Part shown: positions 1 through 36,416 of the stretch, piece after piece | Layout: every line of letters starts with the position of its first letter | Numbering within the stretch: the first letter of the stretch is position 1 | From: an uncultured Spirochaetia bacterium | GTDB taxonomy: Bacteria; Spirochaetota; JAHITG01; CAYQNP01 | Direction: 5' to 3' | DNA: 36,416 nt | Assembly (NCBI GenBank): GCA_964418785.1 | Contig: CAYQNP010000231.1 | Coordinates: forward strand, 1 to 36,416 | Notes under the pieces: model-generated | What the model was told of the DNA's origin: nothing | Databases searched by the model: none | What the model saw: the letters and a program-made list of their open reading frames with translations, nothing else | Position numbers and translations under genes: made by a program

Positions 1-244
1 AAATATTTTTTTTTCGTTTTCTTGTTGTTTTAGTTTTATGAGCAGGTTTATCTTCGAATTCAATACTCTGTTTAACCTTATCTTCAAGTTCGTGTAAAGT
101 ATCAATAAACATATCATAAGACTTTTTTAATTCTCCGATAAATTTTCCAACCTTATACACTACTTTAGGGATATCATCAGGTTTTACAACAAGAATAATT
201 ACAATTATTATAATAATTGTTTCCCAAAAACCTATACCAAACAT
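1..244 (-). CDS. tatA: TatA/TatB-family twin-arginine translocase subunit; the 3' end runs off the window (not in the supplied ORF track)
   Basis: My translation of the reverse strand from the ATG at 242-244 gives MFGIGFWETIIIIIVIILVVKPDDIPKVVYKVGKFIGELKKSYDMFIDTLHELEDKVKQ..., open to position 1. It has a single N-terminal TM helix followed by an amphipathic helix, and an MF-IGF-E start as in TatA/TatB. It begins 3 nt after the tatC stop. Confidence 0.65.
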   Translation of the reverse strand, partial: MFGIGFWETIIIIIVIILVVKPDDIPKVVYKVGKFIGELKKSYDMFIDTLHELEDKVKQSIEFEDKPAHKTKTTRKRKKNI

Positions 245-247
245 AAT

Positions 248-1000
248 CTATTCACCAAATTTAAATATTTTTGCAATTATAATAGCAAGGTAATACAGAA
301 CAATTAACGGCAAAGCAAAAGCAATCTGAGAAAATATATCCGGCGGAGTTACAATTGCAGAAAGCACAAAAATACCTACTACTATAAATCTGCTGATTTT
401 CAAAACAGTTTTTCTTTTTATCATATTTAAATATAATAACAACTCAAGAATTAAAGGTAATTGAAAAATCAATAATCCTATTAATAAAAACTGAAGGATA
501 TAAAAAATGTTTTTTCCGAAATTTAATAGAAGTCCTACATTAGCAGGAACAAACGCTGCATCAGTTAAAAATTTTACTGAAACAGGAATAATTTTAAAAT
601 ATCCGTAATAGATACTAAAAAGGATCAGAAAAAAACTGCTGATTAAAGAATAGATAATAATCTTTTTCTCTTTTCTTTTTAACCCGGGAAAAATAAATTT
701 TATAATATTATAAAGGTGTACAGGTAAAGATAAAACTATCCCTGTAATAAAAGAAATTTTAATTCTAATTGCAAATCCTTCATAGATTGAATTTATAAAA
801 AGTTTTTCCTTGCCGAGAGAGCTGTTTGCTGCTTTCAGCGGTTTTATTAATATCTCTACAATCTGTTCATAAAATATAAAAGCCACAATAAAGGTTATAG
901 TCAAAGCAATAAATGATACAAAAAGTCTTTTTCTAAGTTCACGAATATGATCAAGGAACGACATTTCAATATCTGTATCCGATTTTACTTTTCTTTTCAT
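248..1000 (-). CDS. tatC: Twin-arginine translocase subunit TatC
   Basis: 250 aa polytopic membrane protein. The N-terminal MSFLDHIRELRKRL motif is typical of TatC (F/L-x-HL-x-ELR-x-R). TAG stop, with tatA directly downstream. Confidence 0.85.
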   Translation of the reverse strand: MKRKVKSDTDIEMSFLDHIRELRKRLFVSFIALTITFIVAFIFYEQIVEILIKPLKAANSSLGKEKLFINSIYEGFAIRIKISFITGIVLSLPVHLYNIIKFIFPGLKRKEKKIIIYSLISSFFLILFSIYYGYFKIIPVSVKFLTDAAFVPANVGLLLNFGKNIFYILQFLLIGLLIFQLPLILELLLYLNMIKRKTVLKISRFIVVGIFVLSAIVTPPDIFSQIAFALPLIVLYYLAIIIAKIFKFGE

Positions 1001-1010
1001 AATCTACACC

Positions 1011-1038
1011 AATAAATCAATTTTAAAATTAAAGTCAA
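1011..1038 (-). promoter_or_regulatory. Candidate sigma70-type promoter for tatC-tatA (TTGACT-N16-TTTATT on the minus strand)
   Basis: The reverse strand reads AACTTGACT-16 nt-TTTATT, then GGTG and the ATG at 1000. It shares the AACTTGAC extended -35 context and the 16-nt spacer with the two stronger promoters at 8639-8666 and 30250-30277. The -10 element is weak. Confidence 0.35.
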
Positions 1039-1057
1039 GTTGTAAGCAATTATTAAA

Positions 1058-3850
1058 TTAAAATTTTATTTCATAGTAAACAGTTTTATAATCTGCTTTC
1101 ATTTCAAAATTAAATCCTTTTTTATGTTTTGAAAAATCAACTTTTTTCATTCGCTTTCCATATAAAGATAAAGCATAAATACTTTCAGGCGATTTTGCAT
1201 TAATAAAAACAGTTCCTTTTACCGGTTGAATTAACAAAGGCGGAGTACCGGTATCAACAAGCCGGCCGTTTTTAGTTATTTTCATTCCTTTTTGTCTTGT
1301 TCTGGAAACAGCCGTTAAAAGAAGATGTTTTGACTTTTTAATTGGTTTATTATCGAGAGAAGTTAAAATAACAATTGCAAAGTCTGTTTTTAAATTTATT
1401 TCAGCAGTATTAAATTTTACTTTATCTCCTTTTGTAAAACCGATGATACCAAGACTTTTTTTATTTTCAAATGAAATCAATCCTTTTTTAGTATTCCAGA
1501 GCAACTCCCCTGTTGACGAAGGGAAGATATAATTATTTTTATCATTATATTTAAGCAGTTCTTTATTATTAAATTTAGACGATACTGCTATATCCGTAAA
1601 CATCAAACCGGCTTTTGCTACAAGTCCCATACGGGGAAATACTTTTAATTTTGAAAAAGGATTAACAGCCTCTTCCGGAGTAATTTTTGAAAAATATCCG
1701 GTATCTGCCTCTTTTAAATCTCTTCTATGAAAAATTAAAGAGCAGACAGGCCATAAAGCAGTTATAGCAGGTTTATTATATACATCAAGAACATGTGTTA
1801 AACTATATTTAAACTCTCTTGAATGAGTATATGCAAACTGTATTGCATTCCAGTTATGCAACGAAGAATATAAAGCCAGAATAGGGACACCTTCTGCACG
1901 GAACTCATTAGGCGCATAACAATTCCATTCTGATATAACAAACGGTTTTCCGTAGACCGCTTTTGTACTCATTTCTCCGATAATTCCGCCGATATCTGAT
2001 TTAACCATTGGATCAGGATTACTCCATGCACCTTTTGCAAATTTATTTCCTCCGCTCTTTTTCCAGTAATTATGTCGGTCAACAAAATCAAGTTTTGCAT
2101 TAAGATGCACATCTGCAATATCTTTAACCCAATGATTACTTCCTGTAATAGCACATTTAACTCCAAGCTTTCTTAAAAATGAATACATTTCTTTATAATA
2201 TTTCCACTGAGTATCGTATATAAATCTGTATATATCTTTTATTCTTTTTTTACTATAGTTATGGACTTTAATTTTTCTATAATCAGCAGGAATTTCAACA
2301 GTTTCATTTTCAGGGGCTTCAAAATCTTCTAAGCCGACTCTACCTGCTTCTCGCCATGCTGCCAACAAATTTGCTCTATTTTTATATTTTTTTATCAGCC
2401 ACTTATTAAAAAGTTTTTTCCATATTTTTCTGTAATATTTAGATCTTATAGAAAATCTGCTTGTTTTTTTAATAAAAAATAAAGAGTCTTCATTTATTAT
2501 TTCCATCATTACCATAGCAGGATCATCTATTAATCTTTTACCTGTATATTTATTTTTATGCAGCAGCAGCTGTTTAATATACTCTTTTTGTAAATTTATA
2601 AGATGTCTGTCGAACTCGCCTTCAATTTTATATCCTTTTACAATATCACTTCTGGCCTTAATACCGTCATTTTTCAAGGCCGTTCTATGGACGAGCAAAT
2701 CAAGATATATATAAATACCCCGTTTTTTTAACTGATACCACAAATAATCCAGTTTATCCAATGATGCTTCAGACAATTTTCGTGTACTATTCGGGTCATT
2801 CCCGAATATATTAGGATTAGCCCATTCAGCATCTAAGTGATGCAATCTAACAATATTAGCTCCCATTTGTGCAATTCTCGCAGCAATTTTTTCTGCTTTA
2901 CTTTTAGTTAAAAAATTCCCGGAAGCAACCATATTGAAGCCCCAGAATCTGATTTCTTTTCCATTAGAAAAATAAAATTTATCTTTTTTAATTTTTATAA
3001 AACCATATTTGCCTGCCGGCGGATCAAGTAAATAAGACATATCAATCACACTATTTTCTGCATCTTCAGGTGAAAATTCTACATAAGGGAACCAATCAGA
3101 AGTATCTAATTTAACAAGCTCTTCTACTATTGCCGGGAGATAAGGTCCTTTATCTGTCAGAGTAAGGGCAAACAGCATCAGATAATTTTTTATTCCTTCA
3201 GTTTTAACAATAATTTTTTTTATTTTTTTATCAGGCCGAGGATTTTTCCATGCATAAAGATATACTGATACTTCGTCTGTAACTGCATTTTTACCTGTCC
3301 AGACAGGCCGTGCATAATCAGATTCGAATTTTCCCCACCAATTAAATATGTGCTTTTTATACTCAAGTTTTTTAACTATCTTTTTCCCGTCCTCATACAC
3401 AAAGATGTATTTACCCGCTATACCTTTGCCCCAACTGGCTGAATGCAGAAAATATATACCTGCACATCGGGAATCTATTTTTATTTCGGCAGAAACAGGA
3501 TACGATTTATTGTCATCTCCTCGAAGTATTAAAACTGTTTTTCCGTTATTTTTATTTCCATCAATAAGTAAAAAAGGTATATTTAAAAATTTATGAACAC
3601 CTTTAAGATTAAAAGTTCTAAAATCATTATTTCCTGCATCAATCCAACCGCCTTTGCCATCATCCTCAACATCATCCTTATATCCTTTATTTACTACACC
3701 TGAAATATCTATCATTTTAAAATTCTGTTTAACCTTATTATATTTTTCCCGAACTAAGAATAGAGGTGCGTCATTTATTCCTTTGTCTAAATTAACATTT
3801 ATTATAAGAAAAATCATAAATAATAATACTACATATATTCTTTTCAACAT
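1058..3850 (-). CDS. Secreted clan GH-A (beta/alpha)8 glycoside hydrolase (GH5/GH2-like) with a large N-terminal non-catalytic domain
   Basis: The start was moved to the ATG at 3850 (MLKRIYVVLLFMIFLIINV signal-like peptide, AGGAGG 7 nt upstream). The track start at 3934 would overlap the upstream sulfatase. TIM-barrel motifs are present: FWGFNM...GANIVRLHHLD, the acid/base-like MMEIINEDS (NE) and the nucleophile-like FVISEWN. Confidence 0.55.
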   Translation of the reverse strand: MLKRIYVVLLFMIFLIINVNLDKGINDAPLFLVREKYNKVKQNFKMIDISGVVNKGYKDDVEDDGKGGWIDAGNNDFRTFNLKGVHKFLNIPFLLIDGNKNNGKTVLILRGDDNKSYPVSAEIKIDSRCAGIYFLHSASWGKGIAGKYIFVYEDGKKIVKKLEYKKHIFNWWGKFESDYARPVWTGKNAVTDEVSVYLYAWKNPRPDKKIKKIIVKTEGIKNYLMLFALTLTDKGPYLPAIVEELVKLDTSDWFPYVEFSPEDAENSVIDMSYLLDPPAGKYGFIKIKKDKFYFSNGKEIRFWGFNMVASGNFLTKSKAEKIAARIAQMGANIVRLHHLDAEWANPNIFGNDPNSTRKLSEASLDKLDYLWYQLKKRGIYIYLDLLVHRTALKNDGIKARSDIVKGYKIEGEFDRHLINLQKEYIKQLLLHKNKYTGKRLIDDPAMVMMEIINEDSLFFIKKTSRFSIRSKYYRKIWKKLFNKWLIKKYKNRANLLAAWREAGRVGLEDFEAPENETVEIPADYRKIKVHNYSKKRIKDIYRFIYDTQWKYYKEMYSFLRKLGVKCAITGSNHWVKDIADVHLNAKLDFVDRHNYWKKSGGNKFAKGAWSNPDPMVKSDIGGIIGEMSTKAVYGKPFVISEWNCYAPNEFRAEGVPILALYSSLHNWNAIQFAYTHSREFKYSLTHVLDVYNKPAITALWPVCSLIFHRRDLKEADTGYFSKITPEEAVNPFSKLKVFPRMGLVAKAGLMFTDIAVSSKFNNKELLKYNDKNNYIFPSSTGELLWNTKKGLISFENKKSLGIIGFTKGDKVKFNTAEINLKTDFAIVILTSLDNKPIKKSKHLLLTAVSRTRQKGMKITKNGRLVDTGTPPLLIQPVKGTVFINAKSPESIYALSLYGKRMKKVDFSKHKKGFNFEMKADYKTVYYEIKF

Positions 3851-3866
3851 AATAGACCTCCTGATA

Positions 3867-5249
3867 CTAAATTTTAACTTTAAAAACACCTTTTGCATTT
3901 TCAGCAAAATCCAACTTCTGCTCCCATTTTTCAAGCATACTGCTCAATTCTTTTATTTCAGACTTATAATTCTTTTTTTCAGCAAGATTATTCTTTTCCC
4001 ACGGATCGTTTTGTAAATCAAAAAGTTGAATAACAGGGTCATTCCTATAAGCAATCAACTTAAATTTATCTGTACGAATCATTCGTCCCATATCATGCAT
4101 TACTTCTGTAACAAGAAACTCTCTCCAATTAACATTTTTTCTTTCAAGAATAGGCTTTAATGAAAGTCCTTTAACATTATCTGCAGGTTTAATTCCAGCA
4201 TAATCACAAATAGTGCTGAACAAATCGAGACCTGAAACAAGATTCTTTTTATTTATTCTGTTTTTCGGGATTCTGCCGGGAAAAGATATTATTAACGGGA
4301 CTTTTACAGATTCTTCATAAAGGAAATTTTTTGTAACAGTTCTGTGTCGTGCCATTCCTTCTCCATGATCAGAAGTAAAAATTATCATTGTATTATCAGC
4401 ATATTCAGAATCGTAAATAGCATCTAATACTCTTCCTATTTCCTTATCAACTTCTTCAACCATTCTGTAATAACTCCACAAGTAATATCTCCAATTCAAT
4501 TCATTCCATTTATTAGTTTGTGCTCTTGGTATATGCGACTCTGCAGATTCTTTAAAATTAAATTTAAAATTCGGAGGCAATGGGGGGAGTTTATCAATAT
4601 CTTTAAACGGCAGATTTTCTATTTCATCTGCATTTCTTTTTATCCAATTACATATATCATGCGGCTGTAAAAAAGATACTGAGAGAAAAAACGGTTTATT
4701 ACCTTTATAATTTCTAAGAAAAGCTTCACTAACACCTGAAACACCGGAATCCCCAAGAGTACCTCTTACCCCTATTCCTGCAGGTAAAACTTTAAATCCC
4801 GGTATTTTATCCTGATATCCGTTAGGCAGATGCCATTTTCCAACATATACTGTTTCATATCCGTTTTCAGAAAGAACTTCACCTAAATTAGGAATATCTG
4901 AACGAATAGCCAGACCGTTCTTTATAACACCTGTTTCAGAACTCATCCTGCCGGTATAAATACTGCTTCGTGCAGGAGAACAAATAGGATTAGTGCTGTA
5001 TGATTCCATAAAAGTTACACCGCTTTTTTTCAATCTGTCCATATTGGGAGTATTAACATCAGAACATCCCAATGCTGATAATGTATCAAGTCCTTGCTGG
5101 TCTGTCATTATCAATACTATATTAGGTCTTTTATCCTTCTTTCCCGCAAATAAATTTTTTCTAAATTTTATATTACTTGCCATGATAGTTCCTCCGGCTA
5201 AAGATAAATTTAAAAATTCTCTTCTGGTAAATTTAAACTTTTCTTTCAT
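3867..5249 (-). CDS. Formylglycine-dependent (S1-type) sulfatase with a twin-arginine (Tat) signal peptide
   Basis: The N-terminus MKEKFKFTRREFLNLSLAGGTIMAS matches the Tat consensus S/T-RR-x-FL. It also has IVLIMTDQQG, the FGly motif C-S-P-A-R (nt 4968-4982) and GKWHL. Confidence 0.9.
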   Translation of the reverse strand: MKEKFKFTRREFLNLSLAGGTIMASNIKFRKNLFAGKKDKRPNIVLIMTDQQGLDTLSALGCSDVNTPNMDRLKKSGVTFMESYSTNPICSPARSSIYTGRMSSETGVIKNGLAIRSDIPNLGEVLSENGYETVYVGKWHLPNGYQDKIPGFKVLPAGIGVRGTLGDSGVSGVSEAFLRNYKGNKPFFLSVSFLQPHDICNWIKRNADEIENLPFKDIDKLPPLPPNFKFNFKESAESHIPRAQTNKWNELNWRYYLWSYYRMVEEVDKEIGRVLDAIYDSEYADNTMIIFTSDHGEGMARHRTVTKNFLYEESVKVPLIISFPGRIPKNRINKKNLVSGLDLFSTICDYAGIKPADNVKGLSLKPILERKNVNWREFLVTEVMHDMGRMIRTDKFKLIAYRNDPVIQLFDLQNDPWEKNNLAEKKNYKSEIKELSSMLEKWEQKLDFAENAKGVFKVKI

Positions 5250-6010
5250 CTGGAAATCCCTCTTATCTTAAGTTGTTGCACAATTCGATTATGTATAGTT
5301 ATAGCATCAGGATTTAAAATGTATGCCTTTAATCCGTTAATAGCAATAAGCAATCTACCGGTATTATCAATATAATAAAGCCAGGGAAGCCAACCTTCCC
5401 CTATATGCTGATATACTTTTACTTTATGTTTTTCTCCGCCAAAAAATATTCTCTGCTCTTTTATAAATCTTAATATCTGATTATTCTTTATTTTATCAAG
5501 TTCATCTATTACTGTAAAATTTAATTTTTCTTCTGATTCATAAGAAATACGCTGTAGTGCTTCCAGAAAACTCCAGTTAGATGTAACTATTCCGTTTATA
5601 TTTTTTCTTTTTTTTAAGGCGGTTAAATTCCCTTTTTTTAAAATAGATGCTTCTTTAATTTTTCTTTTATTATAGTAAAGATTATATTTTATATCCCAGT
5701 TTAAAGGTGTTGCCGATAAATCATTCTTACATAATATTTTTGCATCAATAGTAAACAAACTATTAAACTCTATAACCTGCTGCGAAACCTTTAAGCGAAA
5801 GTCTTGTTCTGTTACATTACTTTTTTCTAATAAAATATATCCGAAATGATTATATCCTCTTTCATTAGGTTTCAGCAGCCATATCTGCCATACCTGTTTA
5901 AATTTTTTATTTGGTGAAAATTCTGTATTATCAAATTTAACATTTAAAGCTCCGAACTTTTTCAACGATTGTACATTAAGCGGAGTAAACCATTCTTTAT
6001 ATCTTTTCAT
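5246..6010 (-). CDS. Hypothetical protein, no family recognised, no signal peptide
   Basis: 254 aa ORF with AGGAGG 6 nt upstream of the ATG. Its TGA overlaps the ATG of the Tat-sulfatase (ATGA), indicating translational coupling. It has a single Cys and no motif I can place. Confidence 0.6.
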   Translation of the reverse strand: MKRYKEWFTPLNVQSLKKFGALNVKFDNTEFSPNKKFKQVWQIWLLKPNERGYNHFGYILLEKSNVTEQDFRLKVSQQVIEFNSLFTIDAKILCKNDLSATPLNWDIKYNLYYNKRKIKEASILKKGNLTALKKRKNINGIVTSNWSFLEALQRISYESEEKLNFTVIDELDKIKNNQILRFIKEQRIFFGGEKHKVKVYQHIGEGWLPWLYYIDNTGRLLIAINGLKAYILNPDAITIHNRIVQQLKIRGISR

Positions 6011-6024
6011 TCTATCCTCCTTAA

Positions 6025-7485
6025 TTAAATTTCTATACCTACTCTAACATATTGTTCTTCAGGTGCATCATTTTCTTTCATTAATTTTATCATATTTTCC
6101 AGCATTAACTTTTCTACATTTTTATCTGTTACAGGCATCATTTGAGCAGGATCTTTTTCTAAATCAAAAAGTAAATTTCCAAATCTTTTAAGATTTCTCC
6201 AATCAAAAGCAGGTATTTTCATAAGTTTACAGCCTTTAGTAAAATTAAAAGGCTCTGAAAGTTCTATATTTTGAAGTTCTTCAACAGAAAAAGAATGCTG
6301 CATATGAGCAGGCATTAAAGTATATTCAAAAAGAGGGGAACCATCGTCATTTACAGGAGCACGCATATAAACAAATTTCCCGTCCGTTATATTAATATGC
6401 CCTCCATGTACACCAAAAAGAGCATACTCTCTAACTTTTTTATCATTTTTTATAGTTTCTTTTAAACTTTTTCCCAACATTTCATCCGGAATTTTAACAT
6501 TAAAAAAATCAAGTATGGTAGGAGCAATATCTATTGTTTGAACAAGCGTACCTCTGCGTTCACCTTTAACTTTAAATTCAGGGTGATAAATAAAAAAAGG
6601 GATATTAACTATTTCATTATATAACGGCATAACAGATTTTCCGAACCAATTATGTTCTCCGAGCAAGAAACCGTGATCAGTATTAACTATTAACATAGTA
6701 TCACGCCACAAATTATATTTATCCATCAGATCAAGGACTTTCCCGAGATTTTCGTCGCACATACTAATAAGAGCAGCATTTTTATAACGAATATGGCGGA
6801 TTTCTGCATCTGATTTATCTGCTTCTTTATACTCCGGCCAATCCCACAACGGACCATTGTAGTTATGCGGATATAAATCTTCAAATTTTTTATAAGTAAA
6901 ATAAGGCTCATGGGGGTCAAAAGTTTCAATTTGTAAAAACCAGTTATCTTCGGAATGGTTTTTTTCAATAAATTCCAGACCAAGATTAAAAGTTTTATTT
7001 TGGGGGTGCAAATTTTCATTCTGCATATATATTCTATTAACCCAATCCTGTCTTGCTCTCGGTGAATTTTTATTAATATTATGTGGGATATCAATATTTC
7101 CGACAACACCTTTCCACGGATCACCTTCCTGGCCGCGGCTAATTTCCCAACTACTATATTTTGTATGATAAGTAGCACCGCCGTCTTCCCAATAGTGATA
7201 ATGATCACTTATAAGGTGAGTATAAATTCCATTATTTTTTAATATTTCCGGCATAGAATTATCGAAAGGTTCAAGGGGTCCCCAACTTCTATGCAGGAAA
7301 TTATATCTTCCCGTATGAATTTCTCTTCTTGCCGGCATACAGGGCAAACTACCGGCAAAACAGTTATCAAAAACAACAGAATTTTCAGCAAGTCTTTTAA
7401 AATTCGGAGCCACAACCCAATCATTACCATACGGCGGGAGCATATGTTTATTAAGAGAATCGAACATAACCATAATAACTTTCAT
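6025..7485 (-). CDS. Cytoplasmic Cys-type sulfatase (S1-like, alkaline-phosphatase superfamily)
   Basis: It starts directly with the metal-binding strand MKVIMVMFDSL and has no signal peptide. FGly motif C-M-P-A-R at nt 7327-7341, TDHGF motif, GGTGGTG RBS. Confidence 0.85.
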   Translation of the reverse strand: MKVIMVMFDSLNKHMLPPYGNDWVVAPNFKRLAENSVVFDNCFAGSLPCMPARREIHTGRYNFLHRSWGPLEPFDNSMPEILKNNGIYTHLISDHYHYWEDGGATYHTKYSSWEISRGQEGDPWKGVVGNIDIPHNINKNSPRARQDWVNRIYMQNENLHPQNKTFNLGLEFIEKNHSEDNWFLQIETFDPHEPYFTYKKFEDLYPHNYNGPLWDWPEYKEADKSDAEIRHIRYKNAALISMCDENLGKVLDLMDKYNLWRDTMLIVNTDHGFLLGEHNWFGKSVMPLYNEIVNIPFFIYHPEFKVKGERRGTLVQTIDIAPTILDFFNVKIPDEMLGKSLKETIKNDKKVREYALFGVHGGHINITDGKFVYMRAPVNDDGSPLFEYTLMPAHMQHSFSVEELQNIELSEPFNFTKGCKLMKIPAFDWRNLKRFGNLLFDLEKDPAQMMPVTDKNVEKLMLENMIKLMKENDAPEEQYVRVGIEI

Positions 7486-7501
7486 ATTACACCACCTTCA
7501 A

Positions 7502-7515
7502 TGCAAGCGCTTCCA
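7502..7515. promoter_or_regulatory. Candidate LacI-family operator (site 1): TGCAAGCGCTTCCA
   Basis: 14-bp palindrome with 6 of 7 pairs and a central CG, lying 17-30 nt upstream of the sulfatase ATG at 7485. One of four related sites in intergenic regions. Confidence 0.6.
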
Positions 7516-7556
7516 ATTGTCCGCTGTATTATTCCTCCCTATAAAATTTAATCTTC

Positions 7557-8600
7557 TCATATCTTTCTACAACTTTCCCTCTCTACAAGTTCATAAGATA
7601 ACTTAACGCTTATTGGTTCTTTTCTAAATTTGAATATTCTTTCCAGCAGCAATTTTGTTCCCATACTCCCCATCTCATTTCGAAACACCCTTATAGTTGT
7701 AAGCGGCGGGATAACAAACTGACTCTCATATATGTCGTCAAATCCTATTATAGAAATATCTTCAGGAACTTTATAGCCTTCTTCATTTAAAAGTCTTATT
7801 AAATTTATTGCAAGTCTATCCTGAGCACAGAATATCGCTGTTGGCTTCTCGTTTATTACTTTCATTATTTTATCTTTCTTCTCTAAAAATTTAGTATAAT
7901 CTGAATGCACATCATGTATTATTATATTAGAATCAACTTCTATTTTATATTTGCGCAGAGCTTTCTTATATCCCTGAAATCTTTCTTTAAAGCTTATATT
8001 CTGCAAAGAATCACTTATAAATCCTATTTTTTTATGGTTTAAACCGATTAAATATTCAACTGCAGTAAAAGCTGCATCCACATTATTTACAAATACAGTA
8101 TCAAAAGAGCCCTCATTGAAATGATTATCAATTAAAATAACCTTTATCCCCAAATTTTCAATTGTCTCTGCAATTTCAGGTTCAAAATTTCCACACAACA
8201 GAACTCCTTCTACATTCTGTTCCTGAATCATTTTAGGCAAACTACCATCCCATTTTTTATTATCACATTTAATAGAATCGAACAGGATATTACAATTATT
8301 CTTACTTGCTTCCCATGTAGCTGCAGCAAAAATATCTGAAAAGAACGGTACTGTCTGAGGATTATCTATATCCTTAACTAAAAAACCTATATTTTCCGAA
8401 CGCTTTAATGCCAGCCCTCGTGCTAAAGCATTGGGGGTATAATTTAATTCCTTTGCAATTTTTAATATTCGTTCTTTAGTCTCTTTTTTTATCAAGCCTT
8501 CTTTATTATTAAATGCACGTGAAACTGTAGATATCGCCACTCCTGCTTTTCTGGCAACATCTGCGATAGTTACATTCTTCTTTATATTTGCTGTATCCAT
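7557..8600 (-). CDS. LacI/GalR-family transcriptional regulator
   Basis: N-terminal HTH VTIADVARKAGVAISTVSRAFNN...LNYTPNALARGLA, followed by a periplasmic-binding-protein-like sugar-binding core (IGFLV, GFDD). Confidence 0.9.
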   Translation of the reverse strand: MDTANIKKNVTIADVARKAGVAISTVSRAFNNKEGLIKKETKERILKIAKELNYTPNALARGLALKRSENIGFLVKDIDNPQTVPFFSDIFAAATWEASKNNCNILFDSIKCDNKKWDGSLPKMIQEQNVEGVLLCGNFEPEIAETIENLGIKVILIDNHFNEGSFDTVFVNNVDAAFTAVEYLIGLNHKKIGFISDSLQNISFKERFQGYKKALRKYKIEVDSNIIIHDVHSDYTKFLEKKDKIMKVINEKPTAIFCAQDRLAINLIRLLNEEGYKVPEDISIIGFDDIYESQFVIPPLTTIRVFRNEMGSMGTKLLLERIFKFRKEPISVKLSYELVERESCRKI

Positions 8601-8613
8601 AACATTAATCCAA

Positions 8614-8627
8614 TGGAATCGCTTCCT
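8614..8627. promoter_or_regulatory. Candidate LacI-family operator (site 2, opposite orientation): TGGAATCGCTTCCT
   Basis: On the minus strand it reads AGGAAGCGATTCCATTGG. It begins 11 nt downstream of the -10 of the lacI-family gene promoter, which implies autoregulation. Confidence 0.5.
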
Positions 8628-8638
8628 TTTATGTTTAA

Positions 8639-8666
8639 ATTATACTATCTTAAAACTACATGTCAA
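8639..8666 (-). promoter_or_regulatory. Near-consensus sigma70 promoter for the LacI-family gene (TTGACA-N16-TATAAT)
   Basis: The minus strand reads AACTTGACA TGTAGTTTTAAGATAG TATAAT, with the -35 at 8661-8666 and the -10 at 8639-8644. Confidence 0.7.
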
Positions 8667-8679
8667 GTTATATTTAATA

Positions 8680-9600
8680 CTAAAAACTGTATTTTACTGT
8701 AGTCTGTAATGACGAACCAAGTTCACCTAATGAGATCCAGGCTGCATCAAAATAAAATTGTTTTATTTTCAACCCTAATCCTGCTGTCAACCCGTTAATC
8801 CAGTTTAAATAATTAACCCCTGTATCATAACTATAACCTGCTCTAATATAAACCATATTTTTATACACATACTCTATTCCTATATTAATAAAAGGTGTTT
8901 GATATAAAATATAATCAATACCACCTAAAATTTTCACATAGCGGATGTCGTTTATTTTTATTCTATACATAATTCCCGAATTTACTGAAACAGGCATTAT
9001 TTCATTATCTTCAACAAAAACACCTGCTGTTCCTATATTTTTCAGCACTAAACCTAAAATCAAATTTTTATCCTTCTGCAAAATAACTTTACTTCCTATA
9101 TCTGCTCCCACAGCGATTGTATTTTCATAAAATAATTTCTGATAATACATTTTAAAATTAATACCCAGCTCAATATTCATTTTTAATTTAAAACCGTACC
9201 CTACGGTGTATCCGGCAGAATACGAATTAAATATGTTTTCAATAACACCTTCTGTATTTCTGCTCTCCAATTCTCCCAGATCCACATAAGATAAACTCAC
9301 TCCTGCAGTTCCCTGTTTAAACCAATTTACCGGAATAGAATAACCTGCATAAAAGCAATTAATTTCTGAAATCCATTTATTAAAACTCAGCAAAACATTA
9401 TTTTTAACAGTTTCACTTAATCCGGCAGGATTCCAATAAAGACTGCTCAAATCATCAACTTCTGCAGCAACTGCGCCGGCAAGACTACCTCCTTTAGCAT
9501 CAGGGTTAATATTTAAAAAAAATGCCCCTGTTTCGCCGGCTCCAAAACCAGTATTAACTACCCCAAGCAAAAAAACAATAATTATTAATATCTTTCTCAT
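8680..9600 (-). CDS. PorV/PorQ-family outer-membrane beta-barrel (T9SS-associated)
   Basis: Signal peptide, then GAFFLNINPDAKGGSLAGAVAAEVDDLSSLYWNPAGLS, the characteristic N-terminal motif of PorV/PorQ-family barrels. Alternating beta-strand pattern and a C-terminal aromatic residue (KYSF). Confidence 0.65.
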   Translation of the reverse strand: MRKILIIIVFLLGVVNTGFGAGETGAFFLNINPDAKGGSLAGAVAAEVDDLSSLYWNPAGLSETVKNNVLLSFNKWISEINCFYAGYSIPVNWFKQGTAGVSLSYVDLGELESRNTEGVIENIFNSYSAGYTVGYGFKLKMNIELGINFKMYYQKLFYENTIAVGADIGSKVILQKDKNLILGLVLKNIGTAGVFVEDNEIMPVSVNSGIMYRIKINDIRYVKILGGIDYILYQTPFINIGIEYVYKNMVYIRAGYSYDTGVNYLNWINGLTAGLGLKIKQFYFDAAWISLGELGSSLQTTVKYSF

Positions 9601-9602
9601 TT

Positions 9603-12600
9603 CTATTTTAACACCCCGAGTTTCCCCGGTTTTTTACTTACAACTTTATTGTCTATACGCATTAAAATCAAATATAATCCGCTTGCCACTACTCGATTGT
9701 TTTTATTCCTCCCGTTCCATAATGCAGTATAATCTTTTCCTTTGACTGTTCCTACATAATTTCCGGTTATAGTATATATATCAAAAAACACATTTGCTGT
9801 AACTTTCGCATTATACTTTATTACTATATTATCCTGTTTATTAATATTAAACGGATTAGGATACACAATGAAACTGTTTTCCGGAATATCCGGTTTTTCA
9901 TTTTCATATACTATCCCGTCACTCTTAAATTTACTTATATTCCCTGCTCTATCCATTAACCAGATTTTAACTGTTTTATTTCCATATCCCTCGCTTAATA
10001 CATATTCTACATTAAAATTTTTCTTTATTCCTGTAAACTGCCAACCTGCTGAATTAACTTCCGGTGTTTCTGTGTTCTCACCTATATAATATGCTATTAC
10101 TTCTGTAACATTTGTAACACCTACTGCAATATTAACTGTTTTATCATAAGTTATCTGCTTATTATCTTCTATAATGATATATTCTGCAGAACCCGGTATT
10201 TTCGTATCAAGAATATTAATATTTGTAACTTTATTTAAAAGTCCTGTTTTATTAGATAAATAAGTTACTAAAATATTAGTACCTTCTTTTAAAAGTTTTA
10301 CTGTCATCTGAGTATCTGTGCTCCATCCGCTATCCCAACCAGTAATATCATTAGTTAAAACAAAAACACGATAATAATGCGAAAAACCGTTTATACTTAA
10401 CCATTTAACATTTGTATTATTACTGTACAATTCATTTAACCTATTATTAGTAATACCGTCTGTATCAATAACTTTAATAACAGCATACGGTGTACTTGTA
10501 TTTATAACAAAACTGTTTGTTTTACTCCATTCCCCCAAATTATTTAATTTATCTATTGCTCTAATTCTCCAATAATAAACATTTGTACTCATATTTATCA
10601 CTGTATAATTAGTACTGCATAAAACAACATTCGAGTAAATAACTGAAAAATCATTTAAAAGACCTATCTGCAACTGATAATTACTTATTCCGGAACCACT
10701 ATCAAAGGAAGACTTCCAGGTGAAATTTATTTTTTTATTTGTTGTCCATAAATTATTTTCAGGCATTAAAGGAACCGCTTTGTCAGGTCCTGTTTTATCA
10801 ATCCAGAAATAAGCAGACTCTGAAGTAAACCAGCTAACAGTTCCGATTTTATGCGTTAGTACTCTCCAATAATTTTTCCCTTCGTTTAAGTTTGCTGCCG
10901 GTATATATTCTGTAGCTGTTGTTACAAAACTCACTTCAACATCAGTAAATAAAGATGAATTCCCTATTTGAATCTTATTAGTATCTCCGGTTACTTCTTT
11001 ACTCCATACAAATAAAGGTTTTGAATTTGTAGTATACACTCCCAGCGGCTGATATAACTTTACAACCGGAACATTAGTATTTATTATGACCGGATAAATT
11101 GAACTAATATTTGTATTTCCTGCAAAATCCTCAACAAATACGGTCCAATGATTCGTACTGTTTTTCCCAAACTTAAAATTAAAATAGTTAACATTTAAGT
11201 TAGTAACAATTTCAAATCCGTCCGCAATATTATTATTTGTATCTATTTTAACCTTATAAAATTTAATACCGCTCACACTATCTGTACCATTCCATTGAAA
11301 ATCTACTGTAATATCCGGGGCAATTCTATTGCTTCCCGGGAATGTCAGGGAAATATCCGGCGGCACGGTATCTAATGTTATTTTCCGCACAGAACTATTA
11401 CTGCTTACATTTTCTGCATAATCTACACTTCTTACCCGCCAATACCAGATCCCGTCGCCTAAAACAGGGCTTACTGTCCAATTGGTTAAATTTATATTTG
11501 TGCTTCTTTTTATATTAATAAAATTATTATCATTACTGCTCAATTCAACAACATAATAAGCAATACCACTGCCGCCACTATCACTGCTTTTATTCCATTT
11601 AAGATTAATTGCATAATTATTGGTGATAAAATTGCTTACCGGATAAGTCAAAGAAACTATTTCAGGAGGAGTTGTGTCTATTCTAAATAAATTAGTCAGA
11701 CTCCATTTTCCCAAATTGCTTATACTATCTACTCCTCTTACCCGCCAATACCAGATCCCGTCAGATAAACTAAAAGGAATAATAAAATTTGTATTTGAAG
11801 TACTTATATTAAATTTAATATTATTAAAATTACTATTACTGGAAATTTCTACATTATAAAAACTTAACCCGCTTAATTTATCTATTCCGGTTTGCCACGA
11901 AAATAACGGCTGAGATATATTATAGATACTATTGTCTGCAGGTGTTTTTAAATGTATAATCTCAGGACCTGATCTGTCAATCCAGAACTTTCCAATACTT
12001 GAAGCATACCAATTTGTAGTACCCTCTTTTAAAGTATAAATTTTCCAAAAATTAGTTCCTTCTCTTAATGATATTGCCGGAATATAATTTGTATTAGTTG
12101 TACTATCTTCTAAAATACTATCTACAAACGAAAAATTTGAACTTATTATTATTTTATTTGTACTGCCGTTATCAGTACGGCTCCACTTAAAAATCGGTTT
12201 AAGATTGGTAATATAAACATTAACAGGATAATACAACTCAGATACAGGTAAATTTGTATCTATAATAATAGTCTGTATACTGCTCACATTACTGTTTCCG
12301 GCATTATCTTCTATTTTTACTTTCCAATGATTTGTGCTGCATCGTGCAAAAGTATAATAATATTCATTAGATGTTATATTATGAGTAAACTCAAAACCAT
12401 CAGAGATATTATTATTAGTATCAATCATTATAATATAATCATATATTCCGCTTCGATCGTCACTGCCATTCCAACTAAATTTTACTGTAAGTTCACCGGA
12501 ATAATTATTATCCGGCGGCAACAGAGCATTTATATTTGGGTTTACTGTATCAATTCCAACTTTCCATTCAACACTGACATCACTATAATTATTTGCTCTG

Positions 12601-13316
12601 TCTTTTGATATGACTTTCCACCACCATATTCCGTCACTCAACTGATTGGTTCTTACAAAATTTGTTTTATTTACAACACTCCTGGTATTTGTCATACCTA
12701 TATTGGTTATAAGGATTACTGTATAATTTGTTACACCGCTAAAATTATCGGAAGACCTGTTCCATTTAAAAACAGGGTTATGATTCTGCCAGGAATCATT
12801 TAAAGGCGATACTAAAATCGGCTGGGAAGGTTTTTCTATATCTACCATAAAGTTCCATGTACTGCTTTCAATTCCAATATTTCCTGCTCTATCAACACCT
12901 TTAACTTTCCAATACCACATTCCATTACTTAATGTAAACGCCGGAATCCATGTAGTACTATTATTAGTTATTACATATTCCGAGTTAAAATTATTCGAAC
13001 TTAACTCAAGTACATAAAAATCTATACCGCTTAAATTATCATTCCCACTCCACGAAAAAACAGGTGTATTATTATTTATATTATTATTACTTACAGGCAA
13101 ATTTAATAGGACCTTATTCGGGGCAGTATTGTCTACAATTAATTTCCGATATTCACTCCAATTTCCGTAATTACTCATATTATCAACTGCTCTTACTCTC
13201 CAATACCATATACCTTCACTAATGCCCGGAGATACTGTCCAATTTGTAGTTATTAAATTATAATTACTTCTTGCCACAGTTGAAAAAATTGAATCATTAC
13301 TACTAACTTCAATCAC
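9603..13316 (-). CDS. C-terminal part of a giant repeat-rich surface protein with a T9SS C-terminal sorting domain; no signal peptide of its own
   Basis: The track start is a GTG in the middle of a repeat module. Homology to the repeat (TGFDSGSGINHYVIEV) continues in frame up to the TGA at 13365-13367. There are ten modules of about 95-100 aa with the W-Y-W-[RK]-V-x-[AGS]-[VI]-D-x-x-x-N signature. It ends in YPNPFN...GLYLILMRI...GKLGVLK. Confidence 0.8.
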   Translation of the reverse strand: MIEVSSNDSIFSTVARSNYNLITTNWTVSPGISEGIWYWRVRAVDNMSNYGNWSEYRKLIVDNTAPNKVLLNLPVSNNNINNNTPVFSWSGNDNLSGIDFYVLELSSNNFNSEYVITNNSTTWIPAFTLSNGMWYWKVKGVDRAGNIGIESSTWNFMVDIEKPSQPILVSPLNDSWQNHNPVFKWNRSSDNFSGVTNYTVILITNIGMTNTRSVVNKTNFVRTNQLSDGIWWWKVISKDRANNYSDVSVEWKVGIDTVNPNINALLPPDNNYSGELTVKFSWNGSDDRSGIYDYIIMIDTNNNISDGFEFTHNITSNEYYYTFARCSTNHWKVKIEDNAGNSNVSSIQTIIIDTNLPVSELYYPVNVYITNLKPIFKWSRTDNGSTNKIIISSNFSFVDSILEDSTTNTNYIPAISLREGTNFWKIYTLKEGTTNWYASSIGKFWIDRSGPEIIHLKTPADNSIYNISQPLFSWQTGIDKLSGLSFYNVEISSNSNFNNIKFNISTSNTNFIIPFSLSDGIWYWRVRGVDSISNLGKWSLTNLFRIDTTPPEIVSLTYPVSNFITNNYAINLKWNKSSDSGGSGIAYYVVELSSNDNNFINIKRSTNINLTNWTVSPVLGDGIWYWRVRSVDYAENVSSNSSVRKITLDTVPPDISLTFPGSNRIAPDITVDFQWNGTDSVSGIKFYKVKIDTNNNIADGFEIVTNLNVNYFNFKFGKNSTNHWTVFVEDFAGNTNISSIYPVIINTNVPVVKLYQPLGVYTTNSKPLFVWSKEVTGDTNKIQIGNSSLFTDVEVSFVTTATEYIPAANLNEGKNYWRVLTHKIGTVSWFTSESAYFWIDKTGPDKAVPLMPENNLWTTNKKINFTWKSSFDSGSGISNYQLQIGLLNDFSVIYSNVVLCSTNYTVINMSTNVYYWRIRAIDKLNNLGEWSKTNSFVINTSTPYAVIKVIDTDGITNNRLNELYSNNTNVKWLSINGFSHYYRVFVLTNDITGWDSGWSTDTQMTVKLLKEGTNILVTYLSNKTGLLNKVTNINILDTKIPGSAEYIIIEDNKQITYDKTVNIAVGVTNVTEVIAYYIGENTETPEVNSAGWQFTGIKKNFNVEYVLSEGYGNKTVKIWLMDRAGNISKFKSDGIVYENEKPDIPENSFIVYPNPFNINKQDNIVIKYNAKVTANVFFDIYTITGNYVGTVKGKDYTALWNGRNKNNRVVASGLYLILMRIDNKVVSKKPGKLGVLK
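9606..9869 (-). other. T9SS type-A / FlgD-Ig-like C-terminal sorting domain of the giant protein
   Basis: IVYPNPFNINKQDNIVIKYN...FFDIYTITGNYV...WNGRNKNNRVVASGLYLILMRIDN...KLGVLK is the classic Por secretion tail pattern. It is paralogous to the tail at 35290-35565. Confidence 0.7.
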
Positions 13317-13364
13317 ATAATGATTTATTCCGCTGCCGGAATCGAATCCTGTTAAAAATACAAA
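10488..13364 (-). repeat. Tandem array of about ten beta-sandwich (FN3/Ig-like) coding modules with a higher-order duplication (approximate bounds)
   Basis: The signature recurs as WYWRVRAVD, WYWKVKGVD, WWWKVISKD, NHWKVKIED, NFWKIYTLK, WYWRVRGVD, WYWRVRSVD, NHWTVFVED, NYWRVLTHK and YYWRIRAID. The two-module block at about 11976-12551 is repeated at about 10794-11372. Confidence 0.75.
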
Positions 13365-14732
13365 TCACACCAGACTATTAGTTACCGCAGAATTACTCAC
13401 ATGTGATGATAAATTTACTATTGCAGGCAGCGCGGTATCAAGGATATGGCTGCCTTTTAATGCTGTTGAACTAATATTATTAAAATTATCTTTCAGCCAA
13501 ACATATACTGTATGCTCTCCGTCACCACCTGTTAAAACAAAATTTGTAGGTTTACTGCTTATCCATCTGCTATCATTCCATAAAGGCTGATTACTTTGCG
13601 TTTCTGAAATTAAATAATAAAAAGCTCCTATCTCATTTGTTATTGAAACATTTATATTCGTATTATCTGTATAATTAGTATCTCCTGAAGTTATATCACT
13701 TAACCTGATTTCTCCACCATAAGGTTTAATCGTATCTATACCGCCAACAATATTCGTATAATATTTTAAACTCACATTATTACTTATATCTTTAACACCT
13801 ATACGGACATATACAATATTAGTTTCAATATTCAAATCAGTATCGACTTTCCAGACATATGTAAAAATATTTCCGTTTGTAGTAAAACTTAGCGGTTCAG
13901 ATGAATTACTTATATGCGAACTATTATAAGCCATATCGAACCAATTATTTCTATCAAAAGAGTATTCACAATTTTCAGGTACATACAGACATAAATCATT
14001 ATCATCATCATAGCCAGTATATTTTATTATAACATTACCGGAATTATCTTTTAACTGATAAGCAGAGATATACTGTAAATATGGTCTTTGTCTATGAACC
14101 AACAATCTTATATATCCGTTATCATTAAAATTTATATTTGTATTAGTAGCCGGGGATACAATACCCGGGTGAAAATACAGACCTATGTCTCCGCCATATT
14201 TTATTCCGTTAAAACCAACATATGCAACAGCATTCGTATTACTTCCTGATTGAACCTGTGCTCCCACCAATATATCCAAATATTGATTTCTATAAGCATT
14301 ACTTATAAAAAATACTATTCGGAAATTAGTAACGCCAAAACTTGAAACAGGACCGATATTAGTTATGACTGTTCCATCTAATGTTTCAAAATGATATTTA
14401 TATCCTCCTGTTAAACCATTTGTAGCGGTTTTAACATTAATAATTCTCAACCGAAACAGTTCTTCATGATTTCCGTAATTTTTTAATGTATTTGTAAGAT
14501 AAATATTAGAGAAAATATCAACGATTTTATCAGTTGCTATAGTTACAAATTTACCGCCGAAATTACTGTCAACAGTATTCGACGCATAAGCAGAAACAAC
14601 TCCCTGCCCTTCAGAGGAACAGTAAAAAACTGTTTTAATCAGAGAACCCGCCGGTGTATTTGTATTTCCATTTGCCCTACCTGTCAATATGGAAAATAAA
14701 CATATTATTATTAATAGAGTTTTTACTCTCAT
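13365..14732 (-). CDS. N-terminal part (with signal peptide) of the same giant surface protein, ended by an in-frame TGA
   Basis: MRVKTLLIIICLFSILTGRANG is a signal peptide. The C-terminal domain GDGEHTVYVWLKDNFNNIS is paralogous to GYGNKTVKIWLMDRAGNIS in the downstream ORF. It is in the same reading frame as 9603-13316, separated only by the TGA plus 16 sense codons. Confidence 0.8.
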   Translation of the reverse strand: MRVKTLLIIICLFSILTGRANGNTNTPAGSLIKTVFYCSSEGQGVVSAYASNTVDSNFGGKFVTIATDKIVDIFSNIYLTNTLKNYGNHEELFRLRIINVKTATNGLTGGYKYHFETLDGTVITNIGPVSSFGVTNFRIVFFISNAYRNQYLDILVGAQVQSGSNTNAVAYVGFNGIKYGGDIGLYFHPGIVSPATNTNINFNDNGYIRLLVHRQRPYLQYISAYQLKDNSGNVIIKYTGYDDDNDLCLYVPENCEYSFDRNNWFDMAYNSSHISNSSEPLSFTTNGNIFTYVWKVDTDLNIETNIVYVRIGVKDISNNVSLKYYTNIVGGIDTIKPYGGEIRLSDITSGDTNYTDNTNINVSITNEIGAFYYLISETQSNQPLWNDSRWISSKPTNFVLTGGDGEHTVYVWLKDNFNNISSTALKGSHILDTALPAIVNLSSHVSNSAVTNSLV

Positions 14733-14733
14733 T

Positions 14734-15834
14734 TCATTTTTTAATTTTTAAAGTTTTTACTATAATTTCATACAATCTGTCAGCCAGCATAGATGCACCT
14801 TTAGGACTCAAATGAACCGGATCCGGACGATCTGTTCTTAAAAATTCTTCTGAAGTAATTTCATCACCTTTAATTAAATATATATTTTTATCTCCATTCT
14901 GTCGTCTTTGCTGAACAATATTTTCAACAACCTTTCTAAATTCAACTATGTTTATACCTGTTTTTTTAGAAACAGGTTTTCTTGTAAATAAAGGAGATAT
15001 ACAAAAGACAGGTGTTTTAGGATGGTTTTTTCTTATTGCATCAATTAACTTATTATATTCATTCTTAAATCTGTCTATACTTTTACCTGCTGAATGTAAA
15101 TCATTATATCCAATCAAAATGGTAATTAAATCAATCTTATTCCAATCTTTAAGCATTTCACCGGCAGGCACAGAGATTTTCCCGCCACCGACTGCAAGGT
15201 TATACAATTCATAATTAAGTTTTTCGGCAAGAAGAAACGGATAAGTTAAAAAACTTGATGACTTTTGACCTCTTCCATGTGTTATAGAATCTCCAAGCGC
15301 GACATAAACTTTTTTCTTTTTTCTTTTTATACTATACAGCTTTGCCTGATTATTTATTTCAATGCCAGAAAACTCAACATCAGCAAAACTCGGTAAATCA
15401 ATTTCGTATTCATTTACTTTCTTGCCACTATCAGGTTCTATAGTAAATTTAAAATCTTTTGCTTTTCTCCAGAAATTAAAAGATTTAAACCATTTTCCGT
15501 TTATTGATACTCCAAATTGAGCACCCTGATTAAGACTATTTTCAACAGGTTTAAAAAAGAGTGTTATTTTACTGCTGTCTGTTTTAAAAAATATTTTTAT
15601 ACCTGTTGTTCCGGTTGCTTTTTTAGGATTAAATCCGCTGACTTTAGGTCGCAATTTTAATACTTCATCAGAAAATCTGCGAAATATTATACCGTTATCT
15701 GTCTTTTTTATATATTTTACACCTTCGAAGTAAAATTTTTTATCTAAAGCAGAGATAAATTTTGCTTTTATAGATTTACTAAATCCTATCATAAAAACAG
15801 ATAACAGAATAAAATATATTATTTTATTTTTCAT
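14734..15834 (-). CDS. Secreted SGNH/GDSL-family hydrolase (probable carbohydrate esterase) with an N-terminal beta-sandwich domain
   Basis: Signal peptide MKNKIIYFILLSVFMIGFSKSIKA. SGNH blocks are present: VALGDSITHG (block I), AVGGG (II), GYNDL (III) and DPVHLSPKG (V, DxxH). Confidence 0.75.
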   Translation of the reverse strand: MKNKIIYFILLSVFMIGFSKSIKAKFISALDKKFYFEGVKYIKKTDNGIIFRRFSDEVLKLRPKVSGFNPKKATGTTGIKIFFKTDSSKITLFFKPVENSLNQGAQFGVSINGKWFKSFNFWRKAKDFKFTIEPDSGKKVNEYEIDLPSFADVEFSGIEINNQAKLYSIKRKKKKVYVALGDSITHGRGQKSSSFLTYPFLLAEKLNYELYNLAVGGGKISVPAGEMLKDWNKIDLITILIGYNDLHSAGKSIDRFKNEYNKLIDAIRKNHPKTPVFCISPLFTRKPVSKKTGINIVEFRKVVENIVQQRRQNGDKNIYLIKGDEITSEEFLRTDRPDPVHLSPKGASMLADRLYEIIVKTLKIKK

Positions 15835-15852
15835 ACTTCCTCCTTAAACTAA

Positions 15853-17415
15853 TTAAATACCTGCTGCTTTAGGCCACCATTCAATATAATCAGTTCCGAT
15901 TTTTTTTGTCTCTTCAACAAGTTTTTTAAATAATTCTGTACGATAAAAATCGTTTTCCTCTATAGGGAACGGATGCTTAAAAGAATCAGTATATTTTTTC
16001 AATTTTTTTCTCATTATATCAATTATATCTTTATATGCATCATTAAAAGCGAGATTTCTTTTTTCTTCCGGATCTTCATCAAGATTATACAATTCATCAC
16101 CGTCAAAATAGCCTGGATAATGTTCTATGGCTATATTCATTTGCGGCTGCATTCTTATATTTATATGATTAGGAGCTTCTTTAAGTTCTCCAGATTTCAT
16201 TTTTTCAATAATAGTCTTAGGGTATCTTAAAGCAATATACTTCCAATTTTTCCACAGCACAGCGCGCGCCCAGCCAAATTCAAAATACAACTCTTCGTGA
16301 AGCTCTTTTTCTCTGCCGAATAAAACCGGCAACATACTTTTCCCGTCTAATTTCATTTCTTTAGGCGGAACAATATTACAGGCATCAAACAGTGTAGGAA
16401 GAAAATCTATATTTTGTACCCGGGCATGACAAACGGTTTTAGGCTCTATTTTACCGGGCCATTTCATTAGCATTGGGATATGTGTTCCCGCATAATAACA
16501 TGTCCCCTTTCCGGGCTCTGTATTGTGGTCTGTATTCCAGAAAAATATTGTATTATCTTCAACTCCCATTTCCTTTAATTTATTAAGCAGAACTCCGACC
16601 AGATCATCCATCCATATCATTCCGACTGTATTATGATTATATGGTAACCCGTATTTTTCCAGTCTTTCGTGTATTTTTTTTCTATCCGGCATACCTGTAC
16701 CGGACAGGTCCATTCTTCCAGCCTGTGTCAACGATACATCCTGCTCGTAAGATTTTTCATGCGGAGGTCCGTGGAATGTAGTTGTTGCAATATATAATAT
16801 AAACGGTTCATCTGTATTAACATTCGAAAGAAAATCCAATGCACCTTTTGCCATCCAATCAAGATTATGATGCTGTAACTTCTTGACCGGAAAAGCTTCG
16901 TTATTATCCCAGGTAATACTTGCAGCATACTGAAAACCACCGTCCTTTTTTACTCTCTCAACAAGTACTTGCTGAAACTCTTTTAATTTAGCATCAACTT
17001 CCGGGTCATCCGGATCGGAATCAGGGTCTAATTCCGGAAGCGGTAAATATTTCATAGGCCAGCCTGTATGCCATTTTCCGACATATCCTGTTTGATACCC
17101 GTTTTCAGACATAACCCGGCCTAAACTCCACATATTCTCATTTACAACTGCATTCCAATGAACATTATACGGTTCGTCTGCAGGATTGGATTTTAAAAAA
17201 TATTCATCTTCACATCTGCCGACATATTGCCCTGTTAAATATGAATATCTGCTTGCTGTACAAACTGAAGAAGCACAATGCATATTTTCAAATTTTACCC
17301 CTTCTTCTGCAATAGAATCAATATTCGGAGTTTTAATCTTTGAACCATACGCTCCTATTAATGAAAAATCTGTATCATCACTAATAAAACAGACAACATT
17401 TGGTCTCTTACCCAT
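15853..17415 (-). CDS. Cytoplasmic Cys-type sulfatase
   Basis: MGKRPNVVCFISDD start with no signal peptide. FGly motif C-T-A-S-R at nt 17248-17262, GKWH and TDHN motifs. Confidence 0.85.
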   Translation of the reverse strand: MGKRPNVVCFISDDTDFSLIGAYGSKIKTPNIDSIAEEGVKFENMHCASSVCTASRYSYLTGQYVGRCEDEYFLKSNPADEPYNVHWNAVVNENMWSLGRVMSENGYQTGYVGKWHTGWPMKYLPLPELDPDSDPDDPEVDAKLKEFQQVLVERVKKDGGFQYAASITWDNNEAFPVKKLQHHNLDWMAKGALDFLSNVNTDEPFILYIATTTFHGPPHEKSYEQDVSLTQAGRMDLSGTGMPDRKKIHERLEKYGLPYNHNTVGMIWMDDLVGVLLNKLKEMGVEDNTIFFWNTDHNTEPGKGTCYYAGTHIPMLMKWPGKIEPKTVCHARVQNIDFLPTLFDACNIVPPKEMKLDGKSMLPVLFGREKELHEELYFEFGWARAVLWKNWKYIALRYPKTIIEKMKSGELKEAPNHINIRMQPQMNIAIEHYPGYFDGDELYNLDEDPEEKRNLAFNDAYKDIIDIMRKKLKKYTDSFKHPFPIEENDFYRTELFKKLVEETKKIGTDYIEWWPKAAGI

Positions 17416-17429
17416 ATCGAACTCCTTTA

Positions 17430-18893
17430 TTATATTAAATTATAAATTTTCCTCTTATGATCAGGCCAACGAACACTGTAATATACTGATTTAGAATGTT
17501 TATATGCTCCGTTAAAATACGAACTCTCTGCTATCCAGTTTAATAATGTTTCTTTTAATTCTTCTTTTATTTTACTATACTTCTTTATATTCCACAAATT
17601 TTTTAACTCATACGGATCTTTTTTCATATCATATAATTCTCCATATTCCTGAGAAATATAATATACAAGTTTATATTTTTCTGAACGAATCATAACTATG
17701 TAATTATCCTCAGTAAAAACATACTCCGGTAAATTTTTTGTTGAGCCATTATCCAGGTATTCATTTATAGGTTCAGCTTCTATATAACTTGGTATTTTAA
17801 CTCCGGCATAACTTAAAATCGTAGGACCGATATTCATTAAAGATATAAGTTTATCTGTTCGTTTTATTCTGTTGTTTCGATTTTTTCTAAAGTCTTTTAT
17901 TATAAGAGGAACTCTAATCATAGAATCATACATAAGCCATTTATACGGCAACTTATGATCACCTAAGCTATCACCATGATCAGAAGTAAATATTACAATA
18001 CTATTTTTTAGGAATCCTCTTTTTTCAAGTGCTTTTAAGATACCGCCAATTTTTTCATCGATTAAAGTAATATTAGCATAATAATGTTTTCTCATTTTAG
18101 TAATATCAGAAATATCTGCATTATACATATCAATAACAGAATCATTTTTCATTTGAGAGAATCTCTTTTGATGTCCGATATGTTCCGGAGGTTTATTATT
18201 TAACTCACCATCCTGCATCACAGGTGCGGGAATATTTTTATTGTCATACATTTTTAAAAATCTTTCAGGCGGGTCATAAGGTTCATGAGGTCCTGGAAAA
18301 CCTATCTGCAGAAAAAACGGCTCTTTCCCATTATAATTATTTATCCAATCAACAGCTTTATTACCTACAAAACTATCAATGTGATCCTCTTCATCATACT
18401 CCCATACAACAGAGTTTAACATCTGTTTCCAACCGGGATATTTATAACGCCTTTCAACAGGCCGAGATATACCTTTGCTATTAAGATATTCAGACCATTT
18501 ATCCGGCTTTAAACCAAATTTTTCAAATTCCTGACATTTATTTTCAACAACAAATCTTTCGTGAAAGACATCATCTGCATACATAGGAGACAAATGCATT
18601 TTTCCTATATTCGCAGTATAATATCCGTTTTTTCCAAGATCGCGTACCCAGATATTCTGATGAGCCCATCTGTTAAAACTATAAACACCTGTATTATGAG
18701 GATACATACCGGTAAACATAGCTGCACGGGAAGATATACAGGTACTGCCGGCAGCAAAACAAGAAGTAAAAGTAATTCCACCTTTACTTAAATTATCCAG
18801 ATTCGGCGTAATCATATGTTTAAAACCATTACTATTAATAGTATCCCATCTTTGCTGATCTGTCATTATTAATATAATATTAGGTTTTTTCAT
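17430..18893 (-). CDS. Cytoplasmic Cys-type sulfatase with the variant motif C-I-S-S-R
   Basis: MKKPNIILIMTDQQRWD start with no signal peptide. The motif at nt 18726-18740 translates as C-I-S-S-R. GKMHL and SDHGD motifs. Confidence 0.85.
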   Translation of the reverse strand: MKKPNIILIMTDQQRWDTINSNGFKHMITPNLDNLSKGGITFTSCFAAGSTCISSRAAMFTGMYPHNTGVYSFNRWAHQNIWVRDLGKNGYYTANIGKMHLSPMYADDVFHERFVVENKCQEFEKFGLKPDKWSEYLNSKGISRPVERRYKYPGWKQMLNSVVWEYDEEDHIDSFVGNKAVDWINNYNGKEPFFLQIGFPGPHEPYDPPERFLKMYDNKNIPAPVMQDGELNNKPPEHIGHQKRFSQMKNDSVIDMYNADISDITKMRKHYYANITLIDEKIGGILKALEKRGFLKNSIVIFTSDHGDSLGDHKLPYKWLMYDSMIRVPLIIKDFRKNRNNRIKRTDKLISLMNIGPTILSYAGVKIPSYIEAEPINEYLDNGSTKNLPEYVFTEDNYIVMIRSEKYKLVYYISQEYGELYDMKKDPYELKNLWNIKKYSKIKEELKETLLNWIAESSYFNGAYKHSKSVYYSVRWPDHKRKIYNLI

Positions 18894-18907
18894 TTATTTA
18901 TGCTCCG

Positions 18908-20404
18908 CTACTTAATAAACTCATATTTTCCGCTTCTAATTTTTTCAATAGGCATACCCTTATTTTTTTCCAATAATTCAGCATACACTTCTCTATCAGA
19001 ATTCCGCAGCCGTTCTATATATCCGTTTAAATTATTTCTGGTATGAAAAGGTCCGCCTTCCCTGATTACATTCCACATAGGATCTACATTATAATTAGAA
19101 GACTGCATCATTTCAGTATGCCACTCTTCTAAAAGCGCTAATCCTTCTTTCACAACTTCAGGATATTTAGCTGCTACATCATTTAATAAATGAAAATCTT
19201 CTTTTATATTATATAACATTATTTCAGGATAGGGTTTAAGACCTGTGTCATAGGTTCTCATTAAAATCCAATCACCAAAAACAACAGAGCGTTGACAAAT
19301 CCATGCACCCTGACTAACCACTAAATAATCTCTACCTTTATCTATGCTGTTTTTTATATTTTCAGCAAAACTTTTTCCATCCCATAATTTAGGTATTCTT
19401 AATCCTGCAAGCTCGAGAATAGTTGCCATTAAATCCGCCTGATAAAATAACGAATTAAATACTTTTTTTGTTTTCAATCCCGGCCATCTTACTATATACG
19501 GAATTCTTGCAACTATATTATCTGCTGTCTGATGATCACCATATACTCCGAGTTCACCCTGCGATTCTCCATGATCGGAACTTATTATAATAACAGTATC
19601 ATCCAATACACCTTTTTCATCCAGAATTTTTATTATTTTTCCAAAAGCATCATCAGCATACTTAATTCCTGTATCATAGCCGTCTATCCATTTTTTATAA
19701 TCCGCCATTGTTTTAATTTCTTTAGGTATTCTGGGATATTTACCGAACCCGTCTGCAGTTCCGTTCCATCCTAAATCTCTCGGAGAATGAGGGCCATAAC
19801 CGTTATAGTTTCTTTTAAGAACATCTTCTGTATGCCATTCAGCAAGTGGTTCGTTTTCAAACGGATTTCCATATTCAAGCGGTACTCTATACGGAGTATG
19901 AGGGTCCCAGACATTTATGTGTAAAAACCAATTATCATTCTCTGCATTTTCATTCAACCATTTATCAGCATAGACCATAATTTCATCGGCAGTTTCCTGC
20001 CCGCCTTTGCCCGGATTATACATTTCTTTAAATCCGTTATAAAACCACCAGGCACTATGACGCTCGGCAAACGGACTTATAGAAACTGTATTATATCCTG
20101 CTTCTTTAAAAACAGCCGGCCAATGAGCTGCATCAGGAGACTGTCTGAAACTTCGTGATATACCCTCTTTTTTAGGGTCCGCATCTTCACCTCCATGATT
20201 AATCACACCTGTATGAATTCCAAATCTGCCTGTAAACGATGCACTTCGAGAAGGCAAACACGGAGTATCTGATGCATAACAATTATCAAATCGTATTCCC
20301 TCTTCTGCAATTCTGTCTATATTCGGCGATGTATTTCTATGATATCCATAACAGCCCAGATGATCTGCCCGTAATGTGTCTATGTCAAAATATAATACTC
20401 GCAT
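18908..20404 (-). CDS. Cytoplasmic Cys-type sulfatase
   Basis: MRVLYFDIDTLRADHLG start with no signal peptide. FGly motif C-L-P-S-R at nt 20246-20260, SDHGES motif, GGGAGG RBS. Confidence 0.85.
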   Translation of the reverse strand: MRVLYFDIDTLRADHLGCYGYHRNTSPNIDRIAEEGIRFDNCYASDTPCLPSRSASFTGRFGIHTGVINHGGEDADPKKEGISRSFRQSPDAAHWPAVFKEAGYNTVSISPFAERHSAWWFYNGFKEMYNPGKGGQETADEIMVYADKWLNENAENDNWFLHINVWDPHTPYRVPLEYGNPFENEPLAEWHTEDVLKRNYNGYGPHSPRDLGWNGTADGFGKYPRIPKEIKTMADYKKWIDGYDTGIKYADDAFGKIIKILDEKGVLDDTVIIISSDHGESQGELGVYGDHQTADNIVARIPYIVRWPGLKTKKVFNSLFYQADLMATILELAGLRIPKLWDGKSFAENIKNSIDKGRDYLVVSQGAWICQRSVVFGDWILMRTYDTGLKPYPEIMLYNIKEDFHLLNDVAAKYPEVVKEGLALLEEWHTEMMQSSNYNVDPMWNVIREGGPFHTRNNLNGYIERLRNSDREVYAELLEKNKGMPIEKIRSGKYEFIK

Positions 20405-20423
20405 TTCATTCCTCCCGAATAAT

Positions 20424-22082
20424 TTATTTAACTTTTTTCAATTCTTTAATAAAATCTTTAGTATAAAAATATTGTAATGCATGCTTTTCAAATGCTTCTA
20501 ATAACATTTTTTTTCTTAAAGTTAGACTTAATTTTTCTTCTTGTGTTATTTTTTTCCTTAAATTTCCAATAAAAATCTGACTTCTCTGCATTTCATATTT
20601 AAATGTATTTCTATTTATATTTTTTAAGCCTTCCTGTAATTCCGAATATATAAATTTTCTATAATTTTTAAAACTATTATTAAAATATTCTATAGGATTT
20701 TTTTTCTTTTCAATAATGATTGTTTCCAGGCTCTCCAGCATTCTTGCCATAGAAGCACTTTTCCAGATCCCGCTGAAAAAAGGTGTTGGAATAAGAGGAT
20801 TTCCTTTAAGATTCGGCTTTGCATATTTTAACAAACCTTTATATTCTGCTTTTTTTACTACCGGAGCAAATTTACAATAACTCGATATTAAAAGATTTAT
20901 TTTATACGATGTTAAAAATTTTAAAAAATCCAGTGCAAGGTCAAAATTTTTAGATGCTTTCGGAATACCAAATTTTGACCCTTTATCGGTGTCTGCTTCT
21001 GCTATATCACCTGTAAAATACTTGTAATATCTGTAATTTTTATCTATTACAGGAATTCTTATAACTGCAACATTAAAGTCAGCGTTTTTAAAAATAGGCG
21101 ATATATCCCATGTTCCGTCTAAATAAAACACAGCTTTTTTAGTATAAAAAAGATATGCTGCTTGTTCGCTATCCATTGCATTAAATCCTTCTGCAAAATA
21201 ATTCCCCATTTCACTCATAATATCAACAAATCCGTATAACCTATTTTTCTCCACTTTTCCTTCTCTATATGCCTTCAAAATATCTGCAGGGCGAACATCC
21301 GCATCATAATAACGGCCATATAAATCATTTAATATACCGTTCATCTGACTAAAATAATTTCTATGGAAAAACCATAACATTTTTCTGCTTATCCCGCGAC
21401 CAACTATAGGTATAATTATTTTATGTTCTTTCTTAGCATAATCTTTTATAGTTTTACAACTGTCAAACCAATCAGATATCGTAGTGGGAGCTTTATCCTT
21501 GCCGGTTATCTGCTTTAACAAATCAAGATTCACAAAAATTCTATCATAATGAACAAACACCTTTATACCAAAATATTCTGAATAGTTTTTATCAAGCATA
21601 GATTTCATTCCGTCTAATATTGTATCTTTCCAGGGCATTCCCTCTAATACAGTTCCTTTATTATAAGGATTAACTTTTCCAATATAAGCAGATAAATGTC
21701 TCATATACTGATACTGAATATTAGGAGAACCGGCAAGTTGAATTATATCAACAGGATTACCGCCTACCAACTGAGTTAAATACCATTGGCGATAGCCTCT
21801 ACTTGGAATAATACTTTGAATAACTTTTACCTTTATACCCTGTTTTGCCTTCATTTCTTCATACAATTTTATTGCTGCATCAAATCCTTCTTTAACACCG
21901 TCTTCTGTATGCCAATGAGCAAAATTTATTACTTTAACATCCGACTCAAAAACCGAGCCTTTATTACTATTAAATATATATATATACAACACTGCATAAA
22001 AATAAACTATCCCGGCGAATAAAAGCCCGAATATAGTTTTTAAATCTTGACTGTTATTTTTTTTAATCTTCATCATTTTCAT
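20424..22082 (-). CDS. ABC transporter extracellular solute-binding protein (family 1, CUT1-like), N-terminally membrane-anchored
   Basis: Preferred start is the ATG at 22082 (GAGGTG 7 nt upstream). The track start at 22109 overlaps the GH3 stop. It has a hydrophobic anchor IFGLLFAGIVYFYAVLYIYIF with no lipobox Cys, an SBP-like alpha/beta core and an extra C-terminal helical tail of about 100 aa. Confidence 0.7.
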   Translation of the reverse strand: MKMMKIKKNNSQDLKTIFGLLFAGIVYFYAVLYIYIFNSNKGSVFESDVKVINFAHWHTEDGVKEGFDAAIKLYEEMKAKQGIKVKVIQSIIPSRGYRQWYLTQLVGGNPVDIIQLAGSPNIQYQYMRHLSAYIGKVNPYNKGTVLEGMPWKDTILDGMKSMLDKNYSEYFGIKVFVHYDRIFVNLDLLKQITGKDKAPTTISDWFDSCKTIKDYAKKEHKIIIPIVGRGISRKMLWFFHRNYFSQMNGILNDLYGRYYDADVRPADILKAYREGKVEKNRLYGFVDIMSEMGNYFAEGFNAMDSEQAAYLFYTKKAVFYLDGTWDISPIFKNADFNVAVIRIPVIDKNYRYYKYFTGDIAEADTDKGSKFGIPKASKNFDLALDFLKFLTSYKINLLISSYCKFAPVVKKAEYKGLLKYAKPNLKGNPLIPTPFFSGIWKSASMARMLESLETIIIEKKKNPIEYFNNSFKNYRKFIYSELQEGLKNINRNTFKYEMQRSQIFIGNLRKKITQEEKLSLTLRKKMLLEAFEKHALQYFYTKDFIKELKKVK

Positions 22083-22105
22083 AATTTCACCTCGCTCTAT
22101 ATATT

Positions 22106-23686
22106 TCATTTAATAAATTCTTTCTTTAAAGGCTGTTCACCTGTAATACCTTTCATAACTCGTTCAAGTGTATATTCTATACTTCCATAAGTATTTATAA
22201 CTGTATCCATTAAAACATCATATTCAAAATGGACAAAAGGGTGGAAATGAGCAACATAAATAACAGGGGTACCAAGTCTCATCCAGCCCTGCATCATACT
22301 TCTCGATACATTCCCGTGTAATCTTATAACATTCGTTCCAAATGCAGGTTTATTTCCTATTGAACAGATTATTAAATCAAACTCTTTATTATAAATTCTA
22401 TCAAAAAACGAATTTCCGTGTCCAGGATTTATCAACTCCGTAACATTATCAGAATACTTCTGCATAACTTTTGTAAAAGAAACATATAATTCCTCTTCAT
22501 TACTGTAATTATTCGTTAATATAAGATGAAGGATACGCGTATTTTTATTAATTTTAAACGGTATTATATTTGCTCTGTCTCTAACAATAGAAACGCTGTT
22601 ATCTACTATTTTTCTTGAAATTTCTTCATGTTTATTTTTATTAAAATTTATATTGTCTTTTAATTCATCATTAAAAAAGCCCAGCATATTTTTTAAAGAC
22701 ACTATTTTTTCAGCTCGATTTTTCAAAGTTTCTATTTTTAAAAAACCTGAATCAATTAATCTTTTAAACTCATCATAAAAAGCCTGATTTAATCGTGGAA
22801 AGAGGATCATATCTCCGCCGTATTCAAGAAAAGCAGCAGCTGCCTTATAATAATTCATATACCCGCTCATACCCGACATATTGATAGCATCCGATATTAT
22901 TAAGCCTTTAAAACCCAACTCTTCCTTTAATAATTTATTTAAGATTTTTTTTGACAAAGTTGCCGGAGGATAGAGATTAAAAAATTCATCTTTTTCGTCA
23001 TAATCAGGAAAAGCAATATGACCGGGCATAACAGCCATTACACCTGCATCAATTAAATCTTTAAAAACTTTCCCGGATTTTTCATCCCATTCTTCTTTTT
23101 TTAATGAATTTTGAGAAATTGTTAAATGCTGATCAAAGATATCAAACCCTTCACCCGGAAAATGTTTTAAAGTTGCCATTAAACCATTATCCTGAAGTCC
23201 TTTCATATATGCTTTTGTTATCTTTATAACCTGTTCAGCCGACCTGCCTGCAGAACGGATGCTAACCATAGGACTTTCAATTTTCCCGATTATATCAACA
23301 CACGGAGACAAAGTCCAGTTAAAGCCCAATTCAACACTTTCCAGAGCAGCGGCCTTGCCCATTTCATATGCAAGATTTTCATCATCAGCAGAACTGCATG
23401 CCAACATATACGGAAATATTGTAGAGCCTTTTATTACTGTACCCGGTCCATTTTCTATATCTCCTACTATAAACGGAGGAATTTTACTCTTATCTTTAAC
23501 TATTTTTATTTTTTCTTCGAGCTCTTTCTTTTCAGCAGGATGAAAAAACATTGCTCCATAATAACCAAGGGAATCATAATCACCGGGCATTGAATGTGCA
23601 CATACAACTTGATTAATAAGTTCTTCAAGACCCATATTTTCTACTATTTCTTTTGCAAATTCCGTTACTTTAATTTCAAATTTCAT
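22106..23686 (-). CDS. Cytoplasmic GH3 glycoside hydrolase (NagZ/beta-glucosidase-like)
   Basis: KHFPGEG...DQH and GLIISDAINMSGM (nucleophile Asp region) are GH3 N-domain signatures. No signal peptide. Confidence 0.75.
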   Translation of the reverse strand: MKFEIKVTEFAKEIVENMGLEELINQVVCAHSMPGDYDSLGYYGAMFFHPAEKKELEEKIKIVKDKSKIPPFIVGDIENGPGTVIKGSTIFPYMLACSSADDENLAYEMGKAAALESVELGFNWTLSPCVDIIGKIESPMVSIRSAGRSAEQVIKITKAYMKGLQDNGLMATLKHFPGEGFDIFDQHLTISQNSLKKEEWDEKSGKVFKDLIDAGVMAVMPGHIAFPDYDEKDEFFNLYPPATLSKKILNKLLKEELGFKGLIISDAINMSGMSGYMNYYKAAAAFLEYGGDMILFPRLNQAFYDEFKRLIDSGFLKIETLKNRAEKIVSLKNMLGFFNDELKDNINFNKNKHEEISRKIVDNSVSIVRDRANIIPFKINKNTRILHLILTNNYSNEEELYVSFTKVMQKYSDNVTELINPGHGNSFFDRIYNKEFDLIICSIGNKPAFGTNVIRLHGNVSRSMMQGWMRLGTPVIYVAHFHPFVHFEYDVLMDTVINTYGSIEYTLERVMKGITGEQPLKKEFIK

Positions 23687-23687
23687 C

Positions 23688-26126
23688 TTACTCTTTTCCC
23701 ATTAAAACCTCAACTTTGTGTACTTTTTTATCATTAAACAACGGTAAAATATTGCCTTCAATCTCTGTTCCGTCTACAACTATTTTTTTTATTCCTTTTG
23801 ATACTCTGTCAGGATTTTTTACAATTATATCATAAACTGAATTACGAAATTTTCGTTTAACAGTAAACCCGCTCCATGTATCAGGGATAGACGGGTCGAT
23901 CTTTAAACCTGAAAAATCAGGATTAACACCCAATATATACTTAATACCAGCCTGATACATCCATGATGATGTTCCGGAAAGCCAGCTGTTTCTTGCAAGA
24001 CCGAACTGCGGATGTTCATCACCTAAAATATTTTGCGGGTATACATACGGCTCACTTTCAAAATTATCAATATTATCATTCTTTTTTATAGGATTAATCT
24101 GCGAATAATATTCAAAAGCTCTATTTCCATTACCGAAAATTGCTTCTGCTATAACTGCCCATGTATTTGCATGTAGAAAAATGCCGCCGTTTTCTTTTGC
24201 TCCCGGAGGATATGTGGTAACACCGCCTTTTTCAGGATCAAATTTCTTATATCCCGGTGTACTTAATTTTATGCCATTTTTTGTATTAAGATATTTATAT
24301 ACCGAATCGAGAGCTTTTTTTGCTCTCTCTGTTGTTGCAAATCCGGAAAGCACTGTCCATGTTTGTGCATTAGTGTAAATCTTTCCTTCTTTGTTAATCT
24401 TTGAGCCAATAGGATTACCGTCTTTATCAAGATATCTAATATACCAATTTCCATCCCACCCGTATTGGTTTACAATTTCTCTCATTTCATTATAATATCG
24501 CTTATACTTTCGAGAGAGATTATTTTCTTTTAAAAACTCTGTCAATCCTATCATCTCTTTTAAAGCAACACCAAATAAATTTGCAATAAATAAAGATTCT
24601 GCACCACTTGCAAGATTTACAGTATCATTCCAATCAGCAAAACCAAGAAGAGGCAGACCGTGCTTTCCTCTATTTTTATATGTAAATTCTATACCCTTTT
24701 TTAAATGTTCTAAAACTGTAGCTTTATATATAGATTTTCCGGTTTTATCTTTATCATAAAATGGAATTTCTTTATTTAAGAACTTAATATCTCCTGTTTC
24801 TTTTAAATAAGTTGCAACTGCAAGAATAATCCACAAATGGTCATCACCATAATATTTTGGGGCATCTTCTTTTTCTCTTGAATCTCCTTCATTTGCAATC
24901 ATTGTAATTGGATTAAACTGATGCATTGCTGAACCGTTATATTTTTGAATATGAAGTAATTTTTCTATAAGACTTTTTGCCTGTTCCGGAACAAGAGAAA
25001 TAGCTCCCATTACATCCTGAGAACTATCTCTAAAACCTATTCCACGCGCGCCGAATCCTAATTGATATAACGATAAATATCGAGACCAGTTTAAGGTAAT
25101 ATAACTTTGATACGGATTAAATACATTTAACAGTACATTCATTTCTTTATCAGGAGTATTTACACTTGTAACAGATAAAGTATTATCCCAAAATTCTTTT
25201 ATTTTATTAAATTCATCGTCTATATTTTTCTCTATTCTGTACTTTTGGATATTTTTTAATGCTTTTTTTATATTGGGATAATTTGACAACTGAGTAATAA
25301 TTCTTTTTGTTTCACCGGGCTTTAAGCTTCCAAGATGGTGCATAAGTGCCGCTATATTATCACCTCTCCTTGCTTCATAATTTGACAGCTCTTCATTTAA
25401 AAGTCCTAATGGTTCTCTCCAACTGCCATAGCCGTTATCTCCTAAGAATATCCGTCTGTCAGTTTCAAAAGAGGACACCGGATAATTAGAAGTAAAATAA
25501 TTCTCTTCTAATCCTTTATTCATAAATGCAAATTGTGCCAGGACTATTAACTCGTTTTCTTTATGACGAACTTCACTTTGCATTGTCTGCGGTACCCAAT
25601 CGGCATTTGTCAACTGTTTTAATGCATCAGGATGTGTATATTCTACTACAGGAATAAAATCTATCTCAATAGATTTTTTACTGATATTTGTTATTCTATA
25701 ATCTCTTATTAAATGATTACTTCCCATAGGCACAAAAATAACTACTTCTGTTCTAATACCGTAAAATTCAGATATTATTTTTGTATATAATAATCCTATA
25801 TGTGCCTCATATTTTTTATATCTGTCAATTGTAGGAACAAAATAAGGTGAAAATATTTTATATTTATTTTTACCATTCTTTATTCTGATATATGCTGTTT
25901 CCCCTTTAAAATCAGAGTCAGGAAGTTGCGGAATATATTTAGTAATTCTATTTAAAGCAGGATCACCTTTACATATAAGTGATCCGCCTGTAGTATCAAC
26001 AAATCCGCCAAATGAAATATTTCCCACATAATTTATCCATTTAACAGGTGTTTTTGGATTCGTCAGTACATATTCTCTGTTTTTCTCGTCAAAATAGCCA
26101 TACTTATTTTTTTTATTTTTTATCAT
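23688..26126 (-). CDS. GH94-like disaccharide phosphorylase (cellobiose/chitobiose phosphorylase family)
   Basis: Start moved to the ATG at 26126 (GGAG RBS), because the track start at 26186 overlaps the upstream sulfatase. YGYFDEKNREYVLTNPKTPVKWINYVGN is the typical GH94 N-terminus. The catalytic-Asp motif GFADWNDT and GGIFLHANTWAVIAEA are present. About 812 aa, as for cellobiose phosphorylases. Confidence 0.8.
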   Translation of the reverse strand: MIKNKKNKYGYFDEKNREYVLTNPKTPVKWINYVGNISFGGFVDTTGGSLICKGDPALNRITKYIPQLPDSDFKGETAYIRIKNGKNKYKIFSPYFVPTIDRYKKYEAHIGLLYTKIISEFYGIRTEVVIFVPMGSNHLIRDYRITNISKKSIEIDFIPVVEYTHPDALKQLTNADWVPQTMQSEVRHKENELIVLAQFAFMNKGLEENYFTSNYPVSSFETDRRIFLGDNGYGSWREPLGLLNEELSNYEARRGDNIAALMHHLGSLKPGETKRIITQLSNYPNIKKALKNIQKYRIEKNIDDEFNKIKEFWDNTLSVTSVNTPDKEMNVLLNVFNPYQSYITLNWSRYLSLYQLGFGARGIGFRDSSQDVMGAISLVPEQAKSLIEKLLHIQKYNGSAMHQFNPITMIANEGDSREKEDAPKYYGDDHLWIILAVATYLKETGDIKFLNKEIPFYDKDKTGKSIYKATVLEHLKKGIEFTYKNRGKHGLPLLGFADWNDTVNLASGAESLFIANLFGVALKEMIGLTEFLKENNLSRKYKRYYNEMREIVNQYGWDGNWYIRYLDKDGNPIGSKINKEGKIYTNAQTWTVLSGFATTERAKKALDSVYKYLNTKNGIKLSTPGYKKFDPEKGGVTTYPPGAKENGGIFLHANTWAVIAEAIFGNGNRAFEYYSQINPIKKNDNIDNFESEPYVYPQNILGDEHPQFGLARNSWLSGTSSWMYQAGIKYILGVNPDFSGLKIDPSIPDTWSGFTVKRKFRNSVYDIIVKNPDRVSKGIKKIVVDGTEIEGNILPLFNDKKVHKVEVLMGKE

Positions 26127-26136
26127 ATTTTCTCCT

Positions 26137-27585
26137 TTAAAACTTTCTAACAAAATTTTCAGGTTTATTTCTTGCATCTCTATCAAACGAAATTGTATCT
26201 GCTGTTTTTAAATACCAGTTTAAAAGTTCAGACTCTAAACTTTTTATTAAATCACTATCTTTATATTGCTCGTATACATTATTTATTTCCCGGGGGTCAT
26301 TATCTAAAAGATATAACTCGTTCTCGCCACTGGTTCGTTTAACATATTTGTACTTTAAGTTTCGTATCATAACAGTTCTGCACACGCTTTCAGGATGTTC
26401 CTGCTGAACTATAGCCTTTGGATAATAAATACTTTCTTTATTTAATAAACCGTCAGAAAAACGGGGATTTCCTTCAAAACATTCATCATCCTGATTAATA
26501 TCATAACCGCCTTCACAAAAAACATATCGTTCAGGATCAGCAGGTTCTCCATAAAGCTGTTTTACTAAAGACTTTGAAAAATGATGGTGTGTAGCCTCAA
26601 CTCCTGCAAGTTCCATTACTGTAGCAAAAAAATCGAATAATTCAACAGGTTCTTTTACAGATGTTCCTTTTTTATTGCCGGGTACAGATATAATAAAAGG
26701 TACCCTGGTTAAAACATCTTCCATTCCATTAGGCCATTTTTCGACAAGTTTATAATCACCGGCATAATCACCATGGTCAGAAAAAAATATAATTGCAGTA
26801 TCATCACTTAATCCGGCGCGCTCAATACTGTCTATAACCATTCCCAATAAATAATCAACATACGATATAGATGCTAAATAAACAGACTGTATTTTTTTAA
26901 ATAAATCATCATTCTGACTATTTAATTCTCTATATTCTTTAATATACGAATGAAACAGCGGAGCATTATTTTTCTCAGGTCTTAAATAATCAATATTAAA
27001 TTTATCATATAAATTATAAAACTCTTTCGGTGCAGTATAAGGAGGATGCGGTTTACCTATTGGTAAGAATAAAAAAAACGGTTTTTTATGCTCAGCCTCT
27101 ATAAATTCACAACCGCGTTTTACATATAAATAATCTATACTGTCTTCAATTCTGTCAAAAGGTTCAGCAAGAAAAGTGTAAAAATCTTTAAGACTTTTTT
27201 CTCCTCTTTTGTAATAATTCTTTCCACCGGGATTTGAAAAATTTTCAGTATAAGTAACACTTTCTTCAAAACTTTCTTCTGCGAGCAGATCATTTTTTCC
27301 GTACCAGGCTACATCATATCCGCTTTTCTTTAAATATTTTAATAAATTAGGTTCGTATGATTTTAATAAATTCCATAAACTTCTATGTCCGGAATTATGA
27401 ACATATAATCCTGTCATAAAAGAACATCTTGAAGGTGTACACACAGGATTTTGGACAAAACAGTTTTCAAATTTCACACCCTCTTCAGCAAGTCTGTCAA
27501 TATTAGGTGTTTTAACAAAAGGATGACCATAACAGCTCACACTTTCGGCCCGTAATTCGTCCGGATTAAAAACTACAAAATTCAT
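26137..27585 (-). CDS. Cytoplasmic Cys-type sulfatase
   Basis: MNFVVFNPDELRAESVS start with no signal peptide. FGly motif C-T-P-S-R at nt 27427-27441 (checked: TGT ACA CCT TCA AGA). SDHGD motif. Confidence 0.85.
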   Translation of the reverse strand: MNFVVFNPDELRAESVSCYGHPFVKTPNIDRLAEEGVKFENCFVQNPVCTPSRCSFMTGLYVHNSGHRSLWNLLKSYEPNLLKYLKKSGYDVAWYGKNDLLAEESFEESVTYTENFSNPGGKNYYKRGEKSLKDFYTFLAEPFDRIEDSIDYLYVKRGCEFIEAEHKKPFFLFLPIGKPHPPYTAPKEFYNLYDKFNIDYLRPEKNNAPLFHSYIKEYRELNSQNDDLFKKIQSVYLASISYVDYLLGMVIDSIERAGLSDDTAIIFFSDHGDYAGDYKLVEKWPNGMEDVLTRVPFIISVPGNKKGTSVKEPVELFDFFATVMELAGVEATHHHFSKSLVKQLYGEPADPERYVFCEGGYDINQDDECFEGNPRFSDGLLNKESIYYPKAIVQQEHPESVCRTVMIRNLKYKYVKRTSGENELYLLDNDPREINNVYEQYKDSDLIKSLESELLNWYLKTADTISFDRDARNKPENFVRKF

Positions 27586-27595
27586 ACTTTTTTCC

Positions 27596-28429
27596 TTATT
27601 CTTTTAATGCACCTTCTCCAAGACCTCTTATAAAAGCTCTCATACCGAAAAAGAAAAGAATAACCAACGGTAATGCAGCAATAGTATATCCTGCCATTAA
27701 TTCGCCCCATTGTTTGGTATATTCACCTTCCATATGTAACAATGCAACAGAAATAAGATGTTTATGACTATCTCTAATCATTATTAAAGAAGCTACAAAT
27801 CTATTCCACTGATTTATTATTCGCAAAACAAGCAGAGTTCCTATAATAGGCATACTTAACGGTATTACAACATAACGGATCTGCTGGAGTGGTGAACATC
27901 CGTCAATAGAAGCAGCATCGAACAGATCTTTTGGGATCTCTTCTATAAAATTTTTTAAAACAAAGATAGTAAAAGCCTGCCCGCTTGATATACCGAGAAG
28001 TATTAATGCCCAATGAGAATTATACAGATGTATAGAAGTAATAAGTTTAAAAGTCGGGACCATATTAGCCACACCGGGATACATCATTAAAATCAAAAAA
28101 ATATAAAAAAGGAAATTAGCACCAGGGACATGCTTATACCTGGCAAAGAAAAAAGCACCCATTACTGAAAACATTAACATCAAAACAACAGTTGTCAGCG
28201 AAACAAATATAGAATTAAAAATATTTGATTTAAGTTTATCCCATGCTTTAGAATAATTTTCAAAATGATAAGGTGCTTCAGGAAGCCAGGGATTCCTTGC
28301 AAACTGTTGATTATCCTTTAAAGATATATTTAACATTAAATAGATAGGCATTAATGCAGCAATAAGAATCATCCATAATATAATATGTTTTATTAATTCT
28401 TTTACTTTTCTTTTTCTTTTTTCATTCAT
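27596..28429 (-). CDS. ABC sugar transporter permease (MalG/CUT1 type)
   Basis: Six-TM pattern with the EAA loop DAASIDGCSPLQQIRYVVIPLSMP. Confidence 0.85.
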   Translation of the reverse strand: MNEKRKRKVKELIKHIILWMILIAALMPIYLMLNISLKDNQQFARNPWLPEAPYHFENYSKAWDKLKSNIFNSIFVSLTTVVLMLMFSVMGAFFFARYKHVPGANFLFYIFLILMMYPGVANMVPTFKLITSIHLYNSHWALILLGISSGQAFTIFVLKNFIEEIPKDLFDAASIDGCSPLQQIRYVVIPLSMPIIGTLLVLRIINQWNRFVASLIMIRDSHKHLISVALLHMEGEYTKQWGELMAGYTIAALPLVILFFFGMRAFIRGLGEGALKE

Positions 28430-28446
28430 AATACTTCTCCTTAATT

Positions 28447-29346
28447 TTATTTATCCACACGAACATATCTATTATTTATCCAGGTAAGAAGTAAAGTTAT
28501 AAGAAATATTAAGAATCCAATGGCACAGCCATAGCCGAAATAACCCCTGCTAAAAGCTTCTCTAAAAATATACAAACCCGGAACAGTGGCTACTCCATTA
28601 GGACCACCGCTTTCTCCTAAAAAAAGATATACAAATTCCCAGCCTCTAATCGTATTTATTATCATTAAAACTAATACTATTCTGATTTGAGTCATTATTA
28701 AAGGCAATTCCATATACCAGAATACCTGAAAAGCATTAGCACCTTCCATTTTTGCTGATTCATAAATAGAACTTGGAATATTCTGTAATCCCGCCAGATA
28801 TACAAGAACACTAAAGGCGCCTATCCACGGGAAACCGCGTAAAATTAAACTCGGAATAACCAATGATTCATTTGATAACCATTGAATAACTTTATCCGGA
28901 TCAAGCCATCCTATTGCGTGAAGAATGGTATTTAAAATCCCCACATTAGGCTCATAAAAATATTTCCATAAAAGTATATTTACCATCTGTGGAATAATCA
29001 TAGGAATAATAAAAAGTATCCTGTAAGCATATCTCCACCCGTCGTGAATAATATGATGTATAATAACAGCAGCTACAATTGCCGGAATCATCTTTACTAA
29101 ATTTGCAAGAATAAAAATAAATACAACACCGAAAGACTTCCAGAGTCTTACATCATGAAACATTTTTACAATATTCGAAAGTCCAACATATTCTTCGATT
29201 GTATCTCCATCCCATCTGTAAAAAATATGAATAAACCCGTTTATTATAGGATAATAATTAAATATAAGGACTAATAATAAAGGTACAGCTACAAGAGAAT
29301 AAATAACTATCATTTGCTTAACATTTTTTTTCATTACTAACTGCAT
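28447..29346 (-). CDS. ABC sugar transporter permease (MalF/CUT1 type)
   Basis: Start set to the ATG at 29346 (GAGGTG 6 nt upstream), because the track start at 29355 is a GTG inside the RBS. EAA loop ESAKMEGANAFQVFWYMELPL. Confidence 0.85.
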   Translation of the reverse strand: MQLVMKKNVKQMIVIYSLVAVPLLLVLIFNYYPIINGFIHIFYRWDGDTIEEYVGLSNIVKMFHDVRLWKSFGVVFIFILANLVKMIPAIVAAVIIHHIIHDGWRYAYRILFIIPMIIPQMVNILLWKYFYEPNVGILNTILHAIGWLDPDKVIQWLSNESLVIPSLILRGFPWIGAFSVLVYLAGLQNIPSSIYESAKMEGANAFQVFWYMELPLIMTQIRIVLVLMIINTIRGWEFVYLFLGESGGPNGVATVPGLYIFREAFSRGYFGYGCAIGFLIFLITLLLTWINNRYVRVDK

Positions 29347-29365
29347 AATAAACACCTCTTATTAT

Positions 29366-30181
29366 TTATTTTAAATTTTTCAAATATCTTTTTACAATAG
29401 AAGCCCTGTTTGAATAAGGAAACTTTTTCAAAAATTCATTATAATACTTTCTTGCAATATCATTATTTTTTAATTTAACCTCACTGATACGACCTAATCT
29501 GAATAAAACAGTTTCTCTTTTTACATCAGAAGTTATTCCAATTTTGTAAGCGCTTTCTAAATGAGAGAAAGATTTTTTATAGTCTTGCTTTAAGTTTACA
29601 TACATTCTCTCAATATAAAGATGAATTGTAATGGTATTCTCCGGGTCGCCTTTATACTTTCGTAAAAAATCTTCTAATAATTTAAATCCTTTATTTTGAA
29701 CTTTCTTATCTTTACTGAAAAAATAAGGCTCAGCCATATAAGTTACAGCAATACAGCTATAAGCAGAAGAAGGAACTTTTTTTATAATACTCTTATATGT
29801 ATCTGTAATTTCATTATCACTAAAATCTTTTAATTTATTCTGTTTATGGGCTATTTGCAGAACACGAGCATAAGATAAAGCAGCTTCAGACCAGATATCA
29901 GAATCTACTTCAGGATTATTAATTATTTTTTTTAATCCTTTAAGCCCAAATGGGATATCTTTTTTATCTTTATCATAAATAAAACACAGGTAATAAATAA
30001 GTTCTGCTTCAGGTTTATTTAAGTATTTTTTAGTTATTTTACGAGCAGTTTTAAATCTCATATCCTGATACGCTTTTAAAGCAGATTCAATATCATTTTC
30101 ATAATCGGCCTTTCCGGAGACCGGGAAAATAAACATTGCACTGAGAAATATTGTTATAAAACTTTTTATAAACTTTTCCAT
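29366..30181 (-). CDS. Secreted helical-repeat (TPR-like) protein of unknown function; first gene of the long operon
   Basis: Start set to the ATG at 30181 (MEKFIKSFITIFLSAMFIFPVSG signal peptide, GAGGTG RBS). The longer track ORF would read through the operator/palindrome. The C-terminal ARKYYNEFLKKFPYSNRASIVKRYLKNL is TPR-like. Confidence 0.5.
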   Translation of the reverse strand: MEKFIKSFITIFLSAMFIFPVSGKADYENDIESALKAYQDMRFKTARKITKKYLNKPEAELIYYLCFIYDKDKKDIPFGLKGLKKIINNPEVDSDIWSEAALSYARVLQIAHKQNKLKDFSDNEITDTYKSIIKKVPSSAYSCIAVTYMAEPYFFSKDKKVQNKGFKLLEDFLRKYKGDPENTITIHLYIERMYVNLKQDYKKSFSHLESAYKIGITSDVKRETVLFRLGRISEVKLKNNDIARKYYNEFLKKFPYSNRASIVKRYLKNLK

Positions 30182-30198
30182 AAAACACCTCTGTTTTT

Positions 30199-30212
30199 TG
30201 CAACCGCTTCCA
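30199..30212. promoter_or_regulatory. Candidate LacI-family operator (site 3): TGCAACCGCTTCCA, embedded in a 12-bp-arm palindrome
   Basis: It differs from site 1 at a single position. It lies between the promoter (-10 at 30250-30255) and the RBS/ATG of the first operon gene. Confidence 0.55.
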
Positions 30213-30249
30213 ATAGGTTGCAAAAAAAATATTTTTACTCCTACCTTTA

Positions 30250-30277
30250 ATTATACTCCTTTTAATTAAAAAGTCAA
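30250..30277 (-). promoter_or_regulatory. Near-consensus sigma70 promoter of the long catabolic operon (TTGACT-N16-TATAAT)
   Basis: The minus strand reads AACTTGACT TTTTAATTAAAAGGAG TATAAT, preceded by an A/T tract. The -35 is at 30272-30277 and the -10 at 30250-30255. Confidence 0.7.
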
Positions 30278-30295
30278 GTTTAAAAATAAAAATTT

Positions 30296-32917
30296 TTATT
30301 TTATAACTACTTTAAACTGAAAATTCACCTTATTGCCTGCTTCTATTAATTCTCCTTTCCATCTGATATAAATTATACGATTTTTATCTGTTACCGCACC
30401 TGCATTAAAAAAGTCAGATGACTCCCAGGACATATCAGGACTACTATTCGTAGCAACTTCAAAAATCCAGTCAGCAGGCATAGATATATTTGTAAAAAAC
30501 ATAAATGCTGATGGAAGTTTATCTATTATTATATTATTAAATGAATTTCGTTCTGATCTATTTGTTGTTATTATATTATAGACAATAGAAGCACCGGGAA
30601 TAGCATTATTGCCGCCTAAAGGATCTGTAATTCCATCTATACTTTTAGAAATATATAAAGTTGCAGTAGTTGAGAGAGAACATTCTTTCCAGCCCATATC
30701 CGGATATCTACCGAGATAATTATCTGAAATCCCTTTTATAACTTTTGCCTGATCATACGCATAACTTTCCGGGGAAGTTATGGTAAAATCTCCTGTTGTA
30801 TCAATTATAGGGTCAGTAAGCCAGTTTCCCAATCCCCATATCAGTTTTCCGGTACCTCTATTATTTGTTGGGCCCAATACATTGCCAAATATATCAGAGT
30901 ATCTTATATTTATAATTCCGCTGCCAATATTCTCTATTCCGAATTTACTGTTGGATAATATTATATTATTATACAGAGTTGCACTGCTCGTATTAGTAAA
31001 ATATATCCCTGACCCGTTTAAACTGTTATAAATTGTGTTATTTATAATTCTGTTATTTGTAGCTTCTAATTCAGAGTAAATGCCGTAATTACTGCAATTA
31101 TAAACTAAATTCCTGAATATATCATTTTTATTAGCATTTTTCAAGCGAAATCCTATATTCTGGTTATTTCCGTATATAATATTTGAGCAGATCTTATTAT
31201 GAATAACATTTCCGCCTCTTAAAAATATCCCTTCATTGTCATTTGAATATATAATATTATGAGATATAAAATTCGTTGAAAATCTACCTGCGCCAAGTAT
31301 TGCATTTTTCTGATTTTTATATAATGTATTATATCGAATTATATTGTAATTACCATTCATCATATATATAGCAGAATTCTGATTATCTCCCCATATTACA
31401 TTACTAAAAATAGTATTATAATCTCCTCCAATATTTACAGTACAAATTCCATAGAATTTATTAAGATAAATTTCATTATTACATATAGTATTACTTTTAG
31501 CATTACCTAACAACAAAATGCCATTAGAAAAATGAGAGTAAATATTATTACCTTTTATAAATATATTATCACTGTCATTTATATAGATACCGTTTTTTTG
31601 AACTTCACCAAAAATATTATTGGAAATAATGAAATTATTATCTGCCACACCGGCAGCAATCTTTATGCCATTAGTTAAATTAGAACAGATTGTGTTATAC
31701 TTTATATTATTACTTATACTATTATTATCTACCAGAATACCGTTATCTATATGAGATGAAATATAATTATTTAAGACAGTATTATAATCTGATGCATTTA
31801 TTATAATACCATTTTGTTGTTTTCCTCCAATGATTTCATTTGATACAATGCAGTTTCTAAAGGGAGCGTATGACAATTTAACACCTGCATCAACATTAGA
31901 CAGGAATATATTGTTTACTATTTCATTACTGCATGAATTATCTACTAATCGAATTCCTGTCGAAGTATATCTTTTAATTACAAAACCGTTTATTTTTATT
32001 TTATTTACATTTGAATATAATGTAAATCCGGACCACTTTACATCTTCTCCTGATAGCACAGGCATAGTATTAGAAAGTCTGGTAATAACCAGATAGCCTG
32101 AATTTTTATTCGAGTAAATAGCGATTTTTTCATTATAAACACCGGGGAAAACATACACAGTTGCTGAAGTACAGAAAGGCGGACCTTTAGAAGCCCTATC
32201 TACAGCCTCCTGTATTGTAGCGAGCGGATATTCAAAAGTTCCGGGATTTCCATCATACCCGGAGTCATCATCAACATAGAACGGCCCGCTGGTAGACGGT
32301 GTTGTATATTCTACATCTAAATACGCATGTTTAGAAACACTGGTGTTCTCAAAAGTAGTTAATTTTGCATAATTATCACTCCCGGTTCCGTACACAGTAG
32401 GCCGTATTCTTATCTGGAACCATCTGTCGGAGCCGTCAAGAACCCAACTTTTTCTATTGGTTACTGCAAATCTAACTAAATTAGTACAGGGTATTCCATA
32501 CCAGCCTAAATCTACATAATTAAACTGATAAAAAGAATTTGTATAATCTGAATTTGTTATTTCATCTCCCGGATTAATATTTGAACCAAAATCACAAAAA
32601 TCAACTGTATACGGATTACATACTGTAGGATCGCCCAGCGCAGGACCGGCACTATAAACATAAAAAACAGCAGATAAAATATTTGCATTTGTAGGAACAG
32701 CCTTTAAATTAACCCCGAATAAAGAATACCATTCTCTATCAGTATTCGCTATATCGCCAATGTAGGCAGATATTCCGCCTACATTTGTAACTCCGTTATC
32801 CTTTATTCTGCCATCCTGTTTTCCGTTATCAACCGGTATTATAAGAGCAAATATATTAGATGCTCCCAAATATGTATATAATAAAAAAGTATATACAAAA
32901 AAAATCGTTCTATTCAT
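30296..32917 (-). CDS. Secreted right-handed parallel beta-helix protein (candidate polysaccharide lyase/hydrolase or adhesin) with a DNRLRE-like N-domain and a DUF11-like C-domain
   Basis: Signal peptide MNRTIFFVYTFLLYTYLGASNIFA. The N-domain pattern REWYSLFGVNLKAVPTNANILSAVFYVY is followed by FYVDDDSGYDGNPGTFEYPLATIQEAVDRA. More than 12 PbH1-like turns follow (NGIIINASDYNTVLNNYIS, NGILVDNNSISNNI, NGIYINDSDNIFIKGNNIY ...). Confidence 0.6.
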   Translation of the reverse strand: MNRTIFFVYTFLLYTYLGASNIFALIIPVDNGKQDGRIKDNGVTNVGGISAYIGDIANTDREWYSLFGVNLKAVPTNANILSAVFYVYSAGPALGDPTVCNPYTVDFCDFGSNINPGDEITNSDYTNSFYQFNYVDLGWYGIPCTNLVRFAVTNRKSWVLDGSDRWFQIRIRPTVYGTGSDNYAKLTTFENTSVSKHAYLDVEYTTPSTSGPFYVDDDSGYDGNPGTFEYPLATIQEAVDRASKGPPFCTSATVYVFPGVYNEKIAIYSNKNSGYLVITRLSNTMPVLSGEDVKWSGFTLYSNVNKIKINGFVIKRYTSTGIRLVDNSCSNEIVNNIFLSNVDAGVKLSYAPFRNCIVSNEIIGGKQQNGIIINASDYNTVLNNYISSHIDNGILVDNNSISNNIKYNTICSNLTNGIKIAAGVADNNFIISNNIFGEVQKNGIYINDSDNIFIKGNNIYSHFSNGILLLGNAKSNTICNNEIYLNKFYGICTVNIGGDYNTIFSNVIWGDNQNSAIYMMNGNYNIIRYNTLYKNQKNAILGAGRFSTNFISHNIIYSNDNEGIFLRGGNVIHNKICSNIIYGNNQNIGFRLKNANKNDIFRNLVYNCSNYGIYSELEATNNRIINNTIYNSLNGSGIYFTNTSSATLYNNIILSNSKFGIENIGSGIINIRYSDIFGNVLGPTNNRGTGKLIWGLGNWLTDPIIDTTGDFTITSPESYAYDQAKVIKGISDNYLGRYPDMGWKECSLSTTATLYISKSIDGITDPLGGNNAIPGASIVYNIITTNRSERNSFNNIIIDKLPSAFMFFTNISMPADWIFEVATNSSPDMSWESSDFFNAGAVTDKNRIIYIRWKGELIEAGNKVNFQFKVVIK

Positions 32918-32962
32918 AAATCAATTCCCCCTATGAACTGGTCCACCATATCTGGAAACGCT

Positions 32963-32976
32963 TCCAATAAATCCCG
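32963..32976. promoter_or_regulatory. Candidate LacI-family operator (site 4): TGGAAACGCTTCCA
   Basis: Palindrome with 6 of 7 pairs and a central CG, 46-59 nt upstream of the beta-helix gene ATG at 32917. It shares the CGCTTCCAAT extension with sites 1 and 3. Confidence 0.55.
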
Positions 32977-33036
32977 CTTGTTTCCGCATCTTCTATCTCC
33001 CCTATTATTTGTTATACTTCTACTCCTCCTGTGTCG

Positions 33037-33972
33037 TTATAACGCTTTCTTTACATACGATATATATATTATTATTATAGACGATACTCCTGCTATTCCT
33101 GTAATTAATGCTATACTAATACCTCCGTATCCCAATTGTTTAAACAGCACAGATACTGCTGCCACAAATACCATTATTGCAAATAAAAATTTTAAATTAT
33201 CAGATTTTACTTTTTCTGTAGCATTGGCTCCTATAATTATCCCTAAAAAAGTAGTAATAATCATAAACAGAACAGACCGCCAATCTACATGTTTTGCCAT
33301 TACATATCCTACACCGCCGCTGAAACTCGTAATAAAAGTTGTAAAAATACTTGTTCCTACAGCTAATTTTGTCGGCACCTTCACTATATATATCAAAATC
33401 GGCAAAAGAATAAATCCGCCGCCCACTCCCAGAGTACTGCTTAAAAATCCCACAAACGCCCCTATAAATATAATTTTCCAGACAGATATTTTTAAATCAT
33501 TTTTTCCGTTTAAATTAATATTAATAATCGGCGGTATAATCTTTTTAACTCTGCTATCCTTTGGTGTAAATCTTAATTTTTTTTCTATAAGCATATACAA
33601 ACTTTCCAGCATTAAAAACACTACATAAATATATCTAATCACAGAATCTGCAAGATTTAAATTTTCAAGATAAAACACAAACTTTTTCCCCAATAAAACA
33701 CCTAAAATAGAAGAAATCCCTATAAATAAACCAAGAGTATAAACAACATTACCTGATTTACGATGTTTTAGAGTACCGACAATAGAGTTTACAATTACAT
33801 AAATAAGGCTTGTTCCGACTGCATACGGCATTGGCAGTCCGGCAAGATTTAAAATAGGTGTAACAAGCCATCCTCCGCCAATTCCGTAAAATCCGCTCAT
33901 TAATCCTGCTGAAAATCCCAATACAAGCAAAAGCCATATTGCTACATTAAAATCTGAAACTAAAAAATCCAT
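33037..33972 (-). CDS. TauE/SafE-family (DUF81) anion exporter
   Basis: Polytopic membrane protein with the duplicated family signature GFYGIGGGWLVTPILN ... STLGVGGGFILLPILIY. GAGGAG RBS. Confidence 0.8.
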   Translation of the reverse strand: MDFLVSDFNVAIWLLLVLGFSAGLMSGFYGIGGGWLVTPILNLAGLPMPYAVGTSLIYVIVNSIVGTLKHRKSGNVVYTLGLFIGISSILGVLLGKKFVFYLENLNLADSVIRYIYVVFLMLESLYMLIEKKLRFTPKDSRVKKIIPPIININLNGKNDLKISVWKIIFIGAFVGFLSSTLGVGGGFILLPILIYIVKVPTKLAVGTSIFTTFITSFSGGVGYVMAKHVDWRSVLFMIITTFLGIIIGANATEKVKSDNLKFLFAIMVFVAAVSVLFKQLGYGGISIALITGIAGVSSIIIIYISYVKKAL

Positions 33973-33997
33973 TCACTCTCTCTCCTCAAAACATATT

Positions 33998-35278
33998 TTA
34001 TCTAAACCTTACCTTAACTATTTTACCTTTTTTTTCAAGTTTAATTTTACCTTTTTTCTGCTTTCCTTTAAATTTTACCCGAATATAATATTTCCCGAGA
34101 AATCCTCTGATTTTAAACTCACCGTTCTTATTAGTAATGCCATCTGCTTTAGTTGTCCATTTATTATTTACTAAATTTAACCAGACTTCTCCATTCTTCT
34201 TAATTTTACCATTTTCATCAACCAATGCCCACGGTTCATCAGACACAAATGTCCATGCATATATTCCCACTATTGAAGGATGACTAAAATAAACTGTCAT
34301 CACCTCTTCCGTCATTTTTGCCCTCATATCATCATCATAAAACGGACCTTTTTTTCGTTTCTTGCCTCTAATCTCAAATTCTGTTGCTTCCATTAATAAA
34401 CCTAATTGAGCGAATTTTTCCAATCTCTCATATAATACTTCCGGCTGAATATAAGGTCCAAATCTCGTCTGAAATCCTATTCCATCTATTGGTGCGCCAT
34501 TGTCGATTAAATACTTTATTGTATTATAATACTCATCCATAAAACCATCTCTATTATCTGAAATAATTTTATTCTCATTTATGTATAGTTTACAATCTTC
34601 ATTATAAGCATTCTCTCGCGCAAGTTTAAACCATTCAACCATTATCTCATCTCCGAATATATCCTGCAGCAAATGATTAGCGCGCGGTTCATTTAAAACA
34701 TCCCATTCCATAACATCCCATTTTTTCGCATACTCAATAATAGACTTTGTAACAAGTTTTTTTAATAATTTCGGTTTATCCAGAGCCTTTTTAATATTAC
34801 TTGCAAGATGTTTCTCTCCGGGCCAGATTAATGTATGCCCTCTTACACTTATACCATTCTGATGAAACCAATTAATAACTTCTTCAGCATATTTAGCACG
34901 ATTTCTTTTCAATTTATATTTCAATGCATTTGCAAAACCTGCTGAATTAAAAAATTTTAAAAATAATTTTTTATATTTCTCCGGACTTATTTTAATTCTT
35001 TTTTTTGAACTGGCGTTTTTTTCATCAAAAAATCCGAACACATCAACAATTCCACCAAATTTAAATGCATGCTTAATTAATTTTACCGATACTTTAGCAT
35101 TCTTTATTGGTTTTCCGTTTTTATCAACAACTCTTATAACTAACGGTGCTTTTCTATATTTGTTTATTCTTCTTTCCGCATCATCTTTCCAATTGCTGTA
35201 TAAAAATTTAATATTTATTGTTAAAACTATTAAAAAAATAAATATTTTTTTTATCACAAAAACCTCCTGAATATTCAT
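33998..35278 (-). CDS. Exported or anchored GH10-like glycoside hydrolase (divergent xylanase family)
   Basis: The GH10-like motif series is present: GHTLIW, WDVLNEP (acid/base), LYINEN, IDGIGFQTRF and EATEFEI (nucleophile, divergent from the strict PROSITE pattern). The N-terminal hydrophobic segment is IKKIFIFLIVLTI. A GTG at 35260 with AGGAGG 5 nt upstream is a likelier start than the ATG at 35278. Confidence 0.6.
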   Translation of the reverse strand: MNIQEVFVIKKIFIFLIVLTINIKFLYSNWKDDAERRINKYRKAPLVIRVVDKNGKPIKNAKVSVKLIKHAFKFGGIVDVFGFFDEKNASSKKRIKISPEKYKKLFLKFFNSAGFANALKYKLKRNRAKYAEEVINWFHQNGISVRGHTLIWPGEKHLASNIKKALDKPKLLKKLVTKSIIEYAKKWDVMEWDVLNEPRANHLLQDIFGDEIMVEWFKLARENAYNEDCKLYINENKIISDNRDGFMDEYYNTIKYLIDNGAPIDGIGFQTRFGPYIQPEVLYERLEKFAQLGLLMEATEFEIRGKKRKKGPFYDDDMRAKMTEEVMTVYFSHPSIVGIYAWTFVSDEPWALVDENGKIKKNGEVWLNLVNNKWTTKADGITNKNGEFKIRGFLGKYYIRVKFKGKQKKGKIKLEKKGKIVKVRFR

Positions 35279-35286
35279 TTAAATTT

Positions 35287-36416
35287 TCATCTAATAACAC
35301 CTATTTTTTTAGGCTTTAACATTGCCATTTTATCGTTAACCTTAATCATAATAAGATATATTCCTGTTCCAACTTTATTTCCCGAATCATCTTTTAAATC
35401 CCAATAAGTTTTATAATCATAATTATCCGCACCCACTTCAATTCGTCTCACCAGAACCCCGGTAATCGTATAGATTTCAAATTCTACCTTACTTCCTGTA
35501 TTGACACGATATTCCAAGACAACATTTTCAGCATCATTTAACCTTACAGGATTAGGATACACAGAAAATGCTGTGGTTACATTTGAATAAATAACATGAG
35601 CCGGCTCCATATTAGTTATAACAGTAAAAGAATAAGCAGGAATATATAATGAGTCTCCCATTTGCCCTAAATTATTTACCTGTAAATAAGATTCTGAAGG
35701 CAGAATTCTTAAAGGATTATTTGTCATCTGTAAAACATCACCTGAAGAACCAAATCCGGTTGTAGATACAATATACGCATTTGCTGAGAAATTCACTATA
35801 AACGCACTGCTTTTTTTATTTTCATGATAAAACTTCCAGCCAATAACTGCAGAGTAATTAGATATCCCTGTAGCAGAAAGAATTGGAACATTATTAAACT
35901 CTAAAGAAACTATGCTTGATGCATTATTTATCAAAGGACTTAATAAACTTAATATTTTTCCTTTTACAGTTAATTCACCCTTTGCAGTTGTTAAATTTGC
36001 GCCGGAAGGATAATAATAATTATAATCCGACAACCAATCTGTATCTTCCCACATATAAGAAGCTCCGCCTCTGTCAAACTGCTGTCCGCAGAAAAATTCT
36101 ACTCTATTATCCCTTAAAAAAACATCTATCTGTGCAAGCATAAAAAGACCATGTGCCCAGGTGTATTTAATCGGCGGTTCATAATCACTATGTAAATCAA
36201 ACTCTGTCACCCATATAACCGTATCATCCGGCAGATCATTATTTGCGCGCAATAAAGCCCAATCAGACTTAGGCGTACCTAATAATTTAACTATACCATC
36301 ATCTGCTGTAAACTCATTCCATATTTCAGCTTCATTGGTTCCTGAATACGGTAATCGGGGGTACCAATGTATTATTACCGCATCATTATTAGTACAATAA
36401 TTTAATACATCCTGAT
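35287..36416 (-). CDS. Glycoside-hydrolase-like protein (clan GH-A-like nucleophile region plus beta-sandwich) with a T9SS C-terminal sorting domain; 5' end outside the window
   Basis: The track start at 36252 is a TTG. My translation stays open in frame to 36416 (...IIHWYPRLPYSGTNEAEIWNEF...). It contains TVIWVTEFDL and an IPAYSFTVITN beta-sandwich end, then the sorting tail. Confidence 0.6.
   Translation of the reverse strand, partial: QDVLNYCTNNDAVIIHWYPRLPYSGTNEAEIWNEFTADDGIVKLLGTPKSDWALLRANNDLPDDTVIWVTEFDLHSDYEPPIKYTWAHGLFMLAQIDVFLRDNRVEFFCGQQFDRGGASYMWEDTDWLSDYNYYYPSGANLTTAKGELTVKGKILSLLSPLINNASSIVSLEFNNVPILSATGISNYSAVIGWKFYHENKKSSAFIVNFSANAYIVSTTGFGSSGDVLQMTNNPLRILPSESYLQVNNLGQMGDSLYIPAYSFTVITNMEPAHVIYSNVTTAFSVYPNPVRLNDAENVVLEYRVNTGSKVEFEIYTITGVLVRRIEVGADNYDYKTYWDLKDDSGNKVGTGIYLIMIKVNDKMAMLKPKKIGVIR
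35290..35565 (-). other. T9SS type-A / FlgD-Ig-like C-terminal sorting domain
   Basis: SVYPNPVRLNDAENVVLEYRV...FEIYTITGVLV...WDLKDDSGNKVGTGIYLIMIKVND...KKIGVIR is paralogous to 9606-9869. Confidence 0.7.

What the first reader, a model, noticed from the sequence alone, without database searches (positions are those of the whole stretch)
8680..30277. 21.6 kb LacI-gated operon coupling ABC import to cytoplasmic desulfation and phosphorolysis of a sulfated glycan
From the TTGACT-N16-TATAAT promoter (30250-30277) to the PorV stop (8680) there are 14 consecutive minus-strand ORFs. The gaps are only 1-23 nt and I could not find a terminator. The operon encodes a TPR-like protein, two CUT1 permeases, a sulfatase, GH94, GH3, an anchored SBP, three more sulfatases, an SGNH esterase, the giant T9SS cargo and PorV. 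The four operon sulfatases, plus 6025-7485 in the next unit, start directly with the catalytic metal-binding strand (MKKPNIILIMTDQQ, MGKRPNVVCFISDD, MRVLYFDIDTL, MNFVVFNPDEL, MKVIMVMFDSL). Because the gaps are short, there is no room for an upstream signal peptide. In the well-studied Bacteroides-type PUL logic, sulfatases are exported and act before uptake through SusC/D. Here the arrangement implies import of still-sulfated oligosaccharides by an ABC system, followed by intracellular desulfation, GH3 hydrolysis and GH94 phosphorolysis. The substrate cannot be named from sequence. The GH10-like, GH94 and GH3 enzymes hint at a beta-linked xylan, glucan or GlcNAc-type backbone.
Basis: partly seen in the sequence, partly recalled or inferred. 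Interest (0 to 1): 0.75.

Follow-up and report, generated by a model that had tools for sequence, protein, structure and literature searches.

The report
Import-then-desulfate sugar operon with cytoplasmic sulfatases
This is a LacI-controlled gene cluster from an uncultured bacterium that seems to import sulfated sugar fragments through an ABC transporter and remove the sulfate inside the cell; this route is rarely studied but has a published precedent and recurs in other bacteria.

Summary
From a sigma-70-like promoter (30277-30250) to the PorV-family stop (8680) there is one unbroken run of minus-strand genes. Gaps are -4 to 19 nt and no intergenic terminator-like site was found. Pfam confirms a TPR-like protein, two CUT1 permeases, GH94, GH3, an anchored SBP, four sulfatases, an SGNH esterase and a large surface protein.

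Five sulfatases (SulfA-E) cannot carry a signal peptide: an in-frame stop lies 0-11 codons upstream of each, and each has its own RBS. A sixth sulfatase in the cluster has a Tat signal.

New evidence:
- A 13-nt LacI-type palindrome occurs four times (0 expected), only in the four largest intergenic gaps.
- The SulfC family is signal-less in about 117 of 120 homologues.
- SulfC relatives sit beside ABC importers in other bacteria, once with GH94 and once with GH3.

Corrections:
- The "14 ORFs" are 13 genes, because an in-frame TGA splits one of them.
- The locus extends beyond the stated limits on both sides.
- The GH3 is closest to a GH3 phosphorylase.
- The T9SS assignment holds only at family level.

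ABC import of sulfated disaccharides with a cytoplasmic sulfatase is published for Streptobacillus moniliformis. This is therefore a new variant of a known kind. The substrate remains unknown.

The parts
30250..30277 (-). Sigma-70-like promoter P1 (TTGACT-N16-TATAAT)
   Evidence: It matches 11 of 12 positions and is the best minus-strand hit in 20000-33200. It lies in the 72-nt gap upstream of the TPR gene.
30199..30211 (-). LacI-type operator O3 (GGAAGCGGTTGCA), between P1 and the TPR ATG
   Evidence: It is one of four exact matches to GGAAGCGNTTSCA; 0 were expected in 100 shuffles. The sequence context is shown.
29366..30181 (-). Secreted TPR-like accessory protein (start taken as ATG 30181)
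   Evidence: TPR_6 is a weak hit. It has an N-terminal hydrophobic segment. TPR-like proteins of 270-283 aa precede SBP homologues in L085-L087.
28447..29355 (-). ABC permease 1 (CUT1 type)
   Evidence: BPD_transp_1, E 1.7e-09. It has 6 TM-like segments.
27596..28429 (-). ABC permease 2 (CUT1 type)
   Evidence: BPD_transp_1, E 1.4e-17.
26137..27585 (-). SulfA, signal-less S1 sulfatase (motif CTPSR)
   Evidence: PF00884 3e-52, with profile positions 2-301 aligned to residues 2-329. An in-frame stop lies 6 codons upstream. Best PDB hit is 6hhm, 7e-40. A 46% orthologue sits next to a SulfC orthologue in L004.
23688..26126 (-). GH94 phosphorylase, cellobiose-phosphorylase-like, cytoplasmic
   Evidence: Glyco_hydro_94 2.3e-137 plus the supersandwich domain 5e-50. 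Full-length alignment to cellobiose phosphorylases gives about 1e-160, against 1e-127 for chitobiose phosphorylase. It has no hydrophobic N-terminus.
22106..23686 (-). GH3 of the NagZ/BglP clade, cytoplasmic (hydrolase or phosphorylase)
   Evidence: GH3 N-terminal domain 1.9e-57. The best PDB hit is 5vqd, beta-glucoside phosphorylase BglX, 1e-50, followed by NagZ/YbbD. The motif KHFPGEGFDIFDQH is visible in the translation. A 45% orthologue is present in L004.
20424..22109 (-). Solute-binding protein with an N-terminal TM anchor and a C-terminal helical hairpin
   Evidence: SBP_bac_1 5e-15. The AF2 model has pLDDT 88, and its Foldseek neighbours are generic CUT1 oligosaccharide SBPs. No solved structure is close by sequence.
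18908..20404 (-). SulfB, signal-less S1 sulfatase (motif CLPSR)
   Evidence: PF00884 1.2e-43, from residue 4. An in-frame stop lies 11 codons upstream with no start codon between. A 51% orthologue is adjacent to a SulfC orthologue in L090.
17430..18893 (-). SulfC, signal-less S1 sulfatase (motif CISSR), S1_46-like
   Evidence: PF00884 8e-52. A stop codon lies immediately upstream. Best PDB hit is 7oz8, which is BT1918, S1_46, 3S-GlcNAc sulfatase, at 2e-61. The family is signal-less in about 117 of 120 homologues.
15853..17415 (-). SulfD, signal-less S1 sulfatase (motif CTASR)
   Evidence: PF00884 1.9e-36. Best PDB hit is 9fvt, OpSulf1 of a sulfated-mannan pathway, at 2e-72. Its closest relatives (43-55% identity) also lack an N-terminal extension, whereas most of the family has one.
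14734..15834 (-). Exported SGNH/GDSL esterase
   Evidence: Lipase_GDSL_2 2e-18. It has an N-terminal hydrophobic segment.
9603..14732 (-). One large Ig-repeat surface protein with a signal peptide and a T9SS-type-A-like C-terminal domain, interrupted by an in-frame TGA at 13365-13367
   Evidence: The two ORFs share a frame and a repeat unit spans the TGA. Big_13 3.6e-13. The C-terminal 100 aa are 35% identical (E 1e-21) to the C-terminus of 35287-36252, which passes TIGR04183.
8680..9600 (-). PorV/PorQ-family outer-membrane beta-barrel
   Evidence: NF033709 scores 147.5 bits against a cutoff of 90. It is below the PorV cutoff (79 vs 250) and the PorQ cutoff (115.5 vs 220) for the equivalog models.
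8614..8666 (-). Promoter P2 (TTGACA-N16-TATAAT, 8666-8639) and operator O2 (GGAAGCGATTCCA, 8626-8614)
   Evidence: The promoter matches 12 of 12 positions. The operator is an exact match. The sequence is shown.
7557..8600 (-). LacI-family repressor
   Evidence: LacI HTH 6.9e-18 and Peripla_BP_3 5e-31.
7502..7514 (-). Operator O1 (GGAAGCGCTTGCA) upstream of SulfE
   Evidence: It is an exact match and lies in the 71-nt gap 7486-7556.
6025..7485 (-). SulfE, signal-less S1 sulfatase (motif CMPAR)
   Evidence: PF00884 2.4e-31, from residue 3. An in-frame stop lies 4 codons upstream.
5246..6010 (-). Orphan 254-aa cytoplasmic protein, translationally coupled to SulfF
   Evidence: It has no Pfam or NCBIfam hit. 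The single-sequence AF2 model has pLDDT 35.6.
3867..5249 (-). SulfF, exported S1 sulfatase with a twin-arginine signal (TRREFL), S1_9-like
   Evidence: PF00884 starts at residue 42. Best PDB hits are 3b5q and 5g2t (2-O GAG sulfatase), about 7e-51, aligned from residue 36-38.
1058..3850 (-). Exported or anchored clan GH-A-like glycosidase (start probably ATG 3850)
   Evidence: GH42 (1.9e-06) and Cellulase (6e-05) are weak hits. It has an N-terminal hydrophobic segment.
248..1000 (-). TatC
   Evidence: PF00902 5e-53.
32953..32965 (-). Operator O4 (GGAAGCGTTTCCA) upstream of the beta-helix gene
   Evidence: It is an exact match. The sequence is shown.
30296..32917 (-). Exported right-handed beta-helix (NosD/CASH) protein, a possible glycan lyase, epimerase or hydrolase
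   Evidence: Beta_helix 5.7e-25 and NosD 2e-20. Similarity to AlgG C5-epimerase is weak, 7e-07.
33037..33972 (-). TauE/SafE (TSUP) anion transporter, a candidate sulfate or sulfite efflux route
   Evidence: PF01925 3.2e-53. It has 8 TM-like segments.
33998..35278 (-). Exported GH10
   Evidence: Glyco_hydro_10 9.6e-35.
35287..36252 (-). C-terminal part of a protein with a T9SS type A sorting domain (the ORF stays open to the window edge)
   Evidence: TIGR04183 scores 27.2 against a cutoff of 23. No in-frame stop occurs upstream before the window edge.

Best explanation
This is a LacI-family-controlled glycan utilisation locus of an uncultured diderm bacterium, probably related to Spirochaetota.

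Proposed mechanism:

1. Exported enzymes and a large Ig-repeat surface protein bind and fragment a sulfated, probably acetylated, beta-linked glycan outside the inner membrane. The exported enzymes are the beta-helix protein, GH10, a clan GH-A glycosidase, the SGNH esterase and one Tat-exported sulfatase.
2. A CUT1-type ABC importer takes up oligosaccharides that still carry sulfate. It consists of a membrane-anchored SBP, two permeases and a secreted TPR-like accessory protein. Its ATPase is encoded elsewhere.
3. In the cytoplasm, five different formylglycine sulfatases (SulfA-E) remove sulfate esters at different positions.
4. A NagZ/BglP-type GH3 and a cellobiose-phosphorylase-like GH94 then cleave the desulfated beta-linked oligo- or disaccharide. 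At least the GH94 step is phosphorolytic.
5. A TauE/SafE-family transporter in the same cluster may export the released sulfate.
6. The local LacI repressor binds a 14-bp palindrome (TGGAAGCGnTTsCA) at four sites and releases them when an imported sugar is present.

Shown by sequence analysis (in silico only): gene content, the lack of signal peptides, the promoters, the four operator copies and the recurrence in other genomes.

Inferred: the substrate, the direction of transport, the order of the steps, sulfate efflux and repression by this particular LacI.
For: 1. The five sulfatases have no room for a signal peptide. In-frame stops lie 0-11 codons upstream, each has its own RBS, and the Pfam domain starts at residue 2-5. 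They lack any hydrophobic N-terminus, while eight neighbouring proteins have one.
2. There is an internal control. A sixth sulfatase in the same locus carries a clear Tat signal, and tatC lies three genes downstream on the same strand.
3. All six sulfatases keep C-x-[PAS]-x-R...TG, the N-terminal metal-binding Asp and the DH[GN] motif.
4. Lack of a signal peptide is a property of the clades.
   - In 117 of the 120 best SulfC homologues the metal-binding motif starts at residue 2-36, median 13.
   - The closest SulfD relatives are signal-less, although about two thirds of that family carry N-terminal extensions.
5. The same design recurs elsewhere.
   - L091: SBP, two permeases, SulfC (54%), a SulfA-like sulfatase, GH94 and three more signal-less sulfatases.
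   - L004, a Spirochaetaceae MAG with GC 31%: a sulfatase, GH3 (45%), two permeases, SBP, SulfC (53%) and SulfA (46%).
   - L090: an Opp-type ABC system next to SulfB (51%) and SulfC (56%).
   - Metabacillus indicus: LacI, SBP, two permeases, GH130, GH88, SulfC (53%) and PL8.
   - Paenibacillus: permeases, SulfC and SBP.
6. GH94 and GH3 have no signal peptides. GH94 aligns end to end with cellobiose phosphorylases.
7. GGAAGCGNTTSCA occurs four times exactly where 0 are expected, only in the four largest intergenic gaps. Two copies lie just downstream of the two best sigma-70-like promoters, including the promoter of the LacI gene itself.
8. A TauE/SafE transporter lies in the cluster.
9. There is a published precedent for ABC import of sulfated disaccharides with a cytoplasmic sulfatase (PMC5430744).
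Against: - No experiment of any kind supports the model, and no transcript data exist.
- No FGly-generating enzyme (anSME or FGE) and no ABC ATPase is encoded in the window.
- The SBP/TPR/permease module occurs in three other genomes with GH2 genes, with GH65/GH116/GH28 genes or with no GH genes nearby, and no sulfatase within 10 kb. The transporter family is therefore not tied to sulfate.
- The SBP model resembles generic neutral-oligosaccharide binders.
- Only 4 of the 80 GTDB loci with SulfC relatives have detectable CUT1 permeases within 10 kb.
- No natural sulfated substrate for a GH94 enzyme is known (own knowledge). A literature search combining GH94, sulfatases, ABC transporter and sulfated found no paper.
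- SulfC has Ser at the +2 position of the FGly motif.
- TauE is linked to sulfatases only in this window.
Confidence: 0.6

Rival explanations
1. The signal-less sulfatases are exported after all and act in the periplasm, as in the Bacteroides model. Export could work, for example, by 'hitchhiking' through the Tat pathway as folded complexes with the Tat-signal sulfatase SulfF, or by another non-classical route. The ABC system would then import already desulfated sugars.
For: SulfF has a twin-arginine signal, and tatC lies three genes downstream of it on the same strand. Tat can carry signal-less partner subunits (own knowledge). The SBP family occurs elsewhere with no sulfatases, and its model resembles neutral-sugar binders.
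Against: Five different sulfatases from different subfamilies would all have to pair with one carrier. The SulfC family is signal-less in nearly all of 120 homologues, including Firmicutes such as Metabacillus and Paenibacillus, where it lies inside ABC-importer loci with cytoplasmic GH88 and GH130. The closest TatC relative has no sulfatase cluster beside it.
Confidence: 0.1
2. The sulfatase-family proteins do not act on the imported glycan. They would hydrolyse small sulfate or phosphonate esters, for sulfur scavenging or as promiscuous alkaline-phosphatase-superfamily enzymes. The transporter, GH94 and GH3 would simply use ordinary beta-glucosides such as cellobiose or chitobiose.
For: SulfA also hits phosphonate monoester hydrolases and choline sulfatases at about 1e-29. 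None of the six reaches any NCBIfam equivalog cutoff. GH94 looks like a plain cellobiose phosphorylase. No sulfated GH94 substrate is known.
Against: Ten genes from TPR to SulfD, including four of the sulfatases, are packed with gaps of 19 nt or less behind one promoter and operator. The pairing of sulfatases with GH94 or GH3 and an ABC importer recurs in unrelated genomes. The closest solved relatives of SulfC, SulfD and SulfF are carbohydrate sulfatases. The exported enzymes in the locus point to a complex decorated glycan.
Confidence: 0.15
3. The 21.6-kb stretch is not one functional unit. It would be a mosaic of neighbouring accessory genes, partly decaying, that merely share a strand.
For: The large surface-protein gene carries an in-frame TGA. 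The cluster is absent next to tatC in the closest relative. The gene order differs from related modules: TPR, SBP and the two permeases are contiguous elsewhere but split here. Many weak internal promoter-like sites exist, at about the chance rate.
Against: Gaps are -4 to 19 nt, with start and stop codons overlapping or nearly touching. No intergenic terminator-like site was found. The four operator copies bracket the units precisely. All other ORFs are intact, and two further assemblies are 99.97-100% identical.
Confidence: 0.1

Closest known systems
Streptobacillus moniliformis GAG cluster (Smon0120-0123 ABC importer, sulfatase Smon0126, UGL Smon0127; Oiki et al. 2017, PMC5430744)
   Same: It is a diderm bacterium. 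An SBP-dependent ABC transporter imports disaccharides that still carry sulfate, and the sulfatase and glycosidase are predicted to be cytoplasmic.
   Different: That system has one sulfatase, a GH88 hydrolase and lyase-derived unsaturated GAG disaccharides. Here there are five cytoplasmic sulfatases plus one Tat-exported one, GH94 and GH3 instead of GH88, and no PL8 or PL12. The SBP has no detectable sequence relative in the PDB. A Spirochaetota affiliation is probable.
Bacteroides PULs for sulfated glycans (chondroitin sulfate, heparan sulfate, mucin; SusC/D with periplasmic S1 sulfatases)
   Same: Both co-localise S1 sulfatases, glycosidases, a surface glycan-binding protein and a regulator. 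The closest solved relatives of SulfC and SulfF are the B. thetaiotaomicron enzymes BT1918 (S1_46) and BT1596 (S1_9).
   Different: In Bacteroides, desulfation is periplasmic and unsulfated monomers enter the cytoplasm (PMC9067506). Here no SusC/SusD pair is present, uptake is by an ABC system, and five of the six sulfatases lack any export signal.
Gram-positive-type ABC 'gpPUL' loci carrying SulfC-family sulfatases (Metabacillus indicus L092, Paenibacillus L093, metagenomic L091)
   Same: They combine a LacI or two-component regulator, a CUT1 ABC importer, signal-less sulfatases of the same family (53-54% identity) and cytoplasmic glycosidases or phosphorylases. L091 even contains GH94.
   Different: The taxa and GC content differ. 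The Metabacillus locus has PL8 and GH88, which is GAG-like logic. None of these loci has the PorV-family protein with a CTD surface protein, the Tat sulfatase or TauE. As far as I could find, none has been characterised experimentally.
Cellobiose/chitobiose phosphorylase operons (GH94 with a CUT1 ABC importer, for example in Clostridia and Vibrio)
   Same: They share ABC import of a beta-1,4-linked disaccharide followed by cytoplasmic GH94 phosphorolysis. The window GH94 aligns over its full length at about 1e-160 to cellobiose phosphorylases.
   Different: Known GH94 operons contain no sulfatases (own knowledge).

Membership tests
S1 formylglycine-dependent sulfatases | Sulfatase domain (PF00884) scoring above the gathering threshold | tested here: met
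   All six score 109-178 bits against a cutoff of 25.
S1 formylglycine-dependent sulfatases | FGly consensus C/S-x-P/A-x-R followed by ...TG | tested here: met
   The motifs are CTPSR, CLPSR, CTASR, CMPAR and CSPAR. SulfC has CISSR, with Ser at +2. Its family shows CxAxR 86 times, CxSxR 28 times and CxPxR never.
S1 formylglycine-dependent sulfatases | An FGly-generating enzyme (anSME or FGE) is available | not testable with these tools
   None is encoded in the 36-kb window. The rest of the genome is unknown.
S1 formylglycine-dependent sulfatases | Assignment to a SulfAtlas subfamily | not testable with these tools
   Only the nearest solved structures are available: SulfC to 7oz8 (S1_46), SulfD to 9fvt, SulfF to 5g2t (S1_9), SulfE to 5g2v (partial), and SulfA and SulfB to 6hhm.
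GH94 glycoside phosphorylases | GH94 catalytic domain plus N-terminal supersandwich domain, with full-length similarity to characterised phosphorylases | tested here: met
   PF17167 2.3e-137 and PF06165 5e-50. Residues 27-832 align to cellobiose phosphorylase residues 2-814.
GH94 glycoside phosphorylases | Catalytic Asp and phosphate-site residues; substrate subsites (cellobiose versus chitobiose) | not tested
   No residue-level comparison was made. Scores favour cellobiose phosphorylase (540 bits) over chitobiose phosphorylase (430 bits).
GH3, NagZ/BglP clade | GH3 N-terminal domain and the KH(F/I)PGxG-x4-D-x-H acid/base dyad motif | tested here: met
   PF00933 1.9e-57. KHFPGEGFDIFDQH is in the translation. 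The motif definition comes from my own knowledge. Best structures are 5vqd (phosphorylase) and NagZ/YbbD.
CUT1 ABC sugar importer | Two BPD_transp_1 permeases plus an SBP_bac_1 binding protein | tested here: met
   the SBP fold is confirmed.
CUT1 ABC sugar importer | A cognate ATPase (MsiK/MalK type) in the locus | tested here: not met
   No ABC_tran domain occurs in any window ORF. Shared ATPases encoded elsewhere are common in CUT1 systems (own knowledge).
LacI/GalR regulon | Repressor with a LacI HTH and a periplasmic-binding-protein-like sensor domain | tested here: met
   PF00356 6.9e-18 and PF13377 5e-31.
LacI/GalR regulon | Palindromic operator of the TGnAAnCGnTTnCA type near promoters | tested here: met
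   There are four exact copies of GGAAGCGNTTSCA where 0 are expected, all intergenic, and two lie directly downstream of the best promoters. Binding by this particular protein was not tested.
Type IX secretion (cargo plus PorV) | Type A C-terminal sorting domain (TIGR04183) | tested here: met
   35287-36252 scores 27.2 against a cutoff of 23. The large protein's C-terminus is homologous to it, E 1e-21, but did not itself reach the model at E 0.001 or better.
Type IX secretion (cargo plus PorV) | PorV or PorQ at equivalog level | tested here: not met
   PorV scores 79 against 250 and PorQ 115.5 against 220. Only the broad PorV/PorQ family model is passed, 147.5 against 90.
Type IX secretion (cargo plus PorV) | Core machinery (PorK/L/M/N, Sov, PorU) in the genome | not testable with these tools
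   It is not in the window. The closest named TatC relatives are Spirochaetales MAGs, a phylum not known for T9SS (own knowledge).
Bacteroidota-type PUL | An adjacent SusC/SusD pair | tested here: not met
   No TonB-dependent receptor or SusD domain occurs in any ORF.
Streptobacillus-type GAG import cluster | A polysaccharide lyase plus GH88 unsaturated glucuronyl hydrolase, with an ABC importer and a cytoplasmic sulfatase | tested here: not met
   The ABC importer and cytoplasmic sulfatases are present. No GH88 or PL8/PL12 domain is in the window. This locus works like that system but is not a member of it.

The most novel reading that the evidence does not exclude
A widespread, uncharacterised cytoplasmic pathway may exist for a natural sulfated beta-linked (cellobiose-, chitobiose- or xylo-type) oligosaccharide. 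The still-sulfated fragment would be imported by an ABC system and stripped by a battery of position-specific cytoplasmic S1 sulfatases. Only then would GH94 and GH3 phosphorylases cleave it, with the sulfate exported by a TSUP transporter. This would imply an abundant sulfated beta-glycan in nature that has not been recognised as a bacterial substrate. It would also mean that S1 sulfatase clades, including the CxA/SxR SulfC clade, are matured and active in the cytoplasm of diderm bacteria.
Probability: 0.3. Interest if true: 0.7.

Novelty: new variant of a known kind. Interest (0 to 1): 0.5.

Why it matters
Models of how bacteria consume sulfated glycans (algal polysaccharides, mucins, glycosaminoglycans) rest mainly on Bacteroidota, where sulfate is removed in the periplasm before uptake. 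This locus, and the related loci found here in Spirochaetaceae, Bacillales and unassigned metagenomic contigs, suggest a different layout. A still-sulfated fragment is imported through an ABC system and desulfated in the cytoplasm by several sulfatases before phosphorolysis.

If this is confirmed, it would change three things:

- Sulfatases without signal peptides should not be dismissed as mis-annotations in metagenome surveys.
- Sulfate would be released inside the cell, which matters for sulfur budgets and for cross-feeding of sulfate reducers.
- It would provide candidate enzymes, a transporter and a regulator-operator pair for finding the unknown sulfated beta-linked substrate.

Tried and rejected
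- Close relatives of the whole operon. The best SulfC relative is 58% identical, the best SBP relative 46% and the best TatC relative 69%. The GTDB species scan reached at most 55%. The lineage is therefore barely sampled and true synteny conservation could not be assessed. Only two near-identical contigs exist.
- SBP specificity. There is no sequence relative in the PDB. The AF2 model is good (pLDDT 88), but its Foldseek neighbours are generic CUT1 binders for maltose, chitin, xylo- and cello-oligosaccharides and sulfoquinovose. No substrate could be inferred, and there is no special likeness to known acidic-sugar binders.
- The orphan 254-aa protein. It has no Pfam or NCBIfam hit, and the single-sequence AF2 model has pLDDT 35.6, which is unusable. 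I had wondered whether it could be a maturation factor; nothing supports this.
- NCBIfam naming of the sulfatases. None reaches an equivalog cutoff.
- Rfam. No riboswitch or other RNA family was found in the window.
- The beta-helix protein. It shows only weak similarity to AlgG C5-epimerase.
- Organism names for the closest TatC clusters. None are on record.
- Literature. No paper links GH94 with sulfatases and an ABC transporter. The Bifidobacterium breve glycosulfatase paper (PMC5086555) is not held, so it is cited only from memory.
- TGA recoding as an explanation for the split gene. I rejected this because TGA ends six ORFs as called here.
- The TTG starts at 30223 and 26186.

Full report
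**What is in the window.** The window has about 31% GC. Every ORF in the gene run, 24 in all, lies on the minus strand. It is metagenomic. Two other public assemblies (ENA ERZ27262694 and Logan SRR8542060) carry the same DNA at 99.97-100% identity.

**Gene content of the stretch named in the finding.**

| Gene | Coordinates |
|---|---|
| TPR-like protein | 29366-30181 |
| BPD_transp_1 permease 1 | 28447-29355 |
| BPD_transp_1 permease 2 | 27596-28429 |
| Sulfatase SulfA | 26137-27585 |
| GH94 | 23688-26126 |
| GH3 | 22106-23686 |
| SBP_bac_1 binding protein | 20424-22109 |
| Sulfatase SulfB | 18908-20404 |
| Sulfatase SulfC | 17430-18893 |
| Sulfatase SulfD | 15853-17415 |
| SGNH esterase | 14734-15834 |
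| Large Ig-repeat protein | 9603-14732 |
| PorV/PorQ-family barrel | 8680-9600 |

**Operon layout.** Intergenic distances are -4 to 19 nt. No terminator-like site falls in an intergenic gap. The promoter TTGACT-N16-TATAAT is at 30277-30250.

- The GH94 gene starts at ATG 26126, because PDB alignments begin at residue 27 of the TTG-extended ORF.
- The TPR gene starts at ATG 30181.
- ORFs 13365-14732 and 9603-13316 are one gene cut by an in-frame TGA inside a repeat unit. The "14 ORFs" are 13 genes.

**The central claim: sulfatases without export signals.** Four lines of evidence agree.

1. The Pfam Sulfatase profile begins at residue 2-5 in SulfA to SulfD and in SulfE (6025-7485).
2. The nearest upstream in-frame stop is 6, 11, 0, 8 and 4 codons away with no start codon between, and each ATG follows a Shine-Dalgarno-like sequence.
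3. None of the five has a hydrophobic N-terminal segment. The TPR protein, SBP, SGNH esterase, surface protein, PorV-family protein, GH10, GH-A glycosidase and beta-helix protein all have one.
4. The locus has its own positive control. A sixth sulfatase, SulfF (3867-5249), has a twin-arginine signal (TRREFL). Its domain starts at residue 42, and tatC lies three genes downstream on the same strand.

All six proteins keep the formylglycine motif C-x-[P/A/S]-x-R...TG, the N-terminal metal-binding Asp and the DH[G/N] motif. They look like active S1 sulfatases. GH94 and GH3 also lack signals.

**Is the missing signal a quirk of this contig?** It is not.

- In 117 of the 120 best SulfC homologues, the metal-binding motif starts at residue 2-36 (median 13). 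These come from Phycisphaerae, Spirochaetia, Latescibacterota, Poribacteria, Gemmatimonadota, Chloroflexota, Metabacillus and Paenibacillus. Their FGly motif is CxAxR or CxSxR and never CxPxR.
- For SulfD, about two thirds of 150 family representatives carry a 15-70-aa N-terminal extension. The closest relatives (43-55% identity) are signal-less like SulfD.

Cytoplasmic location is therefore a heritable property of these clades.

**Regulation.** I found evidence for it.

The LacI gene (7557-8600) has its own perfect promoter, TTGACA-N16-TATAAT, at 8666-8639. The palindrome GGAAGCGNTTSCA, core TGGAAGCGnTTsCA of the LacI/GalR type, occurs exactly four times where none is expected in 100 shuffles. 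All four copies lie in the four largest intergenic gaps:

- between promoter P1 and the TPR start (30199-30211)
- just downstream of the LacI promoter (8614-8626)
- upstream of SulfE (7502-7514)
- upstream of the beta-helix gene (32953-32965)

This supports one regulon that is wider than the finding's coordinates. On one side it includes the beta-helix protein. On the other it includes SulfE, an orphan 254-aa protein, the Tat-exported SulfF and a clan GH-A glycosidase. GH10 and a TauE/SafE transporter lie just upstream on the same strand.

**Related loci elsewhere.** SulfC relatives sit beside ABC importers repeatedly.

| Locus | Arrangement |
|---|---|
| L091 (metagenomic, GC 49%) | SBP, two permeases, SulfC (54%), a SulfA-like sulfatase, GH94 (35%), three more signal-less sulfatases |
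| L004 (Spirochaetaceae MAG, GC 31%) | a sulfatase, GH3 (45%), two permeases, SBP, SulfC (53%), SulfA (46%) |
| L090 | Opp-type ABC system next to SulfB (51%) and SulfC (56%) |
| Metabacillus indicus | LacI, SBP, two permeases, GH130, GH88, SulfC (53%), PL8 |
| Paenibacillus | similar ABC-embedded SulfC |

The link is not universal.

- Only 4 of 80 GTDB loci with SulfC relatives have detectable CUT1 permeases within 10 kb.
- In Limihaloglobus the orthologue lies beside a chondroitinase-like lyase with no transporter.
- The window's own SBP family (38 members, at most 46% identity) forms a conserved module of TPR-like protein, SBP and two permeases. In Victivallales- and Planctomycetota-type contigs this module has no sulfatases nearby.

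The inference that the cargo is sulfated therefore rests on the co-operonic sulfatases and not on the transporter.

**Enzyme identities.**

- GH94 aligns end to end with cellobiose phosphorylases at about 1e-160. Chitobiose phosphorylase scores 1e-127.
- The best solved relative of the GH3 is a GH3 beta-glucoside phosphorylase (5vqd, 1e-50), followed by NagZ/YbbD. The GH3 carries the KHFPGxG...DxH dyad motif. It may be a phosphorylase and not a hydrolase.
- SulfC is nearest to BT1918, an S1_46 3S-GlcNAc sulfatase.
- SulfD is nearest to OpSulf1 of a sulfated-mannan pathway.
- SulfF is nearest to the S1_9 2-O-sulfatase.

The substrate cannot be named. The SBP model (pLDDT 88) resembles generic CUT1 oligosaccharide binders.

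**Most likely mechanism (confidence about 0.6).**

1. Exported enzymes and a surface Ig-repeat protein fragment a decorated sulfated beta-linked glycan.
2. The ABC system imports fragments that still carry sulfate.
3. Five cytoplasmic sulfatases strip them.
4. GH3 and GH94 cleave the product, at least partly by phosphorolysis.
5. TauE may export the sulfate.
6. LacI represses the whole set until an inducer enters.

The rivals are non-classical or Tat-hitchhiker export of the sulfatases (0.1), sulfatases acting on non-glycan esters (0.15), and a non-functional mosaic (0.1).

**Comparison with what is known.** In Bacteroides, desulfation is periplasmic and unsulfated monomers enter the cell (PMC9067506). 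Surveys usually assume that sulfatases are exported (PMC9324843).

Import-then-desulfate is, however, already published. In Streptobacillus moniliformis an SBP-dependent ABC transporter takes up sulfated unsaturated chondroitin disaccharides, and the sulfatase and UGL are predicted to be cytoplasmic (PMC5430744). From memory, Bifidobacterium breve imports GlcNAc-6-sulfate and desulfates it intracellularly; that paper is not held.

What is new here:

- a battery of five cytoplasmic sulfatases
- their coupling to GH94 and GH3, where the literature search found no report
- a probable Spirochaetota host with a PorV-family protein and a CTD surface protein

I rate this a new variant of a known kind, with interest 0.5.

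**Caveats.**

- All evidence is computational.
- No FGly maturase and no ABC ATPase is encoded in the window.
- The taxon assignment rests on TatC named hits at 58-59% identity and on similarity to one Spirochaetaceae MAG.
- The T9SS label is met only at family level (PorV 79 vs 250 bits, PorQ 115.5 vs 220).
- The TGA in the surface-protein gene lies 57-82 nt from the point where two other assemblies break. It may be an assembly artefact.

Noticed in passing
window 13365-13367 (ORFs 13365-14732 and 9603-13316): A single in-frame TGA splits one repeat protein of about 1,709 aa. The repeat unit (FDSGSGINHYVIEVSS...) runs across the stop. TGA ends six ORFs as called here. Two independent assemblies (L001, L002) both end at window 13424 and 13449, just upstream of the TGA. 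The stop may be a real nonsense mutation or an assembly error in a repeat.
   Followed up: partly
window 33037-33972: A TauE/SafE (TSUP) anion transporter gene lies on the same strand, just upstream of the operator-controlled units. It is a candidate exporter for sulfate released in the cytoplasm. No TauE homologue was found in the other loci examined.
   Followed up: partly
window 3867-5249 and 248-1000: The only sulfatase with an export signal uses a twin-arginine motif (TRREFL), and tatC lies three genes downstream on the same strand. In the closest TatC relative (67% identity, L088), tatC has no sulfatase cluster beside it.
   Followed up: yes
L085, L086, L087 (and window 29366-30181 plus 20424-22109): A secreted TPR-like protein of 270-283 aa directly precedes the SBP and two permeases in the three homologue contigs examined (L085-L087); named members of the family are Victivallales and Planctomycetota MAGs. 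This suggests a conserved fourth component of this ABC family. In the window the SBP has been separated from it by SulfA, GH94 and GH3.
   Followed up: partly
window 20424-22109: The SBP has an N-terminal transmembrane helix (residues about 20-47) instead of a lipobox. It also has a C-terminal helical hairpin of about 90 aa (472-559) that extends beyond the roughly 380-410-residue CUT1 SBP structures it matched in the fold search (AF2 pLDDT 88).
   Followed up: partly
window 17430-18893 and homologues P0001-P0120: The SulfC family never has Pro at +2 of the formylglycine motif (CxAxR 86, CxSxR 28, SxAxR 3, CxTxR 2, CxVxR 1). This raises the question of which maturase serves it in the cytoplasm.
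   Followed up: partly
window 8680-9600, 9603-9905, 35287-35589: A PorV/PorQ-family barrel and two proteins with homologous T9SS-type-A-like C-terminal domains occur in a genome whose TatC is closest to Spirochaetales MAGs. T9SS is regarded as specific to the FCB group (own knowledge). Either the taxon guess is wrong or a T9SS-like sorting module exists outside that group.
   Followed up: partly
window 5246-6010: An orphan 254-aa protein with no family hit overlaps the SulfF start by 4 nt (ATGA) and sits between two sulfatase genes. Structure prediction failed (pLDDT 35.6).
   Followed up: partly
L083 (Limihaloglobus sulfuriphilus) and L092 (Metabacillus indicus): SulfC orthologues (58% and 53% identity) lie next to PL8-type lyases, and next to GH88 in Metabacillus. 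The same sulfatase clade therefore also serves uronic-acid (GAG-like) glycan loci.
   Followed up: partly
window 35287-36416: The ORF ending at 35287 stays open to the window edge, so the protein with the sorting domain is only partly within the window. The L001 contig appears to end close to the same place, judging from its length.
   Followed up: no

Follow-up and report, generated by a model that had tools for sequence, protein, structure and literature searches.

A single in-frame TGA interrupts what appears to be one very long gene for a T9SS-exported surface protein in the 36,416-nt stretch of DNA analyzed here (the window), and the sequence strongly supports reading the two open reading frames (ORFs) on either side of it, ORF A and ORF B, as two halves of that gene. 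The ancestral product would have been ~1709 amino acids (aa) long. It would have started with a Sec signal peptide followed by an N-terminal and a middle domain, continued with ten fibronectin type III (FN3) modules set between two Ig-like domains, and closed with a T9SS type A C-terminal sorting domain (CTD). The interruption is probably a recent nonsense allele and not programmed recoding; in the population sampled, the gene would then be a young pseudogene or a loss-of-function allele. For annotation, the two ORFs belong together as one disrupted gene.

One reading frame with a single internal stop

Translation of positions 9603-14732 on the minus strand, where all of the gene features described below are located, gives 1710 codons with a terminal TAG and a sole internal stop at codon 456 of the 1709-codon frame. 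This stop is the TGA at 13365-13367, and its next base is T. ORF A (13365-14732) starts with ATG and encodes 455 aa, covering the signal peptide and the N-terminal, middle, and Ig-like domains and breaking off ~25 residues into an FN3 module. Past the stop the frame stays open over 9603-13364, a run of 1253 codons plus TAG that holds the remainder of FN3 module 1, nine further FN3 modules, an Ig-like domain, and the CTD. Because the sequence is AT rich (31.5% GC across the window), an open frame of this length after the TGA is beyond chance. ORF B as listed (9603-13316) takes the same frame as ORF A from a GTG start and corresponds to the 1237-aa protein predicted by the source's gene caller (P0154).

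The codons at the junction read AGT CTG GTG TGA TTT GTA TTT TTA ACA GGA TTC GAT TCC GGC AGC GGA ATA, giving the peptide ...TNSLV*FVFLTGFDSGSGINHYVIEVSSND, in which the stop is flanked as TNSLV-x-FVFLTGFDSGSGINHYVIEVSSNDSIFSTVAR (TNSLV-x-FVFLTGF). The initial annotation, made from the sequence, had assigned a signal peptide to ORF A and a T9SS tail to the ORF B frame and had placed both ORFs in one frame; translation, hydropathy, and a profile score confirm all of this. The peptide that it quoted across the stop matches our translation exactly, and the motif that it reported as common to both halves is found as GGDGEHTVYVWLKDNFNNIS in ORF A and as EGYGNKTVKIWLMDRAGNIS in ORF B.

T9SS substrates are exported by Sec via an N-terminal signal peptide, recognized by their CTD, and handed over to a PorV-type shuttle (PMC12618676, PMC5445135). 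ORF A begins with a Sec-type signal peptide, MRVKTLLIIICLFSILTGRANG (14667-14732), assigned by inspection and hydropathy; its core, residues 3 to 18, contains the only 12-residue windows in the 1709-aa frame whose mean Kyte-Doolittle value exceeds 2.2. The N-terminal domain follows (14043-14666, residues ~23 to 230), with the motifs TNTPAG, KNxGNH[DE][DE], and YGGDIG, and is shared by three homologous proteins (P0155, P0110, and P0044), in each of which it stands immediately behind the signal peptide. At the far end of the frame, the last 100 aa (9606-9905) match the T9SS type A sorting domain model TIGR04183 at 26.9 bits (cutoff, 23; E = 3.5e-6), a score that places the protein among type A cargo by its sorting domain. 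Signal peptide and CTD fall on separate polypeptides in the locus as assembled and on one polypeptide if the halves are joined.

We regard it as very improbable that these are two separate genes, one for a 455-aa secreted protein and the other for a 1237-aa protein starting from the GTG at 13316. Both are listed as ORFs, and the second was called as a protein in its own right by the source's gene caller, but the boundary between them would lie within an FN3 domain, the homologues are all single ORFs, and the second product would carry a T9SS tail and no signal peptide even though T9SS substrates need Sec export (PMC12618676). The GTG is also without a Shine-Dalgarno-like site, while AGGAGG is present at many genes of the contig. 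Hydropathy and inspection of the next 200 residues past the stop revealed no hydrophobic segment and no ATG, GTG, or TTG followed by a leader. A compensated frameshift was considered as well and rejected: judged by eye, the +1 and +2 frames near the stop fit the FN3 consensus no better and run into stops immediately.

The stop lies inside a fibronectin type III module

Cutting the frame at the recurring motif [ILV][DN]xxxP yields ten modules of ~100 residues each, spanning residues 431 to 1415. The TGA is carried by module 1 (13119-13442, residues 431 to 538), which is 45% identical to the intact module at residues 1018 to 1125 and aligns over its full length with the nine intact paralogous modules, the stop falling ~25 residues into the ~100-residue domain. 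Among those nine modules the stop column is variable (V, V, K, I, L, N, D, L, and N). It is located 3 residues ahead of the conserved Trp of an F-x-W motif, a position at which module 1 has Phe.

An intact module was modelled with AlphaFold2 from an alignment of the ten modules in the window, and the model is confident (pLDDT, 92; pTM, 0.84). The best PDB matches of this model are fibronectin type III domains, including titin Fn3, FNDC3A, Robo3, and the FN3 domain of B. circulans chitinase A1. The stop column maps to model residue 26, within the strand (residues 25 to 30) that bears the hallmark Trp position, and ORF A would therefore end after the first two short FN3 strands, leaving the remainder of the domain to open the next frame. 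A premature stop inside a domain that is continuous in homologues is what a pseudogene would be expected to show.

Homologous cargo genes are uninterrupted

An HMMER search with ORF A against 1.84 billion representative sequences returned 737 matches, nearly all of them to the Ig-like domain only (residues ~330 to 455); the unique N-terminal part of ORF A was matched by three of the 737 (P0013, P0044, and P0110). When the fused frame was compared with P0013 (2746 aa) by BLASTP, one HSP was obtained, pairing residues 10 to 634 with residues 1922 to 2536 at 35% identity (E = 6e-97). This HSP is without gaps from 60 residues before the stop to 30 residues after it and sets Thr (in DITFEW) opposite the stop, where P0155 has Leu and P0110 has Tyr. 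The latter two proteins (1316 and 1131 aa, respectively) each contain the signal peptide, the N-terminal domain, FN3 modules, and the CTD within one ORF. Their N-terminal domains start with FVTNTPAGS in P0155 and FMTNTPATS in P0110, compared with NTNTPAGS in the window, and their CTDs end in ...RKVMVK and ...RKVVVK and match TIGR04183 at 36.1 and 24.3 bits, respectively. Signal peptide and CTD also occur on one product in P0013 and P0158, and the equivalent site is free of stops in all four full-length homologues.

These comparisons bear directly on the proposal, made in the initial annotation, that one signal-peptide-to-T9SS-tail gene has been cut by a single TGA. The proposal holds up on four counts: the stop is within an FN3 domain, the alignment with P0013 is ungapped across it, the homologues are single ORFs, and no later start with a signal peptide follows it. 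The same annotation had pointed to orthologues as the place to look for consistent encoding by two genes, the second with its own signal peptide; no such encoding was seen, all four homologous cargo genes being single ORFs.

Directly downstream of the cargo gene, positions 8680-9600 (minus strand) encode an outer-membrane protein of the PorV/PorQ family (NF033709, 147.5 bits; cutoff, 90). The same order, an uninterrupted cargo gene followed by a PorV/PorQ-family gene (NF033709, 84 to 114 bits), is found in four homologous loci, namely, L001, from a metagenome-assembled genome (MAG) labelled Brevinema andersonii (DYKD01000008.1); L003, from Logan SRR22746113; and L004 and L006, both on contig JBMXQI010000058.1 of GCA_053937925.1. 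The protein encoded at 8680-9600 is 28% identical to the PorV/PorQ-family protein of L001. In the homologous loci there is one PorV-like partner per cargo gene, often with a TPR tail. Taken together, the loci present a rare family of cargo genes in which the N-terminal domain is conserved and every member has its own PorV/PorQ-like gene, one of them in a spirochaete-labelled MAG, and this pairing may merit study.

No orthologue closer than ~35% identity was found in the databases searched. A word-index search with ORF A returned ORF A itself only, and one with a junction profile returned itself and one 520-aa fragment. The junction profile had no match in genome_contigs or metagenome_contigs, from both of which the window itself is absent, and an exact look-up of ORF A in the gene-position index gave no record. 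Second scans with a profile of the N-terminal domain recovered only L001 and a 1.9-kb fragment (L002). Across the collections searched, the window's proteins were found on one contig only. A literature search on T9SS in Brevinema found nothing relevant.

TGA is an ordinary stop codon in the window

The contig uses TGA as a normal stop. It terminates five of the 23 other complete genes (low coordinates 5246, 7557, 14734, 22106, and 35287), at positions that the initial annotation had called sensible. We find a further stop within 2 to 18 codons of each. For the LacI-family and GDSL proteins, the C terminus coincides with the end of the Pfam model. Every tryptophan codon is TGG (ORF B alone has 45 Trp), and the interrupting TGA is the only one in frame within any gene of the contig, lying opposite a variable column rather than opposite Trp or Gly. 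A reassigned TGA, translated under genetic code 4 or 25, would explain this single in-frame TGA and nothing else, and the terminators, Pfam-consistent gene ends, and TGG usage just described refute it within the window; its probability is practically nil.

The base that follows the five natural TGA stops is A in four cases and G in one, compared with U after the interrupting TGA. A U in this position reportedly makes for a strong termination context in E. coli, a result attributed to Poole et al. in 1995.

A downstream hairpin offers little support for recoding

A hairpin (GATT-CG-ATTCCG-GCAG-CGGAAT-AA-AATC) is located downstream of the stop at 13321-13348 and overlaps the codons for DSGSGI. 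Its 6-bp core, ATTCCG-GCAG-CGGAAT (13327-13342), had been described in the initial annotation as lying ~20 nt past the stop, and it is indeed present there, 22 nt after the stop, the local hairpin as a whole lying 18 to 22 nt after it. The 80 nt beginning with the UGA fold at -13.7 kcal/mol, compared with -11.9 +/- 2.6 kcal/mol for shuffled sequences (z = -0.68); of the 200 shuffles, 38 were at least as stable. The local hairpin with its 4-bp extension reaches ~-9.9 kcal/mol, a value equalled by 0.9% of 36-nt windows on the strand, and ~3% of 66-nt spans hold an equal hairpin, which is weak for a post hoc observation. The hairpin is absent at the equivalent sites of L001, L003, and L006 and in the other paralogous modules that encode DSGSGI, and its sequence is largely dictated by the DSGSGI codons. 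Scans of the window for tRNAs and for Rfam families were both empty.

Functional readthrough of the UGA by a near-cognate tRNA, perhaps stimulated by the hairpin, would give a small or regulated output of full-length protein beside the 455-aa product. UGA readthrough in bacteria runs at a background of ~1e-3 to 1e-2 and is higher under stress (PMC10057733), the downstream frame is wholly intact, and the hairpin ranks in the top ~1% of 36-nt windows. Against these points, no stop occurs at this site in the four full-length homologues or in the nine paralogous modules, the downstream structure is neither above chance in the 80-nt fold nor conserved, the base after the stop is U, and the Rfam scan was empty; we consider such readthrough improbable. 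The initial annotation had listed site-specific readthrough among its options, and we find no support for it, given a hairpin that is not significant and homologues that have neither the hairpin nor a stop.

A small leak of full-length protein is possible on this analysis, as distinct from a programmed mechanism. The fuller scenario, in which the TGA is real and is usefully read through by way of the hairpin or of stress, so that the periplasmic fragment of 455 aa predominates and the 1709-aa T9SS-type surface protein is made in small, tunable quantity, is quite improbable. If true, it would be a bacterial chromosomal case of regulated UGA readthrough governing the display of a giant adhesin or glycan-binding protein, and readthrough, unlikely as it is, is the only reading of the locus that would carry wider interest.

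Insertion of selenocysteine at the UGA would require the hairpin to act as a bacterial SECIS element. Bacterial SECIS elements have a loose geometry, one that is fitted by a UGA followed by a hairpin whose loop opens with G ~28 nt downstream. This resemblance is set against the lack of any Cys or redox motif opposite the stop in the nine modules, P0013, P0155, and P0110, where the column reads V, V, K, I, L, N, D, L, N, T, L, and Y. The position is variable and belongs to a structural FN3 strand, and the window contains no tRNA-Sec and no Rfam match, making selenocysteine insertion extremely improbable.

Age and origin of the lesion

Under the nonsense-allele reading, one base substitution would have created the TGA in the first FN3 module, most simply a T-to-G change from TTA (Leu) to TGA. 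We propose TTA as the ancestral codon because two paralogous modules have TTA in the stop column, in the contexts CCG TTA TTT TCG TGG and CCT TTA TTT GTA TGG, compared with GTG TGA TTT GTA TTT at the stop. The codons one step from TGA are TTA, TCA, TGG, TGT/C, AGA, CGA, and GGA; among them, AGA, GGA, TCA, and TGG are each equally close to TGA as TTA. With the stop in place, ribosomes would halt after residue 455 and release a Sec-exported fragment that ends in an FN3 stub, has no sorting tail, and would reach the periplasm. The remaining 1253 codons, with neither a signal peptide nor a credible start, would be unproductive save for background UGA leak, and the cargo function would be lost. We infer that the stop is in the DNA rather than in a base call, as we do the identity of the ancestral codon and the fates of the products.

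Of all single-base changes in ORF B, 4.7% create a stop, and if ORF B evolved neutrally, a second stop would be expected with a probability of >95% once divergence exceeded 0.017 substitutions per site. The ORF B frame has no second stop and no frameshift across its 1253 codons, and the event is therefore very recent (less than ~1.7% neutral divergence), or is not real, or selection still acts on the downstream part. The absence of further decay agrees equally well with a real gene that is intact, the TGA being an error, and with a downstream part that continues to be translated by readthrough.

The initial annotation had named both a nonsense mutation and an assembly or sequencing error as options, and both are retained here, with mutation favored. 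In the case of an error in sequencing, consensus, or assembly, the real gene would be intact and the TGA would be a wrong call or a minority allele that entered the consensus. In favor of an error, the lesion is single, the 1253 codons that follow it are free of decay, one base change from a sense codon suffices to produce the TGA, and among the collections these proteins occur on this contig only. On the other hand, the 23 other genes of the contig are unbroken, and several match Pfam models end to end; the assembly therefore looks clean, and its error rate appears to be low. With stops making up ~4.7% of changes, one nonsense error would imply about twenty substitution errors in the 3.8 kb of ORF B. 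There are no long near-identical repeats to seed a chimeric join, and since DNA identity between FN3 modules does not exceed 80% over 64 nt, repeat-driven misassembly is unlikely; a misjoin, moreover, would not give an in-frame stop in a colinear module. On balance, error is a less probable explanation, though one that we take seriously.

As a candidate for a second interrupted gene we considered the CTD-tailed gene at 35287-36416, which is not broken and merely runs off the contig end.

Large surface-protein genes are common targets of loss under pressure from phages, predators, and resources. If the stop is real, the window captures an uncultivated glycan degrader of low GC content very soon after it lost a large surface protein; should the stop instead be an error, its value is in assembly quality control.

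Locus setting and comparison with known systems

The genes of the locus encode six sulfatases, an ABC importer, GH94, GH3, and GH10 proteins, a TauE sulfite exporter, TatC, and a LacI regulator. This sulfated-glycan utilization locus around the gene suggests that the protein may formerly have served in glycan binding or adhesion at the surface of a bacterium that degrades sulfated polysaccharides. The GH3 of the window is only 29% identical to the GH3 of the low-GC genome that carries P0013. Besides the PorV/PorQ-family gene, no T9SS component was seen in the 36-kb contig.

Well-known T9SS type A cargo proteins of the Bacteroidota include the gingipains of P. gingivalis and the SprB/RemA-type adhesins of Flavobacterium. 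The joined product resembles such cargo in having a Sec signal peptide, functional and repeat domains, a beta-sandwich CTD of ~70 to 100 aa, and an adjoining PorV/PorQ gene (PMC12618676, PMC5445135). It differs from them in that a stop interrupts the assembled gene, that the genes use Shine-Dalgarno sites, that the closest organism-labelled homologue is in the Brevinema andersonii MAG (Spirochaetota), and that the homologous loci give each cargo gene a PorV-like neighbor of its own.

Programmed readthrough with a 3' stimulatory structure is of the viral gag-pol type and is rare in bacteria. As in such systems, the window has a UGA in frame, with a hairpin a little way downstream and a long reading frame that stays open past the stop, but its stop is not conserved, its structure is neither significant nor conserved, and its fourth base is U. 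Bacterial selenoprotein genes likewise combine a UGA with a hairpin within ~30 nt downstream; unlike them, the window has no Cys homologue at the site, places the UGA in an FN3 strand rather than a redox site, and shows no selenocysteine machinery.

The locus is a new instance of a well-known type of event, with no positive evidence for recoding. Like other young nonsense pseudogenes of large surface or adhesin genes, it combines a single premature stop, an otherwise intact repeat-rich gene, and intact homologues elsewhere, and it differs from them in having no second lesion, as expected if the event in the window is very recent or not real.

Domain content of the cargo genes

The N-terminal domain of ORF A, the signal peptide-bearing half of the split cargo gene, spans residues ~23 to 230 (window 14043-14666) and carries, in order, the motifs TNTPAG (immediately after the signal peptide), KNxGNH[DE][DE], and YGGDIG. 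It has no match in Pfam or NCBIfam, and a search of 1.84 billion representatives yielded it from just two homologues of the split protein, P0110 and P0044, plus a diverged form within a third, P0013; another homologue carrying it, P0155, was recovered separately by searching with ORF B, the other half of the gene. This is a rare, uncharacterized domain family. A second gene with a sorting tail lies at window 35287-36416 (FlgD_ig, 28.2 bits). Its C-terminal tail, ending ...IYLIMIKVNDKMAMLKPKKIGVIR, is very similar to that of the split cargo gene, and its reading frame is uninterrupted and open up to the contig edge.

Sulfatases and sugar uptake

Six sulfatase genes occur in the 36 kb of the window, which also encodes TatC (248-1000); no sulfatase maturase was seen within the window. 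One sulfatase (3867-5249) has a twin-arginine-like leader (TRREFLNLSLAGG). With no leader and a start directly at the sulfatase domain, the other five (6025-7485, 15853-17415, 17430-18893, 18908-20404, and 26137-27585) appear from sequence to be cytoplasmic. An ABC sugar importer (substrate-binding protein, 20424-22109; permeases, 27596-28429 and 28447-29355) is grouped with GH3, a GH94 phosphorylase, and a TauE/SafE sulfite exporter (20424-29355 and 33037-33972), together suggesting uptake of sulfated oligosaccharides followed by intracellular desulfation and phosphorolysis.

Pairing of cargo and PorV/PorQ-family genes

Every giant cargo gene with a C-terminal sorting domain (CTD) has its own PorV/PorQ-family gene directly 3′, both in the window (8680-9600) and at four outside loci: L001 (13312-14595), L003 (13953-15194), L004 (14875-16089), and L006 (18253-19551). 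At all four outside loci the PorV/PorQ-family protein is extended at its C-terminus by TPRs; at L004 and L006 a TPR+OmpA protein comes next. These last two loci belong to a low-GC genome (GCA_053937925.1, 31 to 35%), whose 58-kb contig JBMXQI010000058.1 holds at least two giant CTD-tailed cargo genes, each with a PorV-like partner, and three more giant genes (1,604 to 1,808 aa) beside them. GH94 and GH3 lie in the neighbourhood, as in the window; because the GH3 proteins are only 29% identical, this genome is, judging by sequence, not a close relative of the window's organism. Reviews describe the T9SS as Bacteroidota/FCB-specific, whereas here one locus with a putative T9SS cargo and PorV/PorQ-family pair comes from a Spirochaetota-labelled MAG (Brevinema andersonii).
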